From a bacterium BMS3Bbin08 (GTDB lineage Bacteria > Nitrospirota > Thermodesulfovibrionia > UBA6902 > BMS3Bbin08): 64,000 bases of DNA. The stretch is from positions 128,070 through 192,069 of the forward strand of contig BDTR01000030.1 of NCBI GenBank assembly GCA_002897775.1. The letters run 5' to 3'. The notes under the pieces were generated by a model, which worked only from the letters and a program-made list of their open reading frames with translations, did not search any database and was not told the origin of the DNA. Numbering within the stretch: the stretch's first letter is position 1; every line of letters starts with the position of its first letter. Made by a program: the position numbers and the translations under genes. Positions 1 to 64,000 of the stretch are shown piece by piece.

Positions 1-524
1 ACATATTCGACAAGGTCCTGCTCTGTGAACGTTGCGATGATATCTTCACTGCCCAGTACCGGGTGAGCCAGTCCGCTGTCTTTCCAGGCGGTTTCATTGA
101 ACAGGTCGTGTATATAGTCCTCAGGGGTGTCTTCTACTGATTTTATTTCCTCGGATATTACACCCTTTTCTTTCCGTATCTCGTTCCCGGGAAAAACAGA
201 GTTCATGAAGATATCAGTAAGAAGTTCAATGGCCTTTTCAATATGTTCGTCAAGGACCTTTATAAAGAAGGCCGTGTTCTCGCGTGATGTAAAGGCATTC
301 AGTTCTCCGCCCAGGGAGTCTATCTCAACAGCGATATCCTTTGCCGATCTCTTATCGGTTCCTTTAAAGAACATGTGTTCGAGGAAGTGCGCTATGCCGA
401 ACTTTTTTGATGTCTCATTCCTGGAACCGGTCTTTACCCATATCCCCATACATAGGGAACGCGTATCGCGGGTAAGGTCCATAACTACGGGGATGTTGTT
501 TTCAAGGATTACTTTTTTATACAT
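1..524 (-). CDS. M16 family (pitrilysin-like) zinc peptidase, N-terminal part; the gene runs off the window
   Basis: Reverse-strand translation from the ATG at 522-524 gives MYKKVILENNIPVVMDLTRDTRSLCMGIWVKTGSRNETSKKFGIAHFLEHMFFKGT. It contains the inverted zinc-binding motif HxxEH (HFLEH). This peptidase classically sits downstream of pnp. The six-frame track misses it because it is partial. Confidence 0.8.
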   Translation of the reverse strand, partial: MYKKVILENNIPVVMDLTRDTRSLCMGIWVKTGSRNETSKKFGIAHFLEHMFFKGTDKRSAKDIAVEIDSLGGELNAFTSRENTAFFIKVLDEHIEKAIELLTDIFMNSVFPGNEIRKEKGVISEEIKSVEDTPEDYIHDLFNETAWKDSGLAHPVLGSEDIIATFTEQDLVEY

Positions 525-647
525 GACACTTGAACGCCCGAATGTGCCGGGCGAAAAAGTATAAGCGCCCGGGATATTGAAATGTTCGGTATTGGGATCT
601 TCTCTGGAATCAGTTTGCGCGCGCCCGGTTTTAAGGGCCTTCAGGGT

Positions 648-2741
648 TCAGGACTTTACAGGCGCCTGTTCTTTTATGGCTTCTTTTCGGCTCAGGCGTA
701 TCCTGCCTGTCTTGTCTATCTCGATGACCTTTACAAGGATCTCCTGACCTTCCTTGAGCACATCGGTAACTTTTGCTATTCTCTCTTCCGCGATCTGGGA
801 TATGTGAAGAAGTCCCTCAGTGCCCGGCAGTATCTCGACGAACGCCCCGAAATCCATTATCCTCTTTATTTTGCCCATATAGAGTTTTCCGAGCTCGGCC
901 TCAGCCACGATTCCCTTTATGATGTCCATGGCCTTTTGAGCGGATGCCTCATCCGCTGAAGCGATATTAATATTGCCGTCGTCATCAACATTGATCTTTA
1001 CGCCTGTTTCCTCAACAATACCCCTTATGACCTTTCCACCGGGGCCGATCACGTCCCTTATCTTATCTGGTTTTATCTGCATGGTAAATATCCGCGGGGC
1101 ATACGTTGCCAGTGTATCTCTGGGCGCGGAGAGCTCTTCTGACATTTTGTCAAGAATATGCAGTCTTCCAAGCCTTGCCCGCTCCAGGGCCTTTCCCATT
1201 ATCTCTTTGCTGACGCCGCTTATTTTGACGTCCATCTGAAAAGCGGTTATCCCCTCTTTTGTGCCTGTGACCTTGAAATCCATATCTCCAAGGTGGTCTT
1301 CAAGTCCGAGTATATCGGTGAGGATAACTGTCCTGTCCCCCTCCTTGATCAGTCCCATGGCAATACCCGCGACCGCTGACCTTATCGGTACACCGGCATC
1401 CATCAGTGCAAGGGTACCGCCGCATACAGTTGCCATGGAAGATGAGCCGTTTGATTCAAGTATGTCGGCAACTATTCTTATGGTGTAGGGAAAATCAGAC
1501 CTCAGGGGCAGTATAGCTTTAAGAGCCCTTTCGGCCAGTATTCCGTGGCCGATTTCCCGCCTTCCCGGACCCCTCATGGGCCTGACCTCTCCAACACTGA
1601 ACGAAGGGAAATTATAATGCAGCATGAACGCCTTTTTGAACTCCCCTTCAAGCGAGTCTATCCTTTGTTCATCTTCAACCGTGCCCAGTGTAACCACTGC
1701 CAGGCACTGTGTCTCGCCCCTTGTGAAAAGGGCTGAACCGTGGGTCCTTGGCAGGATCCCGGCCTCTGAGGTGATCTTTCTTATATCTTCAGGTTTGCGG
1801 CCGTCCACCCTGACATTTTTGTCCAGGATCATGCCGCGCACAAGCTTTTTCTCTATGTTGTTAAATACCTCGGATATCTCCCTTGATATGTCTGTCTCCC
1901 CGGTATTCAGCTCGTCAATAACGCCTTCCAGGATCTTGTCCAGGGTGTCCTGCCTCACTAATTTATCAGAGATCCTGATGGCGTCTTTTATTTTTTCCAG
2001 ACAGAGGTCTGAAACGGTTTTTATTATCTCTTCGTCTATTTGAGGCGGCGTAACCTCGCGTTTGCTCTTACCGGCTTTCCCTATGAAGTCTTTTTGAACA
2101 TCCACAATACGCTTTATTTCTCCGTGCGCTATGTCTATAGCCTCGATCAGTGTTGACTCCGGGATCTCAAGCCCTCCGCCTTCTACCATAAGGACCGCCT
2201 CGTCAGAGCCTGCCACGACAAGGGTAAAATCACACTCTTCTGATTCCTTGAGATCAGGGTTTACAACCAATGAACCTTCGATTATTCCTATTCTTACGGC
2301 GCCTATAGGGCCTTCAAACGGGATATCGGATATACCGAGCGCGGCGGATGCGCCAATGACTCCAAGGACATCAGCCATGTTTTCTTCGCCGAATGAGAGA
2401 ACAGACACGATCACCTGTGTCTCGCAATAAAAACCCTCCGGGAAAAGAGGTCTTATCGGTCTGTCGATCAGACGGGAAGTGAGAACTTCCTTTTCAGTAG
2501 GACGGCCTTCTCTTTTAAAAAACCCGCCGGGTATTTTGCCGGCAGCGTAGGTCTTTTCCTGATAGGCTACCGTAAGAGGGAAAAAATCAAGACCTACCCG
2601 GGCCTGCTTTGCCGCGACAGCCGTAGCCAGTACAACAGTGTCTCCATATCGTATGATTACAGATCCGTCAGCCTGCTTTGCGAATCGTCCGGTCTCAATA
2701 GAAAGGGGCTTCCCTTTAACTTCAAGTTCGATTGATGTCAT
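648..2741 (-). CDS. pnp: polynucleotide phosphorylase (polyribonucleotide nucleotidyltransferase)
   Basis: 697 aa. Two RNase PH-like domains, then a KH domain (GKVIRGIVEETGVKINVDD) and a C-terminal S1 domain. Sits in the conserved rpsO-pnp arrangement. Confidence 0.95.
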   Translation of the reverse strand: MTSIELEVKGKPLSIETGRFAKQADGSVIIRYGDTVVLATAVAAKQARVGLDFFPLTVAYQEKTYAAGKIPGGFFKREGRPTEKEVLTSRLIDRPIRPLFPEGFYCETQVIVSVLSFGEENMADVLGVIGASAALGISDIPFEGPIGAVRIGIIEGSLVVNPDLKESEECDFTLVVAGSDEAVLMVEGGGLEIPESTLIEAIDIAHGEIKRIVDVQKDFIGKAGKSKREVTPPQIDEEIIKTVSDLCLEKIKDAIRISDKLVRQDTLDKILEGVIDELNTGETDISREISEVFNNIEKKLVRGMILDKNVRVDGRKPEDIRKITSEAGILPRTHGSALFTRGETQCLAVVTLGTVEDEQRIDSLEGEFKKAFMLHYNFPSFSVGEVRPMRGPGRREIGHGILAERALKAILPLRSDFPYTIRIVADILESNGSSSMATVCGGTLALMDAGVPIRSAVAGIAMGLIKEGDRTVILTDILGLEDHLGDMDFKVTGTKEGITAFQMDVKISGVSKEIMGKALERARLGRLHILDKMSEELSAPRDTLATYAPRIFTMQIKPDKIRDVIGPGGKVIRGIVEETGVKINVDDDGNINIASADEASAQKAMDIIKGIVAEAELGKLYMGKIKRIMDFGAFVEILPGTEGLLHISQIAEERIAKVTDVLKEGQEILVKVIEIDKTGRIRLSRKEAIKEQAPVKS

Positions 2742-2744
2742 CTG

Positions 2745-3014
2745 CTATTTTCTTATGCCGAGCTGCCCGATGATCTTCTCGTAGCGTGCCTTTTCCTCTT
2801 TTTTTAGATAGTCCAGGTGACGCCGCCTCTGCCCGACGAGTTTTAGCAGACCCCTTCTGGAATGGTGATCTTTTTTATGTGTCTGAAAGTGCTCTGAAAG
2901 CGTTTTCAGGCGTTCGCTTATAAGAGCTATCTGAACCTCTGGAGAACCCGTGTCAGTATTGTGGACCTTGTATTTGATAATTATCTCTTCTTTCTTTTGC
3001 TTGTCTAAAGCCAT
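2745..3014 (-). CDS. rpsO: 30S ribosomal protein S15
   Basis: 89 aa with the typical S15 sequence ([21 protein letters not shown]...[20 protein letters not shown]). Lies immediately upstream of pnp. Confidence 0.95.
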
Positions 3015-3144
3015 AACGTAACCTTTTTGTATAGGATATTAACTAAAGATTAGCACACAGGAAAACTGTCTGTAAACCCCGTTACAAGTTCTTATATCAC
3101 TTCTTTTCTTACGGGGCGGACTCTCATAAAACCACACGCCTTAT

Positions 3145-4029
3145 TTAATGGGGCGGGGTATTAGGGGTCTCCGGAGTTTTCTTGAACGTTATATCCTTAA
3201 GCGCTTCTTCGTAAGTTTCTACCTTGTTTTTCTTTTTCAGCTCTTCAATGTATGAATCAAAGGCATTTTTCTGTTTCTCTACAGCAAGCCGTCTCTGGAT
3301 GGAGTTTTTTACTTCTTCAAAACCGCGCAATGTGCCTTCTTTTTTCTCCATAACCTCTATAATGTGAAAACCAAACTGTGTCTTGACAGGCGAGCTTGGC
3401 TCCCCGGGCTTGAGGTTAAAGGCAACGTGCTCAAATTCCGGTACCATCCTGCCGCGGCCAAAGAACCCCAGATCACCGCCGTTTACCGCAGAACCTTTAT
3501 CTTTGGAGTATTTTTTTGCCAGTTCGGCAAAGTCCGCGCCTTTTTTGAGTTTTCCAAGTATGTCATTTGCTTCTTCTTCAGTATCAACCAGGATATGTCG
3601 CGCCTTTACCTGCAGGTCTGCGGTGAATTCTTCGGGGTGCGTGTCATAAAAGTTTCTTATCTCCTGCTCATCGACCCTGGAATTGTTCTCTATCTCTTTT
3701 TTAAGAAGAGCGGACAGCAGTGTCATTTTCTTGAATTCCTTGACCTTTTCAATAAAATCCTTGTCCTTGTTAAGGCCCTGTTTTTTGGCCTCCTGATAAA
3801 GAAGCTCTTCCTTGACCATTTCGTTAAGAAGCTCTTTTTTGCCTTCCTCGCTCTGGAACCTGGCCCTTGCCCATTCAGGAATAACCTCCAGCTTATTCAG
3901 GAAAGCTTCTTTTGTTATTGTCGTGCTATTGATTTTTGCCAGGTTTTTGCCTGTGCCGGCGCCTTGTTTTGCGGTATTGCATCCTGTGATGATCATTACC
4001 GCGAATATCAAAATAAGCAGTTTTTTCAT
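3145..4029 (-). CDS. parvulin-type peptidyl-prolyl cis-trans isomerase lipoprotein (SurA/PrsA-like)
   Basis: Lipoprotein signal (LILIFAVMIITGC). C-terminal PpiC/parvulin domain (ARHILVD...FGFHIIEV). Confidence 0.8.
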   Translation of the reverse strand: MKKLLILIFAVMIITGCNTAKQGAGTGKNLAKINSTTITKEAFLNKLEVIPEWARARFQSEEGKKELLNEMVKEELLYQEAKKQGLNKDKDFIEKVKEFKKMTLLSALLKKEIENNSRVDEQEIRNFYDTHPEEFTADLQVKARHILVDTEEEANDILGKLKKGADFAELAKKYSKDKGSAVNGGDLGFFGRGRMVPEFEHVAFNLKPGEPSSPVKTQFGFHIIEVMEKKEGTLRGFEEVKNSIQRRLAVEKQKNAFDSYIEELKKKNKVETYEEALKDITFKKTPETPNTPPH

Positions 4030-4108
4030 TTAAAACACTCCTTTTTTATGTACTAAATTGGTAACTCCAGATAGATTTTATAACATATTCTATTTATTTT
4101 TACAACTA

Positions 4109-7100
4109 TCAGGGGACCAGTTCTATCAGAAGGTTTTTTAATACCCTGAAAATTCCAGGCCATTTTTCCCCCGCGAGGTCGATTTCAAAACCGCCCTGTG
4201 GAATAAATTTGACCGGTAGTTTTCTTTTTCGCGAAATTTTCAGGATCTCCTGAGGGGTTACAGATGCTTCAGGCATAAAGAGTATCTTTATCCTGCCGCG
4301 GGAATTCTGTATCCTGGTAATGGCAAGTTTTTTTGCCAGCACCTTGAGCTCCATTATCTGGAGCAGTCTGCGTGTCTCCTCAGGGGGTGTGCCGAACCTG
4401 TCCCCGAGCTCTTCAACAAGCTCTTTGAGATCCCGGCTGTCCTTTGCCAGGGCGATCTTTCTGTAGATACTTAGTCTGAGGTCAGGGTTCTCAATATACG
4501 CCTCCGGGATAATAGCCGTTGTTCTGAGTTCAAGCACAGGCTCGACCCTTGGCGGTATTTTTTCTCCCTTGAGTTCCGCCACTGCCTGTTCGAGCGTCTC
4601 AACGTACAGGTCAAAGCCAATTGCCAGTATGTGGCCTGATTGTTCAGCGCCAAGCAGGTTGCCGGCTCCCCTGATCTCAAGGTCCCTGAGCGCCAGCCTG
4701 AACCCGGCGCCCAGGTAGCCAAGTTCCTGGATCGCCTGAAGTTTTTTCCTTGCCTGCGCTGTGATCACGTCATCTCCAGGTATAAGAAAATAAGAATACG
4801 CCCTGACATTGGACCGGCCCACCCTTCCCCTCAGCTGATACAGGTCTGCCAGCCCGAACTTATCAGCCCGGTCAATGATTATTGTATTTGCGCTGGGAAT
4901 ATCAAGGCCTGAACCTATGATGGCGGTTGATACCAGTATATTGGTCTCTTTCCTGAAAAAAGACCTCATTATCTGTTCAAGTTCTTTTTCTCTCATCTGC
5001 CCGTGTGCCACAGCTACCCTGGCCCCGGGCACCAGTTCCCTTATGTAATTTGCTACACTGTAGATGTCCTGAACGCGGTTATGCACAAAGAAGGCCTGTC
5101 CGTCGCGGTCCAGTTCTTTCTGAAGTGCCTGCTCAATGATCCCCGGATCGAACCTCGCGACAAAGCTCCTGACAGCGAGCCTGTCCTCAGGCGGGGTCTC
5201 TATCACGCTCATCGCCCTTATTCCGGAGAGGGCCATGTGGAGCGTCCTTGGAATGGGTGTCGCGGAAAGCGTGATTATATCGACAGCGCTCCTGAGTGAT
5301 TTAATTTTTTCTTTATGTGTCACTCCGAACCTGTGTTCCTCGTCTATGACAAGCAGCCCCAGGTCGTAAAAACCTACGTCTTTTGCAAGGAGCCTGTGGG
5401 TTCCGATAATAATGTCTATATCTCCGTTGGCAAGGGCTCTGAGGGTCTGCTTTTGCTCTGCCCTGTTCTTAAAACGGCTGATGAAGTCGATCTTTACGGG
5501 AAAGGCTGAAAATCTTGAGGTGAACGTATCAAAATGCTGTTCAGCCAGTATTGTTGTCGGTACGAGCACAGCTGCCTGTTTTGAGTCATAAACCGCCTTA
5601 AAACACGCCCTCATTATCACCTCTGTCTTGCCGTATCCGACATCCCCGCATAACAGGGTATCCATGGGAGTCAGGCTTTCCATGCTGCGCTTTATCTCAT
5701 TTATTGCGGTTAACTGGTCAGGGGTCTCTTCATAAAGAAAAAACCCGTCAAACTCTCTGTGCAGTTCAGTGTCTTTTGAAAAGGCATGTCCTTTTGCTGT
5801 TGTGCGCCTGGCATATATGGCCAGTAGTTTCCGGGCCATGTCCTTTATCTTCTGTCTGATCTTGCGCCTTGTTCTCTGCCATGTCTTTCCCCCAAGTTTG
5901 TCCATTTTCGGCCTTACACTTTCAGGGGCGTGGTATTTCTGAACATGGTCGATGCGCTCAAGAGGGACATAGAGCCTGTCGCCGCCAAGATACTCCATAA
6001 CGATGAAGTCGCCTTCGTGGTCTTCTATTGCCTGCTTTTTAAGGCCGATGAACTTACCTATGCCGTGTTCCATGTGCACAAGATAATCACCCTCATTAAA
6101 ATCCTCTATTGATGAGATAAGCCTGGAAACCCTTGACCTCTTTATGGATTTAAACACCGGTTTTTTACCGAAGATATCTCTTTCAGCAAGAACGATGGAG
6201 TTCTGACAGACAAAGCCCCTTCCTGCTTTACCAATGGCGATTACCGGGCTTCGCGGGTGGCTGACAGCCGCCGCGCCGCTGAGGACAGGCACTTCAAGTT
6301 CCGCCTCTGAGAACAGTTCTTTCAGCCTCTTTGCCTGGCCCTCTGACGAGCAGACCATCAATATAAAATACAGTTTCCAAAGTTCCCCGACTCTTTTTAT
6401 AAAGTCTTCCAGCGAGCGTCTTTCTTCCTGCAAAAGCCCGAATCCGGCTGTGCTTCTTATATTGAGATCAAAACCTTCTCCCTTCAGGGGAAGAGAGGTA
6501 ATGTAAAAGGGCTCTTTATCCTGCAGCATGGCAGACAGGTCAGGGAACTGCCTTTTTATATCATCAGGCTCGTTTAATATCAGGGTGCTCCGGTCAAGGA
6601 CATCTATCAGGTTTGGTCCCTGATCCGGTTCAACAGCAGGGCCTATTGACACATCTTCCAACTTCTTTACTGTCCGCTGTGTATCTGTATCAAAAACCCT
6701 TAAAGACTCGATCTCATCACCAAAGAACTCCATTCTTACCGGGAGCTCCTGTTCAGGCGGGAATACATCGAGGATACCCCCCCTTATGCTCATTTCGCCC
6801 GGGCCTGATACAAGCGGGACCTGAAGATAACCATAGCTTTCAAGGGTACTGATGACAGAGTCCCTGTCAGCGGCAGAGCGGTTCATTACTTTTAACAAAG
6901 GGAACTTATCTCCTGGCCATATTGGAGACAACGCGGCCTCAACAGACGCGATGAACGCGATCTTCCCGCTGTACAGGCGCCGGAGATTTGCCAGGCGCAG
7001 AGGATCACCTTCAGGCGGTATCAGTACAGGTTCGTCACTGCCAAGCGCTTTGGACCAGAAGACCGCGTCAGAATAAAGTTCACCGGCAGCGGCCTCAGCG

Positions 7101-7240
7101 CTGCACAGCAGCAGGCAGGGACCTTTGACCATTGAGAAGAACAGGGCCTTTGACGAACCTGAGAGCGAGGTGTACGAGCGGATCTTTCCGTGTTCAACGG
7201 CTCTGGCGGCTTTTTCAAAAAAGGAAAGGTCTATCGGCAT
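4109..7240 (-). CDS. mfd: transcription-repair coupling factor Mfd
   Basis: 1043 aa. Superfamily 2 helicase motifs (GDVGYGKTEV, DEEHRFGV). RNA polymerase interaction domain and C-terminal TRCF domain architecture. Confidence 0.92.
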   Translation of the reverse strand: MPIDLSFFEKAARAVEHGKIRSYTSLSGSSKALFFSMVKGPCLLLCSAEAAAGELYSDAVFWSKALGSDEPVLIPPEGDPLRLANLRRLYSGKIAFIASVEAALSPIWPGDKFPLLKVMNRSAADRDSVISTLESYGYLQVPLVSGPGEMSIRGGILDVFPPEQELPVRMEFFGDEIESLRVFDTDTQRTVKKLEDVSIGPAVEPDQGPNLIDVLDRSTLILNEPDDIKRQFPDLSAMLQDKEPFYITSLPLKGEGFDLNIRSTAGFGLLQEERRSLEDFIKRVGELWKLYFILMVCSSEGQAKRLKELFSEAELEVPVLSGAAAVSHPRSPVIAIGKAGRGFVCQNSIVLAERDIFGKKPVFKSIKRSRVSRLISSIEDFNEGDYLVHMEHGIGKFIGLKKQAIEDHEGDFIVMEYLGGDRLYVPLERIDHVQKYHAPESVRPKMDKLGGKTWQRTRRKIRQKIKDMARKLLAIYARRTTAKGHAFSKDTELHREFDGFFLYEETPDQLTAINEIKRSMESLTPMDTLLCGDVGYGKTEVIMRACFKAVYDSKQAAVLVPTTILAEQHFDTFTSRFSAFPVKIDFISRFKNRAEQKQTLRALANGDIDIIIGTHRLLAKDVGFYDLGLLVIDEEHRFGVTHKEKIKSLRSAVDIITLSATPIPRTLHMALSGIRAMSVIETPPEDRLAVRSFVARFDPGIIEQALQKELDRDGQAFFVHNRVQDIYSVANYIRELVPGARVAVAHGQMREKELEQIMRSFFRKETNILVSTAIIGSGLDIPSANTIIIDRADKFGLADLYQLRGRVGRSNVRAYSYFLIPGDDVITAQARKKLQAIQELGYLGAGFRLALRDLEIRGAGNLLGAEQSGHILAIGFDLYVETLEQAVAELKGEKIPPRVEPVLELRTTAIIPEAYIENPDLRLSIYRKIALAKDSRDLKELVEELGDRFGTPPEETRRLLQIMELKVLAKKLAITRIQNSRGRIKILFMPEASVTPQEILKISRKRKLPVKFIPQGGFEIDLAGEKWPGIFRVLKNLLIELVP

Positions 7241-7334
7241 GGTTAAAGATCCAAATCACAAGCCTGCCTGCCGGTAGGCAGGCACCAACTCCCAATTTAC
7301 GAACGTTTGGAATTTCGTTATTGGATATTGGAGC

Positions 7335-7829
7335 TTATTTGGGATCTGGGATTTGGTTATTGGAATCTTGAATTTTTTGTATTTTTTTTATGATCTCACT
7401 TGTGGATATTCCCTGAACAAAGGGGATGGTGCGCACCTCTTTGGCAATGTCCCTGCCCACGATATCCTCTTCTTTCCAGTCCGCTCCTTTTACAAGTATA
7501 TCAGGACCTATTTCCTTTATGAGCTCATAAGGGGTCTCTTCATCAAAGACCGTGATATAGTCCACCGCATTGAGCGCGGAAAGGATCTCAGCCCTCTGCG
7601 CCTCGGGAGTGACAGGCCTTTCGGGTTTGATCCCTGAAACGGAATTGTCCGAGTTCAGCCCGATTATAAGTACATCACCCATGCCCCTGGCCTCTTCAAG
7701 GTAACGGACGTGACCTATGTGCAGGATATCAAAACAGCCGTTGGTAAAAACGATCTTTTTGTCCCGTTCCTTTAATTCACGGACAGTATCTTTAAGCGCG
7801 TCCCTGTTTAAAATTTTATTCCCGGTCAT
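7335..7829 (-). CDS. cytidylyltransferase-fold protein resembling RfaE domain II (D-beta-D-heptose 1-phosphate adenylyltransferase)
   Basis: 164 aa with a (H/T)xGH nucleotidyltransferase motif ([20 protein letters not shown]...LIIGLNSD). Confidence 0.65.
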
Positions 7830-7912
7830 CTATCAATGCCTGTCCTGAAATGTTCGGATTTTTTATATTAAAGCTTTTAAGGCTCCTTGCACAAGACCTG
7901 AGCGCTGGTGCT

Positions 7913-9103
7913 TTATCCTGAAGCGCGCGAGATCTCCTGCCAGAAACTTCTTCCTGAGAGGTCCGTGGTTTCAGGTCTTTTTATTGATAATGCCTCCAGT
8001 ACGGTAGCACCGACATCAGAAAAGCCCTGCCTTATTCCAAGGTTCACCCCTGCCTTAAGAGACGGACCGTAAACCAGCAGGGGCACGTATTCCCTTGAGT
8101 GGTCTGTGCCTGTGGTGGTTGGGTCACAGCCGTGGTCTGCTGTTATAATCAACATGGAGTCCTCATTAATAATATCAAGCACTTCAGACAATCTGCTGTC
8201 AAAGGCCGCTAATGCCCGCGCGTATCCCTCAGCGTTATTTCTGTGGCCGTACAGCGTATCAAAATCCACCAGCGTCTCAAACACAAGCCCTTTTTTAAGG
8301 GCTTTAAAAGAAGCCAGGGTCTTTGACAGGGAGTCGTCATTTTCCGACACGGATATGGCATGAGTGAAGCCTTTGCCCGCGAATATGTCTGTTACCTTTC
8401 CGATACTGATCACATCCATGCCGGCTTCCGCGACATATTCAAGGACTGTTTTATTCAAAGGCGGGATACTGTAATCTTTTCTCCCGGCGGTCCTTGTAAA
8501 AGAGCCGCTTTTGCCGATGAAAGGCCTGGCAATGACCCTGCCCACATTATGAGGATAGCGGAGGATATCCCTTGCTGTCCCGCACATCCTGTAAAGTTCC
8601 CGAAGAGGGACCACTTCTTCGTGGGCTGCTATCTGGAACACGCTGTCAGCAGATGTATAGACAATGGGGCTTCCTGTCCTGATGTGTTCCGGGCCGAGCT
8701 CTTTTATGATCTCTGTGCCTGAAGCCGGTTTATTGCCCAGTATCTTTTTGCCGATGGCGGTCTCGAACGCATTGATCACTTCAGGGGGAAACCCATCGGG
8801 ATAGACCGGGAACGGCTCAACAACAGGCGCTCCCATCATTTCCCAGTGGCCGGAGGTGCTGTCTTTGCCATTTGATATCTCTGACATTCTTCCAAAACAT
8901 CCAATGACATTAGCGGGTCTTTCGATCCCTTTGAAATCACCCAGGAAACCAAGCCCAAGTGCTTGCAGATTAGGCAGTTTCAGGCCGTTGACAAATCTGG
9001 TTATGTTGCCAAGGGTATTGCTCCCCGTGTCTCCGTATTCACCGGCGTCAGGCAGTTCCCCTATACCAAGTCCGTCCACAACGATCAGTAAGATCTTCCG
9101 CAT
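7913..9103 (-). CDS. deoB: phosphopentomutase
   Basis: 396 aa. The N-terminus ILLIVVDGLGIGELPDAGEYGDTGSNTLGNI and the segment TADHGCDPTTTGTDHSREYVPLLVYG match conserved DeoB metal-binding segments. Confidence 0.8.
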   Translation of the reverse strand: MRKILLIVVDGLGIGELPDAGEYGDTGSNTLGNITRFVNGLKLPNLQALGLGFLGDFKGIERPANVIGCFGRMSEISNGKDSTSGHWEMMGAPVVEPFPVYPDGFPPEVINAFETAIGKKILGNKPASGTEIIKELGPEHIRTGSPIVYTSADSVFQIAAHEEVVPLRELYRMCGTARDILRYPHNVGRVIARPFIGKSGSFTRTAGRKDYSIPPLNKTVLEYVAEAGMDVISIGKVTDIFAGKGFTHAISVSENDDSLSKTLASFKALKKGLVFETLVDFDTLYGHRNNAEGYARALAAFDSRLSEVLDIINEDSMLIITADHGCDPTTTGTDHSREYVPLLVYGPSLKAGVNLGIRQGFSDVGATVLEALSIKRPETTDLSGRSFWQEISRASG

Positions 9104-9123
9104 TTACGCGCCCTGTCTTTAAG

Positions 9124-9651
9124 TTAGAACTCTATTCCCTTTCTTGCCTTGATCCCTTTTTTATAGGGATGCTTGACCAGCCGCATTTCTGTCACGTAGT
9201 CAGCGATCCTTATCAGTTCCTCAGGCGCGTTCCTGCCGGTAAACACCAGCTCAATGCCTTCAGGCCTTGCCTTTATTATCTTCCTGACGTCTGACATGGT
9301 CGCGTATTTGCCGCTGAAGAGGTTATTGAACTCGTCCATTATTACCAGGTCGTAGCGGCTGCTTTTGATCGTATCAATGGAAAGGGCTATTGCCTCTTTA
9401 ACAGATCTCTTAAGCTCGGACAGCTTGACCCCGGGGTCAAATAGCGGTGGAGTCTGTCCCTTGAACTTTATTATTTTTATCCCGTATTTTTTGGCGGTAT
9501 TGATCTCGCCGGAATTCCTGGCGCCGCTTTTAAGAAATTGCAGGATAAGGACCTTTTTGTCATGTCCTGCCGCCCTCATGGCAAGTCCCATTGCCGCCGT
9601 TGTCTTGCCTTTGCCTTCCCCTGTATATACGTGTATGAGCTTTTTGGTCAT
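9124..9651 (-). CDS. cobO: cob(I)yrinic acid a,c-diamide adenosyltransferase (CobO/BtuR family)
   Basis: 175 aa. P-loop (YTGEGKGKTTAAMGLAMRAAGH) and family-typical layout. Confidence 0.85.
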   Translation of the reverse strand: MTKKLIHVYTGEGKGKTTAAMGLAMRAAGHDKKVLILQFLKSGARNSGEINTAKKYGIKIIKFKGQTPPLFDPGVKLSELKRSVKEAIALSIDTIKSSRYDLVIMDEFNNLFSGKYATMSDVRKIIKARPEGIELVFTGRNAPEELIRIADYVTEMRLVKHPYKKGIKARKGIEF

Positions 9652-9741
9652 AATCTAAAATAAGTGAGAAATGAAAAATAGGAGTGAAGAAGGTAAAGAA
9701 TTTTTTTTCTTATTTCTCAGTTCCTATTTCTTAGTTATTTT

Positions 9742-9816
9742 TGGAGCGGGCGACGGGATTCGAACCCGCGACCTTCAGCTTGGGAAGCTAACACTCTACC
9801 ACTGAGTTACGCCCGC
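9742..9816 (-). tRNA. tRNA-Gly (anticodon CCC)
   Basis: The reverse complement folds as a cloverleaf: GCGGGCGTAACTCAGTGGTAGAGTGTTAGCTTCCCAAGCTGAAGGTCGCGGGTTCGAATCCCGTCGCCCGCTCCA. It has a 7-bp acceptor stem, anticodon loop TTCCCAA, a T-loop TTCGAAT and an encoded CCA. Confidence 0.9.
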
Positions 9817-9925
9817 TGACGCAATAATAAGTATTGTATATTGACGGCAAGAGTATTTCAAGCAGCCATTATCCCTGTTAAGGGCGCCTGTTTTAAGGCC
9901 GGGTATTTTGCTATAATAAAAGACT

Positions 9926-12604
9926 ATGTTCGGGATCCTGGCAAAAATAATCGGTACCAAGAACGAGAGGGAGCTCAAAAAGCTGTGGCCTGTTGTCGAG
10001 CAGATCAATTCCCTTGAGCCCTCCATGACGTCTCTTGATGATGCCGCGCTTAGGGCAAAAACAGATGATTTCCGGGGCCGGCTGCAGGGCGGTGAGAGCC
10101 TTGATGATATCCTGCCTGAGGCGTTCGCGGTTGTCAGAGAGGTTTCGCTCAGGATCCTTAACATGCGGCATTTTGATGTCCAGCTTATCGGCGGCATTAT
10201 ACTTCACAACGGCACCATAGCTGAGATGAAGACAGGTGAAGGCAAGACCCTTGCCGCTACCCTTTCAGTATACCTGAACGCTCTGGACGGCCATGGTGTT
10301 CACATTGTTACTGTAAATGATTATCTTGCCAAAAGGGACGCCCGGTGGATGGGGCCGATATACCACTTTCTCGGACTGTCGATCGGTATTATCCAGCATG
10401 ACACCTCGTTTATCTACGATACATCTTATCATTCCGATGACAAGAGGCTTCTGCATTTAAGGCCGGCTGAAAGGCAGGACGCCTACATGGCTGATATTAC
10501 GTACGGAACGAACAATGAATTCGGATTTGATTATCTCAGGGATAACATGAGGTACGACATAAAGGATTATGTCCAGAGAGAACTGAACTACGCGATCGTT
10601 GACGAAGTGGACAGCATTTTGATCGACGAGGCAAGGACACCACTTATAATCTCCGGACCTGCGGAGGAATCAACGGACAAGTACTACAAGATAGACAAGC
10701 TTGTGCCGAGATTAAAGCAAGAGACCGATTTTACGATCGATGAGAAGGCAAGGACAGTGGCGCTGACAGAAGACGGCAGTGAGAAGGCTGAAAAAATGCT
10801 GGCAGTGGGTAATCTCTATGATCCGTCCAACATTGAACTTGTGCATCATATCAATCAGGCATTAAGGGCGCACACGCTGTTTAAACGCGATGTGGATTAT
10901 ATCGTAAAGGACAACGAGGTTGTAATTGTCGATGAGTTCACAGGCCGTCTTATGCCGGGAAGGCGCTGGTCAGACGGCCTGCACCAGGCCATTGAGGCAA
11001 AGGAGGGGGTCAAGATCGCAAGCGAGAACCAGACCCTTGCCACCATCACGTTCCAGAATTATTTCAGGATGTACAACAAGCTCGCGGGCATGACCGGAAC
11101 CGCTGACACAGAGGCAGAGGAGTTCGCGAAGATATACAACCTTGACGTGTTAATTATTCCTACGAACAAACCGATGATAAGGATCGATAATTCGGATGTG
11201 ATATACAAAAATGAAAAGGCCAAGTTCAGGGCTGTTATCAAGGACATTGAAGATTGCTATAAAGGGGGACAGCCGGTTTTAGTTGGTACTATATCAATAG
11301 AAAAATCAGAACTGCTCAGTTCAATGCTGAAAAAGAAGAAGATACCCCACTCGGTCCTGAACGCGAAATACCATGAACAGGAGGCCGAGATAATCGCGCA
11401 GGCAGGCAAAAGTCAATCAGTTACGTTGGCAACGAACATGGCCGGCAGGGGAACGGATATAGTTCTTGGAGGAAATGCCGAAGGACTCGCAAAAGACATT
11501 CTTAAAAACAAGAAAGAGTACACAGAACAGGAATATGAGGACGCCCTGAACAAGGCCAGGGAGCTTTGTAAAGAAGACCGCGACAGGGTTCTGTCATCAG
11601 GCGGTCTCCACATACTGGGTACTGAAAGGCATGATGCAAGAAGAATAGATAATCAGCTCAGGGGCCGCTCCGGCCGTCAGGGGGATGCCGGCACATCAAG
11701 GTTTTATCTTTCCCTGGAAGACGACCTTATGAGGATATTCGGTTCTGAAAGGATATCCGGACTTATGGGAAGACTCGGGATGGACGAATCCCAGCCTATT
11801 GAGCATAAGTGGGTATCAAAGGCAATTGAAAATGCTCAAACAAAGGTTGAGGCTCATAATTTTGACATCAGAAAGCACCTCCTTGATTACGATGATGTCA
11901 TGAACAAGCAGAGAATAGAGATCTACTCGTTCAGGAGGGAGATACTTACCGGAGAAGGCCTGAAGGGAAAAGTCCTTGAAATGGCGATGGACGCGCTGGA
12001 TGAACTCCTGTCCATCTACTGTCCTGAAGACAGGCATGCAGAGGAATGGGACATGGATGGTCTGAAAGAGGGCCTTTTCAGGCAGTTCTCAATTGACGGG
12101 CCTGTGGAAAAAACCGGAGACATTGAAGATCTCAGGCAGAGGCTTTCAGACGACATAGAAAAGGCGTATGAAAGCAAGGAAAAAGAGGTCGGTGACGAGG
12201 CGATGAGGTACCTTGAAAAGGTTGTGATGCTGCAGGTCGTTGATTCCCAGTGGAAAGACCATCTCCTGGGCATGGACCATCTGAAGGAGGGGATCGGATT
12301 AAGGGGCTACGGCCAGAGAGATCCCCTTGTTGAATATAAAAAAGAGGCGTTTGATACCTTTTCCGATATGAGTGTGAGAATAGCTTCTGAAGTGGTGAAC
12401 AGGCTGTTCAGGATACAGATCGCAAGAGGTGAGGAGGCTCACAAGAAAATAACGCTAAGACCTGCTAAAATACGCTACAATACTGGGAGAGGGGGAGAAA
12501 AACCCCAGACCGTTGTAAAAAGCAGAAAGATAGGCAGGAATGACCCCTGCCCCTGCGGAAGCGGCAAAAAATATAAAAAATGCTGCGGTATGGTCCGGGC
12601 ATAA
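9926..12604 (+). CDS. secA: preprotein translocase ATPase SecA
   Basis: 892 aa. DEAD-like motor domains. C-terminal zinc-binding tail [14 protein letters not shown]. Confidence 0.97.
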
Positions 12605-12626
12605 CCGGGTCGTATAAAGATATAGA

Positions 12627-14036
12627 ATGAACAACATCCTTGTCATAGACAAAGGCAGTTCTTCGATCCACAACTTCAGCAACATCCTCAAAAATAAAGA
12701 TTTTTCCATCACAAAAGTAAAAGGTCTTAAAGAGGCCCTGCCGTACCTTAAGAGAGATACTGTGGATCTGATCGTGATTGACAAGGCCTTTTCCTCAACC
12801 TCTGCCAGCTTCAGGAATTTCGTCAAACTTATAAGCGGAATCCCCAAGTTGATCCTTATATATGACCGGAGCTTTAGAGGCATGGGTGTATGGCTTAAGG
12901 ACAGGCTTGCAGTGCCTGTTCACGAGCCGGTCTCTTACAGGGAATTTGAGTACCACATAGAAAGACTTTTAAAAGATAAAAAAACATTAAAAGAGAATAA
13001 GACACTGGATATTGCGCTTCGGGCCAAACGAAAAGAACTCGGCTTTTTCGAAGACATCACCAGGATCCTTATCTCATCCCTGAGCATGAAGAAGATCCTG
13101 GCCATGATAATGAGAAAGACAAAGGCCATGATAGGGGCTGAGGCCTGGTCCATACTTTTGCTTGATGAAGAGGGGGAAGAGCTTTATTTTGAAAGGGTGC
13201 AGGGGAAGGAGACCAAAAAAGTTAAGAAGTTCAGGATCAAGGTAGGGGAAGGTATCGCGGGCTGGGTCGCCAAGGAAGGAGTTCCGGTAATAGTGCCTGA
13301 TGTCGGCTGTGACGCCCGTTTCTCAGGCAAGATAGATAAACTGCTCGATTTTAAGACCAGGTCCCTGATGTGCATTCCCATAAAGATCGAAGACAAGGTC
13401 ATAGGGGTGTTGGAGATCGTTAACAAGGTGACAGGAGAACCTTTTACAAAGGATGACCTGGACCTGATCCTGAAGTTCGTAAACCACGCGGCCATGGCGA
13501 TCGAACGCGCCTCTTTATATCTGAAAATGGAAGAACTGACCCTTACCGATGATGTTACGAACCTGTTTAACACCAGATATTTAAACCGTGCCATAGAAAT
13601 AGAGATAGAACGCTCCGACAGGTATGGGTCGCCTTTTACAGTAATATTTATGGATATTGATTCATTTAAGAAGGTTAATGACCAGCACGGGCATCTTGTC
13701 GGCGGGAAAGTGCTTAGAGAAATGTCGCAGCTTTTGCTTAACAGCCTGAGGACCGTTGACATAGTTGCCAGATACGGCGGGGATGAATTTGTTGTTGTTC
13801 TGCCCCAGACAACGCCAAAGGCTGGTTTTTATGTGGGTGAAAGGCTCAGGAAGGCGGTAGAACAACACGTATTCCTGAAGAACGAAGGATATCACCTTAG
13901 GATAACCGCCAGTTTTGGCGTGGCTTCTTATCCTGAGAACGCGAAGAGTAAGGAAGAACTTTTCCGCATTGCTGATGAAGCGATGTATAAAGGTAAGTTC
14001 TCAACGAAAAACATAGTATATGCCGCAGTCAAATAA
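12627..14036 (+). CDS. diguanylate cyclase with an N-terminal receiver-like domain and a GAF domain (REC-like-GAF-GGDEF)
   Basis: GAF segment (GIAGWVAKEGVPVIVPDV). Intact GGDEF active site (RYGGDEFVVVL). Confidence 0.85.
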   Translation: MNNILVIDKGSSSIHNFSNILKNKDFSITKVKGLKEALPYLKRDTVDLIVIDKAFSSTSASFRNFVKLISGIPKLILIYDRSFRGMGVWLKDRLAVPVHEPVSYREFEYHIERLLKDKKTLKENKTLDIALRAKRKELGFFEDITRILISSLSMKKILAMIMRKTKAMIGAEAWSILLLDEEGEELYFERVQGKETKKVKKFRIKVGEGIAGWVAKEGVPVIVPDVGCDARFSGKIDKLLDFKTRSLMCIPIKIEDKVIGVLEIVNKVTGEPFTKDDLDLILKFVNHAAMAIERASLYLKMEELTLTDDVTNLFNTRYLNRAIEIEIERSDRYGSPFTVIFMDIDSFKKVNDQHGHLVGGKVLREMSQLLLNSLRTVDIVARYGGDEFVVVLPQTTPKAGFYVGERLRKAVEQHVFLKNEGYHLRITASFGVASYPENAKSKEELFRIADEAMYKGKFSTKNIVYAAVK

Positions 14037-14104
14037 ATTCCCGGCATTACTTTCCTTTCTCCTGATGCGGGGGGAAAAGCGCAGGAGGGCATAATACAAA
14101 GAAT

Positions 14105-15721
14105 ATGATAAGCTGGCAGCGGAGGAATGCCCTCCGCATCCTGAACAACATTGCCGAAGGCGTATATTTTGTGGATCCGGACAGGAAAATACGGTTCTGG
14201 AACAACCGGGCTGAATCCCTGACCGGGTTTAACGCGGCTGAGATGCTGGGCAAACCGTTTGACCGCTCGAATATCGGGTATCAGGACAGCAGGGGGGACG
14301 AATTGCAGCAGTACGAGTATCCGGTGGCTCTGTGCTTTCAGGAAAAAAAGCCTGTGAGCAGGAATTTTTTTATACAGAAAAAGGACGGCGGATTAATACC
14401 TGTAGAGGAAAAAGCAGTGCCGCTGTACAAAAACAGCGATGTAGCCGGGGTGATAGCCTCGTTCAGGGATGTTTCCGGCTGTATTCAGAGGGTGGAATCC
14501 AGGCTGAGAGACGAGAGAAAAGAACGGCTTATACCCATATGCGGCTGGTGCAAGAAGATAAAGAGTGATGATAATTACTGGGAACAGCTTGAGGTCTATC
14601 TCACAAATGAGGGGTTTGGCGTGTTCACTCACGGGATGTGTCCTTCATGCGCGGACAAGATCTTCGAGAAAAAAGTGTATCTTGAAAGCTATCAGAATAT
14701 ATGCAAGTCAATAAGCGCGAGTATTTCCGTTGATGAAGTGCTGCAGTTGATCGTTACCAATGTTGTTAAGGTAATGAACGTGAAGGCCAGTCTGCTGAGG
14801 CTCCTTAACAGGGACACGCAGGAACTGGAGCTGGCGGCCTATTACGGCCTGAGCGAAAAATACGCCGATAAGGGAACCGTATCGTATGACGCGAGCATTG
14901 ACGACGCCATGGCCGGCAAATCCGTGTCAGTTTATGATATCGCGGAACATAAGGATTCAAAGTATTACAAGGAAGCTCAGGAAGAAGGCATCAGGAGTAT
15001 TCTTTCCATACCCATGCGTTTCCAGAAAGAAGTGATTGGTGTGCTGAGGATGTATACCACCGAGCCGGTCAAGTATACCGAGGAGGACCTTAACTTCATA
15101 TCCGCCATTGCCGAGCAGGGGGCAATAGCGATCGTGAACGCGAGGCGCTTTGAAAAGGCGGTATCAAGGGAGAAAGAATACCTCAGGGTCTTTGAGGAGA
15201 TCACAAAGGCAGTGAGTTCCACCCTCAACGTAAAAGAAGTGCTGGACATGATCGTAATAAAGATACCCGAGGTCATGGGTGTAAAGGCCGCTACTATACG
15301 CCTCCTGGACCATACCGGCAAAAAGCTTAAGCTCAGCGCGGCCTTTGGACTCAGCGAAAAATATCTGAACAGGGGGCCGGTTGACGCCGAAGAGAATATT
15401 ATCGAGGCCCTGAATGAAAAGCCCGTTGCCATTTATGACGTTACCACTGACAGCAGGATCAAATATCAGAAAGAAGCGGCAGAAGAAGGTATAAAAAGCC
15501 TGCTTTCCCTGCCTATAATCGCAAAGGGCAAGGTGCTCGGAGTCCTGAGGCTTCTTACCGGAAGCCCTAAGGATTTTACGAAGCAGGAAGTGGATTTTGC
15601 CGCTTCCCTGGCAGAACAGTGCGGCACCGCGATCGAAAACGCTACCATGTATGAAAAAGTCAAGAAGGATTACAATGATATCATGAGATATCTGGACGGT
15701 GCGGTGCTGGAAAAGGAGTAA
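14105..15721 (+). CDS. PAS-GAF-GAF sensor protein with an internal Cys/His-rich motif
   Basis: N-terminal PAS domain (FVDPDRKIRFWNNRAESLTGF). Motif CGWCKKIK...HGMCPSCADK. Two GAF domains. No recognisable output domain. Confidence 0.75.
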   Translation: MISWQRRNALRILNNIAEGVYFVDPDRKIRFWNNRAESLTGFNAAEMLGKPFDRSNIGYQDSRGDELQQYEYPVALCFQEKKPVSRNFFIQKKDGGLIPVEEKAVPLYKNSDVAGVIASFRDVSGCIQRVESRLRDERKERLIPICGWCKKIKSDDNYWEQLEVYLTNEGFGVFTHGMCPSCADKIFEKKVYLESYQNICKSISASISVDEVLQLIVTNVVKVMNVKASLLRLLNRDTQELELAAYYGLSEKYADKGTVSYDASIDDAMAGKSVSVYDIAEHKDSKYYKEAQEEGIRSILSIPMRFQKEVIGVLRMYTTEPVKYTEEDLNFISAIAEQGAIAIVNARRFEKAVSREKEYLRVFEEITKAVSSTLNVKEVLDMIVIKIPEVMGVKAATIRLLDHTGKKLKLSAAFGLSEKYLNRGPVDAEENIIEALNEKPVAIYDVTTDSRIKYQKEAAEEGIKSLLSLPIIAKGKVLGVLRLLTGSPKDFTKQEVDFAASLAEQCGTAIENATMYEKVKKDYNDIMRYLDGAVLEKE

Positions 15722-15792
15722 CAGGCTGAGGTTTCGGCCGCCTGCCCCGAAACTTGAATAGGACAGGATTTTATAGTATCCTATAAGATGTT

Positions 15793-16773
15793 ATGGCGCT
15801 TTTTAATTATACAGCCAAAGAGATCACCCTTAAACTGGTCTACTACGGCCCCGGCTTTTCCGGAAAAACAACGAACCTTCAGCTCCTGCATTCCATGTTG
15901 CCCGGCAAATCAAGGGGAAAGCTCATATCCCTGACCACTGAGGCCGACCGTACTCTGTTCTTTGATTTTCTGCCGGTTGATATCGGCAAGGTCAAGGAAT
16001 TCAATATAAGGTTTCAGCTCTATACTGTTCCGGGCCAGGTAAGGTACAACGCTACCAGACGCCTTGTGCTTAGAGGGGCAGACGCAGTGGTTTTTGTCGC
16101 TGATTCACAGAAAGAGATGAAAGCCCAGAATATCGAAAGCTTCAACAATATGAGAGAAAATCTGACCGTGAACAACATAGACCCTGATGATATTCCGGTC
16201 CTGCTTCAATATAACAAAAGGGACGTTCCCAATGTAATGGATATCGCGGAACTCAACAAGGACCTGAACAAGCACAACGCGCCTTTTTTCGAGGCGGTTG
16301 CCACCGAAGGTAAAGGCGTTAAGGAGATGTTTGATAAGGCAACCGAGGTCCTGATCAGGCACATAGCAAAAAAACATAAGGTTGATATAGAGGCCCCTGT
16401 TGAAGTTGTTGCTCCAGGCGCTGCCCCTGCCGCACCGGCGCCCGAGGCAGCTGCTCCGCAGTCCCGGTCTGTTCAGTCGATGAAGCCCGATGTTGCTCCT
16501 GTTGCGCCGCAGATCGAGCCTACTTCGCATACTGAGGCCCCGCCGGTCCTTCCCATGCCGCAAAAAACAATTGTACAGCAGGCCCCTGTCTCAATAGATA
16601 TATCAGAACTGGTTTCTTCGATCGGCGACCTGAGGGATGTATTGTCAGAAATAAGCGGCACGTTCAAAGAGATGCAGAAGAAACAGATCAAAATGTCAAA
16701 TGACCTTGCCGAGTTGAAGCAGATATTTTCAGAGGCCAGAAAATCAAAAGGCCTCAGAAGGCTGTTTGGGTAA
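15793..16773 (+). CDS. MglA-like Ras-family small GTPase with an Ala/Pro-rich linker and a C-terminal coiled-coil extension
   Basis: The N-terminal ~190 aa align closely with MglA (KLVYYGPGFSGKTTNLQLL...KLISLTTEADRTLFFDFLPVD...QLYTVPGQVRYNATRRLVLRGADAVVFVADSQ). MglA itself is about 195 aa; this protein is 326 aa. Confidence 0.85.
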   Translation: MALFNYTAKEITLKLVYYGPGFSGKTTNLQLLHSMLPGKSRGKLISLTTEADRTLFFDFLPVDIGKVKEFNIRFQLYTVPGQVRYNATRRLVLRGADAVVFVADSQKEMKAQNIESFNNMRENLTVNNIDPDDIPVLLQYNKRDVPNVMDIAELNKDLNKHNAPFFEAVATEGKGVKEMFDKATEVLIRHIAKKHKVDIEAPVEVVAPGAAPAAPAPEAAAPQSRSVQSMKPDVAPVAPQIEPTSHTEAPPVLPMPQKTIVQQAPVSIDISELVSSIGDLRDVLSEISGTFKEMQKKQIKMSNDLAELKQIFSEARKSKGLRRLFG

Positions 16774-16798
16774 CCGTCCAGTTACCCAAAATTTTTGA

Positions 16799-16910
16799 TT
16801 TAGTGGTTGCCCTTCGGGCCATGTACCGTTCTGGTGCACGGCGGGCAAGCACAATGTAAGGATCTATTCATCATAACATTCGCTCACTAACCACTCGCTG
16901 TGCATTCATA
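16799..16910 (+). repeat. dispersed ~110-nt intergenic repeat, copy A
   Basis: Shares conserved blocks with copies at 38005-38130 and 50286-50398: TTAGTGGTyGCCC, CGGCGGGyAAGCACAATGTA, ATTCGCTCAC and CATTCAT. Begins with a GCCC-TTCG-GGC tetraloop hairpin. Confidence 0.7.
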
Positions 16911-16991
16911 GATTTGAGAAACTCCCATAATTCCATAATAGATTGATTGTTCCTTTACAATTCTCTATTCCCGATTCACTGTTCACGGTAG

Positions 16992-18521
16992 TTAAAGCAT
17001 TTCCAGGGTCTTTATAAGCGCTTCTGCTTTTTTCAGGGTCTCGCCATATTCCTTTTTCGGATCAGAATCCGCCACGATCCCGGCCCCGGCCTGCACATAG
17101 GCAATACCGTTTTTAATGACAAAGGTCCTGATGATGATATTCATGTCCATTGAACCGGTAAGGCTGATGTAACCCAGAGAGCCGGTGTACGGCCCCCTTG
17201 TTACAGTTTCAAGTTCATCGATTATTTCCATGCACCGCACCTTGGGAACCCCTGTTATTGTGCCGCCCGGGAAGGTCGCCCTTATGGCGTCAAAGCAGTC
17301 CTTGCCCTTTGCCGCTGTGCCTTTAATATTCGATACAATATGGATGACATGGGAATAGTCCTCGGTTATCATTAGTTCATCAACTGTTACAGAGCCGTAA
17401 TCAGAGATCTTTCCCAGGTCGTTGCGCTCCAGGTCTATTAACATGAGGTGTTCCGCGCGTTCCTTTTCATTTATCAGGAGGTCTGCTCTCATCTTCCGGT
17501 CTGCTTTGGCATTTCTTCCTCTTGGCCTGGTTCCTGCGATCGGACGTGTCTCCACCGTGTTACCGCTGAATTTTACCAGGCGTTCCGGAGAAGAGCTTAC
17601 TATCTGATAATCTCCCATATCAAGATACACTGCGAACGGTGAGGGGTTTATCCTGCTCAGCGTTTTGTATATATCCCACGGACCTGTGCGGCTGATATCA
17701 GCTGATACCCTTTGAGAGAGATTTGCCTGAAAGATATCCCCTGCCTTTATATAGTCTTTTGCTCTTTTTACCATTTCGATGTAATCATTTTCACCTGTCG
17801 CATGCTGTATCCTGATCCGCTTTTCAGGTTTTCCTGAACTTTTCAGATCAGCATTGTTTTTTGAAGATATCTTTTTATAAAGGCTGTTGATCTTGTCGCA
17901 TGCGGACTCGTAATAAGTCCCGGGATCGCGGTCAACCGGTCCAAAGGAAAAGCCCGTCTCTTCCGCGGCGGAACAGGAAATAATAAAGGTTTTTTTGGAT
18001 TTATGGTCAAAGGCGGCAACAGTATCGACCAGCAGGAAATGCGCGTCAGGTATTCGGAGGTCGTCTGTTGTTGTCCTCGGGAGCCGTTCGAAATAATGGA
18101 CAAAATCATAACTGAACATGCCGACAGCCCCGCCCACAAAAGGAGGAAAGTTCCCCGGGAAACCGTTGGCTCCAGAGGTAACCCCGATCTTGTACTGGCC
18201 GAGCATTTCTTTCAATTTTTTCAGGGGCGTCCCTGAAGTCGATACTGCTGGATTCCGGGTCACGACCCTTTTCCCCCTGAATTCTGTTTCAACAGAGCCG
18301 TTCTTTACCTTAAACACCAAAAAGGGGTCTGTTCCTGCGAATGAATACCGGGCTATCTTCTCAGGGCCTTTTATGCTTTCAAACAGGAAACTGTAAGGGC
18401 CTTTGATGGATTCATAAGCCTGCCGGGGTGAAATGAAAGGCAGTTCAGCGTAAACAGGGGATATCCGCCCTTTCTTAACGTTTTCTATGAAATTTTCTCT
18501 GGAAGGAAAAATGTTAAGCAT
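16992..18521 (-). CDS. chorismate-binding enzyme, anthranilate synthase / aminodeoxychorismate synthase component I family
   Basis: 509 aa. C-terminal chorismate-binding signature (GGTITGVPKVRCMEIIDELE...RGPYTGSLGYIS). No adjacent glutamine amidotransferase subunit. Confidence 0.8.
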   Translation of the reverse strand: MLNIFPSRENFIENVKKGRISPVYAELPFISPRQAYESIKGPYSFLFESIKGPEKIARYSFAGTDPFLVFKVKNGSVETEFRGKRVVTRNPAVSTSGTPLKKLKEMLGQYKIGVTSGANGFPGNFPPFVGGAVGMFSYDFVHYFERLPRTTTDDLRIPDAHFLLVDTVAAFDHKSKKTFIISCSAAEETGFSFGPVDRDPGTYYESACDKINSLYKKISSKNNADLKSSGKPEKRIRIQHATGENDYIEMVKRAKDYIKAGDIFQANLSQRVSADISRTGPWDIYKTLSRINPSPFAVYLDMGDYQIVSSSPERLVKFSGNTVETRPIAGTRPRGRNAKADRKMRADLLINEKERAEHLMLIDLERNDLGKISDYGSVTVDELMITEDYSHVIHIVSNIKGTAAKGKDCFDAIRATFPGGTITGVPKVRCMEIIDELETVTRGPYTGSLGYISLTGSMDMNIIIRTFVIKNGIAYVQAGAGIVADSDPKKEYGETLKKAEALIKTLEML

Positions 18522-18532
18522 CAGATCAATAA

Positions 18533-18633
18533 GTAGCGAGCCCCGTTAGATTCTGCACCCACAGTTTTGCTCACACAAAACTGGACGCGGGCGCTATAAC
18601 AAGAATCTGGACAACGGGGCAGGTAGCTAGTGG
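18533..18633 (+). repeat. intergenic repeat: GTAGCGA heptads plus a GCCCCG...AGATTCT/GAATCTGG...CGGGG hairpin (second family)
   Basis: Related copies at 51382-51437 (compact), 38942-39004 (partial) and 37628-37665 (heptads only). Confidence 0.55.
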
Positions 18634-18654
18634 CCCTGTAACGCCCGCCAGGGC

Positions 18655-19377
18655 TTATCCGGCTTTTTCGATTTCTTTCAATATAAGCTCCAGCGCTTTT
18701 ATTGGGCTGGGCTGGGCTGTTACGGACCTGCCGATCACAAGATAATCAGCGCCTCTTGCGATCGCCTGTTTTGGCGTCATGGTCCTTTTCTGGTCATCCG
18801 GAGGCGCCCATGACGGCCTGATGCCCGGGGTAACGATAAGAAAGCCACTGCCGCAGCGCGACCTGATCATCTCTATATCCTGAGGCGACGCGACCACTCC
18901 GTCCAGCCCCGCGTCTAAAGCAAGCTTTGCAAGATGTTTAACCTGGGTTGCCATACGATGCTGAATGCCTATTTCATCCCTGAGGATATCCTGATCAATG
19001 CTTGTCAGGACCGTTACGCCCAGTAATTTGGGCCTCTTGATATTTTTTTTAAGTGACGCTTTGACAAGTCCCTGTGCGGCCTGCTTCATCATCTCAAGTC
19101 CGCCCATAGTGTGTACATTGAACATGAACACCCCAAGTTCCGCTGCCGCGTGAGCTGACCTTGATACTGTATTGGGGATGTCGTGGAATTTAAGGTCAAG
19201 AAAGACCTTTTTGCCCATGGCGTTTATATCCTGTATTATTTTCGGGCCGGCAGATGTGAACAGTTCAGAGCCTACCTTGAATGTATCAATATGATCTTTG
19301 AACTGTTTGACTATGTCCAGTGCCCCTTCATGACCAGAGACATCAAGGGCAAGGATGATGCGTTCTTTTGGTTCCAT
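18655..19377 (-). CDS. pyrF: orotidine 5'-phosphate decarboxylase
   Basis: 240 aa with the conserved ILALDV...KVGSELF...FLDLKFHDIPNTV motifs. Confidence 0.9.
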   Translation of the reverse strand: MEPKERIILALDVSGHEGALDIVKQFKDHIDTFKVGSELFTSAGPKIIQDINAMGKKVFLDLKFHDIPNTVSRSAHAAAELGVFMFNVHTMGGLEMMKQAAQGLVKASLKKNIKRPKLLGVTVLTSIDQDILRDEIGIQHRMATQVKHLAKLALDAGLDGVVASPQDIEMIRSRCGSGFLIVTPGIRPSWAPPDDQKRTMTPKQAIARGADYLVIGRSVTAQPSPIKALELILKEIEKAG

Positions 19378-19382
19378 GGTTT

Positions 19383-19937
19383 TTAATTGTCAATTTTAGG
19401 CAGTGTTATATCCTTTTGTGCCTGGTATTTGCCTTTTTTGTCCGCGTAGGAACGTATGCACAGTTCATCAGCGCCCAGAAATATGATCTGCGCTATTCCT
19501 TCGTTTGCGTAGAGTTTGACGGGCCGCGGAGAGGTGTTTGAGATCTCTATTGTTACATGGCCTTCCCATTCAGGTTCAAGCGGGGTTACATTGACCACTA
19601 CACCGCATCTGGCATATGTAGATTTTCCCAGGCAGATCACGATCACGTCCCTTGGAAGCTTGAAATATTCCACTGATGCGGCAAGCACAAACGAGTTGGC
19701 GGGTATTACGCAGACATCACCTTTGAAGTCAGTAAAACTCTTGGGATCAAACCCCTTGGGATCAACAACCTCACTGCCTGAGTTGCTGAATATCTTGAAC
19801 CTGTCGGATATCCTCATGTCGTATCCGTAGGAACTGACGCCGTAAGAGATGGCCCCTTCCCTTACCTGGTTTTCAGCAAAGGGTGTGATCATCCCTTTTT
19901 CAGCCATTTCCTTTATCCAGCGGTCGTTTTTTACCAT
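19383..19937 (-). CDS. dcd: dCTP deaminase
   Basis: 184 aa with the typical Dcd/dUTPase-fold sequence. Confidence 0.88.
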
Positions 19938-20100
19938 AATTTTCTCTTGTTAATTAAGATAAAAGTGCGGTCTTTGAAAGGTTAACATAAAGGTTTATTC
20001 CTTTACAACAACATGCCTGCCCCCCCTGTCTGAATTTGATAGCTTCTTTCCGGTCTAACTAAACAGAGGTTTAAAGGGCGCAAAAAGGTCGCAGAAACGA

Positions 20101-20142
20101 TGAAATTTTACGCGCATAGTCTTGAAGGAAAGCCGCATTGAG
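20101..20142 (+). pseudogene. relic of the cas3 5' end (first ~13 codons)
   Basis: ATGAAATTTTACGCGCATAGTCTTGAAGGAAAGCCGCATTGA translates to MKFYAHSLEGKPH*. It is nearly identical to the start of cas3 at 22315 (MTEYYAHSLEGRPP). Confidence 0.75.
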
Positions 20143-20345
20143 ACAGAATTTACAAAATGCTTGAATATTCTTATCTATAGTGGCAGAATTAGAATTAATT
20201 ATGGCATATTATTTTAAACAGGCAGAGAGGTTGATCTATGATGCCTGAGAATGAGCCTGTCATGGCCATATCTGCAGCATAGTGAGTGCTTTCGAAAGGT
20301 GCGCGCCGGATCGACTGGGAACATTGGGATTAAAGGGGGACGGAA

Positions 20346-20662
20346 TGACGGGTAAAGCATATATTGAAATACCGGAAGAAAAAATAGCCCGGTTCTGCGG
20401 GAAATGGAAGATACGTGAATTCGCGCTCTTCGGTTCTGTCCTGAGGGATGATTTCAGACCTGACAGCGACATTGACGCGCTGGTTACTTTTGATGAGGAT
20501 GCTCAACACTCCCTGTTTGACCTTGTTAATATGGAAGATGAACTCAGGGAGATTTTTGGGCGCAATGTGGACCTGGTAAGCCGCAAAGGCATTGAAGCAA
20601 GCAGAAATTATATACGAAGAAACGCAATATTGAACTCCGCAGAGGCGGTATATGCAGCGTGA
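20346..20662 (+). CDS. nucleotidyltransferase (MNT/MntA-type antitoxin)
   Basis: Polymerase beta-type nucleotidyltransferase motif GS...D.D (FALFGSVLRDDFRPDSDIDALVTF). Overlaps the downstream DUF86 gene. Shine-Dalgarno-like AAGGGGGA lies upstream of the ATG at 20346. Confidence 0.8.
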
Positions 20663-20996
20663 CCGTGAGTTTTTCCTCGACATATTGGAGGCGGCAAAAC
20701 TCGCTGTCTCTTATGTCGGTGAAAAGTCTAAGGAAGATTTTTTAAAAGACCCTCAGTGTCAGGACGCTGTTATCAGACGGCTTGAGATAATAGGTGAAGC
20801 ATCCCGACGGATTTCTGCGGAGACACAGGCGGATTTTCCTGATTTGCCGTGGGGTGAAATGATCGGAATGCGGAATGTGATGATCCATAAGTATGACGAC
20901 GTGGACCCCGGTATAGTCTGGAAGACAGTAAAAAGTAACCTCCCAAAACTTATTACATCATTTAAAACGATACTCGAAGCGCCTGATAAAGAGTAA
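20652..20996 (+). CDS. HepT-like (DUF86, HEPN superfamily) toxin
   Basis: 114 aa with the DUF86 layout (RLEIIGEASRRIS...MRNVMIHKYDDVD). Overlaps the upstream MNT gene by 11 nt. Confidence 0.8.
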   Translation: MQRDREFFLDILEAAKLAVSYVGEKSKEDFLKDPQCQDAVIRRLEIIGEASRRISAETQADFPDLPWGEMIGMRNVMIHKYDDVDPGIVWKTVKSNLPKLITSFKTILEAPDKE

Positions 20997-21112
20997 CCAT
21001 CATTATTGACCACTTATTGTTCTTCCCGTGGAGAACAGGAAAACTTCCGGAGTAATGCACCAAGGAAATTATATAAAAGTCCAAAAGGGTAATAATTGCG
21101 TAAATATTACGC

Positions 21113-21285
21113 GCATAGGCTTGATGAAAAGCCGCCCGATGAATGGCATCTGCTTGTCAAAAACTCGCAGAGAGGAACATTTATTGAATGTAGCAAAACT
21201 GGCGGAAAAATTTACAGATGAATTTGGCTCCGGGGAATGGGCGTATCTGGCGGGGCTGTGGCATAGGCTAAGAAAATTATAATAG
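21113..21285 (+). pseudogene. diverged relic of the cas3 5' end (~55 codons)
   Basis: In-frame similarity to cas3 codons 4-60. YYAHRLDEKPPDEWHLL aligns with YYAHSLEGRPPDEWHLL. KFTDEFGSGEWAYLAGLWHRL aligns with EFANYFGAKTWGELAGANHDL. Confidence 0.7.
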
Positions 21286-21304
21286 AATGTGAAGGAGGAC
21301 AAAT

Positions 21305-22138
21305 TTGGAAACAAGTATAGCAGTTTTTAAGGGTAAGCAGATCAGAAAAACTATTCATAACAACGAATGGTGGTTTTCAATTATCGATGTAATTGAGGTG
21401 CTCACCGGAACTGAGCGACCACGAAAGTACTGGAATGATTTAAAGAAAAAGCTGGCGGATGAAGGATATGACGAGTTGTCCGAAAAAATCGGACAACTGA
21501 AAATACAGTCGGCAGACGGGAAATACTATAAGACAGACTGTTCAAATACAGAGACAATGTTCAGGCTTATCCAGTCCATTCCATCTCCCAAAGCTGAACC
21601 TTTCAAGCGCTGGCTGGCAAAGGTTGGCTACGACCGTGTCCAGGAAATTGAAGACCCTGAACTCGGCACGAAAAGGACAAGGGCTTTATACAAGGCGAAG
21701 GGCTATTCGGACGACTGGATTGAAAAGCGCATGCGCGGTATTGCCATTCGTGAAGAGCTTACAGATGAGTGGAAAAAGAGGGAAGTGAAAGAGAAAAGGG
21801 AATACGAGATTCTCACTGCCGAGATTGCAAAAGCGGCATTCGGCATAACACCCGGCCAACACAAAAAACTTAAGGGACTGAAACGTCAAAACCTTCGTGA
21901 CCACATGAACGATCTCGAGTTAATTTTCTCAATGCTTGGCGAAGCGGCAACAACTGAGATAACGCGTGTTGATGATGCAAAAGGATTTAGTGAAAACAAA
22001 AAGTCAGCCCGTAAGGGTGGCGGCGTTGCAGGTAAGGCTCGGAAAGACCTTGAAAAAAAGACCAGGAAGAAGGTTGTTTCCCGTGAGAACTACCTGACCG
22101 AACCGGAGAGCCGGAAGAAGTTGGCAAGAAAGAAGTAA
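21305..22138 (+). CDS. Bro-N domain protein, DinD-like (DNA-damage-inducible protein D family)
   Basis: N-terminal Bro-N (FKGKQIRKTIHNNEWWFSIIDVIEVL). The central region resembles E. coli DinD (LKGLKRQNLRDHMNDLELIFSMLGEA). Lys/Arg-rich C-terminus. Confidence 0.7.
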   Translation: METSIAVFKGKQIRKTIHNNEWWFSIIDVIEVLTGTERPRKYWNDLKKKLADEGYDELSEKIGQLKIQSADGKYYKTDCSNTETMFRLIQSIPSPKAEPFKRWLAKVGYDRVQEIEDPELGTKRTRALYKAKGYSDDWIEKRMRGIAIREELTDEWKKREVKEKREYEILTAEIAKAAFGITPGQHKKLKGLKRQNLRDHMNDLELIFSMLGEAATTEITRVDDAKGFSENKKSARKGGGVAGKARKDLEKKTRKKVVSRENYLTEPESRKKLARKK

Positions 22139-22156
22139 AAAACGGGAGGGGTTGCA

Positions 22157-22306
22157 ATGGGACATGAAGCAAAGAAAACCGAACATTCCGGCGCCAAGAA
22201 AGGCTCTGGCGCATACTGGGGCAGAAAGGTTGCGGCGAAGAAGGAGTCGAACAGGAAAAGACGGGAGAATGATAAGGGAAGTGTGAGGGAGCAGAAGGAT
22301 CGGTAA
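22157..22306 (+). CDS. small basic hypothetical protein (49 aa)
   Basis: ATG preceded by GGGAGG. Translates to MGHEAKKTEHSGAKKGSGAYWGRKVAAKKESNRKRRENDKGSVREQKDR. Absent from the ORF track because it is under 60 aa. Confidence 0.3.
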   Translation: MGHEAKKTEHSGAKKGSGAYWGRKVAAKKESNRKRRENDKGSVREQKDR

Positions 22307-22314
22307 GGTTCAAG

Positions 22315-24492
22315 ATGACAGAATATTATGCGCATAGTCTTGAAGGAAGGCCGCCGGATGAATGGCATCTCCTGGATGAGCACTTGGAGAATGTTGCAAG
22401 AATGGCCGCTGAATTCGCTAACTATTTTGGCGCCAAAACATGGGGTGAATTAGCGGGGGCAAATCATGACCTTGGCAAAGGCACACGGCCTTGGCAGGCA
22501 TACCTTCGGAAATCAAATGATATTATTGACGAATTTGCCAAGTATTATAAAGGACATCCGAATCATGCTGCTGTAGGTGCGCAATGGCTTAATAACAACT
22601 CAAGGGAAGCTGGAAAATTGTTGGCATACTGTATCGCAGGACACCATGGGGGTCTGCCTAGTTGGAGCGATTCTCCTGTTGCCTCATTGGAGATGAAGCT
22701 TCAACAACCGTTTCCTGAAGTTGCTGTGCCTTGTACAGTCTCGGAATTTCCAACCACCCTGCCTTTTCCCATTGATTCGGATCGTTTTGGGTTTCAGTTG
22801 CAATTTTTTGTTCGAATGCTTTTTTCCTGTCTTGTAGATGCGGATTTTCTTGATACGGAAGCATCTCTGGACAAAAAGAGGTCCGGCTGGCGTTCTACCT
22901 ATCCTGGAATCAGCGAACTTCATGAGAGATTCTGGGCAAATTTCAATGTGTTGCGTGAAGGAGCTGATCAAACCTTAAATGTGAACCGGCAACGGGAACT
23001 GGTTCTTGAAGACTGCTTGCGGGCAGCGGCGTTGGAACCAGGATTGTTTTCACTGACGGTTCCAACCGGCGGCGGTAAGACTCTGGCCTCGCTGGCCTTG
23101 GCACTGAATCATGCGATAAATAAAGAAAAGAGAAGAATTATTTACGTCATTCCTTTTACCAGCATCATTGAGCAGAATGCCAAGGTTTTCCGTGATATGC
23201 TGGGTGAAAATGCTGTTCTGGAACACCATTGCAATTTTCTACCTGACGATTCGAATTGGCAAACCAGGCTTGCAACTGAAAATTGGGACGCCCCTGTAGT
23301 AGTAACGACCAATGTCCAGTTTTTCAATTCTTTTTATGCCAATAAGACATCGAAGTGCCGGAAGCTGCATAATGTGGTTGAGAGTATCATTATCTTTGAT
23401 GAAGTTCAGGCCATACCGGTTGAAAAGTTGAAGCCATGCCTGGAAGTCATCAAGGAGTTGTCACTGAACTATGGTGTTACCTCGATTTTATGCACGGCCA
23501 CGCAACCTGCCATTGAGTTTTCTGACCAATTCACTACCGGACTGCAGAATGTCACGGAAATTATTCAGGATGTCCCATCGCTCTTTACAGCCTTGAAACG
23601 AACGGAGGAGGCTTTTATTGGTGAACTCAGTGAGCAGGATATTGCAGAACGGTTGCTGGAACATGAACAGGTCCTGTGCATCGTGAATACTCGGCAGCAG
23701 GCACTGGATATCTTTAATGCCTTGCCTGAGTCCGATGCAAATTTTCATCTGAGCGCCTTGATGCACCCAGTCCACCGGACGAAAAAATTGAATGAAATCA
23801 GAAACAGATTGTCGCCCGCAAACAAATTGCCGTGTCGGGTGATCAGCACACAGTTGATTGAAGCAGGTGTTGATGTGGATTTTCCCTGTGTATTTCGGGC
23901 AGTTGCCGGAATCGACAGTATTGCCCAGGCTGCAGGGCGATGTAATCGGAACGGCCTGAGCAAGGTACCATGCAAAGTGTATGTGTTTGAGTTTTCGAAA
24001 GATGGTGTTTGCTCTTTCTTTCGTCATGCTGCACAATCAGCCGCGAAGCTCTTTGAACCATTTGCCGGAAAACTTACAGATCCTGAATGTGTCCGTGAGT
24101 ATTTCGCAGATTTTTTTTGGAAAAATGAACAACGAATGGATGAGGACGGTATCATCGAAAATTACTGTCAACCGGCGCAATCAGGTAATATTCAATTTCG
24201 TGACATTGCAGAATTCCAGATGATTAAATCAGCTACCAAGCCAGTAGTCATTGCTTTGGAAGAAAATGCTATCGAACTGGTGAGTTCGCTCGAATTTGCA
24301 GAGCACAAAGGAGGAATTCTTCGGAAGCTCCAGCAGTTCAGTGTTCAAATTTACCCGTATCAATTAGAAGAAATAAAGAATTGGCTGGAAAGTCCGGTGC
24401 CGGGCGTCTGGGTCTTGCGTTCGCAAGAGCTCTACTCCGAGACTACCGGGCTCAGGTGTAAGCCACCTGAAGGACAAGCATTTTTTGGTTAA
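22315..24492 (+). CDS. cas3: CRISPR-associated helicase/nuclease Cas3 (HD domain plus SF2 helicase), type I
   Basis: 725 aa. N-terminal HD nuclease (YAHSL...HDLGK...AGHHGG). DExH helicase motifs (VPTGGGKT, IFDEVQ). Confidence 0.93.
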   Translation: MTEYYAHSLEGRPPDEWHLLDEHLENVARMAAEFANYFGAKTWGELAGANHDLGKGTRPWQAYLRKSNDIIDEFAKYYKGHPNHAAVGAQWLNNNSREAGKLLAYCIAGHHGGLPSWSDSPVASLEMKLQQPFPEVAVPCTVSEFPTTLPFPIDSDRFGFQLQFFVRMLFSCLVDADFLDTEASLDKKRSGWRSTYPGISELHERFWANFNVLREGADQTLNVNRQRELVLEDCLRAAALEPGLFSLTVPTGGGKTLASLALALNHAINKEKRRIIYVIPFTSIIEQNAKVFRDMLGENAVLEHHCNFLPDDSNWQTRLATENWDAPVVVTTNVQFFNSFYANKTSKCRKLHNVVESIIIFDEVQAIPVEKLKPCLEVIKELSLNYGVTSILCTATQPAIEFSDQFTTGLQNVTEIIQDVPSLFTALKRTEEAFIGELSEQDIAERLLEHEQVLCIVNTRQQALDIFNALPESDANFHLSALMHPVHRTKKLNEIRNRLSPANKLPCRVISTQLIEAGVDVDFPCVFRAVAGIDSIAQAAGRCNRNGLSKVPCKVYVFEFSKDGVCSFFRHAAQSAAKLFEPFAGKLTDPECVREYFADFFWKNEQRMDEDGIIENYCQPAQSGNIQFRDIAEFQMIKSATKPVVIALEENAIELVSSLEFAEHKGGILRKLQQFSVQIYPYQLEEIKNWLESPVPGVWVLRSQELYSETTGLRCKPPEGQAFFG

Positions 24493-24495
24493 TAA

Positions 24496-26821
<2,326 letters not shown>

Positions 26822-26822
<1 letters not shown>

Positions 26823-27688
26823 TGAGTGATACGATCAAAAACCGCTATGAGTTTGTCCTGTTGTTTGACGTAAAAAATGGAAATCCGAATGGTGACCCGG
26901 ACGGAGGGAATCTTCCCCGGATCGATCCCGAGACCGGGCATGGAATCACAACGGATGTCTGCCTGAAGCGTAAGATTCGAAATTACGTGGAGTTGGTTAA
27001 GGATAATAAGACACCGTTTAATATTTACGTTAAGGAAAAAGCGATTCTTACAGAACGTCGGCAGCCAGCCTATGAGGCAGTGGCAGACGAAAAAGATAAA
27101 TCTGCAAAAATCAGCAAAGCACGAGCCTGGATGTGCAAAAACTTTTTCGATGTTCGGACTTTCGGCGCTGTCATGTCGGTAAAAGAAAACAACTGCGGCC
27201 AAGTGCGAGGTCCGGTGCAGTTTGCCTTTTCGCAAAGTATCGATCCAGTCGTCCCACTGGAAGCAAGTATTACCCGAATGGCTGTAGAGACCAAAAAGGA
27301 ATCATACGCCCAGGATGGAGACAACCGGACCATGGGCCGGAAGACTTATATCCCCTACGGCCTGTATCGTGTTCACGGTTTTATCTCAGCACCACTTGCC
27401 AAACAGACCGGTTTCTCCGAAGAGGACCTTGAATTGTTCTGGAATTCCCTGCAAAACATGTTCGATCACGACCGGTCCGCGGCCCGTGGCGAAATGGCGG
27501 CTAGGAATTTGATCGTCTTCAAGCACGACAGCGAACTTGGCAACGTCCCGGCCCATAAGCTCTTTGATTTAGTAAAAGTATCGCGTTCAAATGACAGCAA
27601 CGGGCCTGCACGGGTATTTTCAGACTATGAGGTGAAAGTTGACAGCGCAAATGTTCCGGGAGGCGTAACTCTAGAGGAGAAGTTTTGA
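26822..27688 (+). CDS. cas7: Cas7c (Csd2) backbone subunit, type I-C
   Basis: [27 protein letters not shown] is the Csd2/DevR family N-terminus. Confidence 0.9.
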
Positions 27689-28258
27689 ATGACTGAAAAG
27701 AAACAATCACCCCAACTAATCCCCCCGCACGGCGGTTACCAGGAACTCCAGTCCTACAAGATGTCGGAGATCGTGTATGACGCTACAGTAGTATTCTGCA
27801 ACCGCTTCATCAACATCCGCTCCCGCACTCATGACCAGATGGTGCAGGCGGCGCGAAGCGGGAAGCAGAATATCGCTGAGGGCAGCATGGCATCGGGCAC
27901 TTCAAAGAAGTTCGAGCTTAAGCTCGTCAGTGTGGCGCGGGCAAGCCTTGAAGAAGTGCTTCTGGATTTTAAGGACTATCTGAGGCAGAAGGGGCTTGTG
28001 CTTTGGACAAAGGATCATCCAAAGGCCGGTGAAGTGAGAAAACTCTGCTATCAAAAGAATAGGTCTTATACGACTTATAAGACCTATCTTGAGCAGTCGC
28101 CACCGGAGGTGGCGGCCAATACCATGATCTGTCTGATTCACCAGACAAACTATCTGCTGGACAAGCAGTTAAGGGCCCTTGAACAAGCCTTTCTGAAAGA
28201 AGGCGGCTTTACTGAAAGACTCTACCATGCGCGATCAGGGTCGCGCAAAAAGAAATAG
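27689..28258 (+). CDS. four-helix-bundle protein (23S rRNA intervening-sequence / Avd-like family) with a ~70-aa C-terminal extension, embedded in the cas operon
   Basis: LQSYKMSEIVYDATVVF...QMVQAARSGKQNIAEGSMASGTSKKFELKLVSVARASLEEV matches the family pattern (Y.L...NIAEG.....KEF......A.GSL.E). Its start overlaps the cas7 stop (TGAATG). cas4 starts 9 nt after its stop. Confidence 0.65.
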   Translation: MTEKKQSPQLIPPHGGYQELQSYKMSEIVYDATVVFCNRFINIRSRTHDQMVQAARSGKQNIAEGSMASGTSKKFELKLVSVARASLEEVLLDFKDYLRQKGLVLWTKDHPKAGEVRKLCYQKNRSYTTYKTYLEQSPPEVAANTMICLIHQTNYLLDKQLRALEQAFLKEGGFTERLYHARSGSRKKK

Positions 28259-28266
28259 GTCATATA

Positions 28267-28940
28267 TGAGTTATAAGCCCTATAAAGAAGATGATCTTGT
28301 TCAGCTTTCAGCCTTACAGCATTTTGCTTTCTGTGAGCGGCAGTGCGCGCTGATTCACATTGAACAGATATGGAGCGAGAATATGTTCACTGCTGAAGGA
28401 AAGATCATGCATGAAAGGGTGGATACTTCAAAGTCTGAATCACGGGGAGCAGTCCGCATGGAATTCAGTGTGCCTTTGCGTTCACTCAGACTCGGACTGA
28501 CCGGCAAGGCTGATGTTGTTGAATATCACAGGCAGGATGATGGGACATGGTTGCCCTTCCCCGTGGAATACAAACGCGGTAAACCAAAGGCGGATGATTG
28601 CGACAAGGTCCAGCTCTGCGCGCAGGCAATGTGCCTTGAAGAGATGATGAGTGTTGAAATACCGAAAGGAGCTTTGTTTTACGGTCGGATCAGGCGGAGA
28701 GAAGATGTGATCTTTGACAATGCATTACGAAAGGAAACAGAAAATACTGCGAAAAAGGTTCACGAGCTTATTGAATCACAAAAAACTCCTGGACCTGAAT
28801 ATTCAAAAAGATGCAAATCCTGTTCATTGTTTCAGCAGTGCATGCCTGAGCTGTGCTCGAAAAAGAATAAAGCAAGCAGATATCTGTCAAATATTTTAAA
28901 ACAACTGGATGCTGAGGTCTCGAATAATGGGACAGGCTGA
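28267..28940 (+). CDS. cas4: Cas4 (RecB-like nuclease with a 4-Cys cluster)
   Basis: MSYKPYKEDDLVQLSALQHFAFCERQCALIH begins with a Cys. C-terminal cysteines CKSCSLFQQC. Canonical position before cas1. Confidence 0.88.
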
Positions 28941-28962
28941 GTCAGGCGTGACAGGTTAAATC

Positions 28963-29994
28963 ATGAAAAAACATCTTAACACATTATTCGTCACCACCCA
29001 GGGGGCATATCTTTCCAAGGATGGGGAAACCGTGTCAGTTAAGGTTGATGATGAAATCCGCTTGCGTATTCCAATTCACACAATTGGCGGTATTGTATGT
29101 TTCGGTCAGGTAAGCTGCAGTCCTTTTTTAATGGGGTTTTGCGCTAAAAATAACGTTGCTGTATCATTCCTGACTGAATACGGACGCTTTCTGGCAAAGG
29201 TTCAGGGGCCGGTATCCGGGAATGTGCTGTTACGAAGGGAACAATACCGGCTTGCTGATGATGAGACTGTTTCTTTAAATATTTCCAAATCAGTTATTAC
29301 AGGCAAACTTGTTAATACCAGAACAGTATTGCAGAGGTTTTTGAGAGACCACGCCGATAAACCAAATGCAGATGCAGTGAAACAGGCGTCAAAACTTATA
29401 AGCTCAACATTAAGACGGGTATATAACGAAACCTCGCTTGACGTGATAAGAGGATTTGAAGGAGATTCGGCTCGTATCTATTTCAGTGTTTTCGATAATC
29501 TTATCACTGCCAGTAAGAAAGAATTCTTTTTCAGGGAACGTAACAGGAGGCCTCCTTTGGATAGGGTGAACTGTCTGTTGTCATTTCTGTATACGATTGT
29601 AATGCATGATGTACGCTCTGCGCTTGAGACAGCAGGGCTTGATCCGGCGGTAGGGTTCCTCCACAAAGACCGGCCGGGCAGGTATGGACTCGCGCTGGAT
29701 ATGATGGAGGAATTCAGGCCGTTTCTTGCTGACAGGCTGGTTCTTTCTCTGATAAATCTCAGTCAGGTCAATGCAAAGGGATTTGAAGAAAAAGAAAATG
29801 AAGCTGTGCTAATGGATGATGATACAAGAAAGGCTGTCCTTGTTGCATATCAGAACCGGAAACAGGATGAGATTATGCATCCATTTCTTAATGAAAAAGT
29901 GACGATTGGATTGCTTTTTCATACGCAGGCATTATTGCTTGCAAGATATTTGCGCGGCGATTTGGATGCTTATCCGCCCTTTATCTGGAAGTGA
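28963..29994 (+). CDS. cas1: Cas1 integrase, type I-C
   Basis: 343 aa with the typical Cas1 sequence. Confidence 0.92.
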   Translation: MKKHLNTLFVTTQGAYLSKDGETVSVKVDDEIRLRIPIHTIGGIVCFGQVSCSPFLMGFCAKNNVAVSFLTEYGRFLAKVQGPVSGNVLLRREQYRLADDETVSLNISKSVITGKLVNTRTVLQRFLRDHADKPNADAVKQASKLISSTLRRVYNETSLDVIRGFEGDSARIYFSVFDNLITASKKEFFFRERNRRPPLDRVNCLLSFLYTIVMHDVRSALETAGLDPAVGFLHKDRPGRYGLALDMMEEFRPFLADRLVLSLINLSQVNAKGFEEKENEAVLMDDDTRKAVLVAYQNRKQDEIMHPFLNEKVTIGLLFHTQALLLARYLRGDLDAYPPFIWK

Positions 29995-30003
29995 GGATGA
30001 AAT

Positions 30004-30291
30004 ATGTTTGTTATAGTGAGCTATGATGTTTCAACTGAAGACGGCGGACAGCGGCGCCTGAGAAGGGTCGCCAGGGCATGTCAGGATTATGGACAGAGAG
30101 TTCAGTATTCTATTTTTGAATGTATGATTAATCCGGCGCAATGGACTTTTTTAAAAGAACGATTGATCAGTGAAATTGATCCTGAAAAAGACAGTCTGAG
30201 ATTTTATTACCTCGGCTCTAACTGGAAGCGCCGCGTGGAACATGTAGGGGTCCGGAAATCGCCTGATCAGGACGGTCCGTTGATCGTGTAA
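30004..30291 (+). CDS. cas2: Cas2
   Basis: 95 aa (MFVIVSYDVSTEDGGQRRLRRVARACQDYGQRVQYSIFEC). Confidence 0.92.
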   Translation: MFVIVSYDVSTEDGGQRRLRRVARACQDYGQRVQYSIFECMINPAQWTFLKERLISEIDPEKDSLRFYYLGSNWKRRVEHVGVRKSPDQDGPLIV

Positions 30292-30474
30292 GAAGGAGTG
30301 CGAACCGTAAGTTCACATTAAGTTGCCGTAAGGTTCGCACAGGGGAAAACTGCTTATTATTCTTAATGTTAGCAGTTATGTTCTTTGACAATTGAAAGTC
30401 AGTTGCTCTTGAAAGAGGGGCTTCGCAAAAATTGTCTTTTAAGGGCAGTAAAAACAACAACTTATAAAGTAAGA

Positions 30475-31536
30475 GTCGCCCCCCATGCGGGGGCGTGGAT
30501 TGAAACCATATTAATTTGTATGGGCACGCCTGAAGGTTCGTCGCCCCCCATGCGGGGGCGTGGATTGAAACTTGCTAATACACTTTCATTTGAGATAGCG
30601 CATGGTGTCGCCCCCCATGCGGGGGCGTGGATTGAAACGCTTACCATCAATACAAACTGCTGAATATGCGTGTCGCCCCCCATGCGGGGGCGTGGATTGA
30701 AACTAGATAATCGCTGTTGGATACGCCAAGCAGTAAGTCGCCCCCCATGCGGGGGCGTGGATTGAAACTTGATAGCACTGATGGAGATACAGAAGAAACT
30801 GCGTCGCCCCCCATGCGGGGGCGTGGATTGAAACCTGTTAATATTGCAGGGATGGGTCAAATAGAAGTGGTCGCCCCCCATGCGGGGGCGTGGATTGAAA
30901 CTTAAAGAAAGTAACATATTCAAAAGAAAAAACAAGTCGCCCCCCATGCGGGGGCGTGGATTGAAACTAAAGTGTTCACGGCGTTGGCTTCACTGGACAC
31001 TAGTCGCCCCCCATGCGGGGGCGTGGATTGAAACAAATTAGTTTAACTAATGGAGGTGGCGGCATGGAAGTCGCCCCCCATGCGGGGGCGTGGATTGAAA
31101 CCCCGATTCAGGCAGAGGATTTTATCTTCGAGGCCGTCGCCCCCCATGCGGGGGCGTGGATTGAAACTATCTTCTTAGGATCATAGGTAACGCTTACACG
31201 TGTCGCCCCCCATGCGGGGGCGTGGATTGAAACAGTTTTGGGTTTTATAATTATTGATTCCATAGTCGTCGCCCCCCATGCGGGGGCGTGGATTGAAACT
31301 TGATAGCCATAGGTTTTTCGCACAATAAATAATGTCGCCCCCCATGCGGGGGCGTGGATTGAAACTGTCAATAATGTAACCAGCAATATCGGAGGTAACA
31401 TGTCGCCCCCCATGCGGGGGCGTGGATTGAAACGGCGCAAAGCTGTTCTATGTATACGACAGGACGTTGTCGCCCCCCATGCGGGGGCGTGCCTGTCTGC
31501 CGGTCTACGACTCGTATAGTAGGCAGGGATTGAAAC
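30475..31536 (+). CRISPR. CRISPR array: 16 repeats of the type I-C 32-bp repeat GTCGCCCCCCATGCGGGGGCGTGGATTGAAAC and 15 spacers of 33-35 bp. The last repeat carries a 36-bp insertion. A ~180-bp AT-rich leader lies between cas2 and repeat 1.
   Basis: Repeat starts at 30475, 30540, 30607, 30672, 30737, 30803, 30870, 30936, 31003, 31070, 31136, 31202, 31268, 31334, 31403 and 31469. Repeat 16 is split as GTCGCCCCCCATGCGGGGGCGTG, then 36 bp, then GATTGAAAC. Confidence 0.97.
31492..31527. mobile_element. 36-bp palindromic insertion (CCTGTCTGCCGGTCTACGACTCGTATAGTAGGCAGG) inside CRISPR repeat 16, between GCGTG and GATTGAAAC
   Basis: The repeat is otherwise intact on both sides. The termini CCTGyCTGCC/GGCAGG are inverted. 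The same left junction recurs at 35094. Confidence 0.7.
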
Positions 31537-31601
31537 TGAAGAAGGCAATATATTTAGCAAAAGAAGTCATAAATATTGTTATTATATAAATCAAGGAAAA
31601 G

Positions 31602-31922
31602 ATGATGAATAAAATCGACCTGGAAATCGTTGAAAGATTTAGAGAGCTTGTATCACAGAAAGTAAAAGTACATGAACTCAGAGTGTTCGGCTCCCGCGCC
31701 AGAGGTGACGCTACTGCAGAGTCGGACCTTGATGTACTAATTGTTGTAGAACATCTTGACCATTCCATTGAAAGATATATAAGCGATTGCGCGTGGGAAG
31801 CAGGCTTCCCTGCTGATGTTGTAGTTGTTCCGATCCCCATAAGTATCGATGCTATCAAGAACAGCCCAATACGCGAATCCATCTTCATCAAGAATGTCTA
31901 TAATGAGGGAATTGCTGTATGA
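31602..31922 (+). CDS. minimal nucleotidyltransferase (MNT) of a HEPN/MNT toxin-antitoxin pair
   Basis: VFGSRARGDATAESDLDVLIVVE is the polymerase beta-type nucleotidyltransferase motif. Overlaps the HEPN gene by 4 nt. Confidence 0.8.
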   Translation: MMNKIDLEIVERFRELVSQKVKVHELRVFGSRARGDATAESDLDVLIVVEHLDHSIERYISDCAWEAGFPADVVVVPIPISIDAIKNSPIRESIFIKNVYNEGIAV

Positions 31923-32314
31923 CTGATTTGATGGCTCTGATACAATACCGGCTGAATGAGGCGGATGATTCCATAAAAGAAGCTGATGTTCTTCTAAGAG
32001 AAGGTATGAGCATGCGTGCCGTAATGAACAGGTTATATTATGCAATGTTTTACGCCGTATTGGCCCTTTTACAGAAAAAGCAAATTGCCACTTCAAAACA
32101 TTCAGGCGTAATTTCTCACTTTGATAAGGAATTTATAAAAAAAGGAATATTTGATAAAGAGCTATCTAAAGCATTGCATCGCGCGTTTGATCTCAGGCAG
32201 AAGGGTGATTATATGGAAGATGCAGAAGTAACGAAAGAAGATGTGGATGAGATGATCCCCAAAGTAGCCGATTTTGTTAGCAAAGTAAAAGATCACCTGC
32301 TTGGCAGTCATTAA
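31919..32314 (+). CDS. HEPN domain protein (partner of the MNT gene)
   Basis: 131 aa, all-alpha, with an R-x(4-6)-H-like motif (RAFDLRQKGDY). Classic MNT-HEPN operon organisation. Confidence 0.7.
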   Translation: MTDLMALIQYRLNEADDSIKEADVLLREGMSMRAVMNRLYYAMFYAVLALLQKKQIATSKHSGVISHFDKEFIKKGIFDKELSKALHRAFDLRQKGDYMEDAEVTKEDVDEMIPKVADFVSKVKDHLLGSH

Positions 32315-32403
32315 GTAAGATAATAAATCACAATTGTCAGCTATATTGTTCTTTAGGGCCTAAAAGTACAATATGGGAATCTGCAATATACTTTCTTGGG
32401 ATT

Positions 32404-32493
32404 ATGAGCCCTGCACAAATCGTCCAAAAACTATGGAATTACTGCAATGTCCTTCGCTCTGACCGAATCCCAAGGCCGGGTGCTCAGAAGTAA
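32404..32493 (+). pseudogene. relic 5' fragment of a type I restriction-modification hsdM gene (29 codons)
   Basis: MSPAQIVQKLWNYCNVLRSDRIPRPGAQK* is the HsdM N-terminal signature (LW..C..LR). Almost identical at DNA level to the fragment at 34900. Confidence 0.7.
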
Positions 32494-32592
32494 TTTTTAC
32501 TCTACCGTTATCGTAGTATATTAAGTACGTAATATTTCAGCTATTTGATGAAATCAAGCACTTCCAATGTATCATTTTCCTTGACAATAGGT

Positions 32593-32633
32593 ATAGTATA
32601 TATGCTATATTTCATCTATTAAATGAAATATAG
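32593..32633. promoter_or_regulatory. perfect 14-bp inverted repeat, a candidate AbiEi autoregulatory operator
   Basis: ATGCTATATTTCAT-ctattaa-ATGAAATATAGCAT lies directly upstream of the abiEi start at 32649. Confidence 0.45.
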
Positions 32634-32648
32634 CATGTTAAATGTACT

Positions 32649-33455
32649 ATGGAAAAAATAACAGGCTTAGGAACAATTGACAGGGAGCGGTTAACCGCAT
32701 TAATTCGCGGTACAAAAGGCACTATTTCAGTTGCCGAGTCAGCGGATATTTTAAAGGTATCTTCAGTTAGCGCAGCGAAGATGCTTGCTCGCTGGGCGAA
32801 AAAAGGGTGGCTGTCACGTGTGCGCCGCAGTATATATATATCCATTCCTCTTGAATCCCGCACAACCGATGTTCCTCTTGAAGACCCGTGGCTTGTTGCT
32901 GATCGTTTATTCAGCCCGTGTTATATCGGGGGATGGAGCGCGGCTGAGTACTGGAATCTCACTGAACAAATCTTTCGCACTATAGCAGTAATGACAGTAC
33001 AAAAACCAAGAAATCGTACCCCTAATATCAGAGGAACAAATTTTCTGCTTCGCACTGTTCCGGAAAGAACCATGTTTGGGCTAAAATCTGCCTGGAGGGG
33101 ACAGGTGAAAGTATCAGTATCTGACGCAACCAGGACAATTCTTGATATGCTCAATGATCCGGGACTCGGTGGCGGAATACGGTCGACTGCCGATATGTTT
33201 AAAGATTATTTAAAATCGGAAAACAAAAATCTGGACATGCTCATCGACTATTCCACGCGTTTTGGAAATGGCGCGGTCTTTAAACGTCTTGGTTTTATGC
33301 TGGAGCGTTTTTCTCCGGACGAAAACACTATCATTGAAAAGTGCAAATCGCAATTAACCAAAGGGAACTCTAAACTTGATCCAAAACTCGGGGCGGACAA
33401 GCTCGTTACACGCTGGAAGTTATGGATTCCAAAAAATTGGGTAAAGGAGCAATGA
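32649..33455 (+). CDS. AbiEi-type antitoxin (type IV toxin-antitoxin; winged-HTH regulator)
   Basis: 268 aa with an N-terminal wHTH (LTALIRGTKGTISVAESADILKVSSVSAAKMLARWAKKGWLSRVRRSIY). Gene pair with the AbiEii gene downstream. Confidence 0.75.
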   Translation: MEKITGLGTIDRERLTALIRGTKGTISVAESADILKVSSVSAAKMLARWAKKGWLSRVRRSIYISIPLESRTTDVPLEDPWLVADRLFSPCYIGGWSAAEYWNLTEQIFRTIAVMTVQKPRNRTPNIRGTNFLLRTVPERTMFGLKSAWRGQVKVSVSDATRTILDMLNDPGLGGGIRSTADMFKDYLKSENKNLDMLIDYSTRFGNGAVFKRLGFMLERFSPDENTIIEKCKSQLTKGNSKLDPKLGADKLVTRWKLWIPKNWVKEQ

Positions 33456-33456
33456 C

Positions 33457-34890
33457 GTGATTGATCGCCGGGAGATCATGGAGTTTTCCAGAGAGTGGGG
33501 ACTGACTGCAAATGTCATTGAAAAAGATTATGTGCTTGGATGGGTATTGGCCGGGATTGCCGGTCATGATAAGCTGGGTTCTGAATGGGTGTTTAAAGGA
33601 GGGACCTGTTTAAAGAAGTGTTACTTTGAAACATATCGCTTTTCCGAAGACCTGGATTTTACCGTAGTGAATGCTGAGCATTTGAACGAAGAATATCTTC
33701 TGTCTTCATTTCGTGATGTCGCCGGATGGATATACGAATCTACCGGCATAGAAATCCCGGCAGATACGATCCGTTTTGAAATCTATACAAATCCACGCGG
33801 CGCAACATCTGTTCAGGGAAGGATTGGTTACCGGGGACCAATGCAGCCTGGCGGGGCCCTTCCCCGGATAAAACTGGATTTAACAAATGATGAAATATTA
33901 GTTCTTGATCCCGCTGTACGGGAAGTCCATCATCCTTATTCCGACAGACCGGAAGACGGCATCTCCGCAAGGTGCTATTCTTTCGAAGAAGTGTATGCGG
34001 AAAAAGTCAGGGCATTGGCGGAACGTGAAAGACCGCGCGATCTTTATGACGTTATACATCTTCATCGTCATGACAGTTTAAGAACTAATCGTGAGTTAAT
34101 AATGAGCACGCTTGAAAAGAAGTGTGAATTTAAAGGGATATCCGTACCGACTATAGAAGCACTGGAAAATAAACCCGAGCGTGCCGAACTGGAAGCTGAA
34201 TGGGAGAATATGCTGGCACACCAATTGCCTGTTTTACCGCCGTTTGGACAATTCTGGCAGGAACTTCCTGAGGTGTTTGAATGGTTATATCGCGCAGTTG
34301 AAAAAGTTGCGGCTCTTCCGATATCTTCCGGACGTTATGAGGTTGATGAAACATGGCATGCCCCTGCAATGGCACAAGCCTGGTATGCTAATGCACCGCT
34401 TGAAATAATACGTTTTGCAGCAGCTAACCGTTTATGTGTGAATTTAAAATATAATGGTACAAATCGTGTCATAGAGCCATATTCCCTGCGCAGGACAAAA
34501 GATGGAAATTTGTTATTATATGCCGTCAAACACAATACACACGAGGACAGATCCTATAGAATTGACAGGATACAGGGAGCAGAAGCGACCAAGACGCCAT
34601 TTACGCCTCGTTATGTAGTCGAACTGACTGCTGCCGGACCGATTTCGGCACCTCCAACAGAACGGACATCATCCGGATATGGATTAACCAATACCAGAAA
34701 ATCAAGAATCGGTCGGGGTAGGTCTATAAGCCGTTCAATGAGTTTTGGGCCTAAATATATAATCGAATGTACTTATTGCGGTAAGAAATTCAATCGAAAA
34801 AGCTATACTACCAGTCTAAATGCTCACAAGGATAAAAGCGGATATCCTTGCCCGGGAAGGATTGGGTATATGGTAGATACGAAGTATTAG
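33457..34890 (+). CDS. AbiEii/AbiGii-family nucleotidyltransferase toxin fused to a C-terminal WYL-like domain and a zinc ribbon
   Basis: N-terminus: DUF1814/AbiEii motifs (WVFKGGTCLKKCYFETYRFSEDLDFTVV). Residues ~310-375: LKYNGTNRVIEPYSLRRTKDGNLLLYAVKHNTHEDRSYRIDRI matches the WYL-domain pattern. C-terminus: CTYCGKKF...CPGRIGY. GTG start at 33457 with AAGGAG 7 nt upstream. Confidence 0.7.
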   Translation: MIDRREIMEFSREWGLTANVIEKDYVLGWVLAGIAGHDKLGSEWVFKGGTCLKKCYFETYRFSEDLDFTVVNAEHLNEEYLLSSFRDVAGWIYESTGIEIPADTIRFEIYTNPRGATSVQGRIGYRGPMQPGGALPRIKLDLTNDEILVLDPAVREVHHPYSDRPEDGISARCYSFEEVYAEKVRALAERERPRDLYDVIHLHRHDSLRTNRELIMSTLEKKCEFKGISVPTIEALENKPERAELEAEWENMLAHQLPVLPPFGQFWQELPEVFEWLYRAVEKVAALPISSGRYEVDETWHAPAMAQAWYANAPLEIIRFAAANRLCVNLKYNGTNRVIEPYSLRRTKDGNLLLYAVKHNTHEDRSYRIDRIQGAEATKTPFTPRYVVELTAAGPISAPPTERTSSGYGLTNTRKSRIGRGRSISRSMSFGPKYIIECTYCGKKFNRKSYTTSLNAHKDKSGYPCPGRIGYMVDTKY

Positions 34891-34899
34891 AACAATAAA

Positions 34900-35060
34900 A
34901 TGAGCCCAGCACAAATCGTCCAAAAACTCTGAAATTACTGCAACGTCCTTCGTGACGACGGAATGAGCTGCGGAGATTATGTGGAACAGCTTACGTATCT
35001 GCTGTTTCTCAAGATGGCTGATGAGAGGGCTAAACCGCCATATAATCAACCGACTCAGTA
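34900..35060 (+). pseudogene. second relic hsdM 5' fragment (~53 codons) with a premature stop (TGG to TGA at codon 11), cut off by a CRISPR repeat remnant
   Basis: MSPAQIVQKL*NYCNVLRDDGMSCGDYVEQLTYLLFLKMADERAKPPYNQPTQ* has the HsdM N-terminal domain signature. No intact hsdM follows. Confidence 0.7.
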
Positions 35061-35070
35061 AATAGATTTA

Positions 35071-35093
35071 GTTGCCCCCCATGCGGGGGCGTG
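35071..35093 (+). repeat. CRISPR repeat 5' portion (GTTGCCCCCCATGCGGGGGCGTG) joined directly to CCTGCCTGCCAGTCTACGACT...
   Basis: 23 of 23 positions match the repeat with one mismatch. It breaks at the same position as repeat 16, and the adjoining sequence matches the left end of the 36-bp insertion. Confidence 0.75.
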
Positions 35094-35316
35094 CCTGCCT
35101 GCCAGTCTACGACTGAGAAAAATCCCGCCTTCAGAAGATAATGCTGTGAGATCGATAAATAAAGCTGAACACTGGTTAAAAACAAAGCAATGGTGCCGGT
35201 AACTGATGTGGACTACTGACACATATAAAAGAGAGGGTATTTGTTAATTTTGACAAACTATAATAATTAAGTTATACTTTAATTAAGAAGTAAAACAAAT
35301 TTATGGAGGTAAAACT

Positions 35317-35604
35317 ATGCCTACAGTAACTGTATCATCAAAAGGGCAGATTGTCATGCCAAAAAAGATACGGGATGCCCTTGGCATAAAGCCGAAACAG
35401 AAGGTATTTTTGAAAGTTGTACAAGATCATGCTGAAATTATACCGCTGCCGGAAAATCCTGCTCAGGCATTCTGCGGTATTTTCAAAAAAGGTTCATCAC
35501 TGACAAAATCACTGCTGAAGGATCGAAAGGAGGAAGCAAAACTTGAAGAGAAAAATATTGCTCGATTCTTACGCGCTTCTGGCATATCTAAAAAAAGAAG
35601 ATAA
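35317..35604 (+). CDS. vapB: AbrB/MazE/SpoVT-family antitoxin (VapB-like)
   Basis: MPTVTVSSKGQIVMPKKIRDALGIKPKQKVFL is the swapped-hairpin AbrB-type DNA-binding domain. Lies upstream of the PIN gene and overlaps it in another frame. Confidence 0.7.
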   Translation: MPTVTVSSKGQIVMPKKIRDALGIKPKQKVFLKVVQDHAEIIPLPENPAQAFCGIFKKGSSLTKSLLKDRKEEAKLEEKNIARFLRASGISKKRR

Positions 35605-35944
35605 CTACAGGAAAGTGATGGAATTATTAAATTCGGCGCCTGAAGATTGTTCTATTATAATGAATGAAATCAATGCGGGAGAAAGTTACTATATTATTGC
35701 CAGAGAAAGAGGAATCAGGCAAGCCGATTATTTCATTGAAACCATTCTTCCTAACCTTCCTATAGACATTATATCCAATTCATTCGACCAGATCATAGAT
35801 GCTTCCAGAATCAAAGTTGACCATTCCATTTCTTATGCTGACTGTTTTGTTGTCGCTACAGCCGTCCGTGAAAAAGCCGTGATTGTTACAGGCGATCCTG
35901 ATTTTAAGCGAGTTAAAGATATTGTGGATGTAGAATGGATATAG
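35543..35944 (+). CDS. vapC: PIN-domain ribonuclease toxin (VapC-like)
   Basis: KILLDSYALLAY near the N-terminus carries the first acidic PIN residue. CFVVATAVREKAVIVTGDPDF carries the later one. The start assignment is uncertain; this one overlaps vapB by about 60 nt. Confidence 0.7.
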   Translation: MKRKILLDSYALLAYLKKEDNYRKVMELLNSAPEDCSIIMNEINAGESYYIIARERGIRQADYFIETILPNLPIDIISNSFDQIIDASRIKVDHSISYADCFVVATAVREKAVIVTGDPDFKRVKDIVDVEWI

Positions 35945-35979
35945 ATTTAAAAATTAATACATAAACAGATATTTTTCTA

Positions 35980-36019
35980 TGCCCCCCCCATGCGGTGGCG
36001 TGCCTGCGGGGATTGAAAC
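35980..36019 (+). repeat. degenerate CRISPR repeat carrying an 8-bp insertion (CCTGCGGG) at the same GCGTG^GATTGAAAC position
   Basis: GCCCCCCCCATGCGGTGGCGTG-cctgcggg-GATTGAAAC. This is either a degenerate terminal repeat or a footprint of the palindromic element. Confidence 0.6.
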
Positions 36020-36136
36020 TGCTTTATTTCAGTGCCTTCAGTGTTCTCAGTGGTTGTATGAGAGAATATTCAATTACCCAGGACTGAAGCTGCTCTATTG
36101 ACTACTCCATTTATTCGGAGGTATACTTAAAAATAT

Positions 36137-36250
36137 CCTGGGGGAGGCGCAGACCTGTGGAACTACGGGTCAGGCCTGAGAGTTTTCCCGAATATTCGGG
36201 GAGAGACCCCTTGAACCTGAACTGGGTAATACCAGCGGAGGAAAAGGAGG
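36137..36250 (+). ncRNA. TPP (THI-box) riboswitch
   Basis: Conserved CTGAGA (36176-36181) and ...GACCCCTTGAACCTGAACTGGGTAATACCAGCGGAGGAA fit the THI element consensus. Located upstream of the thiamine operon. Confidence 0.8.
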
Positions 36251-36265
36251 AATAAAAAAATTATA

Positions 36266-36314
36266 CCGCATTCTTCAGGGTAAGAACCTCTGGAAATGCG
36301 GTTTTTATTTTTTT
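36266..36314 (+). terminator. riboswitch expression-platform terminator
   Basis: CCGCATT...AATGCGG stem followed by TTTTTATTTTTTT, then the thiH ATG at 36317. Confidence 0.55.
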
Positions 36315-36316
36315 AA

Positions 36317-37624
36317 ATGAAGAACTCTATCACAAAAAATACCCGAAACATAAGGGATATCCTTGCAAAGGCCCTTAAACCGGAGATATTAAGTCTTGAT
36401 GAGGTCTCCAGTCTGATAAACCTGCGTGACAGGGAATTGTGGGAAGAGGTCTTTGATGCCGCCCGTCAGCTGAAGGAAAAGATCTACGGCAGCAGGATCG
36501 TGCTGTTCGCGCCGCTTTATCTGTCGAACGAGTGCGTAAATAACTGCGGATATTGCGGCTTTAGAAAAGGCAATGGAAAGGCCAGGAGAAAGACCCTGAG
36601 CGTGGACGAAGCAGTGGAAGAGGCGGGGATGCTTGCTGACAGAGGGTATAAAAGGCTTCTTCTCGTGACGAGCGAACATCCTAAGCTGGCTGGTGTGGAT
36701 TATCTTGAAGAGGTTATCACAGAGATATATAAGAGGACGGATATAAGGATCCTGCACCTGAACGCGGCTCCCATGAGCGTGGAGGATTTCAGGAGACTAA
36801 AAACATGCGGTATCGGCGTGTACCAATGTTTTCAGGAAACATATCACTTCCCGACATATAAGAAGATGCATCCTTCCGGTCCAAAGGCGGATTATGGATG
36901 GAGGCTGGGGGTCATGGACAGGGCAATAGAAGCTGGTTTTGAAGACATAGGAATGGGTGTGCTGCTTGGTCTGTACGACTGGAGATGGGATGTATGGGCG
37001 GTAATAGCGCACAGCCACAGGCTTATAAGGAAATACGGTTTCGGGCCGCATACCCTGTCCGTTCCAAGGCTTCAGCCTGCACAGGGTTTTAAACCGGGAA
37101 AAACAAACAGGGTTTCTGATGATGATTTCAGAAAAATAGTCGCCATTTACCGCCTGGCCCTGCCTTATGTCGGCGTGGTGATCTCAACAAGGGAACCGTC
37201 AGAGCTAAGGGACGAGCTGCTTTCGATGGGCGCTTCGCAGGTGTCAGCCGGTTCAAAGACAAGCCCCTGGGGTTATGTTGAGGACGGCGACACAGAACAG
37301 TTTGAAACGGGTGACAAACGGAGCCTTGAGGAGGTCATTGAGAAAATAGCGGGCATGGGACTTATTCCAAGTTTGTGTACTGCCTGCTACAGGGAAGGCA
37401 GAAGCGGTGAAAAGTTCAGGCAGATCGCTCAGCAGGGAAATATCAAAAAGTTCTGCCATGAAAACGCGCTGTTAAGTCTTAAAGAGTATATTGAGGACCA
37501 CGCGCCGGACAATATAAAAGAGCATCTGGTAAAAAGGCTGAAACAGGAAAGCGCAAAAAGCTCTAACGGTCTTTTTGACAAGTTCAAACTTATAGAGCAG
37601 GGGAAAAGGGATGTACACATATAG
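36317..37624 (+). CDS. thiH: radical SAM 2-iminoacetate synthase ThiH-like (ThiH/HydG family)
   Basis: 435 aa. Radical SAM cluster motif CVNNCGYCGF. Sits downstream of the TPP riboswitch and upstream of thiS/thiG. The C-terminal CTAC-x22-C motif is unusual for ThiH. Confidence 0.75.
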   Translation: MKNSITKNTRNIRDILAKALKPEILSLDEVSSLINLRDRELWEEVFDAARQLKEKIYGSRIVLFAPLYLSNECVNNCGYCGFRKGNGKARRKTLSVDEAVEEAGMLADRGYKRLLLVTSEHPKLAGVDYLEEVITEIYKRTDIRILHLNAAPMSVEDFRRLKTCGIGVYQCFQETYHFPTYKKMHPSGPKADYGWRLGVMDRAIEAGFEDIGMGVLLGLYDWRWDVWAVIAHSHRLIRKYGFGPHTLSVPRLQPAQGFKPGKTNRVSDDDFRKIVAIYRLALPYVGVVISTREPSELRDELLSMGASQVSAGSKTSPWGYVEDGDTEQFETGDKRSLEEVIEKIAGMGLIPSLCTACYREGRSGEKFRQIAQQGNIKKFCHENALLSLKEYIEDHAPDNIKEHLVKRLKQESAKSSNGLFDKFKLIEQGKRDVHI

Positions 37625-37798
37625 CGAATAGCTCGTAGCTCATAGTTCATAGCTGATAGTACAGACCACAGACTATTCCGTAACGTCCCGACGCTTCGGG
37701 ACAAACAGTTTAAGCCCCTGTACCACAAGGGTGCATGGCAGGCGTTCAAAACGGATAACGAATAACGATTAACAAATAACGTATAACGGTTTTTTTAG

Positions 37799-37999
37799 AT
37801 GAAACTTAAATTAAACGGAGACACTGCGGAGTTTCAGGACGGCCTTACTGTTGCGGGCCTTCTTGAAAACCTCAAGATAGAGCCCGGAAGGGTTGCCGTA
37901 GAGGTTAATATGGAAATTGTGAAAAAACAGGATTATCAGAAAGTGGTCGTTAAACAGGGTGATTCAATAGAGATCGTGAATTTTGTAGGTGGAGGGTAA
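37799..37999 (+). CDS. thiS: sulfur-carrier protein ThiS
   Basis: 66 aa, beta-grasp fold, ends in GG. Confidence 0.88.
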   Translation: MKLKLNGDTAEFQDGLTVAGLLENLKIEPGRVAVEVNMEIVKKQDYQKVVVKQGDSIEIVNFVGGG

Positions 38000-38004
38000 T
38001 AAAT

Positions 38005-38130
38005 TTAGTGGTCGCCCTTCGGGCAAGCCCTCCAAAATAACCGGCGGGCAAGCACAATGTAATGATTTTCTTATTAACATATTCGCTCACTACGCCTGCC
38101 TGCCGGCAGGCAGATTCACTGAGCATTCAT
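38005..38130 (+). repeat. dispersed ~110-nt intergenic repeat, copy B (includes the CTGCCTGCCGGCAGGCAG palindrome)
   Basis: Same conserved blocks as copies A and C. The UUCG-tetraloop hairpin GCCCTTCGGGC is present. Confidence 0.7.
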
Positions 38131-38165
38131 AAATTGTAAATTGCAAATTGAAAAAGGAGAGATTT

Positions 38166-38936
38166 ATGGATGATAAGCTGGTAATAAAAGGAATTGAGTT
38201 CAGGTCCAGGCTGTGGGTGGGAACAGGCAAGTACAAGGACTTTGAGGAGACCAGAAAGGCTGTAGAGGCGTCCGGCACTGATGTTGTTACTGTTGCCGTT
38301 AGAAGGGTGAACATAACCGACAGAAAATCAGAGAACCTGCTTGACTATATTGATCCGAAAAAATACAGGATCCTTCCAAATACAGCCGGGTGTTACACAG
38401 TAGAGGACGCGTTAAGATATTCCAGGCTTGCGAGAGAGGCAGGTATTTCAGACCTTGTAAAACTTGAGGTCATAGGTGATGAAAAAACTTTGTTCCCTGA
38501 CACGTGCGGACTGCTAAAGGCAACCGGGATACTGGCAAAAGAAGGCTTTATAGTTCTTCCATATACGAATGACGACCCTGTCATGGCCCGGCGGCTTGTT
38601 GACGCGGGGGCTGCTGCCGTGATGCCGCTTGCAGCGCCCATAGGGTCGGGACTTGGGATCAGGAATCCTTATAACATAAAAATAATACTGGAACAGGCCA
38701 AAGTCCCTGTGATAGTTGACGCCGGGGTCGGCACTGCGTCTGATGTTGCGATCGCAATGGAACTGGGGTGCGACGGTGTTCTGCTTAATACAGCCATAGC
38801 AGGCGCAAAAGACCCTGTCTCAATGGCAGAGGCAATGAAGTACGGTGTTTTGGCCGGACGCCTGGCATATAAGGCGGGCAGGATCGCCAGAAAGCTGCAC
38901 GCGGCAGCAAGCAGTCCTATAGAGGGAATGCTTTAA
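38166..38936 (+). CDS. thiG: thiazole synthase ThiG
   Basis: [23 protein letters not shown] is the ThiG N-terminus. AAGGAGAG lies upstream of the ATG at 38166. Confidence 0.9.
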
Positions 38937-39015
38937 AAGAAGTAGCGAGTATCAAGTAGAGAGTAGAGAGAAATAAGTAAACTGATGTTGTAACGGCGGG
39001 GCAGAAGGACGAAGG

Positions 39016-39705
39016 ATGAACGACGAGGGACGAAAGTCAAAAAGAATAAATTTCAAACTTTATTTGATAACTGACAGGAAGATCTTCCATCGTCCATCCC
39101 GTAAAGGGACGTTGTCCCCACGGGACTTTACGTCGTCTATCGTCAATGCTGTTGAAAAGGCTTTAAAGGGTGGTGTAAAGGCGGTCCAGCTCAGGGAAAA
39201 GGATCTAAGTACTAGACAGTTATTAAAACTGGCTTACAGAATGAGAGAGTTGACGGAAAAATTTGACGCGAAACTTTTTATCAATGACAGGCTTGATATC
39301 GCTCTTGCGGTTAGCGCTGACGGTGTTCACCTCACGCAGAACAGCATGCCCGCGGACGCAGTGAGAAGGGTCGTTAAAAAGGCCTTTTTGATCGGTGTTT
39401 CAACACATTCATTAAAAGAGGCAAGGCAGGCTGAAGAGGCAGGGGCTGATTTTGTAACCTTTGGGCCGGTATACAGGACATCGTCAAAATTAAGATATGG
39501 CAGGCCCCTTGGACTTAATGTGCTGAAAAGGATTGTCAAAAAGATAAAAGCGCCGGTCTTTGCGATCGGCGGTATAAAGAGCGGCAGGATCAAAGATGTG
39601 AAAAAGGCGGGCGCCAGTGGTGTTGCCATGATATCAGAGATATTTAAGGCGGCGGGCATACAGAATAAAGCAAATGAAATCATTAATTTATTAGAAGATA
39701 GATAG
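39016..39705 (+). CDS. thiE: thiamine-phosphate synthase ThiE
   Basis: LYLITDR...VQLREKD...INDRLDIALAVSADGVHL are ThiE motifs. Confidence 0.88.
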   Translation: MNDEGRKSKRINFKLYLITDRKIFHRPSRKGTLSPRDFTSSIVNAVEKALKGGVKAVQLREKDLSTRQLLKLAYRMRELTEKFDAKLFINDRLDIALAVSADGVHLTQNSMPADAVRRVVKKAFLIGVSTHSLKEARQAEEAGADFVTFGPVYRTSSKLRYGRPLGLNVLKRIVKKIKAPVFAIGGIKSGRIKDVKKAGASGVAMISEIFKAAGIQNKANEIINLLEDR

Positions 39706-39743
39706 GAGAATATCCTGCGTATTATAAAATATAGGAGAAAAAA

Positions 39744-41042
39744 ATGAACGATCTGAAAGAGACAAGAATCGAGACCGCAAGAAAAGGAATAATCACTGAC
39801 GAGGTAAGACAGGTCGCGCTTGCTGAAGGGGTACAGCCTGAGCAGCTCTCACAGGATATCGCGTCAGGCCTGACGGTCATATCAAGGAATGTAAACCATG
39901 ATATCAAGCCGCTTGGCATAGGAAAAGGCCTGAAGACAAAGATCAATGCCAATATCGGTACGTCAAAGGACAGGGTATCGCTTGATGAGGAGATGCAGAA
40001 GCTTGATATCCTGGTCAAATACGGAGCCGACGCGGTAATGGACCTTTCGACCGGCGGCCCGATAAAGGAGATCAGAAAACTTCTTATTGAAAAATCACCG
40101 ATATCAGTCGGGACTGTTCCCATATATGAGGCTGTTGTAAGAACGGTTGAGGAAAAGGGATCTATTTCAAAGATGAGCGCTGACACGCTTTTTAATATTA
40201 TTGAAGAACATGCCAAAGAAGGGGTTGATTTTGTAACAGTTCATTCAGGCCTCACACTGAAGACCATAGAGACTCTCCGGGAAGACGGAAGGATACTCGA
40301 TATTGTAAGCCGGGGCGGGGCGTTCCTTGTCGAGTGGATGATATACAATGACAGGGAAAACCCTCTTTACGAATATTATGACAGGCTTCTTGGTCTGGCA
40401 AAGAAATTCGACCTGACATTAAGTCTCGGTGACGGCGCCCGGCCCGGATGCCTGGCTGACGCCACTGACAGGACCCAGATACAGGAACTTCTGACACTGG
40501 GAGAGTTAAGAGACAGAGCGGTTGAAGCCGGTGTGCAGGTGATAATAGAGGGGCCGGGCCATGTGCCTCTTGACCAGGTGGAACTTAACATTAAGATGCA
40601 GAAAGAGATATGCAAGGGAGCGCCTTTTTACGTGCTGGGGCCTCTTGTGACAGACATAGCAATGGGCTATGACCATATTTCTTCGGCTATAGGAGGCGCT
40701 GTTGCCTGCGCGGCTGGAGCTGACTTTCTGTGTTATGTTACTCCCTCTGAACATATAAGACTGCCGAACCTTGAAGATGTAAAAGAGGGCGTTATCGCTT
40801 CAAAGATAGCGGCCCACGCGGGAGATATCGCAAAGGGTGTTAAAGGCGCTATTGATATGGACATAGCAATGGCAAAGAGGAGAAAGGCGCTTGACTGGAA
40901 CGGTCAGATAGCGCTTAGCCTTAACCCTGAACTGGTAAAAAAATGGCGCGCAGAAGTGCCGCCGTCAGAATCTGAGGTATGCAGTATGTGCGGGGAGTTC
41001 TGCGCCATCAGGACGGTTGAAGCGGCGTTGAAGAAGAAGTAG
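39744..41042 (+). CDS. thiC: phosphomethylpyrimidine synthase ThiC
   Basis: 432 aa. ANIGTSKD. C-terminal CSMCGEFCA iron-sulfur motif. Confidence 0.93.
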   Translation: MNDLKETRIETARKGIITDEVRQVALAEGVQPEQLSQDIASGLTVISRNVNHDIKPLGIGKGLKTKINANIGTSKDRVSLDEEMQKLDILVKYGADAVMDLSTGGPIKEIRKLLIEKSPISVGTVPIYEAVVRTVEEKGSISKMSADTLFNIIEEHAKEGVDFVTVHSGLTLKTIETLREDGRILDIVSRGGAFLVEWMIYNDRENPLYEYYDRLLGLAKKFDLTLSLGDGARPGCLADATDRTQIQELLTLGELRDRAVEAGVQVIIEGPGHVPLDQVELNIKMQKEICKGAPFYVLGPLVTDIAMGYDHISSAIGGAVACAAGADFLCYVTPSEHIRLPNLEDVKEGVIASKIAAHAGDIAKGVKGAIDMDIAMAKRRKALDWNGQIALSLNPELVKKWRAEVPPSESEVCSMCGEFCAIRTVEAALKKK

Positions 41043-41319
41043 CAGCAGGCTTTCTTCCGGCAGTGAGCCTGAACATGAATGGATATATTATTCCTGTTAT
41101 GACCGCGGCCAAAAAAAGGGAACCCTTTACGTCGTTCGTTATAAGCCCCATCTTCTCCCCAAGCGTACCTGCCGCAACCATCAGTGAAAGATGGGCGGAC
41201 AGGATCAGGGACATTCCCATGGCGTCAATGCATACGATCTCAAAATCCCTTGAGAGCTTGCCCAGAAGCTCCTGAGCGATATTACCAAGTCCTACAATGA
41301 CAAATCTGTTGCGTTTCAT
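41008..41319 (-). CDS. short TrkA-N/Rossmann-like ORF, possibly a gene remnant
   Basis: MKRNRFVIVGLGNIAQELLGKLSRDFEIVCID resembles a TrkA-N start. The rest is hydrophobic and low-complexity. Overlaps the thiC 3' end by 35 nt. Confidence 0.3.
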   Translation of the reverse strand: MKRNRFVIVGLGNIAQELLGKLSRDFEIVCIDAMGMSLILSAHLSLMVAAGTLGEKMGLITNDVKGSLFLAAVITGIIYPFMFRLTAGRKPAATSSSTPLQPS

Positions 41320-41377
41320 CCGAAATACCTGTTATGCATAAAAATTTCTTTCACAAATTTTTAGCAGAATATGAAGT

Positions 41378-42373
41378 TCATTTATTATTATTCCGTTTCC
41401 TGCAGACAGCAAGAACAAAATCGCTGTTTAAGTCCCCAGCTTTTAAAAGACCATCTTCAATTTCAAAGCAGAGACGTATGAAATTTTGAGTCTCGCTGTC
41501 TTCCGATAAGAAATTATATGCAATTTCACTGAATAATAAATTTAAAATGGTTCCGCCGTACTCTCTTATTTCAATTATCTCAAATATTTCGTTCAGTAAC
41601 GGCAGGATCCTGGAAGATTCTACGGCTTCCGAAGGGTCACTTAATATCATACTCAGTCGGCCCGGTCTGAAGACCTTCGTTTTAACAGAACCGTTATTCC
41701 ACCGCAGCCTGTATTTTTCAGGTAAAAGGGACAAAAGACCGTTGACCACTTCCAGTTGTCTATCAGTCCATTGGAACCTTGTTGGACCAACAAATTCATT
41801 GACGATAAAATATCCGTTTGGTTTAAGAAAGCCATTGATTCTAAGCAAGATTTTTTTTAGTGGGGAGAAGTGATGTAATGATTGTTCTGCCAATACAGCG
41901 TCATAATAACATTCGCGCATTTCTATATTATAAACATCAGCAACGTGATAATTAATAATTGAACCATAACCTCTCTCTCTGGCTTTGTTCCTTGCATATT
42001 CTATCCTTGCTTCCGATAGATCATAAGCGTCAATGCTCCTGAAACCGCTGAGTTCAGCCCATCGAATCTCCCTATGACCTGTTCCACACGCAAGTGACAT
42101 GGCATTTAAAGATGTCATACCAGAAAGGAACCTGCGAAATACGTATTCGTGGTAGTCAATTTTAGCGTCTCCGGAAATCAGGTAGTTCCATCGTTCCCTG
42201 ACTGTGGGGATATCCCACCAGTTTGTAGGGGGATTCTGCACATGTTCCCAGGATTTTTTTATTTTTTCCTGTTTGCCGCTTATCAGTTTTGATAAGACCG
42301 GCTTCAACGACCCTTGTTTTATTTTTTCCGCTAATTTTAAAAAGTCATGAATGTTTATCAGATTCTTAAACAT
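41378..42373 (-). CDS. class I SAM-dependent methyltransferase
   Basis: LACGTGHREIRWAE is methyltransferase motif I. Confidence 0.7.
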   Translation of the reverse strand: MFKNLINIHDFLKLAEKIKQGSLKPVLSKLISGKQEKIKKSWEHVQNPPTNWWDIPTVRERWNYLISGDAKIDYHEYVFRRFLSGMTSLNAMSLACGTGHREIRWAELSGFRSIDAYDLSEARIEYARNKARERGYGSIINYHVADVYNIEMRECYYDAVLAEQSLHHFSPLKKILLRINGFLKPNGYFIVNEFVGPTRFQWTDRQLEVVNGLLSLLPEKYRLRWNNGSVKTKVFRPGRLSMILSDPSEAVESSRILPLLNEIFEIIEIREYGGTILNLLFSEIAYNFLSEDSETQNFIRLCFEIEDGLLKAGDLNSDFVLAVCRKRNNNK

Positions 42374-42402
42374 TGTTTTAAAGTTTATACCACATCAACG
42401 AT

Positions 42403-42789
42403 TTACTCCAAACGTACAGTCTTCAAGGGTTCACCGTCCATCTGAAGAGCTGTTATTTTCCAGTTGCTGAAAGTCGCATCGAACCTGAACTTTTTTTTCA
42501 GATCCGGTATGTCCGGCAGTTTAAAGACCGCCCGTGAAAGCGGCGGTGATTTATCCGCTTTGCCGATCAGGACCGTGACCTCGTTCTCAGCAAGAAGGAT
42601 ATTGACCAGCAGTTTAAATACCGGCTCATTCACAATAGTACTGATTATGGGACTTATCCTGGCCATAGCGTCAGGTTCCAGGACTGTTATGAATGTTCCT
42701 GTGCCCAGGTTATTCTCATCAGGGATATGGATCTCTGAATGATCGATCCCCGGTACCGGGTTTTGTTCGCGGCTTTTTATTTCTGCCAT
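42403..42789 (-). CDS. hypothetical protein (128 aa)
   Basis: ORF with no recognised family. Confidence 0.4.
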   Translation of the reverse strand: MAEIKSREQNPVPGIDHSEIHIPDENNLGTGTFITVLEPDAMARISPIISTIVNEPVFKLLVNILLAENEVTVLIGKADKSPPLSRAVFKLPDIPDLKKKFRFDATFSNWKITALQMDGEPLKTVRLE

Positions 42790-42884
42790 TTTTACCTCCT
42801 GAATATGATTATACTGATGGGAAAGATAATTACAAAGAATTTTACCATAACGGTAGAGTTGTTGTAGAAAACCCTATGAGGAAA

Positions 42885-43445
42885 TTATTTACTGGTGTTA
42901 TCCTGGACCCGGCTAAAAGAATCAGCAAAACGGGGTTTTTCTTCGGCCTCATCAAATATTGACAGCCAGTTTCTGATATAGCCTGTGTCCATATCAGGAT
43001 TTTTCAGGATCATATTTCGCACGTCTTCAATATCTCTCGGCCGCCCGGCAAAGATCTTATGGATTATAACATCTTCAACAGAAGCGAAATTAACAGAAGT
43101 ATTTTCGATTTTTACTTCTTTGCCCCTTTTTATCGCCTGTTGTTCATACCGGGTAAAAGAAAATATGAAATCCACCCTAATGCCCGATACCTTATCCTTT
43201 GCAGGCAGAACAAAGGTTTTACTTACGAAATCAAGGTAGTCATCGGGAATAATACTTAACTCTGCCGAACGGCAGATATTAACAACATCTGAAATATTGT
43301 CTGTTGAGATCCCCAGGGTTATGTCAATATCCTTTGTGAGCCTGGGAACACCATGAAGAAGTACAGCCTGTCCCCCGATAATCATATAAGGTATTTTGTT
43401 TTTTGAAAGCAGACGGCTGAGACTGGCAATGAGTTTCTCAAACAT
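42885..43445 (-). CDS. nucleotidyltransferase-fold protein (MNT/AbiEii-like superfamily)
   Basis: IPYMIIGGQAVLLHGVPRLTKDIDITL resembles a nucleotidyltransferase-fold start. The gene overlaps the small ORF upstream. Confidence 0.55.
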   Translation of the reverse strand: MFEKLIASLSRLLSKNKIPYMIIGGQAVLLHGVPRLTKDIDITLGISTDNISDVVNICRSAELSIIPDDYLDFVSKTFVLPAKDKVSGIRVDFIFSFTRYEQQAIKRGKEVKIENTSVNFASVEDVIIHKIFAGRPRDIEDVRNMILKNPDMDTGYIRNWLSIFDEAEEKPRFADSFSRVQDNTSK

Positions 43446-43677
43446 TTTGAGAGTTGAGTATACGGGCGATCCTTATATCGGTTTCTATATCCTCAAGGGG
43501 ATCTTTCATAGGAAGAGTGCCGAGTGTTATACCTTCATGCCACAGGGACTCAAATACCTCAAGTGACTTGAAATAATCAGGTTTTTCTTTCCTGACCTCC
43601 TCTTTTCCAAGATCTTCAAGGGCTTTAGCATTTTTTATCATATTAAAATATATTATAGCATCTGCGTCAGTAATCAT
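43438..43677 (-). CDS. small hypothetical protein (79 aa), possibly the cognate partner of the nucleotidyltransferase-fold protein
   Basis: 8-nt overlap with the downstream gene suggests a toxin-antitoxin-like bicistron. Confidence 0.45.
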   Translation of the reverse strand: MITDADAIIYFNMIKNAKALEDLGKEEVRKEKPDYFKSLEVFESLWHEGITLGTLPMKDPLEDIETDIRIARILNSQNV

Positions 43678-43743
43678 GGAGAATTTTACCCCGTTAGAAG
43701 ACCTTTGCCCTTCTAACGGGGTTCACCCGGGATCATATTGTTT

Positions 43744-44166
43744 TTATTTCGGTATCCATTCTTTCCCCTTGTCAATTATATGGATCACTTGCCATCCCCT
43801 TTTCTTCAGGGCCATGGCAATGAATCGCCTGTGGCATTTCCAGGGGAAGTGTTCGGCGCATATGATCACTGATGTTATGTCAGAAGCCAGTTCCTCCAGC
43901 CTGTCTATACCCTGTTCAAATTCTTTTGTCCGTGTGTATTTTTCATATCCGCCTTTTCTGAAGCCCCCGAGCTCTCTGCCGAGGAAATGATATTCAAACA
44001 TCTCATTTTTGAGAGAGGACTCAAGAGACGCTCTTTTGAAATGGTCAAGCTTGCTTGTCGGAAAGCTCCTTACATCAATAACGGACCCGATGCCGTAGCC
44101 TGTTATTATCTCTGTAAAATCCTCCAGACTGCGTAGCCCGGTGCCAAGAGTGTAAATGTGTTTCAT
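43744..44166 (-). CDS. DUF488 family protein
   Basis: IYTLGTGLRSLEDFTEIITGYGIGSVIDVRSFPTSK...FLGRELGG matches the DUF488 consensus. Confidence 0.7.
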   Translation of the reverse strand: MKHIYTLGTGLRSLEDFTEIITGYGIGSVIDVRSFPTSKLDHFKRASLESSLKNEMFEYHFLGRELGGFRKGGYEKYTRTKEFEQGIDRLEELASDITSVIICAEHFPWKCHRRFIAMALKKRGWQVIHIIDKGKEWIPK

Positions 44167-44191
44167 TATCTTGAATAAACGGGTGTTTTGC

Positions 44192-44860
44192 TTAATGTTC
44201 CCGTCGGGTCCTTAAAAACATAAAGAATGCCGCCGCATAGAGAAGCTCACCAATAATAAGGAACTCATACATATAAGCCACGGGCGTCTGCTGATGAAAC
44301 GCGGCGCCTGTATCATGCATAAAAGAAAAGAGTATGAACGCTGTTCCCGCCAGAGCGAGCGCAAAAGTCAGCAGTGTAAGCCTGAGATCATAACCCTTAT
44401 GGCCCTGGTAGATAATAAGGACTCCGAAGGTGATCAACAGCAGGGATATGGACACAGGCGCAATAACTGGCGCTATCCACGGCAAAGGTATCAGGAACAG
44501 AATATCCCATTCAAAGATCGAGGAAGGCCAGTTGATCAGGGCCTTCAGCCAGACGTAGTAAAAAATATCCCACAGACCAAAGCAGAACAGGAACCATGCA
44601 CTACGCTCCACGGGCTTTCTAGCCGCAAGTACTGCCAGGGATACCAGTATTATCAGGGTCGCCAGTTCCCGGAACAACTCAAAAATAATGATATTGTCAG
44701 CAAAGGGTTTTAAGGGAAAGGCGAAACCTTCAGGGAAATAGATCGCCCGGAGATATACAACAACGGCTGATTCAACATATGCCATGGAGATACTGAAAGC
44801 CGCTAACCAGGATATTTTCTTTAGGATCGCAGTTTTAGGAAGAGATGGTTGGAGCGTCAT
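44192..44860 (-). CDS. polytopic membrane protein, function unknown
   Basis: About six hydrophobic segments. Confidence 0.55.
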   Translation of the reverse strand: MTLQPSLPKTAILKKISWLAAFSISMAYVESAVVVYLRAIYFPEGFAFPLKPFADNIIIFELFRELATLIILVSLAVLAARKPVERSAWFLFCFGLWDIFYYVWLKALINWPSSIFEWDILFLIPLPWIAPVIAPVSISLLLITFGVLIIYQGHKGYDLRLTLLTFALALAGTAFILFSFMHDTGAAFHQQTPVAYMYEFLIIGELLYAAAFFMFLRTRREH

Positions 44861-44951
44861 TGAAAATGCGCTAAGCCCTTTTCAGGGTTTTATTTTTCTT
44901 CCGGGGAATTCTTTATGATAAAGAATCAGCAAATTAACATGGATTATTGTT

Positions 44952-45191
44952 TTATTGCCCATTTTTAAAGAGCCTCTCCAGAACCATATCAATCTGATCA
45001 GGCGTAATCCAGCCTTTTTCAAAAAGGATCCTTCCAATAAGCCTGTGCGGCATGTCGGAAACATCGTCATCTATTTGTTCGTTCAAGGCTGCTTTTAACT
45101 GTTCCGCGGTAATGATGTTCAGTTCTACCGCGATCTGGCCGAACCTGGGACAGTATTTTTCTGAAAGTTTTTTTTCAAAATCACTGCCCAT
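44952..45191 (-). CDS. small standalone MshEN / T2SS-E N-terminal-like domain protein (candidate c-di-GMP binder), paralog 1
   Basis: RFGQIAVELNIITAEQLKAALNEQ...RLIGRILFEKGWITPDQIDMVLERL fits the tandem MshEN half-motifs (RLGxxLLxxGLLxxxxLxxALxxQ). Confidence 0.55.
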   Translation of the reverse strand: MGSDFEKKLSEKYCPRFGQIAVELNIITAEQLKAALNEQIDDDVSDMPHRLIGRILFEKGWITPDQIDMVLERLFKNGQ

Positions 45192-45331
45192 ATTTTCCCC
45201 CGATGAAATTAAAGCGTATTATCCTAAAGTCTATCAATATTAAAGGAACGTTAACGGTCCTGTATTTTATTTTTTTGACACCGGCTATCCAAAAGAGATC
45301 ATCTGGAGCGGGATAAAGCAGTTCATAGACT

Positions 45332-45580
45332 TTACGTGAGTCCTTTCTCATACTTGAAAAGTTCCATCAGAACTGTTTCGATCTGTTCGGAACTCATCCA
45401 GCCTTTTTCAAAAAGGATTATTCCCAGGACCCTGGGGGGCTTATTGGAAACTTCATCCTCAACCTGTTCGGCAAGGGCCTCTTTCAGCTGTTCCGGGGTT
45501 ATAAATCTCCTTTCTATCGCGATACAGCCAAACCTTGTGCAGTATTTTTTTGAGATCTCTCTGGCAAGATCATTATCCAT
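45332..45580 (-). CDS. small standalone MshEN-like domain protein, paralog 2
   Basis: RFGCIAIERRFITPEQLKEALAEQ...RVLGIILFEKGWMSSEQIETVLMEL. About 50% identical to paralog 1. Confidence 0.55.
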   Translation of the reverse strand: MDNDLAREISKKYCTRFGCIAIERRFITPEQLKEALAEQVEDEVSNKPPRVLGIILFEKGWMSSEQIETVLMELFKYEKGLT

Positions 45581-45716
45581 ATTTAATTCCTTTTGTTTAT
45601 TTTAAAGGATTTTTATCTTAAACTACAAGTGCCTGTTCAGTGCCGGATTTTTTTTGCGGCTCTTGCCGGCAGGACGCGGATAAAATGTTATAATAAAAAA
45701 TCAGCAGAGTTTAAAG

Positions 45717-46382
45717 ATGCCCGGGACAATTCCTCTGAAAGACATAAATTTTGTACTGCTTGACATGGATGGGACCCTTCTGGACCTGTATTTTGATTAT
45801 TATTTTTGGTCGCATCTTGTGCCTGAGAAATATGCCGAAAAACACAAGATGACCTTTGGCGCTGCAAAGGACTTCCTGTTTTTAAAGTACAAGTCGCGTG
45901 AAAAAACGCTCAACTGGACCGACCTTGATTTCTGGTCAAGAGAACTGCACCTTGATATTCCGGCGCTTACCGAGCAGGTAAGGCATCTTATAGAAGTTCA
46001 CCCGCATGTTATGGATTTCCTGAAAATGCTGAAAAGACGCAGGAAAAAGGTCGTGCTCGCGACAAACGCCCATTACAAGGCGATCAATATCAAGCTGAAA
46101 AAAACACAGATAGGAAAATATTTTGATTCTGTGCTGTGCTCATTTGATGTCGGTTATCCGAAAGAGAGCATAGAGTTCTGGCACAGGGCGCAGAAAAAAT
46201 TGAAGTTCGACAGGGAAAAGACGCTTTTTATCGATGACACTGAAGATGTGCTCAGAACGGCAAAAGAATACGGGATCAAATACCTGCTTTACAAGGCAAG
46301 GGCCAATTCAAAGGCTAAAGAACTCCCGACGTCGAATGAATTTTTGGTTATAAACGATTTCAGACAACTTATGCAGAAGTAA
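45717..46382 (+). CDS. HAD-superfamily hydrolase (subfamily IA-like)
   Basis: VLLDMDGTLLD is motif I. KVVLATNA is motif II. FIDD is motif IV. Confidence 0.75.
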   Translation: MPGTIPLKDINFVLLDMDGTLLDLYFDYYFWSHLVPEKYAEKHKMTFGAAKDFLFLKYKSREKTLNWTDLDFWSRELHLDIPALTEQVRHLIEVHPHVMDFLKMLKRRRKKVVLATNAHYKAINIKLKKTQIGKYFDSVLCSFDVGYPKESIEFWHRAQKKLKFDREKTLFIDDTEDVLRTAKEYGIKYLLYKARANSKAKELPTSNEFLVINDFRQLMQK

Positions 46383-46461
46383 AGACCGTTAATCGTTGAT
46401 CTGTTAATTGTTAACCGGATAACTAATAACGAATAACCAATAACTGAAGCGGCAAAGCCGC

Positions 46462-47775
46462 TTATTTATTCATCATATCAAGGAATTCCTTGTTGTTCTT
46501 TGTGCCGATGAGCTTTCCAAGCAGGAATTCCATGCTTTCAACAGTGCTCAGGGAATGCAGCACCTTTCTGAGGATCCACATCCTGCTGAGGACATCTTTT
46601 TCCACAAGCAGTTCTTCTTTTCTGGTGCCGGAAGCGTTAATGTCAATGCTCGGGAATGTTCTCTTGTCCACGAGTTTTCTGTCGAGGTGAAGTTCCATGT
46701 TGCCGGTGCCTTTGAATTCCTCAAAGATGACATCATCCATCCTGCTGCCCGTATCAACAAGGGCGGTTGCAAGGATCGTCAGGCTTCCGCCGTCTTCTAT
46801 GTTCCTCGCGGTCCCGAAAAACCTCTTTGGCCTTTGAAGCGCGTTCGAATCAAGGCCTCCTGACAGCACTTTGCCGCTTGCCGGAATAACCGCGTTATAT
46901 GCCCTGGCAAGCCTGGTAATGGAGTCAAGAAGGATCACAACGTTTCTTTGTGTTTCAACAAGTCTTTTTGCCCTCTCAATGACCATTTCAGCGACCTGGC
47001 AATGTCTCTGCGGTGGCTCATCAAAGGTGGAACTTATTATCTCGGCGGAAGGTACCTGCCTTTTCCAGTCAGTAACCTCCTCAGGTCTTTCGTCTATAAG
47101 GAGTATCATAAGATGAATGTCAGGATGGCTTGTCTTCACGGCCTTTGCTATGGATTGCAGCAGCATGGTCTTTCCTGTCCTGGGCGCGGCAACGATCATC
47201 CCCCTCTGCCCCATTCCTATGGGAGAGGTAAGGTCCATGACCCTTGTAGAATAGTCATCCTTCCGGTAGTCGAGGTTGATCTTTTCCGTCGGGTAATACG
47301 GGATCAGGTTATCAAAAAGCGGCCTTTCAATGTTCTCATCCGGTGATTCATGATTTATGGCCTCGACCTTTAAAAGGGCGAAATAACGTTCGCTTTCTTT
47401 CGGCGGCCTTATCTGTCCTGTGACCAGGTCGCCTGTTCTGAGGTTGAATCTCCTGATCTGTGAAGGCGATACGTATATATCGTCAGGGCCCGGCAGGTAA
47501 CTGTAATCGGATGAACGCAGGAAACCAAAACCATCAGGCAGGATCTCAAGCACCCCTTCCCCAAAGATAAGGCCTGTCTTCTCGGTCTGGGCCTGAAGTA
47601 TCGCGAAGATGAGGTCCTGTTTCCTCAGTCCCCTTACGTCTTCAACATTAAGGCTTTTGGCTGTCTTTGTAAGTTCATCAATGTTCTTTTCCTTTAGCTC
47701 GGTGATGTTCATCCCATCGGTCGATGGTTTAGCGGCTTTACTCATGGTGACTCCTTGGTTTCTGGTTTTGCTCAT
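46462..47775 (-). CDS. rho: transcription termination factor Rho
   Basis: 437 aa. N-terminal RNA-binding domain. ATPase P-loop ([14 protein letters not shown]). Confidence 0.95.
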
Positions 47776-48047
47776 TGTAGAAATGCAAATTTTTATTTGC
47801 GGGAATGTATATTTAAGGAAAATTTACTTTAGAAAAAACTTTTTTTATTTTTTTCTGGAGGTTCTGCCTTCCAAAATAAAAAGGGATTTACGAGGATGCT
47901 TTCTGAATGCCCCGTCTTTGGCGGGGATGAAAGCAAGCTATCTTAATAAATTTTTTTTATTCCTTACCCGGAAGTCCCGACTTTAGTCAGGGAACTTCAA
48001 AAGAAGAACTATACTAATAATATCACAATACTAAAATAGTCCGGTGT

Positions 48048-50267
48048 TTGTCAATAGCAAAATGGCAGGCCCTTTATTATTGGAGATTTCTGGTAAAATC
48101 TGGCATATTACAGGGGTCTCCGCAGCGGCTTCCGATGATCTCAGGGAGTTTTAACAATATAAAAATGAAACAGCAATTTGAGAGGATCATCAGATATATA
48201 GCAGACCCCGGCAAAGGTGCCGGATCAGGCCTGAAGATAAATATCAGGGAACAGTTCCAGCCTGATGAACAGGACAGCCATTCTGTAGCAAGGAACCTTA
48301 ACGCCGCTTTCCTGATAGCCTTATCAGGGGAATCACATTATTTGTATGATAAGGCACTGGGATATCTGAACGGACATGAGGGCCATACTTCATGGGGCAG
48401 GACAGCAGGATTTTATAAGGACGGACTCAGGCTCGTACTTTCAGAGATATCAGGCAGATGTTCTGCTGATGAGGACCTCAAAAAAGGCCTGACAGATCTT
48501 TATTCATGGATCAGAGGCCAGGAGGCCGGTCACAACCCTGAAAAGACGGTTGAAATGTTCCATCAGGTCTTCTTTCCAGAGGGGGTATCTTTACTGGACG
48601 AGCAAAACAGGAAAGAAAAGATCAACTCCCTCAGAGAACAAAGAAAGATCAGGATCTCGAAGCTGAACCCCTCACCAATCAATGATCCGGCCAAAGAGGT
48701 CCTGTTTACGTCAAATATACTTGTTACAGTTCCTCCGGCGTCAGATGATATCCAGGGTCTTTCTGTAAGCGGCCATCTCAAGCAGATGCTAAAAGATATA
48801 AGCCGGGAAGATCAGGCCTTTTGGTATGACCATCCCATACCCATCGGGGTCTCACCCTGGCATAATGAGGCCTTATACGGCCTTGAAGGTCTGGACGAGG
48901 CGGTGTCGTTTGAAAAGCAGAGGGGAACGCTTGACAGTGATAGCAGGCTCACATGTGTTCTTTCAGCCTCTGCGACCCATAAGGGACTCCAGGGGATAGT
49001 AAAGGAGTATCTTGAGGACGAGTTCAAAAAAGAAAAGAACATCCGCCATCTTGATGTCTATGTTTTTACTGAGGCCGACACCCTGGAACTTGTGAACGAG
49101 ATCCTTATTCCGGCGGCTGAAACGTATCTTGGCGCCGGAGAACACGGCATACTTTATGAAATTGTAGGTGTTGACGGAGAGTATGGCAGGCATTATAGTT
49201 TTCTAAGGGCTGTATCAGCGTTCTGGCAGGTCCTTATCGCTCCTGAGATCAAAGGAACCTTTAAGATCGATCTTGACCAGGTCTTTCCCCAAAAAGAGCT
49301 CCGGGAGCAGACAGGTATGTCAGCGTTCGGGCATTTTAAGACGCCTCTGTGGGGCGCGGAAGGTATCGATATCCGGGACAACAAGGTGGAGCTCGGTATG
49401 ATCGCAGGCGCGCTTGTGAACCAGGAGGATATTGATAAATCCCTGTTCTATCCTGATGTCCGTTTCCCTGACAGGGGAATTAACGCGGATGAATTTGTGT
49501 TTTTCAGCACGCTTCCACAGGCCCTGTCCACAGAAGCGGAGATGATGACGCGTTACACGGATAATATGTTTGACGGTAAAAAGCAGTGTATCCAGCGTAT
49601 GCATGTTACAGGCGGGACCAGCGGCATACTTGTGGACTCGTTAAGGAAATATCATCCCTTTACACCGACTTTCATAGGCCGGGCGGAAGACCAGGCATAT
49701 ATAATGTCCGTACTGTTCACTGACCCGCAAAAAAATTTACGCTATGTACATAAAGACGGCCTGATAATGAGGCATGACAAAGAGGCCTTTGCAAAAGAGG
49801 CGATAAAAATGGCCGCAGCCGGAAAACTTACCGGAGATTACATACGGATCCTCATTTTTTCATATTATGTAAATGCCCTGCCCTGGCCGTTCGAGGACAT
49901 CAAGAAAACAATTGGCCCGTTCACAGGCTGTTTTGTATCAAAGATCCCGCTTACAGTTGTATATTTAAGGTTTGCACTGAAAATAGCCTCTTTTTTTGAT
50001 AATGAAACACAGGAACACAGAAGCCAGGGCTTTGAACTTCTGAAAACAGGCAGTAAACGCCTGCATGAAACCATTAAAAAACTGGTTGAAGCCCCGGACC
50101 TTTTGAATGAGCAGTTTCATAAAGAGAAAAAGGGGTGGAAGCTTTTTTATGATATACTGGATACCGTGGAGAAAAAACTTGGACAGAATGATAAGTTCGC
50201 GCTTGATCTGAAGAAAAAAGCAGAAGCACTGGTTAGAGGATGCAGGATAAATTTTGAAGTAAAGTGA
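48048..50267 (+). CDS. large hypothetical protein (about 700-739 aa; start may be the internal Met at 48166)
   Basis: Long ORF with no recognisable motifs. Confidence 0.55.
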   Translation: MSIAKWQALYYWRFLVKSGILQGSPQRLPMISGSFNNIKMKQQFERIIRYIADPGKGAGSGLKINIREQFQPDEQDSHSVARNLNAAFLIALSGESHYLYDKALGYLNGHEGHTSWGRTAGFYKDGLRLVLSEISGRCSADEDLKKGLTDLYSWIRGQEAGHNPEKTVEMFHQVFFPEGVSLLDEQNRKEKINSLREQRKIRISKLNPSPINDPAKEVLFTSNILVTVPPASDDIQGLSVSGHLKQMLKDISREDQAFWYDHPIPIGVSPWHNEALYGLEGLDEAVSFEKQRGTLDSDSRLTCVLSASATHKGLQGIVKEYLEDEFKKEKNIRHLDVYVFTEADTLELVNEILIPAAETYLGAGEHGILYEIVGVDGEYGRHYSFLRAVSAFWQVLIAPEIKGTFKIDLDQVFPQKELREQTGMSAFGHFKTPLWGAEGIDIRDNKVELGMIAGALVNQEDIDKSLFYPDVRFPDRGINADEFVFFSTLPQALSTEAEMMTRYTDNMFDGKKQCIQRMHVTGGTSGILVDSLRKYHPFTPTFIGRAEDQAYIMSVLFTDPQKNLRYVHKDGLIMRHDKEAFAKEAIKMAAAGKLTGDYIRILIFSYYVNALPWPFEDIKKTIGPFTGCFVSKIPLTVVYLRFALKIASFFDNETQEHRSQGFELLKTGSKRLHETIKKLVEAPDLLNEQFHKEKKGWKLFYDILDTVEKKLGQNDKFALDLKKKAEALVRGCRINFEVK

Positions 50268-50285
50268 GTTTTTTTCAATTGACAA

Positions 50286-50398
50286 TTAGTGGTCACCCGC
50301 CAAAAATATCGGCGGGTAAGCACAATGTATGGAATTGATATTATTACATTTGCTCACGAACACCTGCCTTTGGCAGGCTACGCTCGCTGTACATTCAT
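50286..50398 (+). repeat. dispersed ~110-nt intergenic repeat, copy C
   Basis: TTAGTGGTCACCCGCC...CGGCGGGTAAGCACAATGTA...TTTGCTCAC...CCTGCCTTTGGCAGG...CATTCAT. Confidence 0.7.
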
Positions 50399-50423
50399 CA
50401 ATTAACAATTATCAATCGAAAAC

Positions 50424-50837
50424 ATGTTCGCTGTAAGCCCTGAAAAAGAAAAGGCCCTTAAGGCAAAGCTTTCAAGCCTGGGCATTTATGAAAAAGACAT
50501 CAGGGAATCGTTCATACGTTCCCGGGGACGGGGCGGCCAGAATGTCAACAAGACCTCCACATGCGTTTACCTTAAGCACAGACCAACGGGTATTGAGGTC
50601 AAATGCCGGAAGACGCGCTCGCAGGGGCTGAACCGCTATCACGCGAGGCTGCTGCTGTATACAAAAATAGAACGCCTGATCAAAGGGAAAAAGAGCGAAG
50701 AAGAACAGCGCCTCGCGAAATTGAGGCGTCAGAAGAGAAAACGATCAAAGCGGGCCAAGGAAAAGATGCTGGCCGAAAAGAAACTGCATTCTAAAAAGAA
50801 AAAAGAGCGTTCCCTTAAGGTCAGCGCCGAAGAATAA
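50424..50837 (+). CDS. arfB: alternative ribosome-rescue factor ArfB (peptidyl-tRNA hydrolase, RF-1 domain)
   Basis: 137 aa. GGQ motif (SRGRGGQNVNKTSTCV). Lys/Arg-rich C-terminal tail. Confidence 0.85.
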   Translation: MFAVSPEKEKALKAKLSSLGIYEKDIRESFIRSRGRGGQNVNKTSTCVYLKHRPTGIEVKCRKTRSQGLNRYHARLLLYTKIERLIKGKKSEEEQRLAKLRRQKRKRSKRAKEKMLAEKKLHSKKKKERSLKVSAEE

Positions 50838-50938
50838 ATGATATTTTTGCATAAAGGGGTTTTTCCTGATAATATTCGTAGTATTGCTGTAAAAGGAGGT
50901 GACTCATTCTTGAGATAGACATTCTTAGTTTTGGGACC

Positions 50939-51376
50939 GTGAAACTGAAGCATCTGGTCTCGGACTTTACCGGTACCCTGTCGGTGGGCGGAAAGCTCCT
51001 GCCCGGCGTGAAGGAAAGATTGAACAAACTGTCTGAGCTTTTAGAGGTTCATGTACTGACATCTGATACCTTTGGAAAGGCAAAGGCCGAGCTCAAGGAC
51101 GTACACTGCCAGACACACATATTAAAGGGCGATTATCATGATATTCAGAAGGAAGAATATGTTCTGAACCTCGGGGCCTCGTCTGTTATCGCGTTCGGTA
51201 ACGGAAATAACGACAGGAAACTGCTGAGGATCGCGCGCGTAGGCATAGCGGTTACCGAAGGTGAAGGCTGTTCAATTGATACAATGATGTCCGCTGACAT
51301 ACACGTTGCAGGCATAAAGAACGGACTGGACCTTCTTCTTCATCCCAAAAGGTTTAAGGCAACGCTACGTTATTAA
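50939..51376 (+). CDS. small HAD-like hydrolase (soluble P-type-ATPase-like family)
   Basis: LVSDFTGTL is motif I. AFGNGNNDRKLLRIARVGIA is motifs III/IV. A TTG start further upstream is possible. Confidence 0.6.
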   Translation: MKLKHLVSDFTGTLSVGGKLLPGVKERLNKLSELLEVHVLTSDTFGKAKAELKDVHCQTHILKGDYHDIQKEEYVLNLGASSVIAFGNGNNDRKLLRIARVGIAVTEGEGCSIDTMMSADIHVAGIKNGLDLLLHPKRFKATLRY

Positions 51377-51381
51377 AAAAA

Positions 51382-51437
51382 GTAGCTAGTAGCGGGTAGA
51401 GAGCCCCGCCAGATTCTATCGAATCTGGACAGCGGGG
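51382..51437 (+). repeat. GTAG-heptad plus hairpin repeat (second family, compact copy)
   Basis: GTAGCTAGTAGCGGGTAGAGAGCCCCGCCAGATTCTATCGAATCTGGACAGCGGGG. Confidence 0.55.
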
Positions 51438-51477
51438 TAAAAACAATCGGTGTAATCAATTATTTCGGAGAAATAAT

Positions 51478-52449
51478 TTGGATATTCTGAAGGTTTTTTT
51501 TCCTGCATCCGGGGTTGAAACATATATATTTATCCCTCCTGTTGTCGCGTTTATTATTTCATTTTTCACTTCCATGAGCGGTGTTTCAGGCGCTTTTCTT
51601 CTGCTTCCTTTTCAGATGAGTTTTTTAAATTTTACCAGCCCTTCTGTCAGCTCCACCAATTTTGTTTTCAATATTGTTGCCATTCCAAGCGGTGTCTACC
51701 GCTATATTAAAGAAAAACGCATGGCATGGCCTCTGGTGTGGGTAATTATCATCGGAACGCTTCCGGGTGTGCTTTTCGGGTACTACATAAGGGCCCTGTA
51801 TATGCCTGACCCCGGGGTGTTTAAATTCTTTGTAGGCTGCGTACTGTTTTATATCAGCATCCGCCTTCTGCTTGATGCCACGAAAAAAACAGGGCAGAAG
51901 AACGCTGGAGTGAATGCCATTGATGATAAATTCCGTGAAAATGTCAAAAAATATAAGGCAGAACAAAGACGCGGTCCTGCTTCAGGCATACCTTCCTCCG
52001 CGGTTATAAAGACCATTTCTTTCACGCTGACCAGGACCGAGTACGAGTTCTGGGGAGAAAAATTTTCTTTTAATACATCTGGCGTATTCCTGTTCGCGTT
52101 TTTTGTGGGAATTATCGGGGGTACTTATGGTATTGGCGGCGGGGCGATCATAGCTCCATTTCTGGTTACGTTCTTTCACCTTCCTGTTTATACCATCGCA
52201 GGCGCGACATTAATGAGCACACTTTTAACCTCTGTTTCAGGAGTTGCCTTCTACAGTTTTCTTCCGGTTAAAGGCGGTGTGACCGCTCCTCCTGACTGGC
52301 TGTTGGGGCTTCTTTTCGGAGCAGGAGGATTTCTTGGGATGTACCTTGGAGCCCGTTGCCAGAAATTCGTCCCTCAGAAACTTATAAAAGCGCTTTTAGG
52401 CCTGTTGATCGTGTTCGTGGCGGTAAAATATATTTATCAGTATTTTTGA
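51478..52449 (+). CDS. TauE/SafE (DUF81) family anion exporter
   Basis: 323 aa. Duplicated 4-TM halves with GxGGG-type motifs (SGVSGAFLLLP, GIGGGAIIAP). Confidence 0.75.
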   Translation: MDILKVFFPASGVETYIFIPPVVAFIISFFTSMSGVSGAFLLLPFQMSFLNFTSPSVSSTNFVFNIVAIPSGVYRYIKEKRMAWPLVWVIIIGTLPGVLFGYYIRALYMPDPGVFKFFVGCVLFYISIRLLLDATKKTGQKNAGVNAIDDKFRENVKKYKAEQRRGPASGIPSSAVIKTISFTLTRTEYEFWGEKFSFNTSGVFLFAFFVGIIGGTYGIGGGAIIAPFLVTFFHLPVYTIAGATLMSTLLTSVSGVAFYSFLPVKGGVTAPPDWLLGLLFGAGGFLGMYLGARCQKFVPQKLIKALLGLLIVFVAVKYIYQYF

Positions 52450-52485
52450 CGTTATAACATAACGTCTGATTTCACCGATATAAAT

Positions 52486-53373
52486 ATGGATTACACAGAT
52501 AAAAACTGCTATCATTGTGCCGGGAGGATCCAATTGAATAGCAGGATATTTTCTTTTCTTTTTATTTTGTTCTTTTTAGTTGTTTTTCTGTCTCAGGCAT
52601 CTGCTGAGACTCTGGATTGGGCCGTACCTACGAGGATACGCTGCGCTTCAACTACAAGCACACAAAACTCAGGATTGCTTGATTATATCTTGCCGGTGTT
52701 TGAGAAAAAGGCCGGTATCAGGGTCGATGTGGTTGCTGTTGGAACAGGCGCCGCGATCGAGATCGGCAAAAGGGGTGACGCGGACGTTGTTCTTGTGCAC
52801 GCAAAGGAACTGGAACTGGAAGCTGTGCGGCAGGGATATTTTATTGACCGTTATGATGTTATGTACAATGATTTTGTTATTATCGGCCCTCCTGACGACC
52901 CGGCAGGCATAAAAGGCATGGAGTCTGCGGCCGAGGCTTTCAGAAATATTGCGAACAGAAATCTGTTTGTTTCAAGGGGAGATAAGTCAGGCACCCATAT
53001 GAAGGAACTGTCAATCTGGGACAAGGCGGGTTTAGATCCCGCTGGAAATAAATGGTATTTGGAAGTCGGCCAGGGGATGGCAAAGGCCCAGAGGATAGCC
53101 AATGAAAAAAGGGCGTATACCCTGACTGACAGGGGCACATGGCTTGCTTTAAAGGACAAAGACAGGCTGGAAATGGCGGTTCTGCTTGAAGGAGACCCCA
53201 TGTTGTTCAATCAATACGGGGTAATGGCTGTTAATCCATCAAGGCATCCTCATGTTAAGTATGATGATGCGAAGAAATTTATAAACTGGCTTGTGTCAAA
53301 AGAAGGTCAGGACGCGATCGCGTCATTCAAAGATAAAAACGGCAATCAGTTGTTTATACCGAATGCGGAGTAA
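52486..53373 (+). CDS. periplasmic substrate-binding protein, tungstate/molybdate-type (TupA/WtpA-like)
   Basis: Signal peptide. STTSTQNSGLLDYILPVFEKKAGIRVDVVAVGTGAAIEIGKRGDADVV resembles TupA-like oxyanion-binding proteins. No permease or ATPase genes adjacent. Confidence 0.5.
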   Translation: MDYTDKNCYHCAGRIQLNSRIFSFLFILFFLVVFLSQASAETLDWAVPTRIRCASTTSTQNSGLLDYILPVFEKKAGIRVDVVAVGTGAAIEIGKRGDADVVLVHAKELELEAVRQGYFIDRYDVMYNDFVIIGPPDDPAGIKGMESAAEAFRNIANRNLFVSRGDKSGTHMKELSIWDKAGLDPAGNKWYLEVGQGMAKAQRIANEKRAYTLTDRGTWLALKDKDRLEMAVLLEGDPMLFNQYGVMAVNPSRHPHVKYDDAKKFINWLVSKEGQDAIASFKDKNGNQLFIPNAE

Positions 53374-53458
53374 AACAGAGAAGTGCAGAACGAAAAATTA
53401 ACCGATGCGAGACAGCCGAAGCTGGTTCGCATTCGTTTGAATAACAGGTTAGGTTTTT

Positions 53459-53686
53459 TTATATGAGTTTCTTGAACTCATCAACAGATAAATTTGCCTG
53501 TTTTAAGATATGTGATAAGGTTGACCTCTTGATGGGTTTGTGTGCTGGAACTGTGAGTTTTAAGGTCTTTTCTGAGGTGTGCTTATGTAACCTGATATGA
53601 CTGCCTTTTTGTCGAACCACGACCCATCCATTACGGCGTAGAGCTTTAACGATCTGTTCATAATTTAAGCTCGGAACCTTTGTCAT
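53459..53686 (-). CDS. hicA: HicA-family mRNA interferase toxin
   Basis: 75 aa. GWVVVRQKGSHIRLHK is the YcfA/HicA motif. Confidence 0.75.
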   Translation of the reverse strand: MTKVPSLNYEQIVKALRRNGWVVVRQKGSHIRLHKHTSEKTLKLTVPAHKPIKRSTLSHILKQANLSVDEFKKLI

Positions 53687-53904
53687 ACAGTGACTTCAAG
53701 AACTCGCGCTTCTGGATTAAATTCAATATCGTCTTCGATTGGCTCAAGATACAATTCAATAGCTTCTCGAATGTGGCTTAGTGCTTCTTCCTGTGTATCA
53801 CCTTCACTAATACAGCCTGGAAGTGACGGAACAATAGCCGTGAATCCTCCTTCATCGCTCGGCTCTAAAATTACTTTAAGTTTCATCTTTAAACCTCCAA
53901 CCAT
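53683..53904 (-). CDS. hicB: HicB-family antitoxin (UPF0150)
   Basis: 73 aa. EGGFTAIVPSLPGCISEGDTQEEALSHIREAIELYLE. Overlaps hicA by 4 nt. Confidence 0.75.
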   Translation of the reverse strand: MVGGLKMKLKVILEPSDEGGFTAIVPSLPGCISEGDTQEEALSHIREAIELYLEPIEDDIEFNPEARVLEVTV

Positions 53905-53980
53905 TGGTTACTTAACAACTTCTTAATCGCAGAATAACTCATCCTTCTAACATCTAAATTATACCAGAATAGAGAAGAAA

Positions 53981-54187
53981 TTAAGAAAAATTCCATTCGT
54001 ACACATAGTCTTCACTTTGAAAAGCAGTTTTTATTTTCTCAGCACATTCATAACTGCAAGTAATAATAGCAATATCTTTTTCATCATCTTTGAACGGAAT
54101 TATAAAAACAGGAATTTCTTTATATCGAGTCTCGTTTCCATAATCTTCGAAATGGGGAACAGAAGGGATTTCCTCTTTTATCGTCAT
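53981..54187 (-). CDS. small hypothetical protein (68 aa)
   Basis: ORF only. Confidence 0.35.
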   Translation of the reverse strand: MTIKEEIPSVPHFEDYGNETRYKEIPVFIIPFKDDEKDIAIITCSYECAEKIKTAFQSEDYVYEWNFS

Positions 54188-54206
54188 ACAGGAGTGATCG
54201 CTGTTC

Positions 54207-54407
54207 TTACTCTTTTTCCAGTTTTAAAATGCAGTGCCTGGTGAAATCCGAGGCCTCGTTAGCTGTCCAGTCTCCTTTGGGCTTTTCTTTTATCTTTTTG
54301 CACCAGGCATCACTGCCCACCTCAGGAGAACAGCCCGCAAATAAAAAAATACAGCACGCAAGCACAACAGCTTTACATAAAATCCTCATTTCACTCTCCT
54401 TTTTCAC
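54207..54407 (-). CDS. small lipoprotein (probable start at the MRIL Met)
   Basis: Lipobox LFAGC. Confidence 0.45.
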   Translation of the reverse strand: MKKESEMRILCKAVVLACCIFLFAGCSPEVGSDAWCKKIKEKPKGDWTANEASDFTRHCILKLEKE

Positions 54408-54879
54408 TAAACTCTTTTTTTATAGCCGGCCTGATCAATACTATAATCAGCAATAAACTTAATGCGGCGTAAATATATGGCGGCCATACATTTATGACAC
54501 TAACTACGGGGATACCGTCAGGCAGTTCCTGCATAGGAAGATTTTTTGTCAGATATTCAATGAAGACAAAGCTTATTGCTTTAATAACATTGGCGGATAA
54601 CATAATGAACGAAACAATAAGTGCCCATCTCCAACCCCACCCTTTAAACCTGACAAGCCCGCAGCCGGCCGCAATTGCCAGGACCGGGACCAGCAGGTTG
54701 AAAAATATCACTGATCCGTCCAGATACACTATGTTAGCCAATGAGTCACGCAAACCTGGGGTGAAGAAGGTAGAGATTGAAGAATAAATATCATTGGCTT
54801 TAAAGAATATACTGGATATCCCTGATACGATCAGGATGGTGCCGATAACTTTTATTATCGCTTTATTGTTTAAAACCAT
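54391..54879 (-). CDS. membrane protein (4 TM), function unknown
   Basis: Hydrophobic segments. Confidence 0.45.
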   Translation of the reverse strand: MVLNNKAIIKVIGTILIVSGISSIFFKANDIYSSISTFFTPGLRDSLANIVYLDGSVIFFNLLVPVLAIAAGCGLVRFKGWGWRWALIVSFIMLSANVIKAISFVFIEYLTKNLPMQELPDGIPVVSVINVWPPYIYAALSLLLIIVLIRPAIKKEFSEKGE

Positions 54880-54900
54880 ATATTGATGTTTATCAACAGG

Positions 54901-56022
54901 TCAGCCCGCCGCCTTTTTCTCCTTTTCTTTTTTCTCAGTCACGCAGTATATGCCGCCTTCTTCAAGCCCGGGCTTAAAACAGCTGTTGCATGATATGCAC
55001 TTTGCCGGACTGTGGTCGCCTTCTTTCCAGCGGTTCGGCAGGTTCGGCTCGCGGATAAACGGCCTGGCCATTGATATATAGTCTACACTGCCGCTGCTTA
55101 CTGCTTTTTCAGCTACATAATATGACCTGAACCCTCCCACTGCCATTACAGGACAGCTGACCGCCTGTTTGATTCTGCGCGCCAGGTCCAGGTTATACGC
55201 CTCTTTTTCAGGCATGTTTATCTGCGTACGCGCAGGGCTTTCATCGCCTGACGACTGGGTGCCCGCGGAGACCTCTATGGCGTCAATGCCGTCATCTGAA
55301 AGTTTTTTTGCGGCATAGACCGCGTCGTCGATCTCCAGGCCGCCTTTAAGGTTGTCCGCGGCATTGAGCTTGATAAGCACAGGATAATCCTCGCCAACTG
55401 TCTGCCGCACCTTTAGATACACCTGCAGAAGAAACCGGCTGCGGTTTTCAATACTGCCGCCGTATTCATCAGTGCGCCGGTTTGTAAGAGGGGAAAGGAA
55501 CTGGTTGATAAGATAGCCGTGCGCGCCGTGCAGTTCGACCGCGTCAAAGCCCCATGCCTTTGCCCGGCGGGCTCCGTCCGCGAACGCCGTAGCAATATCA
55601 TATATCTCATCTTTTGTAAGTTCAGCAGGTGTCTCAGGGAACTGGTCGACCTTGATAGCTGAAGGCGCAAGGGGCTGGCGTCCGGCGGTTGCTGAATCGG
55701 TCTGTCCGCCGGCATGGACCAGCTGGACGGCGATCTTGCCGCCTGCCTCATGCACAGCAGTGGTCATTTTTCTGAAGTCGTCGGAAAAATCATCTGTATG
55801 TATGCCCATTTTAGCGGGAAGCCCTTTTCCCTCCGGCCTTACAAAAGTATAGCCTGTAATGATCAGGCCTACACCGCCCTGTGCCAGATCACGGTAACAG
55901 TTGATCAGTTTTTCAGTGGGCCTTCCGTCCTGTTCGCACATGCCTTCCCATGTAGCGGACCTTACGAGCCTGTTCCTCAGGGTCATACCTTTAATTTCAG
56001 TTTCTTCAAATAATGCAGCCAT
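54901..56022 (-). CDS. Old Yellow Enzyme family NADH:flavin oxidoreductase
   Basis: LRNRLVRSATWEG...HGAHGYLINQFLSP...AVGGF are OYE TIM-barrel motifs. Confidence 0.85.
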   Translation of the reverse strand: MAALFEETEIKGMTLRNRLVRSATWEGMCEQDGRPTEKLINCYRDLAQGGVGLIITGYTFVRPEGKGLPAKMGIHTDDFSDDFRKMTTAVHEAGGKIAVQLVHAGGQTDSATAGRQPLAPSAIKVDQFPETPAELTKDEIYDIATAFADGARRAKAWGFDAVELHGAHGYLINQFLSPLTNRRTDEYGGSIENRSRFLLQVYLKVRQTVGEDYPVLIKLNAADNLKGGLEIDDAVYAAKKLSDDGIDAIEVSAGTQSSGDESPARTQINMPEKEAYNLDLARRIKQAVSCPVMAVGGFRSYYVAEKAVSSGSVDYISMARPFIREPNLPNRWKEGDHSPAKCISCNSCFKPGLEEGGIYCVTEKKEKEKKAAG

Positions 56023-56301
56023 ATAATGCCTCCTCTTCTCCGGCTTTAAAAAATTAAGAATTAACTTTGAGCCTGGACACTATTTTATCAGCAAACATTT
56101 ATTTTATGCTTTTTTCGTTGTGGACTTCCAGAAGGGCGTCGAGGAGCACTTTTGGGTCAGACGGACCGCCCCGGCCTCAATAAGCAGTTCTCCGGGTCTT
56201 TTTTTGTTCTCCGGCATGATCGCCTCTGTAAATCCGGTACCAGGTTATATGGTTTAACTCATTTATATCAAAAGCCCTTTCCCCTGTCAACACGCACATA
56301 A

Positions 56302-56332
56302 AAAAGGGGTCTGGAATTTCCAGACCCCTTTT
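56302..56332 (-). terminator. intrinsic terminator for the minus-strand cytochrome operon
   Basis: GGGGTCTGGAA-TTT-CCAGACCCC hairpin, followed on the minus strand by TTTTTTAT. Confidence 0.6.
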
Positions 56333-56360
56333 GAGATTTATGCTGATTGAATGTTAGTTC

Positions 56361-56951
56361 TTATTTTTTTATATATTTTAAAGGAAAGTGCTTGTGAGTT
56401 TTTTTGAGCCTCTCTTTAAAATTAAACTTGTACTTGGCATCGAGCTTCTCGTTAAACGGGCTGTCACCGCCGTGACATACCAGGCAGGTCTTTTCATCTT
56501 CTGATGGAATTATAAGGCCTACTGACTTGAGTTCGTCCGAAGTATATCCATTCTCTTTCCATGTTTTTTTGTTCTTTTTCATAACTTTTTTGTAATTACT
56601 GCCCGGGCCGTGACACGCTTCACACTGCACGTTTGCCAGCTTTGGCGTCTCTTCCATGTTTTTGAATCCGCCCGGTTTGTCATAGCCTGTTGTGTGGCAT
56701 TTCAGACACTTGGCATCGGTTGTGTAGTCTTTGGCAGGATCCAGACCTGCTTTTTTCTTTTCTTCTACCTTTACATTGGGGTTGAGGTTCTCAAAGCTGT
56801 TTGCCATTGATGTTTTTTCCCAGGCCTTATACTGCTTTATATGGCATGCCTTGCATTTTTTCCCTCCGATGTAGTCAGCAGCGCCTGCTGTGCTTCCAAG
56901 GGCCATTAACAGTATCAACGAGAGAAGCACGGGGATTGTCCTCTTCATCAT
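56361..56951 (-). CDS. periplasmic tetraheme c-type cytochrome
   Basis: Signal peptide. Four CxxCH motifs (CKACH, CLKCH, CEACH, CLVCH). Confidence 0.85.
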   Translation of the reverse strand: MMKRTIPVLLSLILLMALGSTAGAADYIGGKKCKACHIKQYKAWEKTSMANSFENLNPNVKVEEKKKAGLDPAKDYTTDAKCLKCHTTGYDKPGGFKNMEETPKLANVQCEACHGPGSNYKKVMKKNKKTWKENGYTSDELKSVGLIIPSEDEKTCLVCHGGDSPFNEKLDAKYKFNFKERLKKTHKHFPLKYIKK

Positions 56952-57044
56952 TCTACGTCCTCCTTAGATAGAAAATTTGTAAAGTGAGCGGTATGTTTAC
57001 AATTCTTATTTTAAATAAAAATGTCTTACGGTGTCAATGAGAAA

Positions 57045-59315
57045 TTATTTTTCAGTCCGTGGCCCGAGGGGCCGTTTGTTGCGCGGTACACGCTCTATGG
57101 GATCATGGAAATACTTGTACCTGAAGAGCGCGTCAAGGCCGTGGCAGTCTATGCATATAGTGTTATAACTGATATTTCGCAGAAAACTGTTGGTTACATG
57201 ACCTTCCAGATTTTTGCCCACGCCCTTTTTTCTTTCCAGCGGGCTCCACTGGTGCGCGTTGTGGCATGATGGACAGGAAATATTGCCTACGTTTATCTCC
57301 CGGCCTTGATTATCATAAATCGGAGTATAGTCTATGGCCAGTCTGTTACAGTGCATGATATTATTGATCAGCCTGCCTTTTGGATGGGTCGCGATAAGCG
57401 GTATCTTGTTCTCCGCGACATTGCCTTTGGAATGACAGCTCAGGCACAGGGAATCCATAAAGGTTTGCTCGGCAGTATAGCTTCCGTAGGGCCTTGCCCA
57501 GAGCTTAATCTTATTGGGGCTGTTGTGGACAAGGTGACAGACACCGCACTGTCCGGACTGTTTCGGGGTCTGGCCAAGCAGGTTTTTGGCCTCAGGCGCA
57601 GTGACATTAAGGTCGTGGTCTGTGCCGTCGATATATGCCTTGTCAGCGTGGCAGCTTTCGCAGAGATCTGAAGAGGGTGAACTCGGCTTCCTGAGGAAGC
57701 TGTTCGAGGCATCGCCTTCTATATTCCTGTATTCATAGTTCTCTATTGGTTTTGCCGGGTCCCACACATGCGGGTCATGGCAGGTGATACAGACCATTTT
57801 ACCATTTGGTATTCTGTAGCCATCACTGTCATACAAAGGCAGGGTCGTTGTTATCTTGAACTTATCAAGGGTTACGTCAACCGGATGATAGATATCCCCT
57901 ATCAATTTTGCCTTTGCGGCGCCGTTCTTGTTATGGCACCCTGAGCATAACTGTGTTACAAAGTCCTTGTCTCCGGTAAGTTCTTTTGCCCACATATGGT
58001 CAGCTGCCGCGTTGTGAGGAATGTGGCACGCCCCGCATGGGCCCGACGCCTTTACAGTAAATCCCTGTATGTTCTTCTCAAGCGGAGCCGTGATATCAAG
58101 ATTATGGTCAGACATCGGCAGCTGTCTTTTGTCTATATGGCATTCCAGGCACAGTCCTGAGTCAGAGCTGTTGGGCAGCCTTAAAAAACTGTTCGATGAA
58201 TCGCCCTCAACATCCTTGCCGCCTTTGTTCGTGGGAGAGCTCGGGTCCCACCTGTGAATATTATGGCAGGTAAAGCACTGTACCTTGCCCTCGGGATTTG
58301 TCGCGCCGTCCGCTGAAAATAACGGAAGAACACCGGGTATTGTTGTTTCAGCGACCGGCTTCATGTTAATGGGATGTGAGTACTTGCCGATACGTTTTGC
58401 TTTGTATCCTGTGTCGTCTCCGTGACATGTAAGGCACATCTGCGAGGCGGGATTGCCCTGTTTAAGCGGCCTTGCCCAGAGTTTTTTGCCCGCTGCCCTG
58501 TGCGGTGTGTGGCATGCCCCGCAAGGGCCTGTTTCAGATAACTTCCTGCCTTTTATGTTCTTTTCATCCGGCATGGTCAGACGCAGATCATGCTTTGTAT
58601 CTATCAGGTCTCTTTGTTTTACATGGCAGGTCCTGCAAAGTTTTGAATCTTTATTGTCGATTACCAGTATTTTTTTCCCTCTGGCGCCGTGCACTTTGTG
58701 ACAGCTTTGACAGATCACCTTGTTCCTTTTGCTTGCCCTTTTGCCTCCCATCCTGAACAGCTCGTCAGGCAGTTCAAGGGCTGTGGAATCAAGAGGATGC
58801 CCGTTTGAACGCTTGTAGTCAGCCTCTTTCCTGTGGCACATCTTGCAAAGGCTTGAGTCCACGTTTTTTTCCCTGATGACCGAGGTCCGTCCCATCGGAT
58901 CGTCGTGCGGCGCGGCTCCCTTGCCGTGCGCGGAATGACAGGTCCCGCAGTATATCTCGCCTTTTACACTTAAAGGAAGATTTTCAGGGACCTGGATGTT
59001 CTTTGAGGGCTTTACAAAAGTCGGATGCCTGTTGTACTTCCAGGCAACGGCGCGGGAATCCAGCACATAGCCGTCATGACAGGTGTAACATATCGCTTCG
59101 GAACTGACAACGCCCTGCGTGTCTTTCATAAGCACATTACCCGGTTTCCATTCGATCAGGGTCTCTTTGTCGGTCCTGAAGTCGTCCATCCACATGACAT
59201 GGCAGACAACACAATCCCTTTTTGAGGATATCTCAAGGGCATGGGCAGGCAAAGAGAAAGCAAAGCATAGAAGAAAAGCCAGTAAATATATTGTTATTCT
59301 GGGCATAGTGAACAT
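57045..59315 (-). CDS. large multiheme c-type cytochrome (18 CxxCH motifs)
   Basis: 756 aa. Signal peptide. 18 CxxCH haem-binding sites. Confidence 0.88.
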   Translation of the reverse strand: MFTMPRITIYLLAFLLCFAFSLPAHALEISSKRDCVVCHVMWMDDFRTDKETLIEWKPGNVLMKDTQGVVSSEAICYTCHDGYVLDSRAVAWKYNRHPTFVKPSKNIQVPENLPLSVKGEIYCGTCHSAHGKGAAPHDDPMGRTSVIREKNVDSSLCKMCHRKEADYKRSNGHPLDSTALELPDELFRMGGKRASKRNKVICQSCHKVHGARGKKILVIDNKDSKLCRTCHVKQRDLIDTKHDLRLTMPDEKNIKGRKLSETGPCGACHTPHRAAGKKLWARPLKQGNPASQMCLTCHGDDTGYKAKRIGKYSHPINMKPVAETTIPGVLPLFSADGATNPEGKVQCFTCHNIHRWDPSSPTNKGGKDVEGDSSNSFLRLPNSSDSGLCLECHIDKRQLPMSDHNLDITAPLEKNIQGFTVKASGPCGACHIPHNAAADHMWAKELTGDKDFVTQLCSGCHNKNGAAKAKLIGDIYHPVDVTLDKFKITTTLPLYDSDGYRIPNGKMVCITCHDPHVWDPAKPIENYEYRNIEGDASNSFLRKPSSPSSDLCESCHADKAYIDGTDHDLNVTAPEAKNLLGQTPKQSGQCGVCHLVHNSPNKIKLWARPYGSYTAEQTFMDSLCLSCHSKGNVAENKIPLIATHPKGRLINNIMHCNRLAIDYTPIYDNQGREINVGNISCPSCHNAHQWSPLERKKGVGKNLEGHVTNSFLRNISYNTICIDCHGLDALFRYKYFHDPIERVPRNKRPLGPRTEK

Positions 59316-59328
59316 GTGACCCGTTTTT

Positions 59329-60258
59329 TTAATCCAGTATTTTCAATACAGTTATTTTATTGCTTCTCATCTCCACTACAAGCAGTTTATTATTATCTAT
59401 GAACATTCCCACAGGTGTATTAAATTTTCTTAACGTTCCCTTTTTGCACAGGGCCCCGATAAAACGTCCCATGTCAGTGAAGACCTGTATGACCCCCATA
59501 TAGCTGTCGCTGATGAATACCCTGCTTTTGCCGTCCACTGCCACCCCTTTTGGTCTGAAAAGATTACCTGGGAGAACACCCCATGAACCTATATCAGCTA
59601 TGAATTTTCCAAAAGGGTCGAATTTCTGAACCCGGGTGTTAAGCACATCAACAACGAATATTTCATTGAACTGGTTTATTGCCAGAATGCCCGGATAACG
59701 GAACTCCCCGTATTGCTCTCCCTGTTTTCCCCATTCAAACTCAAAAGTTCCGTTCTGCTTATATACCTTAATTTTGTGATTGTCATTGTCAGAGATATAG
59801 AGGTAATTTTTGAGTTTGGATACGAGGACGTCAACGGGGTCGGACGGCCGTTCACCCTTACCGCTATTGACAGTGAACATATATAGGAAATTCCCCTTTG
59901 GATCGAAGACCTGAACCCTGTGGTTCCCGGTATCAGCTATGAACACTTTCCCGTTATCGGATATGTCTATTCCAACGGGCTGTTTGAACTGTCCTTTTCC
60001 CGTGCCCCATCTGCCAAATGAGAATTTCCATTTCCCCCTTTTGTTGACAACTATTATCCTGTTGTTCACTCCGTCAACCAGATATATGTCGCCGTTAGGC
60101 CCTATAGCCAGATCGCTCGGCTGGTCAGCGTTGGGTTTGATCTCAAAAAGGGATCTTGTGTTTATGCATTCAACAGCTGGAGATACACTCGGAGCAAACA
60201 GGACGGAAAGGATCGCTATAAGAAAAAAAAAGCCAGAGATGAATCTTTTCTTAATCAA
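59329..60258 (-). CDS. NHL-repeat (six-bladed beta-propeller) periplasmic protein
   Basis: Signal peptide. Repeated YVVD/FVAD-type NHL blades (NNRIIVVN, NHRVQVFD, NHKIKVYK, NTRVQKFD). Confidence 0.75.
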   Translation of the reverse strand: MIKKRFISGFFFLIAILSVLFAPSVSPAVECINTRSLFEIKPNADQPSDLAIGPNGDIYLVDGVNNRIIVVNKRGKWKFSFGRWGTGKGQFKQPVGIDISDNGKVFIADTGNHRVQVFDPKGNFLYMFTVNSGKGERPSDPVDVLVSKLKNYLYISDNDNHKIKVYKQNGTFEFEWGKQGEQYGEFRYPGILAINQFNEIFVVDVLNTRVQKFDPFGKFIADIGSWGVLPGNLFRPKGVAVDGKSRVFISDSYMGVIQVFTDMGRFIGALCKKGTLRKFNTPVGMFIDNNKLLVVEMRSNKITVLKILD

Positions 60259-60353
60259 GCAAATAACTATCCCTTCAAATACAAATAGCCTTTCCGGCCA
60301 AAAAAGCAGGATGTTTTTTTTTATACATTATATATTTTATACCCGAACCTCTA

Positions 60354-61181
60354 CTATTTGAAGAGGTTCGGTATATAAAATTTCTCATATTTGGTAATCA
60401 TACCGGCGATATTCAACTGTTCAAGGTCGACTATCCTGTTTTCAGCAAAACCGAGTTTCCTGAAATCGAGAAGACCTTTCTTGGAATGGCAAACCTTGCA
60501 TTCATGTCCCTTGGGCTTGGTAGAAACATGGAACTTCTTTTTAACATTTTCTCTCTGCACAGGGGTAAGCTGGTCCCTGACTCTCATATAATCCTGCGCC
60601 AGGTCGGATTCCTGATGCTGGATGGCAGACAAAAGAGTATCTCCTGATTTGAAGTAAGGAGCTATTCTGGAGAACTGGTCTTTGACCGGCACAAGGTTTC
60701 CTGTTTCAGGGTCATAGCTGGTTCCGAAAAACGGGCCTTTTGGCTCTTTTTCAAGAGGGTTATACCATTTATAAACAATTTCATACCCTTTCTTTTCCTG
60801 AATGTGGCATGTCTCGCATACAAAGAACTGGGTATGCATGTTCAAAAGCGCCCTGACCTTTTTGTTCTTGCTGTGAGGATAATCAGAGTGGCATATAAAA
60901 CATACCGTGAGTTCCTTCCCGGGAAGCGTCGGGTATTCAACAACATTATGGAAATGCCTGTGTTTTTCATATTCTTCCTGGCGCTTGACGTCTTCCAGGA
61001 TAGCGGACCTTTTCTTCTCCTCCATCTTTTTCTGAAACGGCACCAGGATGGCGGGACCATGATGAGAAAATGTGAGATGGTACAGCACGGCGCCCAGCAC
61101 GGCAAGCGTGATGATTATGAAGACAAAGGCTATCAGAAGGACTATTTTCGGGTGGTCTAATCTTTTTGGTTCTCCTGGCAC
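60354..61181 (-). CDS. membrane-anchored triheme c-type cytochrome
   Basis: N-terminal TM helix. CFICH, CETCH, CKVCH. Confidence 0.8.
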   Translation of the reverse strand: MPGEPKRLDHPKIVLLIAFVFIIITLAVLGAVLYHLTFSHHGPAILVPFQKKMEEKKRSAILEDVKRQEEYEKHRHFHNVVEYPTLPGKELTVCFICHSDYPHSKNKKVRALLNMHTQFFVCETCHIQEKKGYEIVYKWYNPLEKEPKGPFFGTSYDPETGNLVPVKDQFSRIAPYFKSGDTLLSAIQHQESDLAQDYMRVRDQLTPVQRENVKKKFHVSTKPKGHECKVCHSKKGLLDFRKLGFAENRIVDLEQLNIAGMITKYEKFYIPNLFK

Positions 61182-62069
61182 TTAAAGGTCACCTCCTTTA
61201 GACTCAAATCCTTTTTCTTTTAATATCTTTTTCATATATTCTCTTTCTTCGGGTATCTCTTTAAGGTTGTTCAGATATTCAAGAAAGTGTTCTTCTATCT
61301 GGTGCTCTCTTGTTATTTTGCCTGTCAGGAACGTCCACTGCAGAGGGAACCTGCCCGGCACAACGTGGACATTTGACCAGTGCCAGAAAACTATGACCGT
61401 AATGGCCATGATCGCCTCGTCAGCGTGCATTAACCTCGCGAGGTCCTGGAAAAAAGCGGGATTCGGCCAGATAGTTGCCATCATCTCGGGGAATAACAGG
61501 GTTATACCAGCGCTTATAAGCACAAACGTTCCCCATAAGATAGCAAGGTAATGGAGCTTCTGCTTGTACATGAATTTTTCCATTTTGGGACGGAACTGTT
61601 CACGTCCGAAAAAGTATTTTATATCATGAACCAGGTCGTGAAGGTCTTTGAGTCTTGGGATCTGGGTCTTTTTAATGTCAAACTGTTTTTTCATGACCTT
61701 GTGGAGAGTGCCGCCAATAATCGTGAGAAGATGGTATATGCTTGCCGCGACCATTACAGCAGCGGCCATTTTATGCACTAACCGCGCGTTGTCAGTGCCG
61801 CCAAAGAGAAATGTGATCTGACGCGCCCACCACAGGTCACTGAAATGAAGCGACAGGCCTGTTGCTGCCAGTATGAGAAAAGCCACAAAAGTCAGAAAGT
61901 GCTGGATCACTATATGTATCGAGTACCTCGGCAGGTCGCCCAGGGGATCGGACTTTACATGTTTATATATGTCCCGGGGAATGGCCCCGACACCTTCGAC
62001 ATGGGTATAATATGATTCAGCTGTTTCTTCATCACCCATGGTCTCGATATTTTCAGCAGAAGTAGACAT
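61182..62069 (-). CDS. integral-membrane b-type cytochrome (FdnI/HydC-like dihaem cytochrome b family)
   Basis: Four or five TM helices with conserved His residues (HADEAIMA, HKMAAAVM). Confidence 0.65.
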   Translation of the reverse strand: MSTSAENIETMGDEETAESYYTHVEGVGAIPRDIYKHVKSDPLGDLPRYSIHIVIQHFLTFVAFLILAATGLSLHFSDLWWARQITFLFGGTDNARLVHKMAAAVMVAASIYHLLTIIGGTLHKVMKKQFDIKKTQIPRLKDLHDLVHDIKYFFGREQFRPKMEKFMYKQKLHYLAILWGTFVLISAGITLLFPEMMATIWPNPAFFQDLARLMHADEAIMAITVIVFWHWSNVHVVPGRFPLQWTFLTGKITREHQIEEHFLEYLNNLKEIPEEREYMKKILKEKGFESKGGDL

Positions 62070-62086
62070 AATCCCTCCAATATTTA

Positions 62087-63166
62087 TTAATTTTTAGGCT
62101 CGCGTTTTGATTTCCCGCGCCATGTTGTGCCGCCTTTTATCTGCCACTTGATGCCGTCCCTCTTCCTGCCGATCGTTTCGATCAGCGCGAGGAACATCAG
62201 GCCGAAAATAGTGCTGTAAAGCGCTCCTCTTAAACCCAGGTTCATAAAAAACAAGATTGGCTTTTTATTATTGATACTGGAATGAACATCGATCTGGATA
62301 AACCTTTCATTAACCTTCCTATGACATTGTCGACAGATCTTGGCACGGTTAGCCGGGTTGATCGTGGCTTTTTGGTTGTCTTTTTTATAGATATCATGTA
62401 TCGCGCTTGTCGCATGGCAGCTTATACAGTCAGCGGTTTGCTGGGAACCAAGCGCCACTGCCTTGCCGTGAATTGATTCGTTATAGGTCTCGACCGCCTC
62501 CACGCTTTCTTTTGAGACATTGAATTTTTTCATCTTCTCCACATCTTCATGACAGTTCTTGGAGCATAATTGTACGATTTCCTGGGGTGAGCGTGAAGTT
62601 TTGTGAGCAAGCCTGTGAGTAACATGCTTATACGCCTGGGTAACGCCTTTTTTCTCATGGCAGTTAAAACATCTGGCCAGGGTTTTTTCATAAGAAATAC
62701 GCTTTTCGGAAACCCTCGTGTAGATAGGGTTCAGATGACAGTATTTACAATACGGCTTAGCCAGTTTCAGGTCAGGCGAGTCATTCTCTTTTATAGCGTG
62801 GACGCTCTTGTTATAAATATTTATGATCTTCCTGTGAGAAAAGTTCTCCTTCGCGAACGGCGGCTTGATGTGGCATTCGTTAGCGCAGCTTACCTCTTCG
62901 GTCACAGGGTCGTGCGGGAGCCTGGTGATATACGTGTGACAGTCCCTGCAGGGAACGTTCCTGTGGACGGTGTTCGCGTAGATATTTTCATTCACATTGT
63001 AATTCTTTTTTCTGCCCTGTTCGTCGATCCTTCCAAGCTGCCTGTACTTATGGCACATTAGGCAGTTTTCCTTGTCCGCGGCCTCTGCCCGGAAGCCAAA
63101 GGATAACACCATAAGCAACATCAGGAAGTATAAAGAAGGTTTTATGAAAATTTTTGATAACTTCAA
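62087..63166 (-). CDS. multiheme c-type cytochrome (8 sites, two of CxxxCH type) with a C-terminal TM anchor
   Basis: CLMCH, CRDCH, CANECH, CKYCH, CFNCH, CSKNCH, CISCH, CRQCH. Confidence 0.85.
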   Translation of the reverse strand: MKLSKIFIKPSLYFLMLLMVLSFGFRAEAADKENCLMCHKYRQLGRIDEQGRKKNYNVNENIYANTVHRNVPCRDCHTYITRLPHDPVTEEVSCANECHIKPPFAKENFSHRKIINIYNKSVHAIKENDSPDLKLAKPYCKYCHLNPIYTRVSEKRISYEKTLARCFNCHEKKGVTQAYKHVTHRLAHKTSRSPQEIVQLCSKNCHEDVEKMKKFNVSKESVEAVETYNESIHGKAVALGSQQTADCISCHATSAIHDIYKKDNQKATINPANRAKICRQCHRKVNERFIQIDVHSSINNKKPILFFMNLGLRGALYSTIFGLMFLALIETIGRKRDGIKWQIKGGTTWRGKSKREPKN

Positions 63167-63194
63167 ATCTTGCCCCTCCTTATTATATATTTAT

Positions 63195-63995
63195 CTATTT
63201 TTGATGACACGCCATGCACATTCGGCCCGGCAGACGAAGCCTGTATTTTTCATCGGCGCCTTTTGCCCCTTTCCGGGCGGCGGGTATCACGCCTTTTTCA
63301 TGGGGGTTATGACAGGTAACACAGGTGATCTTTCCATTATCAAGAGGAAGAACTATGTTGAACTGTTTCTCACCCTGTTTCATTACTTTTAAGGTCATGG
63401 CAGAGGGCTTGCGCAGGTGGTCCGCGTTTGCCGGGTGATCCCGCTCGCCATGACACCTCTGGCACAGTACCTCCAGGTTGCCGACAAGTTTCACATCCTT
63501 AAAGCGCGCGTGTTTTTCGTCAGGCTTTTCCACGTGACAGTACAGGCACTTTTCTACGACTATATCTCCGTTCTTGGTCAGCTGGTTATGAGGGTCAAGC
63601 ATCTTGTACTTGCGTTCATCATGGCACCTGAAACATAAGTCAGTCCTTTTTGCGAACGGAGCCCCCCTTAAAAACCTTTTATTCAGAACTTTTAAACGAT
63701 CTTTCCCCTCGCACTGCATAGAAATATCATGACATGTTAAACATGTGAGCTTTCCGTCTTCAAGAGGAAGGTCCTTGGGGATCACCTTCTTTTTTTCATC
63801 GGACGGCACAATGTTCACAGGATGGATATAGGTGCCCGGCGTATAGCCGTGGCACCTGCACAGCTGGGTGTAGTCACCTGCGAACTTCAAAAACTTCTTC
63901 CCGCCTTTTTTAGGGACCTTTTCATGACATTCCGGGCAGTACTTGCCCGTGTAATGCACATCAGTGGTTTCCGGCAAAGTCTCTACGGCTGTCAC
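63195..63995 (-). CDS. multiheme c-type cytochrome (at least 7 CxxCH); the N-terminus probably runs off the window
   Basis: CPECH, CLTCH, CFRCH, CLYCH, CQRCH, CVTCH, CMACH. No signal peptide within the window. Confidence 0.75.
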   Translation of the reverse strand: MTAVETLPETTDVHYTGKYCPECHEKVPKKGGKKFLKFAGDYTQLCRCHGYTPGTYIHPVNIVPSDEKKKVIPKDLPLEDGKLTCLTCHDISMQCEGKDRLKVLNKRFLRGAPFAKRTDLCFRCHDERKYKMLDPHNQLTKNGDIVVEKCLYCHVEKPDEKHARFKDVKLVGNLEVLCQRCHGERDHPANADHLRKPSAMTLKVMKQGEKQFNIVLPLDNGKITCVTCHNPHEKGVIPAARKGAKGADEKYRLRLPGRMCMACHQK

Positions 63996-64000
63996 TGGTT

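Follow-up and report, generated by a model that had tools for sequence, protein, structure and literature searches.

A previously undescribed non-coding repeat of Thermodesulfovibrionia that most resembles BOX and BIME/REP elements

The repeat lies in a 64,000-nt stretch of DNA from the bacterium BMS3Bbin08 (the window), in which a sequence-only reading had reported three copies in one orientation, each immediately 3' of a gene. Reading the sequence directly confirmed all three copies (c1, c2 and c3) on the plus strand. Copy c1 follows a gene with a terminator-like hairpin. Copy c2 lies between the thiS and thiG cistrons of the thi operon, with a TPP riboswitch upstream of it, and c3 has a 739-aa ORF on one side and an RF-1-domain (ArfB-like) gene on the other. 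The features are as follows.

16765-16790, plus strand: terminator-like hairpin with T-run, part of the gene upstream of c1; c1 starts right after the T-run
16799-16909, plus strand: copy c1, 111 nt (cmsearch 67.7 bits, E = 2e-14)
16809-16846, plus strand: hairpin-1 region of c1 (fold and model alignment)
16847-16862, plus strand: best-conserved core block, AAGCACAATGTAAGGA, in c1 (column conservation)
36130-36261: TPP riboswitch (Rfam match)
38004-38130, plus strand: copy c2, 127 nt (covariance model E = 8e-8)
38014-38049, plus strand: hairpin-1 region of c2, GCCC-UUC-GGGC (38014-38024), then GCCCUCC-N9-GGCGGGC (38027-38049)
38050-38065, plus strand: core block, c2 form ..TAATGA (column conservation)
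38095-38113, plus strand: nested palindrome CCTGCCTGCCGGCAGGCAG of c2, a separate module between ...CACTACG and the 3' tail
50276-50287, plus strand: CAATTGACAATT, left flank of c3, recurring as CAATTAACAATT at 50399-50410 directly after c3
50285-50398, plus strand: copy c3, 114 nt (covariance model E = 1e-8)
50295-50317, plus strand: hairpin-1 of c3, 7 bp, ACCCGCC-AAAAAUAUC-GGCGGGU, closing pair A-U versus G-C in c1 and c2
50318-50333, plus strand: core block, c3 form ..TATGGA (column conservation)
50363-50377, plus strand: nested short palindrome CCTGCCTTTGGCAGG of c3, positioned as in c2

CATTCAT and CGGCGGGYAAGCACAATGTA were common to all three copies. Two further blocks described as shared were found in c1 and c2 but not in c3, which has TTAGTGGTCACCC in place of TTAGTGGTyGCCC and ATTTGCTCAC in place of ATTCGCTCAC. 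The proposed UUCG tetraloop was not favored by folding, in which GCCC pairs with GGGC (4 bp) across the 3-nt loop UUC; c3 lacks this hairpin and has ACCCGCC-N9-GGCGGGT. The proposed CCTGCC...GGCAGG hairpin was present in c2 and c3 and absent from c1. The hairpin-1 region of c1 is enlarged by an extra GUACC/GGUGC hairpin: an outer GCCC...GGGC encloses GCCC-UUC-GGGC and the inserted GUACC-GUUCU-GGUGC. Copy c2 carries two hairpins in this region, a layout that recurs at L023:3331-3401 (L numbers denote loci in other contigs), together with the nested palindrome, and c3 combines an extended hairpin-1 with its short palindrome. A start a few nucleotides after a stop codon held for c2 (4 nt past the thiS stop codons), but c3 starts 17-18 nt past the stop at 50265-50267 and c1 at 25 nt.

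The 20-mer CGGCGGGYAAGCACAATGTA had three matches in the window (0 expected), and still exactly three when up to 3 mismatches were allowed (0.00 expected, 100 shuffles). Pattern scans and a covariance model (25 units at first, more later) showed that the family is wider than these copies, with about 25 further units in at least eight other Nitrospirota/Thermodesulfovibrionia contigs; most loci are single units. A covariance model of foreign copies only recovered c1, c2 and c3 with the E values listed above and matched nothing else in the window, and nhmmer gave a result in agreement. The inspected part of the source genome, about 84 kb, contained the three copies. Among the collections scanned by DNA pattern, true homologues occurred only in Nitrospirota/Thermodesulfovibrionia contigs, and the viral, phage and plasmid collections contained no repeat unit. 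The possibility that a known family explains the repeat was examined with the Rfam 15 covariance models, and none does. At the gathering threshold only a tRNA and the TPP riboswitch passed in the window, neither overlapping a copy; 11 loci with units or arrays gave only a tRNA; and permissive scans (E<=10), run on c2 and on the arrays at L013 and L014, returned noise only. Copies c1, c2 and c3 are real members of a previously undescribed non-coding repeat of Thermodesulfovibrionia (Nitrospirota).

The core unit is about 80 nt long and consists of TT(T/A)A(G/A) (TTTAG in summary form), a short GC hairpin, (A)AGCAC-AATGTAAGGA (AAGCAC preceding AATGTAAGGA), an AU-rich stretch of about 15 nt, ATTCGCTCAC, N6-8 and CTCGCT-NNN-CATT. 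In the window, optional extra hairpins and a nested 20-nt palindrome bring the copies to 111-127 nt. AATGTAAGGA hardly varies in any subfamily, and AAUGUAAGGA is near-invariant by column conservation and in the model alignment. That alignment places one AAGGA per unit, on the 5' side of a proposed P2 loop; about 22 of 25 units retain the GGA, and c2 is one that does not. The internal "variable" segment is AU-rich, differs little from unit to unit and can pair in part with the conserved AATGTAA. The 3' part, ATTCGCTCAC-N-CTCGCT-NNN-CATT, contains a direct repeat of GCTCRC and forms no hairpin. Every unit ends in CATT, and of 11 units that stand alone or open an array, 10 have ..AT on the left flank. 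The copies contain no ORF, no promoter (sigma-70) or intrinsic terminator, and no terminal inverted repeats.

Compensatory changes were then sought in the proposed helices and were found for one hairpin, as a single base pair in the main subfamily and as a whole stem swap between subfamilies (ACCC/GGGU, GCCC/GGGC, UUCC/GGAA, UUUUC/GAAAA and GCUCC/GGAGC); the closing-pair counts of hairpin-1 were AU 11, GC 4 and CG 2. The stem measures 4-7 bp and starts 9-10 nt from the unit's 5' end. It has only 4 bp in the main subfamily (GTGG-TC-ACCC-TTC-GGGT), and the other subfamilies lack GTGG (ATGT-TCC.., AAG-CTCC..). Helices P0 and P2 were weakly supported: 85.3% of cells were paired on the plus strand versus 84.5% on the minus strand, and there is therefore no strand signal. 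Support for P2 consisted of one-sided changes only, its 3'-strand changes mostly yielding G-U or U-G on the plus strand.

The placement immediately 3' of genes did not hold as a family trait: at about 15 sites with a callable upstream neighbor, about 9 units were co-oriented with it and 6 were not. At L019 and L024 the unit directly adjoins a divergent gene at its start, those at L023 and L025:3971 are antisense to both neighbors, and two units at L090 lie in opposite orientation 210 nt apart. Copy c1 is a poor candidate for the suggested 3'-UTR stabilizer because it sits behind the terminator-like hairpin. Copy c2 must be read through, as it lies inside the thi operon. As to the small-RNA proposal, a stand-alone gene is unlikely: no promoter or terminator was found, copies decay and sites are polymorphic. 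The flanking genes are unrelated housekeeping genes, and array neighbors include glyQ, pheS, trpS, panB and gcvH. As three arrays adjoin aminoacyl-tRNA synthetase genes, a T-box leader was also tried, but neither the gathering threshold nor a cutoff of E<=10 gave a T-box match, and at L010 the array and trpS are convergent.

These results bear on a reading in which the unit is a functional structured RNA module acting in cis or trans, its hairpin and exposed invariant AAUGUAAGGA forming an intercistronic or 3'-UTR stabilizer, a processing site or an RNA-binding-protein site. In a protein-binding version, modeled on CsrA, A(N)GGA on the 5' side of the AU-rich loop could be the target and the arrays multivalent sponges. 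The survival of hairpin-1 through complete stem swaps, the near-invariant AAUGUAAGGA, the common GGA, the G-U and U-G changes in P2, the necessary transcription of c2 and a unit identity across genomes at or above that of coding DNA all point this way. However, we consider the module unlikely, given the mixed orientation to genes and the opposed L090 units, the position of c1, the absence of own promoters or terminators, the weak P0 and P2 without strand signal, the decay of copies and their replacement at the same spacer in relatives, the lack of GGA in c2, and the many scattered loci in place of one or two regulated genes. CsrB/RsmZ sponges are similar in having repeated hairpin units each with A(N)GGA, here in arrays that reach about 8 units. 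They differ in being one or two regulated genes versus dozens of dispersed loci; the Nitrospirota repeat has no promoter or terminator, some of its units have no GGA, and the pairing needed to put GGA in a loop is weakly supported.

Units often occur in head-to-tail tandem arrays with the junction ...TTCA^TTTAGTGG, and exact junctions ...CGCTGTTCA^TTTAGTGG were found at L009, L010, L013, L014, L020 and L023. A leader-like subtype (TTAAAGCTCCCTGC...) opens the arrays at L013, L023 and L014, and none of the arrays showed a fixed end module corresponding to boxC. Truncated or internally deleted units were present at L023, L024, L013 and L025. In L013, a 162-nt two-unit block is repeated 2.2 times (A-B-A-B) with 98% identity and is therefore a recent block duplication. 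Tandem arrays whose units join a conserved 37-nt 5' part to a more variable internal segment recall guide-RNA-type arrays, CRISPR-like or TIGR-like, with conserved repeats and variable guides. This reading is essentially refuted: the "variable" segments are AU-rich, alike between units and partly paired with AATGTAA, L013 is a block duplication, no array has a cas or tas-like gene next to it, and most loci hold single units.

Copies occupy non-orthologous intergenic sites, and syntenic relatives lack them there. L025 and L026, both syntenic with the window, are empty at the c1 and the c3 site, respectively, and the unit at L025:3971 has no counterpart at 18522-18654 of the window. Where the window has a full unit between thiS and thiG, L025 and L028 have a different fragment and L029 has nothing. 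From such polymorphism between genomes about 75% identical in coding DNA, the repeat would appear to be mobile. Flank duplications differ in length (GATT at c1, AAATT at c2, 11-12 bp at c3) and all end in ATT. The CAATTGACAATT/CAATTAACAATT pair around c3 could have arisen by target duplication; the sequence at the empty L026 site is TTAATTGACAATT^TACAATCGA, and L026 itself has ATTGACAATT twice, the region being natively repetitive. Across genomes the units were 75-95% identical, which equals or exceeds the identity of neighboring genes, the coding DNA of those genomes being about 75% identical. The window copies were no nearer to one another (75-83%) than to foreign ones (91% between c2 and L019). 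These identities resemble sequence constraint more than a recent burst of selfish copying, and a functional RNA or a protein-binding site would be consistent with them too.

A MITE had been suggested, and a classical one was rejected since terminal inverted repeats are absent. Neither end, TTTAGTGGTC... or ...CGCTGTTCATT, is the inverted complement of the other, and the only inverted 7-mer, TTTAGTG/CACTAAA, is internal and lost in other subfamilies. The repeat is like the Correia/NEMIS and RUP elements in being about 100 nt long, non-coding and polymorphic in insertion, with possible target duplications at c3 and c2; it differs in its ends and in flank duplications of no fixed length (4, 5 and 11-12 bp). 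We know of no full-length IS related to it.

The lack of terminal inverted repeats would suit an element that an HUH/Y1 enzyme moves as single-strand DNA, either a PATE derived from IS200/IS605 or a REP-like RAYT substrate. The 5' hairpin and conserved 5' flank (..AT^T) would then be recognition and cleavage signals, and insertion 3' of a short target mimicked by the CATT end would produce head-to-tail arrays. The subterminal hairpin 9-10 nt from the 5' end, GTGG before it in the main subfamily, the ..AT flank with the CATT end, and the exact junctions are consistent with this. Nevertheless, we hold it to be quite improbable. There is a single 5' hairpin, with none at the 3' end unless the unrelated palindrome is nested there, whereas PATEs have matching left-end and right-end hairpins, and the stem has just 4-7 bp. 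The 11-12 bp duplication flanks c3, although Y1 transposition makes none, and the opposed L090 units speak against a strict bias for one strand. The loci with a gene table contained neither a TnpA nor a RAYT gene, and no RAYT gene was seen in the 84 kb or so of source genome. Likewise, no transposase was found in those loci or within 10 kb of either window end, nor any mobilizing enzyme or autonomous partner in the loci examined.

The nested palindrome lies at one internal position in c2, c3, L010, L019, L024 and L025:3971, and short units lack it. This common position is a derived character that one subfamily shares, meaning that copies have arisen from copies. CCTGCC...GGCAGG also stands alone in the window at 7263-7282 and occurs in 47 stretches of viral contigs devoid of any unit; it is a separate 20-nt palindrome, an independent module widespread elsewhere. 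The suggested relation to the element that targets the CRISPR repeats comes down to this palindrome, which both contain; nothing else links them.

Among known systems, the BOX elements of Streptococcus pneumoniae are intergenic, have the structure boxA-boxB(n)-boxC, form hairpins and are co-transcribed with their neighbors. To our knowledge, they have no transposase of their own and no established mechanism of spreading. Both repeats are non-coding, intergenic and modular with a head-to-tail internal module and stable hairpins, lie near housekeeping genes, lack their own transposase and are co-transcribed with neighbors, which for the present repeat is an expectation. The Nitrospirota repeat differs in phylum, in having no sequence similarity to BOX, in its unit of about 80 nt and in lacking a boxC-type end module. 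REP/BIME and REPIN-RAYT elements are likewise extragenic, sometimes clustered and hairpin-bearing, the hairpin of the main subfamily here has GTGG immediately on its 5' side, and the nested palindrome behaves like a REP. However, the unit as a whole is not palindromic, its hairpin has only 4-7 bp, all arrays are head-to-tail direct repeats and not the alternating inverted pairs of BIMEs, and there is no RAYT gene in the loci with a gene table. By these analogies, the repeat seems most to resemble selfish intergenic repeats elsewhere in bacteria (BOX, BIME/REP), not a dedicated small-RNA gene.

The reading that we favor, with somewhat better than even confidence, is a lineage-specific, BOX/BIME-like interspersed repeat that is non-coding and passively co-transcribed. 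New copies would be made in trans by a DNA-level function that recognizes the hairpin together with the conserved core and inserts the unit into AT-rich sequence of the form ...AT^T.... The terminal CATT of each unit would recreate the insertion site, and head-to-tail arrays would be favored for that reason; arrays would then enlarge through unequal recombination.

A different meaning would follow if purifying selection acted on the units as functional modules of RNA or single-strand DNA, the subfamily hairpin presenting the AAUGUAAGGA core to a conserved partner and the arrays serving as multivalent platforms, for example as a CsrB-like protein sponge, of which we know none in this phylum. 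We regard this as improbable, but if true it would explain how units stay 75-95% identical across genomes whose coding DNA is about 75% identical. As a BOX/BIME-like interspersed repeat, in contrast, the units would be carried passively in the transcripts of adjoining genes and not as stand-alone small-RNA genes, and their hairpins may affect the decay of those mRNAs.

The three same-orientation copies described in the sequence-only reading were borne out by region reads, alignment, a 20-mer scan and model searches, as follows.

16799-16909, + strand: copy c1 (region read and alignment)
38004-38130, + strand: copy c2, in the thiS-thiG spacer (region read and alignment)
50285-50398, + strand: copy c3, between a 739-aa ORF and an RF-1-domain gene (region read and alignment)

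The alignment showed that the blocks TTAGTGGTY(G/A)CCC, CGGCGGGYAAGCACAATGTA, ATT(C/T)GCTCAC and CATTCAT were common to all three. A shared 20-mer, with three mismatches allowed, had exactly three matches in the window (0.00 expected from shuffles). A covariance model built from foreign copies only matched c1-c3 (E = 2e-14, 1e-8 and 8e-8) and no other site in the window, and nhmmer found the same three copies and nothing else there.

The family extends well beyond these copies. The covariance model of the main unit type, R1, detected 25 units in the comparison loci first collected from other contigs (L-numbers) and two clear additional units in later-fetched loci, both in L090, which confirmed a family of more than three copies. 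An exact-pattern scan (AAGCACAATGTA-N12-30-TTYGCTCAC), run once each on species-representative genomes and on metagenomes, identified homologues in L006-L010, L012-L014, L019-L021, L023 and L024. The named records among them were all Nitrospirota MAGs, and the remaining matches were chance matches inside genes. The window was placed in Thermodesulfovibrionia by its ThiG and RF-1 homologues, and its own strain was present in hydrothermal/marine metagenome assemblies. No units were found in viral contigs, phage records or plasmids, and the 10 kb past each window end contained neither further units nor transposases. The copies were not explained by a known Rfam family: no family matched at gathering thresholds in the window or in eleven related loci, permissive scans (E<=10) gave no match for the repeat, and a T-box was specifically excluded by these scans. 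A literature search found no publication that deals with repeats in this lineage.

The common unit of about 80 nt had the layout TTTAGTGG-TC-ACCC-TTC-GGGT-AAGCAC-AATGTAAGGA-(~15 AU-rich nt)-ATTCGCTCAC-(6-8 nt)-CTCGCT-NNN-CATT. At least three subtypes were present, with the 3' half common to all.

Main subtype: the ~80-nt common layout
Second subtype: TT(A/G)AT(G/C)TTCC-CTGC-GGAA-ACCTAATGTAAGGA, in L010, L023, L024 and L090
'Leader-like' subtype: TTAAAGCTCCCTGCAG-hairpin-CAGGGAACCTGCC-hairpin-GGCAGG..., at the head of arrays in L013 and L023

In L014 the leader-like subtype was present at the array head (3912-4060) as a truncated fragment only, and was solitary at L014:4777-4911. Primary sequence was conserved most strongly in AATGTAAGGA, GGGYAAGCAC and ATTCGCTCAC. 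The window copies were longer than the common unit because of extra hairpins in the hairpin region (GUACC/GGUGC in c1, a second hairpin GCCCUCC...GGCGGGC in c2, an extended ACCCGCC...GGCGGGU in c3) and, in c2 and c3, a palindrome nested ahead of the CTCGCT tail. This CCTGCC...GGCAGG hairpin, earlier ascribed to each copy, was present in c2 and c3 and not in c1. The hairpin taken for a UUCG tetraloop has, in the predicted fold, a stem of 4 bp that closes a loop of 3 nt, and it is missing from c3. Peptide coding was rejected: the short frame x-S-L-T-x-x-S-L-x-I-stop seen in some units was broken in L007 and L009, where unit length differs by 1 nt.

Three helices were proposed, P0 (TTTAGTG/CACTAAA), P1 (the GC hairpin) and P2 (AATGTAA/TTACATT). 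In the model-fitted alignment 85.3% of helix cells paired, compared with 81.3% in column shuffles and 27-44% with slid partners. The compensatory changes for which the hairpins were checked were found in P1, where the closing pair varied (AU 11, GC 4, CG 2) and the whole stem was swapped between subtypes (ACCC/GGGU, GCCC/GGGC, UUCC/GGAA, UUUUC/GAAAA and GCUCC/GGAGC). Changes in P2 were one-sided transitions only (G-C to G-U, U-A to U-G). In many units the outer positions of P0 did not pair, and in the second subtype little of this helix was left (2 bp); a three-way-junction RNA or ribozyme, which P0 would close, was rejected on this ground. P1 is the sole convincing helix of the three. Pairing on the + strand (85.3%) was nearly equal to that on the - strand (84.5%), and therefore the folding strand, if either, cannot be called from the data; wobble pairs (24 G-U cells versus 21 A-C cells) gave no call on the strand of function.

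The genes next to the units were unrelated housekeeping genes (glyQ, pheS, trpS, panB, gcvH, thiS/thiG and folK/galT), and in the neighbourhoods of the fetched loci no transposase, integrase or cas-like gene was consistently near them. Placement immediately 3' of genes did not hold as a family trait, since the unit was co-oriented with the upstream gene at about 9/15 sites and not at 6/15. In both L019 and L024 the unit lies directly against a divergent gene's ribosome-binding site, those in L023 and at L025:3971 are antisense to both neighbours, and the two units in L090 lie 210 nt apart in opposite orientation. No sigma-70-type promoter or intrinsic terminator was found within c1-c3; the sole terminator-like site, a hairpin and T-run at 16765-16790, is that of the preceding gene, and c1 starts only past the T-run. 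No sigma-54 promoter, DnaA box, dif site or attC core site fitted the units in a by-eye comparison with the consensus sequences. Because c2 is located within the thi operon, which a TPP riboswitch controls, transcription must run through it. The riboswitch (window 36130-36261, 61.7 bits) is followed by a radical-SAM thiH-like gene, thiS, c2, thiG, thiE and thiC, and c2 is an insertion within this operon. Three arrays adjoin aminoacyl-tRNA synthetase genes, at L014:3912-4060 (glyQ), L020:8023-8146 (pheS) and L010:1-190 (trpS); three among about 17 loci is above expectation and may be chance, no T-box matched at these arrays, and the trpS case is convergent.

Units joined head to tail, with ...CGCTGTTCA|TTTAGTGG as the exact junction, form arrays in L009, L010, L013, L014, L020 and L023. 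The L013 array has about 8 units; a recent block duplication is seen in it as a two-unit stretch of 162 nt repeated 2.2 times at 98% identity. Placement was also compared with syntenic relatives, whose coding DNA is only ~75% identical to that of the window. The c1 spacer was empty in L025 (36 nt) and the c3 spacer was empty in L026 (50 nt), and L025, unlike the window, carried a unit in the spacer that separates the chorismate-binding gene from the OMP-decarboxylase gene. The spacer between thiS and thiG, where c2 lies in the window, was occupied in L025 and L028 by a different fragment without a 5' end and was empty in L029. Such site differences demonstrate that placement is not ancestral, but they do not demonstrate recent activity. 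Strain-level polymorphism at c3 was rejected, as all 8 assemblies with an identical RF-1 protein were one strain with 0 differences. Truncated, internally deleted or expanded units were common.

The unit ends had no terminal inverted repeats, and the repeat is thus not a classical MITE. The left flank was ...AT for 10 of 11 solitary or array-initial units, and all units ended in CATT, with (T/C)A as the next two nucleotides. The unit is therefore bounded by a short direct repeat, ATT(T/C)A, which leaves its exact ends ambiguous. The flank duplications of the window copies differed in length.

c1: GATT
c2: AAATT, fitting the empty L029 spacer GTAATT^TGTAATT
c3: CAATTGACAATT/CAATTAACAATT, versus the empty L026 site TTAATTGACAATT^TACAATCGA

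The c3 flank is suggestive of a target duplication, not proof of one, because ATTGACAATT is natively repeated in L026. SINE-like retroposition, hinted at by the variable flank duplications and 5'-truncated copies, was rejected; a 3'-truncated unit exists (L023:3331-3414), and retroposition was otherwise unsupported. We infer that units may be copied in trans by a putative DNA-level function recognising the hairpin and the core. The flanks and junctions suggest that placement is preferred at ...AT^T... sites and that the CATT end would recreate such a site and so seed arrays, which would then enlarge by unequal recombination, as shown for L013. Units would be passively co-transcribed, as c2 is within its operon, and may as a side effect alter mRNA stability.

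The nested palindrome, whose perfect 20-nt form is CCTGCCTGCCGG(C/T)AGGCAGG, was found both within and outside the units.

Window 7263-7282: solitary palindrome
Window 38095-38113: palindrome nested in c2
Window 50363-50377: palindrome nested in c3
L008:5617-5636 and L024:5423-5442: palindrome in related loci
Window 31492-31527 (inside a CRISPR repeat) and L014:9624-9659: 36-nt long form, CCTG(C/T)CTGCCGGTCTACGACTCGTA(G/T)AG(C/T)AGGCAGG

It was nested at one fixed unit position in c2, c3, L010, L019, L024 and L025:3971, and this constant position in one unit subfamily means that units are copied from units. In IMG/VR viral contigs it was present at 54 sites in 47 stretches (L038-L084), against a chance expectation of about 1-2; these stretches had very different base composition and GC content, and none contained the repeat unit. 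Its flanks were often duplicated (14 bp in L047, 8 bp in L041, 7 bp in L060) or lay in 7-8-nt tandem-repeat tracts, and in L068 ARAGORN called a 92-nt tRNA-Met with the palindrome at the variable-arm position. The palindrome string was in no paper found. The palindrome is an independent mini-element, distinct from the repeat unit. The proposed relation of the repeat family to the element in the CRISPR repeats holds for this shared passenger and goes no further. Interrupting a CRISPR repeat and a phage tRNA too, the palindrome may be a more interesting object than the repeat. The tracts in which it often sits in viral contigs resemble the intergenic heptamer tracts of the lineage (AACGAAT / TAACGAA type; window 37750-37787 and 46414-46437, L014 ~4545-4575).

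The CRISPR array (window 30473-31536) has about 16 repeats of GTCGCCCCCCATGCGGGGGCGTGGATTGAAAC, is type I-C-like, and has its final repeat split by the 36-nt palindrome. Further downstream, at distances of 3.6 and 4.5 kb, are two degenerate repeats: one at 35069-35093, after which comes a 5' piece of the long palindrome form, and one at 35980-36019, which has a short insert CCTGCGG only. Between them and the array are an NTase/HEPN pair (31602-32314) and two HsdM N-terminal fragments (32404 and 34900), with a toxin-antitoxin-like pair (35317-35944) in the same interval, which suggests rearrangement at the array end. From ORF order and sizes only (725, 213, 560, 288, 189, 237, 343 and 95 aa, window ~20100-30300), we infer a type I-C cas operon (cas3, cas5, cas8c, cas7, cas4, cas1, cas2) upstream of the array; a 34-69-nt direct repeat (families D6/D7) occurs at 20103, 21102 and 22321. 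Window 34891-35179 and 36010-36092 are non-coding and 86-95% identical to L025:6594-7952, whereas genes are only ~75% identical, and this island by the degenerate repeats, beside the NTase/HEPN pair, is conserved or recently exchanged. L088:3350-4260, which lies just to the right of the window's genome region, contains tRNA-Ser(TGA) at 3497-3584 (- strand), additional incomplete copies of the 3' half of this tRNA, and a ~300-nt segment repeated twice; the arrangement resembles duplication of a tRNA gene by an inserted element. A conserved hairpin module, ..CCCCACCG(C/T)TTTGCTTCGCAAATCGAAGCAGTGGGGGTC.., accompanies units downstream of thiC in two genomes (L028:13200-13340 and L090:300-400), which suggests more repeat families in the same spacers.

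The repeat matches bacterial interspersed extragenic repeats as a class: it is intergenic only, non-coding, devoid of its own transcription signals and non-orthologously dispersed, and it has block-duplicating head-to-tail arrays, decaying copies, nested palindromes and lineage restriction. In architecture the repeat comes nearest to pneumococcal BOX, whose modular structure includes an internal module repeated in tandem, and next nearest to BIME/REP clusters. The units lack the inverted ends that define MITEs and the alternating inverted palindromes that define BIMEs. They differ from IS200/IS605-derived PATEs in their single hairpin, the c3 duplication and the presence of both orientations at one locus, and from guide arrays in having neither unique spacers nor an effector gene. 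The original interpretation was thus right in part, in that this is a repeat family, though neither a classical MITE nor specifically 3' of genes.

Units from different genomes were 75-95% identical, although coding identity was only ~75%, and c1-c3 (75-83% mutual identity) were no closer to each other than to foreign copies (c2 versus L019, 91%). A repeat that spreads in purely selfish bursts would not usually show this pattern, which suggests that the sequence is under constraint; such constraint could serve recognition by a copying enzyme or an RNA or protein-binding role. The same identity favours reading the units as functional RNAs, which we consider unlikely, and more doubtful still in its most far-reaching form. 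AAUGUAAGGA is similar to CsrA-type sites of the form A(N)GGA, and unit arrays would be multivalent. The repeat is therefore filed as a new, lineage-restricted family of bacterial interspersed extragenic repeats. It is the first interspersed repeat family described for the poorly studied, mostly uncultured Thermodesulfovibrionia, with a usable consensus and covariance model, and will aid annotation, as unit arrays could otherwise pass for CRISPR-like arrays or small-RNA genes. Its units are strain-typing markers and flag assembly breakpoints, and the family is a test case for spread and head-to-tail array formation by repeats without inverted ends. If the cross-genome conservation reflects function, the units would represent a new RNA-protein interaction module.

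Follow-up and report, generated by a model that had tools for sequence, protein, structure and literature searches.

Partial copies of the cas3 start accompany stacked small-gene cassettes at the head of a type I-C CRISPR-Cas locus, most likely through homologous recombination

How did the region upstream of an intact cas3 gene come to hold fragments of the start of that gene, with small defence-type genes lying between them? The question is raised by a 64,000-nt stretch of the genome of bacterium BMS3Bbin08 (Nitrospirota; contig BDTR01000030.1, positions 128,070 to 192,069), referred to here as the window, in whose coordinates all positions are given. The intact type I-C cas3 gene (22315 to 24492, plus strand) encodes 725 aa with Cas3 HD and helicase matches in both Pfam and NCBIfam. 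It is followed by cas5c, cas8c (Csd1), cas7, cas4, cas1, cas2, and then a CRISPR array with a 32-nt repeat, GTCGCCCCCCATGCGGGGGCGTGGATTGAAAC; Pfam matches were obtained for 7 of 7 genes, which places the locus in type I-C. On the other side, dcd (19383 to 19937, minus strand; dcd, pyrF, and trpE were identified by Pfam) borders an intergenic region (19938 to 20099, plus strand) that forms the left edge of the island and is presumed to be the original upstream region of cas3. This flank is identical across all population contigs and is a putative promoter region; scans of 19850 to 22500 for promoters and terminators returned no more sites than in shuffled sequences.

The initial annotation described two partial cas3-start copies upstream of cas3, and such copies, here termed stubs, are indeed present. 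Counting cas3 itself, the window holds three copies of the cas3 start with a 34-nt core, at 20103 to 20136 (stub a), 21102 to 21135 (stub b), and 22321 to 22354 (cas3). The second and third cores are each 88% identical to the first, taken as the reference (30 of 34 positions for stub a against the cas3 start and likewise against stub b). A DNA profile of cas3 5' ends (nhmmer), from whose construction stubs a and b were excluded, was applied to a 2.5-kb region and matched stub b at 21101 to 21272 (E = 7e-37) and stub a at 20099 to 20142 (E = 1.7e-8), with no comparable match in the shuffled window. Together with the nucleotide alignment, these values indicate that the similarity to cas3 is real and significant. 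No standalone CRISPR-repeat-like sequence was detected near the stubs within 19900 to 22400, and no Rfam family was found in the stub region.

Stub a (20100 to 20141, plus strand) is the outermost and most truncated copy, with an ATG and 12 codons of the cas3 start followed by a stop; it translates as MKFYAHSLEGKPH and also gave a six-frame HMM match at 20100 to 20135. Its position agrees with the ~40 bp first noted at 20101 to 20142, but its description as nearly identical to the real start does not hold at 30 of 34 positions. An apparent continuation of stub a at 20201 to 20230, resembling the insertion region of stub b, was rejected because 17 of 500 shuffles scored equally high. Stub b (21096 to 21279, plus strand) holds ~57 codons of the cas3 start with a broken frame. 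Its translation reads LRKYYAHRLDEKPPDEWHLL, is interrupted by a 16-nt insertion and frameshift (21156 to 21171), and continues with EEHLLNVAKLAEKFTDEFGSGEWAYLAGLWH, then RLRKL and a stop; the stub ends in GLWH, directly before the aspartate of the HD motif. With 78% identity to cas3 across 69 nt, it is a diverged copy as originally described, but it starts at ~21096 to 21101 instead of 21113. The translation of the intact cas3 begins MTEYYAHSLEGRPPDEWHLLDEHLENVARMAAEFANYFGAKTWGELAGANHDLGK; the region copied in the stubs is the first ~160 nt of the gene (22321 to 22476), with the HD codons at 22465 to 22470. Stub b also holds the 14-mer GATGAATGGCATCT (21138 to 21151), which is otherwise found within the window only in cas3 (22357 to 22370) and is also present in a Scalindua stub. 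An allele of stub b, b', is an intact 74-aa ORF in locus L022.

Cassette 1 lies between stubs a and b and consists of genes for an MNT nucleotidyltransferase antitoxin (20345 to 20662; Pfam NTP_transf_2, E = 3.8e-16; PADLOC PDC-S09, E = 4e-23) and a HepT (HEPN) toxin (20652 to 20996; Pfam HepT-like, E = 2.7e-26), both on the plus strand with reading frames overlapping by 11 nt. The translations show GS...R and DxD (DIDA) motifs in MNT and an Rx4H motif (RNVMIH) in HepT. The overlapping genes, the domain matches (PF01909 and PF01934), and these motifs characterize a predicted toxin-antitoxin pair, as the initial annotation had it. Cassette 2, between stub b and cas3, begins with a gene for a Bro-N domain protein (21305 to 22138, plus strand; 277 aa, TTG start; Pfam Bro-N, E = 2e-13), whose best match overall was the PADLOC candidate PDC-S13 (E = 2.3e-118); PHROG 15286 and anti-repressor families also matched. 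Of its earlier label, DinD/Bro-N, only Bro-N (PF02498) was retained; DinD was rejected because no NCBIfam family matched at E <= 0.01 and the Pfam match covers only the N-terminal Bro-N domain. Between this gene and cas3 lies a small basic ORF (22157 to 22306, plus strand; 49 aa), which gene calling recovered, unchanged in sequence, from 11 contigs and which had no family match in the Pfam, NCBIfam, PADLOC, and PHROG libraries. The same window also holds hsdM 5' stubs flanking AbiE and CRISPR-repeat relics flanking MazE/PIN.

Stubs of this kind are frequently found where type I-C loci of uncultured bacteria begin. A first search returned 802 matches among 1.84e9 representatives, the top ones being nearly all short, and a search with a stub profile returned 1432 matches, the best 120 of which were all 52 to 102 aa long; many of the stub-profile matches sit on contigs of 67 to 318 kb. 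The family ORFs end within ~10 residues past the Cas3 HD motif. Type I-C operons headed by such ORFs occur in Nitrospirota, Scalindua, Deltaproteobacteria, and metagenome contigs from groundwater. What follows the ORF is often a cas3 that is divergent but complete, or cargo that is a candidate for defence, and in some cases the ORFs are stacked. A stub lies directly before a complete cas3 in loci L090, L097, L098, and L101, before cas5 in L093, and before an SLFN/AlbA_2 gene in L102 to L107; a DUF6036 pair lies between two stubs in L098, and ORF6N genes adjoin stubs in L022, L098, and L102. Stacking was found in three unrelated lineages, and operon-distal copies are more decayed than proximal ones (a and b in the window, fragments in L098 and L102). 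Stub lengths include 12 (a), 37, ~57 (b), and 147 codons, with most ends spread over ~10 codons. The stubs cover positions 1 to 46 (ending at 42 to 46) of the 178-position TIGR01596 HD model and score below its cut-off.

Between lineages, the DNA identity of the stubs is only 60 to 74% and synonymous sites are saturated, indicating that the stub is not conserved as DNA, unlike a selected homology arm. Intact stubs show pN values of 0.09 to 0.28 versus pS values of 0.5 to 0.9 (pN/pS of 0.12 for the two L098 stubs), and the 12 members of the NGFLC family are 70 to 93% identical with no indels. The stubs are members of a widespread, protein-conserved family, and not decayed duplicates of the resident cas3 as first proposed. 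Two collection scans of 52 relatives of the 725-aa Cas3, many of whose contigs carry little upstream sequence, yielded only one further lineage with stubs (L009, L062, and L064). A word-indexed homolog search with stub b' matched only itself, and cas3 matches on plasmids of cultured bacteria were all full-length, with no stubs. A candidate cas5 stub in L088 was rejected, as this cas5 gene is split by an insertion of ~135 to 150 nt and not duplicated. No description of cas3 5' stubs was found in the literature searched.

Co-occurring strain variants differ in the cargo at the cas3 junction. The gene order of the window (V1) recurs in seven independent assemblies and read sets, indicating that it is not an assembly artefact. 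V2, a single 10-kb contig, carries another stub allele, an ORF6N gene, and a different Bro-N gene at the same junction. V1 and V2 are identical up to 21105, the segment from 21106 to 22112 (stub b and cargo) is replaced as a unit, and the sequences are essentially identical again from 22113 to ~29600 (three 200-nt bins at 98.0 to 99.5%); a second replaced patch lies in cas1/cas2. A crossover between V1 and V2 at the 14-mer inside stub b was rejected, because the differences begin at 21106 and the whole stub was exchanged with the cargo. V3 tracks the resident allele V4 (L036) to 22341, the two having SNPs in common at 22207, 22334, and 22341, whereas V3 sequence from 22374 onward is foreign, which places the crossover within 22342 to 22373, inside the cas3 start and in an interval that includes the 14-mer. 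As a result, the resident cas3 start has become a third stub, behind which lie another cas3 (833 aa) and another cas5c. The junction between this stub and the 833-type cas3 is homologous to that of Ca. Scalindua sediminis (57-aa stub before cas3-827), indicating that the module was imported ready-made. An assembly artefact is rejected for V1 but not fully for V3, which is one contig of one assembly with adapter sequence at its end; an odd tail on the Cas5 fragment at this end is not cas5 sequence but Illumina adapter. Both comparisons (V1/V2 and V3/V4) show the pattern of homologous exchange in a defence hotspot, in which nearly identical sequence gives way abruptly to a divergent segment. Variants V1, V2, and V3 thus show that the arrangement is not a stable ancestral gene order, and the cargo variation that the initial annotation anticipated among close relatives is found. 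Empty sites exist as well, most relatives of the 725-aa Cas3 with 10 kb of upstream sequence having neither stub nor cassette; empty sites and alternative cargo are equally expected under homologous exchange.

We put at roughly 55% the probability that the 2.2 kb upstream of cas3 is an accretion zone that arose by recombination, composed of stub a with MNT/HepT and stub b with Bro-N and the small ORF. Cassettes, and possibly whole cas operons, are most likely swapped at the head of type I-C loci by homologous recombination. Incoming DNA carrying a stub, cargo, and possibly cas3 and further genes would pair through its stub with the resident cas3 start, and its right side would pair with cas3, cas genes, cargo, or CRISPR repeats. 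Homologous or homeologous recombination would then install the cargo and a new cas3 start, and the resident start would stay behind on the left as a hybrid stub. Repeated rounds would stack modules with the oldest outermost, distal stubs would then decay, and a dedicated recombinase would not be needed. We infer that stub-mediated recombination creates the stacks. The layered layout first proposed is supported by the position of the presumably oldest and most decayed stub furthest from cas3. Of the two origins initially offered, recombination between loci with cassettes upstream of cas3 fits the data better, given the homologous breakpoints in V2 and V3. The hsdM stubs and CRISPR-repeat relics show the same pattern, which argues for a general recombinational process over a cas3-specific recombinase. 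Several points count against this model. The low DNA identity between lineages suggests that recombination through stubs would be limited to reasonably close relatives or to short stretches of identity. The model leaves unexplained how the many different stub/cargo junctions first arose and why junctions cluster within ~10 codons past the HD motif, and the conservation of intact stubs as proteins may point to a function of the stubs themselves, for which the model has no need. V2 and V3 are each known from a single contig, and stubs were rare among the 52 relatives of the 725-aa Cas3.

Such a function could be that of a mini-protein of ~57 to 63 aa, for example one modulating Cas3 or Cascade, or that of a translated leader from which the next gene obtains its promoter, its start, and a GK(G/Y) codon stretch resembling a Shine-Dalgarno sequence, with the cassettes using this expression platform. 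A functional stub, which we regard as rather unlikely, is compatible with the recombination model. It would suit the predominance of synonymous differences among intact stubs, the indel-free NGFLC family, and the bit scores of the best 120 of the 1432 matches, which are short and score 104 to 123 bits versus 73 to 102 for full-length Cas3 N-termini. The next gene begins 3 to 60 nt past the stub or overlaps its end (L098, L101, and L102), and a stub is kept before the 833-type cas3 in four lineages with ~70 to 84% Cas3 identity (three confirmed by sequence and the fourth, P0368 with P0114, inferred). However, DNA-level copies are often broken, in stub a by truncation to 12 codons, in stub b by a frameshift (with YAHR), and in a copy c by a deletion and a change of the catalytic H to P, and broken relics also occur in L009, L098, and L102. 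Reaching only position 46 of the HD model, a stub could not form an active site. Low pN/pS is equally expected if each stub was recently cut from a functional cas3, and the ascertainment bias is strong, the profile having been built from stubs and the protein search seeing intact ORFs only. The decay of distal stubs and the variable stub lengths would also suit passive debris, left when illegitimate recombination brought in one locus or cassette after another and the older cas3 genes were deleted to random 5' remnants. The stubs would then have no role, and their common end point would reflect detection bias, as a 50-aa profile preferentially recovers fragments in which residues 1 to 50 are preserved. 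This is improbable; longer remnants would score equally in a 90%-clustered database, yet the best 120 matches do not exceed 102 aa. Moreover, junctions with one particular downstream gene recur among different stubs from several phyla, strains exchange segments that include stubs, and random deletion does not explain why a complete first gene frequently lies so close behind the stub or overlaps it.

Slightly less probable still is site-specific integration, in which small elements would use the first cas3 codons as attB and carry a replacement 5' end, their integrase being located elsewhere or lost. Direct repeats of the target gene end flank each cassette with the gene restored, stub ends cluster near the HD motif, and the cargo varies at the site, all of which such elements would produce. 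However, scans of the island genes and of 19 flanking window ORFs (160 aa or longer, cas and cassette genes excluded; the scans covered all but a few large ORFs such as 59329 to 63995 on the minus strand) revealed no integrase or transposase domain, and no integrase, transposase, or IntI was found among the called genes of L090, L093, L097, L098, L101, and L102. The original remark that the window lacks an integrase is therefore correct for the ORFs scanned. In place of identical attL/attR cores with a fixed crossover point, the repeats are 78 to 88% identical and the two window stubs end at codons 12 and 57; across the family, the ends scatter over 10 codons or more, with further stubs 37 and 147 codons long. 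None of 18 inverted repeats in 19000 to 25000 lies at a cassette border. The variant breakpoints fall in homologous sequence, and the pattern recurs within this island for hsdM starts and for CRISPR repeats. The initial comparison with integrase-driven islands at tRNA ends is thus not supported.

Under the preferred reading of homologous recombination, the cas3 fragment marks, and probably mediates, the installation of new cassettes and possibly of entire cas operons, with a bearing on the turnover of CRISPR-Cas loci and nearby small defence genes in nature. A more tentative proposal, which we consider possible but doubtful, is that the stub is a selected portable landing pad that travels with cassettes and whole type I-C operons, permits integrase-free installation at a resident cas3, and displaces or silences the resident nuclease gene; it may also be a mini-protein or translational leader. 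If true, CRISPR loci would carry at their head a capture platform that resembles an integron but works without an integrase, and CRISPR-Cas systems would have a route for competing with one another. The analysis also groups more than 1000 small metagenome ORFs labelled HD domain-containing or hypothetical into one family with a defined position, outside all curated models, by which annotators could recognize accretion zones in type I-C loci. For experimentalists, it offers the hypothesis of recA-dependent capture through the stub or of a mini-ORF function. The same pattern for hsdM starts and CRISPR repeats in this island suggests that the principle may extend beyond cas3.

Several known systems resemble this arrangement in part. 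Shmakov et al. 2023 describe CRISPR-cas loci that contain TA modules as cargo as well as standalone repeat-like elements, with standalone repeats in 34% of type I-C loci (PMC10120712). The window similarly has TA cargo beside its cas locus and repeat relics around MazE/PIN, but the passages of that paper considered here concern repeat-like RNAs guiding regulation, and none of these passages mentions cas3 5' stubs (PMC10120712). Split Cas3 proteins (the Cas3'' HD nuclease and Cas3' helicase of types I-A and I-B) also place a small HD-similar ORF beside a helicase gene, and databases label some stubs as HD domain-containing protein. In contrast to Cas3'', which has a complete HD domain with all metal-binding motifs, the stubs stop within the first 46 of 178 model positions. 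The downstream cas3 has its own complete HD N-terminus in L090 and L097, as does the cas3 further along the operon in L093, and the downstream cas3 of L098 and of L101 opens with another N-terminal match, weaker than the first.

Silent partial gene copies are used in gene conversion in pilS/pilE and hsdS shufflons, where, as here, partial copies of the variable or terminal part of a gene adjoin the expressed gene and recombine with it. Nothing indicates that the stubs diversify Cas3, however; cargo genes lie between the copies, and many stubs precede a cas3 too divergent for recombination with the stub. Integrons combine an IntI integrase with attC inverted-repeat sites bounding each cassette. 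Their arrays resemble the window in stacking small one- or two-gene cassettes, all oriented alike, after a fixed platform at the array head, with cargo rich in TA and defence-type genes, whereas here neither IntI (in the ORFs scanned) nor attC-like inverted repeats at the cassette borders were found and the recurring unit is a gene fragment. Genomic islands enter tRNA 3' ends, or the 5' or 3' ends of protein genes, by means of tyrosine or serine integrases. As in such islands, the insert lies between direct repeats of the target end and keeps the gene intact by supplying a new end, and tandem arrays can form at one site; here, in contrast, no integrase was found in the scanned ORFs, the repeats are diverged and of unequal length, the breakpoints resemble those of homologous exchange, and what is duplicated is coding sequence from the 5' end of cas3. 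Defence systems in hotspots of Vibrio, Escherichia coli, and Pseudomonas aeruginosa are reportedly exchanged by homologous recombination in conserved flanks. The island resembles these hotspots in its fixed housekeeping flanks (dcd on the left, a TPP riboswitch and thiH on the right), in its variable content among close strains, and in its mosaic breakpoints. It differs from them in that the fragment of the cas3 start travels with the cargo as internal homology, leading to stacks of stubs.

Upstream of the intact cas3 gene (22315-24492) lie two partial copies of a cas3 5' end (stubs), stub a at 20100-20141 and stub b at 21096-21279. A 34-nt core of the cas3 start is present in three copies, at 20103, 21102, and 22321, and the latter two are each 88% identical to the copy at 20103, taken as the reference. 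Stub b is 78% identical to cas3 over 69 nt. When cas3 5' ends were modeled as a DNA profile with a and b left out, this profile recovered b with an E value of 7e-37 and a with an E value of 1.7e-8, and matches of such strength were absent from shuffled windows. The copies of the cas3 start reported in the initial annotation are thus confirmed. Stub a consists of ATG, 12 codons, and a stop, while stub b spans approximately 57 codons in a frame broken by a 16-nt insertion, and its likeness to cas3 ceases exactly ahead of the HD-motif aspartate. MNT and HepT genes are located between the two stubs, and the interval from stub b to cas3 contains a Bro-N gene and a basic ORF of 49 aa. Since PADLOC places the MNT and Bro-N proteins in candidate families (PDC-S09 and, at 2e-118, PDC-S13, respectively), "defense-type cassette" is a fair label for this predicted cargo; the identity "DinD" previously given to the Bro-N protein was unsupported. 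The gene order of the stub region is the same in seven independent assemblies of one population.

The stub region is the left edge of a 16-kb defense island, bordered on the left by the housekeeping genes trpE, pyrF, and dcd (ending at 19937) and on the right by a TPP riboswitch (36130-36261; Rfam RF00059, 61.7 bits) upstream of thiH in the thi operon. The island contains a complete type I-C CRISPR-Cas system, in which cas3 is followed by cas5c, cas8c, cas7, a four-helix-bundle gene, cas4, cas1, and cas2 and which includes a CRISPR array with a 32-nt repeat. MNT/HEPN, AbiEi/AbiEii, and MazE/PIN genes lie downstream of the array. This type I-C lineage has another cargo slot between cas7 and cas4, whose length varies between 0 and 2.7 kb. 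In the window it holds the four-helix-bundle gene (27689-28258; TIGR02436 plus TIGR04258), and in relatives it holds Bro-N genes or fragments (L017, 6717-7764; L018, 10994-11446; L005, 16400-16741; L008, 5492-5629). The Bro-N in L017 is 73% identical and lies beside a truncated four-helix-bundle gene.

Exact-protein look-ups retrieved four arrangements of this locus, V1 to V4, all from the same population, with V1 being that of the window. V2 (contig L022) equals V1 through position 21105 and, from 22113 to approximately 29600, is once more essentially identical (three 200-nt bins at 98.0 to 99.5%). Between these points it carries a different stub allele, b' (an intact 74-aa ORF), an additional ORF6N gene (PDC-S05 in PADLOC), and a Bro-N gene that differs from that of V1 in its N-terminal part. 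Given the identity on either side of the replaced segment, stub plus cargo was swapped as a single unit between V1 and V2. A second replaced patch between these arrangements (29633-30179), covering the cas1 3' end and the greater part of cas2 at 58 to 90% identity, sits inside about 7.5 kb of near-identity, which suggests a gene-conversion-like replacement. V4 (L036) is V1 with three single nucleotide polymorphisms (SNPs). One of these, at 22334, changes cas3 codon 7 from CAT to CCT, replacing the histidine of the YAHS motif with proline; this histidine is the first metal ligand of the HD domain (the first catalytic histidine), and cas3 is otherwise intact. The proline allele, present in L036 and L023, may represent a natural nuclease-dead cas3.

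V3 (L023) tracks V4 through 22341 and is foreign from 22374. Here, what was the resident cas3 start forms a third stub, c, of 49 aa and ending in GLWH, and a different cas3 (833 aa) with cas5c starts 30 nt past it. The crossover interval (22342-22373) includes the 14-mer GATGAATGGCATCT, which occurs in the whole window only in stub b and cas3. V3 is provisional, being known from a single contig whose end bears adapter sequence. Illumina adapter is found at contig ends in assembly ERZ1742237 (L023, 1-70; L079, 1-185), and contig termini of this assembly need care. With V2 and V3 both differing from V1 within one population, the proposed cargo turnover at the junction holds. An 833-type cas3 is also found in bacterium BMS3Abin06-like contigs (L087-L089), where it is 760 aa long, lacks the HD motif along with the rest of its first ~75 codons, has unrelated sequence upstream, and is followed by a cas5 split by an insertion of ~135 to 150 nt.

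A junction homologous to that between stub c and its 833-type cas3 exists in "Ca. Scalindua sediminis," where a 57-aa ORF (MKEFYAHSLDG...GLWHDIGKGF, then stop) lies four bases ahead of a cas3 of 827 aa. Stubs b, b', c, and the Scalindua stub match one another at 60 to 72%, being at least as alike as they are to the N termini of full-length Cas3 (52 relatives), with two exceptions: the closest full-length matches of b' (63%) exceed its 60% match to c, and c consists of the resident allele in its 5' half. When b' was searched exhaustively with phmmer against 1.84 billion representatives, 802 matches were obtained, and nearly all of the best ones were ORFs of 60 to 120 aa ending at or just past GLWH(DLGK) before unrelated tails. 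A profile built from 37 such ORFs gave 1,432 matches in a set of 5.8 billion proteins; the best 120 of these were all 52 to 102 aa long, mostly 57 to 63 aa, and none was full length. Many of these 120 are on contigs of 67 to 318 kb and are therefore not contig-end fragments. Among curated families, none covers the stub ORFs, the match being confined to the first 42 to 46 positions of the 178-position Cas3 HD model. Plasmids of cultured bacteria gave full-length cas3 matches only (best, 58.5% identity). Judged by these similarities, the stubs are a family rather than local debris. One 110-aa protein from the representative search (P0140) contains two tandem cas3-start stubs in one ORF, with no cargo between them.

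In every context fetched, the stub heads a type I-C-like operon. It is followed by a complete, divergent cas3 in L090, L097, L101, and L098 (its own HD N terminus was read in L090 and L097, and in L098 and L101 the N terminus gave weaker profile matches), by cas5 in L093, and by cargo (an SLFN/AlbA_2-HTH gene) in L102 to L107. Stacks as in the window were found in two further lineages. In L098, two ORF6N genes and a short relic precede a 147-aa stub, which is followed by a DUF6036 nucleotidyltransferase pair, then a 63-aa stub, and finally cas3; the L102 stack runs as relic, ORF6N, stub, cargo, and cas5, and its sister contig L106 has cas3 instead of cas5 after the cargo. In each stack, the copy closest to the operon remains intact and those farther out show decay, which fits the layering order proposed in the initial annotation. 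Among the 52 resident-Cas3 relatives in genome and metagenome scans, many of whose contigs include just a few hundred bases ahead of cas3, a stub was found in one further lineage only (L009, L062, and L064). In the closest Cas3 relative (89% identical; L001, a Nitrospirae metagenome-assembled genome), an ORF6N gene lies upstream of cas3 between direct repeats of ~120 nt (251-370 and 1028-1145; 73 to 80% identical) that contain the short ORF start METYFNYWGKAK, and a Bro-N pseudogene abuts cas3.

The stub-plus-cassette pattern of cas3 is repeated elsewhere in the island. The AbiEi/AbiEii cassette (32649-34890) lies between two 5' stubs of hsdM (type I restriction-modification methylase), at 32404-32466 and 34900-35058. 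These stubs read MSPAQIVQKLWNYCNVLR..., with 86% identity between them over 65 nt; the second spans 52 codons and has an in-frame stop. The hsdM gene itself is absent from the window. The terminal CRISPR repeat (31469-31550) is split by a 35-nt insert, and far beyond the array, repeat relics at 35071-35114 and 35980-36019 flank the MazE/PIN pair (35317-35944), one being 93% identical to the left part of the terminal repeat and the other a degenerate repeat. This recurrence with hsdM starts and CRISPR repeats argues for a general recombinational process behind such stubs.

The initial annotation had proposed serial integration at the cas3 start, in the manner of islands at tRNA 3' ends, or recombination between loci. 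The layering and cargo turnover stand, whereas integrase-type insertion is not supported: no integrase or transposase domains were detected in the island or in 19 scanned flanking ORFs (a few large ORFs at the right end of the window being outside the scan), the stub repeats are diverged, and the stub ends are unequal. Stub end points are spread over 0 to 10 residues past GLWH in the best 120 of the 1,432 matches, which excludes a single cut site. The scanned ORFs contain no site-specific recombinase gene, the cassette borders bear no inverted repeats, and the abrupt switches from identity to divergence inside shared sequence are marks of homologous exchange. These observations together favor recombination mediated by the stub. 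The stub of incoming stub-cargo-(cas3...) DNA would pair with the start of the resident cas3, and the right part of that DNA would pair with sequence from cas genes, cargo, or repeats. The ensuing recombination would install the cargo and a new cas3 start, leaving a hybrid stub on the left, and repeated rounds would produce stacks; V3 would be a worked example. We have moderate confidence (0.55) in this model, with evidence from few contigs. It does not account for the formation of the first stub/cargo junctions or for their clustering after the HD motif.

The stub itself may also have a role. Stub tails group into families tied to particular downstream genes, intact stubs differ chiefly at synonymous sites (pS, 0.5 to 0.9; pN, 0.09 to 0.28), and they score higher with the stub profile than full-length Cas3 N termini do. 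The synonymous bias and high scores possibly reflect selection for a stub function as small protein or leader, recurrent renewal through recombination with functional cas3 starts, or ascertainment, as protein searches see intact ORFs only and the profile was built from stubs. The frequent breakage of stub copies found at the DNA level speaks against a strict protein function. The GK(G/Y) codons after the HD motif resemble a Shine-Dalgarno sequence, and the next gene usually begins 3 to 60 nt past the stub or overlaps its end, making a role as an expression platform conceivable.

No description of cas3 5' stubs was found in the literature searched. The passages considered from PMC10120712, a study of standalone repeats and toxin-antitoxin cargo in cas loci, deal with elements other than cas3 stubs. 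Islands at gene ends and integron arrays have a similar layout, but neither an integrase in the scanned ORFs nor the att sites of the former or the attC sites of the latter were found here. The stub region fits the homologous turnover of defense hotspots, to which it adds a defense-gene fragment that rides with the cargo and builds stacks.

What the first reader, a model, noticed from the sequence alone, without database searches (positions are those of the whole stretch)
27689..28258. Extra four-helix-bundle (IVS/Avd-like) gene translationally coupled between cas7 and cas4 in a type I-C operon
A 189-aa ORF sits between cas7c and cas4. Its start overlaps the cas7 stop and cas4 follows 9 nt downstream, so it is co-transcribed with the interference and adaptation genes. 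It matches the 23S rRNA intervening-sequence / four-helix-bundle family (NIAEG...KEF...GSLEE), to which DGR Avd proteins are related. It adds a ~70-residue C-terminal extension. This family is not a known Cas component. It could be a CRISPR accessory factor, a regulator, or a hitch-hiking gene.
Basis: partly seen in the sequence, partly recalled or inferred. Interest (0 to 1): 0.7.

Follow-up and report, generated by a model that had tools for sequence, protein, structure and literature searches.

The report
Four-helix-bundle gene between cas7 and cas4
A small helical protein gene of unknown function sits between the target-cutting genes and the memory-making genes of this CRISPR system and of about half of its relatives; it is more conserved than Cas1 and carries an unexplained conserved hairpin sequence inside its own coding region.

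The parts
27689..28258 (+). Four-helix-bundle suffix-domain protein gene: 189 aa, pI 9.6, stop TAG at 28256-58
27674..27679 (+). GAGGAG Shine-Dalgarno sequence for the gene, inside the 3' end of cas7, 9 nt before the ATG
   Evidence: Direct reading.
27749..27991 (+). Helices 1-3 of the bundle (residues 21-101), including the family motif AARSGKQNIAEG (residues 54-65)
   Evidence: Secondary structure of the model. The HMM matches cover residues 43-91. Invariant columns.
27992..28102 (+). Insert between helix 3 and helix 4 (residues 102-138): two short helices plus the repeat-encoded NRSYTTYKTY
28103..28255 (+). TIGR04258 suffix domain: bundle helix 4 (residues 139-170), an extra helix (173-188) and a basic tail RSGSRKKK
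28053..28087 (.). Internal copy of the 9-nt-periodic palindromic element (AAAAGAATAGGTCTTATACGACTTATAAGACCTAT). It has perfect 12-bp arms at 28059-70 and 28076-87 and is frozen at synonymous sites across homologues.
   Evidence: the repeat finder D1 and I3. Codon-usage island at codons 124-133. Position-by-position counts. RNA hairpin -17.5 kcal/mol, z -5.8. Motif count 4 in the window against 0.34 expected.
28249..28283 (.). Second, 83%-identical copy of the element. It contains the TAG stop of the gene, an AGGT Shine-Dalgarno-like core and the ATG of cas4. It is offset 196 nt (65 codons + 1) from the internal copy.
   Evidence: D1. The same arrangement occurs in 14 or more other Cas4-linked loci. 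It is absent where the four-helix-bundle gene is absent.
26822..27688 (+). cas7c (Csd2), the upstream neighbour
   Evidence: PF05107 364 bits, TIGR02589 404 bits.
28266..28940 (+). cas4, the downstream neighbour. Its N-terminus MSYKPY is encoded by the second repeat copy.
   Evidence: PF01930 104 bits, TIGR00372 150 bits. Start position from homologue alignments.
28963..30291 (+). cas1 (28963-29994) and cas2 (30004-30291), the rest of the adaptation module that co-diverges with the gene
   Evidence: Mantel r 0.63 between the four-helix-bundle protein and Cas1.
22315..26822 (+). cas3, cas5c and cas8c (effector genes of the same operon)
30475..31500 (+). CRISPR array: 16 copies of GTCGCCCCCCATGCGGGGGCGTGGATTGAAAC

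Best explanation
The gene is a long-resident copy of an operon-riding cassette that encodes a basic, IVS/Avd-type four-helix-bundle protein. This subfamily has no promoter of its own. It sits inside other genes' operons and is marked by a 9-nt-periodic AT-rich palindrome (ATAGGWCCTAT units). One copy of the palindrome is embedded in frame in the gene. Further copies often lie over its stop codon or upstream of it.

In an ancestor of a large group of type I adaptation modules, the cassette lodged at the boundary between effector genes and adaptation genes. It has since been inherited with cas4-cas1-cas2 (shown). It is translated by coupling to cas7, and it hands ribosomes on to cas4 either through an ATGA overlap or, as here, through a TAG-N7-ATG junction built from its own repeat (shown).

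I infer that the protein binds nucleic acid, most probably its own repeat as an RNA hairpin or as DNA. I also infer that its consequence for CRISPR is at most regulatory: tuning translation, processing or stability of the cas4-cas1-cas2 part of the transcript. I do not think it serves as a subunit of Cascade or of the Cas4-Cas1-Cas2 integrase. The biochemical activity is not shown by anything here.
For: Family and fold:

Residency and selection:
- 30 of 63 assessable Cas1-anchored loci carry the gene directly upstream of cas4.
- Cas-linked copies form one clade.
- Mean pairwise identity is 78%, against 74% for Cas1 and 65% for Cas4. Four-fold sites are only 42% identical. Mantel r is 0.61 with Cas4 and 0.63 with Cas1, with 0 of 2000 permutations reaching those values.

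Function independent of context:
- Non-CRISPR copies are 71% identical to CRISPR-linked ones and differ at only two diagnostic positions.
- They lie next to TrpE, AbgT, HlyD, Mur ligase, a histidine kinase, helicases, HsdR and HsdS.
- A type I-E locus without cas4 carries an 81%-identical copy between cas5e and cas1e.

Dispensability:
- In Cas1 tree order, loci with the gene are interspersed with 8-11 empty sites and 13 sites holding other cargo (Fic/RhuM-like, Bro-N, a DUF1016/PD-(D/E)XK-like protein by inspection, a nucleotidyltransferase-like protein by inspection) at the same junction.
- The closest Cas1 relative of the window (L082, 85%) has an empty site.

Cis element:
- Codons 124-133 show almost no synonymous variation: AAT 71/73, AGG 94/104, TAT at least 96% at each of three Tyr codons. 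Other Tyr codons split about 50/50.
- The third base of the variable codon 128 is G in 104 of 108 sequences.
- The motif occurs 228 times in 1.56 Mb of loci against about 3 expected. It flanks non-CRISPR copies and occurs as a few stand-alone hairpins.
- The hairpin is stable.

Coupling:
- The cas7 stop and the gene's start have 0 nt between them. At the cas4 junction, 27 loci have an (A/G)TGA overlap and 14 or more have the stop inside the motif.
- No + strand terminator-like site lies between cas7 and cas4, and promoter-like sites over the cas locus are no more frequent than in shuffles.
Against: - Nothing tested here shows that the protein binds the repeat or any nucleic acid.
- The repeat arms are nearly invariant, so there is no covariation to support an RNA structure. 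Mean paired positions are 9.07 of 11, against 8.92 when arms are swapped between sequences.
- About 55% of Cas4-linked loci have no repeat at the cas4 junction, only an ATGA overlap. A repeat-mediated control of cas4 therefore cannot be general.
- A clade that has stayed with adaptation modules over long divergence, is more conserved than Cas1, and was carried into I-E and I-B-like loci always at the adaptation-module edge is also what a true adaptation accessory would look like.
- Physical linkage alone would produce the Mantel correlation, so that correlation does not discriminate between the two readings.
- The NJ tree is unbootstrapped. The window's own small group (window, L084, L001, L068) falls outside the main Cas4-linked clade.
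Confidence: 0.45

Rival explanations
1. It is a genuine accessory protein of the adaptation module. In this reading it is an Avd-like oligomeric scaffold that binds Cas4, Cas1-Cas2 or prespacer DNA and assists spacer capture, trimming or integration. It is produced in fixed ratio with Cas4 through translational coupling.
For: - The gene is always at the 5' edge of the adaptation genes, in I-C, I-B-like and I-E loci.
- It is present in about 48% of related loci.
- Cas-linked copies form one clade.
- It co-diverges with Cas4 and Cas1 and is more conserved than either.
- It was imported together with cas4 in old recombination events. L008, L124 and L014 have cas4(1-54) pseudo-fragments upstream of the four-helix-bundle gene. 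L012 and L013 carried a cas4 5' fragment into a different CRISPR locus whose Cas1 is like that of the type I-E locus L001.
- The Avd precedent is a four-helix-bundle cofactor of a nucleic-acid enzyme (PMC10053308).
- Zhang et al. 2014 noted the family next to Cas4 and Cas6.
Against: - Equally conserved copies sit in trp, transporter, cell-wall and R-M operons, with only two clade-specific residues.
- The gene has been lost or replaced repeatedly among close Cas1 relatives.
- It works equally next to Cas1e without Cas4, so no single Cas partner is constant.
- The well-studied I-C systems known to me lack it (own knowledge, not tested here).
- No PADLOC model matches it.
Confidence: 0.25
2. It is a purely selfish passenger: an IVS-like mobile element whose protein serves only the element's own spread or retention. 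One possibility is an Avd-like cofactor that lets a reverse transcriptase supplied in trans copy the hairpin-bounded RNA. In this reading it has no effect on CRISPR function, and the cas7|cas4 junction is simply a permissive landing pad.
For: - The same junction holds unrelated cargo genes in other loci.
- Repeats flank the non-CRISPR copies, and there are a few stand-alone repeat copies.
- The family is named after ORFs inside 23S rRNA intervening sequences, and it is scattered over rRNA insertion sites in CPR bacteria.
- It occurs in very diverse contexts in more than 8 phyla.
Against: - Synonymous sites are saturated, so there is no sign of recent spread.
- Cas-linked copies are largely monophyletic rather than repeatedly inserted.
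- No copy was found in 50,697 phage records or in viral contigs, and only one distant copy in 72,556 plasmids.
- There is only one copy in this 64-kb window, and no reverse-transcriptase-like ORF by a crude Y[AVIMLC]DD motif scan.
- No target-site duplications or defined ends were found at the cas7 side.
- Very strong purifying selection on a non-mobile single copy is hard to explain by selfishness alone.
Confidence: 0.2
3. It is the Avd component of a diversity-generating retroelement, or it is a phage-derived anti-CRISPR or anti-CRISPR-associated gene captured in the locus.
Against: - No ORF of at least 100 aa in the 64-kb window has a Y[AVIMLC]DD motif, and no second copy or template/variable repeat pair was seen.
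- The family is absent from phage and viral collections.
- PHROGs gives no match with E below 0.19.
- The gene is vertically co-inherited with cas1.
Confidence: 0.02

Closest known systems
23S rRNA intervening-sequence (IVS) four-helix-bundle proteins: PF05635/TIGR02436, structures Xcc0516 (2GSC) and BT_0352 (2RLD)
   Different: It is 189 aa rather than about 115 aa. It has a 37-residue insert between helices 3 and 4 and an extra C-terminal helix. The Pfam score is below the gathering threshold. It lies in a cas operon, not in rRNA. It carries an in-frame palindromic DNA element.
TIGR04258 'four helix bundle suffix domain-containing protein' (NCBIfam)
   Same: Direct member: 86 bits against a 40-bit cut-off over the full 49-position model. 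Database names of homologues agree.
   Different: The curated family says nothing that I could retrieve about function, CRISPR linkage or the embedded repeat. The 40%-identical Prevotella member lacks the NRSYxTYKxY repeat segment. The window's gene therefore belongs to a distinct, ultra-conserved subclade.
Avd, the accessory variability determinant of diversity-generating retroelements (4DWL, 8UB7)
   Different: No reverse-transcriptase-like ORF by a crude motif scan and no template/variable repeats in the window. Sequence identity is only about 10%. It has extra segments. Pentamer formation was not tested.
23S_rRNA_IVP genes in cas loci (Zhang, Doak & Ye 2014, NAR; PMC3936711)
   Same: Same Pfam family, reported in 18 cas loci and often next to Cas4 or Cas6.
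   Different: That report lists subtypes I-B, I-E, II-A and III-B, not I-C. It gives no phylogeny, prevalence, selection analysis or repeat element, and it did not separate the suffix-domain subclade.
Repeat-marked small gene modules and palindromic repeats: REP/BIME elements, rRNA IVS stems cleaved by RNase III, pdif modules. These are analogies from my own knowledge.
   Same: Short palindromic units occur at module edges and as stand-alone hairpins.
   Different: No RAYT, Xer site or rRNA context is present. The unit has a 9-nt period and is also embedded in frame in the coding sequence. No processing or recombination was demonstrated.

Membership tests
IVS-type four-helix-bundle protein (PF05635 / TIGR02436) | Profile match above the curated threshold | tested here: inconclusive
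   PF05635 scores 25.6 bits against a gathering score of 33.8 (below). TIGR02436 scores 26.7 bits against a cut-off of 24 (above). Both matches cover only residues 43-91.
IVS-type four-helix-bundle protein (PF05635 / TIGR02436) | Up-down four-helix-bundle fold superposable on Xcc0516 and BT_0352 | tested here: met
IVS-type four-helix-bundle protein (PF05635 / TIGR02436) | Conserved helix-2 motif (G/A)xxRxxxSxxxNxxE(G) | tested here: met
   QAARSGKQNIAEG at residues 53-65, invariant in 57 homologues. The motif is as quoted in PMC3936711.
IVS-type four-helix-bundle protein (PF05635 / TIGR02436) | Homopentameric ring assembly | not testable with these tools
   Only monomer prediction is available.
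TIGR04258 four-helix-bundle suffix-domain subfamily | C-terminal suffix domain match above cut-off, following a four-helix-bundle N-terminal region | tested here: met
   86.1 bits against a cut-off of 40, residues 139-187, model positions 1-49 of 49.
DGR accessory protein Avd | Encoded next to a DGR reverse transcriptase with template and variable repeats | tested here: not met
   No ORF of at least 100 aa with a Y[AVIMLC]DD motif anywhere in the 64-kb window (crude scan). The neighbours are cas7 and cas4.
DGR accessory protein Avd | Avd-like fold | tested here: met
Cas protein (core or accessory) in the sense of CRISPR-specific genomic linkage | Recurrent presence in cas operons of related systems | tested here: met
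   30 of 63 assessable Cas1-anchored loci. 29 of the 80 best genome loci. Found in I-C, I-B-like and I-E contexts.
Cas protein (core or accessory) in the sense of CRISPR-specific genomic linkage | Family found predominantly or exclusively next to CRISPR-cas | tested here: not met
   52 of 110 full-length copies have no cas gene within about 8 kb. Their neighbours include TrpE, AbgT, Mur ligase, HlyD, HsdR and helicases. The Prevotella copy is solitary.
Cas protein (core or accessory) in the sense of CRISPR-specific genomic linkage | Physical or functional interaction with Cas proteins | not testable with these tools
   Needs pull-downs or genetics.
rRNA intervening sequence (IVS) element | Located inside a 23S/16S rRNA gene and excised from the rRNA | tested here: not met
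   It lies between protein-coding cas genes. No Rfam rRNA or other family match at 27300-28700.
Anti-CRISPR / phage-derived gene | Homologues in phage or other mobile-element genomes | tested here: not met
   No match in 50,697 phage records or in IMG/VR contigs. One distant match in plasmids. PHROGs gives no match with E below 0.19.

The most novel reading that the evidence does not exclude
The ultra-conserved four-helix-bundle-suffix protein and the 9-nt-periodic ATAGGWCCTAT palindrome may form a previously undescribed protein-plus-cis-site genetic element that lives inside operons. The protein would specifically recognise its own repeat, as an RNA hairpin or as DNA. In type I CRISPR loci the pair would have been co-opted as a boundary device between effector and adaptation genes. 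It could gate translation or processing of cas4-cas1-cas2. It could also provide the recombination joint at which adaptation modules are swapped between I-C, I-B and I-E effector modules.
Probability: 0.2. Interest if true: 0.8.

Novelty: new variant of a known kind. Interest (0 to 1): 0.55.

Why it matters
Type I-C is a compact, much-used model and tool system. Its operon is regarded as seven genes with nothing between cas7 and cas4. Here, about half of a large environmental lineage of I-C-type adaptation modules carries an eighth gene at that point. The gene is more conserved than Cas1, and the same gene marks the effector/adaptation boundary in I-E and I-B-like loci.

If it modulates adaptation-gene expression or spacer acquisition, it would be a new regulatory layer of CRISPR memory formation. 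It would also give a first functional handle on the large, decades-old 'IVS protein/S23' four-helix-bundle family, for which only the Avd branch has a known role.

The nucleotide element frozen inside the coding sequence is a concrete, cheaply testable lead through EMSA, RNA-end mapping and synonymous recoding. If instead the gene is a passenger, the locus is a clean example of how defence operons tolerate and retain cargo at module junctions.

Tried and rejected
- **DGR/Avd reading:** rejected. No reverse-transcriptase-like ORF by a crude motif scan and no TR/VR repeat pair in the window.
- **Anti-CRISPR or phage origin:** rejected. No phage or viral homologues, and PHROGs and PADLOC gave nothing.
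- **Strain-specific recent insertion:** rejected. Four-fold sites are saturated and the gene is widespread.
- **Programmed -1 frameshift at the internal repeat** (an out-of-frame TAG lies at the point where ordinary 4HB proteins end): considered. No conserved slippery heptamer precedes it, because codons 122-123 vary.
- **Internal translation start at codon 128:** rejected. The codon is NNG, but its second base is T in only 25% of sequences.
- **Conserved RNA helix proven by covariation:** not obtainable, because the arms are invariant.
- **Known RNA family:** none.
- **Literature search for the repeat sequence and for 4HB/Cas4 links:** gave only the 2014 note.
- **Xer/dif-like 11-6-11 site:** considered. 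The arms do not resemble dif, and flanking arrays are 9-nt tandem units. This was judged from my own knowledge and not tested further.
- **Overlapping antisense ORF 27902-28141:** rejected as the cause of the constraint, because the constraint is confined to 30 nt.
- **Conserved non-coding ends or target duplications at the cas7 side:** none found.
- **PDB sequence search:** only a marginal hit (E 0.5), so fold search was needed.
- **Ralph & McClelland 1993:** could not be read.
Full report
**1. The observation.**
The window holds a complete type I-C operon on the + strand: cas3 (22315-24492), cas5c, cas8c, cas7c (26822-27688), an extra ORF (27689-28258), cas4, cas1 and cas2 (to 30291). Every Cas assignment is far above its curated threshold. 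A 16-repeat array with a typical I-C repeat follows at 30475-31500. The extra ORF is 189 codons long. Its ATG directly follows the cas7 TGA with 0 nt between them, so it abuts rather than overlaps. A GAGGAG Shine-Dalgarno sequence lies 9 nt upstream of the ATG. Its TAG is followed after 7 nt by the cas4 ATG at 28266 that homologue alignments support. No + strand terminator-like site lies between cas7 and cas4, and promoter-like matches across the cas locus are no more frequent than in shuffled sequence.

**2. What the protein is.**
At sequence level the four-helix-bundle assignment is marginal. PF05635 scores 25.6 bits against a gathering score of 33.8. TIGR02436 scores 26.7 against a cut-off of 24. 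Both matches cover only residues 43-91. The C-terminal part, however, matches the curated TIGR04258 'four helix bundle suffix' domain end to end, at 86 bits against a cut-off of 40. The 'extension' is therefore a known domain.

**3. How widespread and how conserved.**
More than 8000 database proteins match. The best 120 are all at least 77% identical over the full length. They come from Thermodesulfobacteriota, Nitrospirota, Planctomycetota (Brocadia, Scalindua) and Proteobacteria. The identical sequence is deposited from 'bacterium BMS3Abin10'. At 50% clustering there are still 4063 clusters with E <= 1e-3. In species-representative genomes, at least 566 loci encode a relative. The best 80 span more than 8 phyla at 66-81% identity.

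**4. Context in relatives.**
Using the window's Cas proteins as probes, 29 of the 80 genome loci have cas genes. About 25 of those show the same cas7-X-cas4 order. To remove the ascertainment bias I anchored a second sample on Cas1 (80 metagenome loci with Cas1 at least 71% identical). Of the loci where the region upstream of cas4 can be read:
- 30 carry the gene directly upstream of cas4;
- 3 carry a short or fragmentary version;
- 13 carry other cargo at the same junction;
- 8-11 are 'empty', with the cas7 stop 5-154 nt from the cas4 ATG;
- 6 have another upstream gene.

The other cargo consists of Fic/RhuM-like proteins, Bro-N proteins, a DUF1016/PD-(D/E)XK-like protein and a nucleotidyltransferase-like protein (Bro-N and Fic confirmed by Pfam, the rest by inspection).

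The gene is not tied to I-C or to Cas4. L001 is a type I-E locus (cas6e-cas7e-cas5e-X-cas1e-cas2e) with an 81%-identical copy and no cas4. L002 and L014 have cas3-X-cas4, an I-B-like order. In every case the gene sits at the effector/adaptation boundary.

**5. Selection and co-inheritance.**
Across 46 loci with the four-helix-bundle gene, cas4 and cas1, mean pairwise amino-acid identity is 78% for the four-helix-bundle protein, 74% for Cas1 and 65% for Cas4. Four-fold degenerate sites at identical residues are only 42% identical. The similarity therefore reflects purifying selection, not recent transfer. Pairwise distances of the protein correlate with those of Cas4 (Mantel r 0.61) and Cas1 (r 0.63), with 0 of 2000 permutations reaching those values.

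In an NJ tree of 110 full-length copies, the Cas-linked copies form one large clade. Only two non-cas sequences fall inside it, and the non-CRISPR copies form another clade. The window's copy groups with L084, L001 and L068 just outside the main clade. The tree is unbootstrapped. In Cas1 tree order, loci with the gene, empty sites and other-cargo sites are interspersed. The deepest branches also have the gene, and the window's closest Cas1 relative (L082, 85%) is empty. The simplest history is ancestral presence followed by repeated loss or replacement.

Old recombination scars fit module-level transfer. L008, L124 and L014 keep a cas4(1-54) pseudo-fragment upstream of the gene, 75-88% identical in nucleotides to the functional cas4 5' end. 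L012 and L013 carried about 30 codons of cas4 into a different CRISPR locus, whose Cas1 groups with that of the type I-E locus L001.

**6. Evidence against a Cas-specific role.**
- 52 of the 110 copies have no cas gene within the fetched flanks.
- Their neighbours are heterogeneous: 209 clusters among 268 neighbouring proteins. They include TrpE, AbgT, HlyD, Mur ligase and a histidine kinase, as well as DinG-, RecQ- and UvrD-like helicases, HsdR and HsdS.
- CRISPR-linked and other copies are 71% identical and differ consistently at only two positions, Q21/K and F94/Y.
- The family is absent from 50,697 phage records and from IMG/VR contigs. It appears once, at 40% identity and as a solitary gene, in the plasmid collection.
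- There is no second copy in the window, and no reverse-transcriptase-like ORF by a crude motif scan.

**7. An unexpected cis element.**
The window contains a 35-nt direct repeat. One copy is at 28053-28087, inside the gene, where it encodes KNRSYTTYKTY. The other is at 28249-28283, is 83% identical, and contains the gene's TAG, an AGGT Shine-Dalgarno-like core and the cas4 ATG. Each copy is itself palindromic, and the internal copy has perfect 12-bp arms.

Codon analysis of the 110 homologues shows that synonymous usage is near maximal everywhere except codons 124-133:
- AAT in 71 of 73 sequences;
- AGG in 94 of 104;
- TAT in 102/106, 104/108 and 94/97 at the three Tyr codons, where other Tyr codons split about 50/50;
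- the third base of codon 128, whose amino acid varies, is G in 104 of 108 distinct sequences.

The consensus has a 9-nt period: ATAGGTCNT ATNNGACNT ATARGNCCT AT. ATAGGTCNTAT occurs 228 times in the 1.56 Mb of fetched loci against about 3 expected. In the window, ATAGGNCNTAT occurs four times against 0.34 expected, all four at these two sites.

The internal array is essentially universal in this subclade. An array overlapping the stop codon occurs in about 40% of Cas4-linked loci and in about 20% of the others. Upstream arrays occur in 14 of 50 non-CRISPR loci and in none of the 50 Cas-linked loci. Six stand-alone arrays lie more than 300 nt from any copy. Where the four-helix-bundle gene is absent, Cas4 starts M-Y-x-E-D-D with no such motif. 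The MSYKPY extension of this Cas4 is therefore repeat-derived.

The internal copy folds as a stable RNA hairpin (-17.5 kcal/mol, z -5.8). On the minus strand it scores as terminator-like. Because the arms are almost invariant there is no covariation. Rfam and the literature know nothing like it. The 40%-identical Prevotella homologue lacks it.

The two window copies are 196 nt apart, which is 65 codons plus 1. Both read N-R-S-Y in the frame of the gene that follows them. A deletion between them would therefore fuse the bundle core in frame to Cas4. L141 and L159 show a short version that ends just after the array and abuts cas4. I cannot say what the element does.

**8. Interpretation.**
*Shown:*
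- The protein belongs to this family and fold.
- It is tightly packed with its neighbours and probably translationally coupled to them.
- It is prevalent in related loci.
- It sits at the effector/adaptation boundary in three subtypes.
- It is under strong purifying selection and is co-inherited with the adaptation genes.
- It is frequently lost.
- Near-identical copies occur outside CRISPR.
- A nucleotide-level constraint exists inside the gene.

*Inferred:*
- The protein binds nucleic acid. The grounds are its basic charge, the Avd precedent and the presence of its own conserved palindrome.
- Its function does not depend on context.

I therefore rank the readings as follows:
- **Resident operon-riding cassette with at most a regulatory effect on cas4-cas1-cas2:** 0.45.
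- **Bona fide adaptation accessory:** 0.25.
- **Purely selfish passenger:** 0.20.
- **DGR Avd or anti-CRISPR:** effectively excluded.

**9. Novelty.**
The family and its suffix domain are curated. The presence of PF05635 genes in cas loci near Cas4 or Cas6 was noted in 2014 (PMC3936711). As far as my searches reach, the following have not been described:
- the ultra-conserved subclade fixed at the effector/adaptation boundary of I-C, I-B-like and I-E loci;
- its co-divergence with Cas1 and Cas4;
- the cargo hot-spot at cas7|cas4;
- the embedded 9-nt-periodic palindrome.

I file it as a new variant of a known kind. Interest is moderate, because the function is still unknown and a passenger role is not excluded.

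Noticed in passing
window 28053-28087 and 28249-28283; also L054 7940-7990, 8362-8392, 8555-8590 and 5440-5475: A 9-nt-periodic palindromic element (ATAGGWCCTAT units). It is frozen at synonymous sites inside the four-helix-bundle gene and repeated over its stop codon and the cas4 start. In non-CRISPR loci it also lies upstream of the gene and as stand-alone hairpins. It is not in Rfam or in the searchable literature.
   Followed up: partly
L014, L086, L088, L090-L092, L098, L110, L112-L114, L118, L121, L140, L143, L152, L156, L157 (region between cas7 and cas4): The cas7|cas4 junction of related I-C loci is a hot-spot for other inserted genes: Fic/RhuM-like, Fic, Bro-N, a DUF1016/PD-(D/E)XK-like protein, a nucleotidyltransferase-like protein and toxin-antitoxin-like ORFs. 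Sometimes these occur together with the four-helix-bundle gene.
   Followed up: partly
window 21305-22138 (+), just upstream of cas3: A 277-aa ORF is 75% identical to the Bro-N domain protein that sits directly upstream of the four-helix-bundle gene in L012 (also in L005, L013, L018 and L110). The same family is a cargo at cas7|cas4 in L090, L112 and L140. A second highly conserved companion of these cas loci.
   Followed up: partly
L001 5163-9789: A type I-E locus (cas6e-cas7e-cas5e-X-cas1e-cas2e) carries an 81%-identical copy of the gene between cas5e and cas1e, with no cas4.
   Followed up: yes
L008 7797-7943; L124 4588-4720; L014 6672-6785 and 8548-8655; L012 8558-8647; L013 8585-8668: Pseudo-fragments of the cas4 5' end (about 30-54 codons) lie upstream or downstream of the four-helix-bundle gene. 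They are scars of old illegitimate recombination that moved four-helix-bundle gene plus cas4 segments between loci, including into a different CRISPR locus whose Cas1 is like that of the type I-E locus L001.
   Followed up: partly
L085 4195-5988; L076 7104-8570; L029 7322-8549; L044 7196-8567: Loci with two copies or a truncated extra copy of the gene. In L085 one copy lies before cas4 and one after it. L076 has a tandem pair. L029 and L044 have an N-terminal fragment followed by about 600 nt and then a full copy.
   Followed up: no
L141 1311-1690; L159 227-598: A short, 51-53%-identical four-helix-bundle gene without the suffix domain. It ends just after the NGPYSTFKAY repeat-like segment and overlaps the cas4 start (ATGA). 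It may be a deletion derivative between two repeat copies.
   Followed up: partly
L014, L086, L088, L093, L098, L157 (about 70 nt upstream of the cas4 ATG): Loci with Fic-type cargo have three tandem TTAGGTAAYAA-like units just upstream of cas4. This is a different short repeat that shares the TAGGT core with the four-helix-bundle element.
   Followed up: no
window 20282-20996 and 31602-32314: Two small overlapping gene pairs flank the CRISPR-cas locus. By eye they look like nucleotidyltransferase/HEPN (MNT-HEPN type) toxin-antitoxin pairs. Not tested with profiles.
   Followed up: no
window 32649-34890: Two adjacent ORFs (268 and 477 aa) downstream of the array resemble an AbiEi/AbiEii-type pair by eye (GGTCLKKCYF...FSEDLDF). 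Together with the toxin-antitoxin-like pairs this suggests a small defence island. Not tested.
   Followed up: no
L046 7995-9452: Here the four-helix-bundle reading frame continues to 485 aa. This may be a fusion or a missed stop. Not examined.
   Followed up: no
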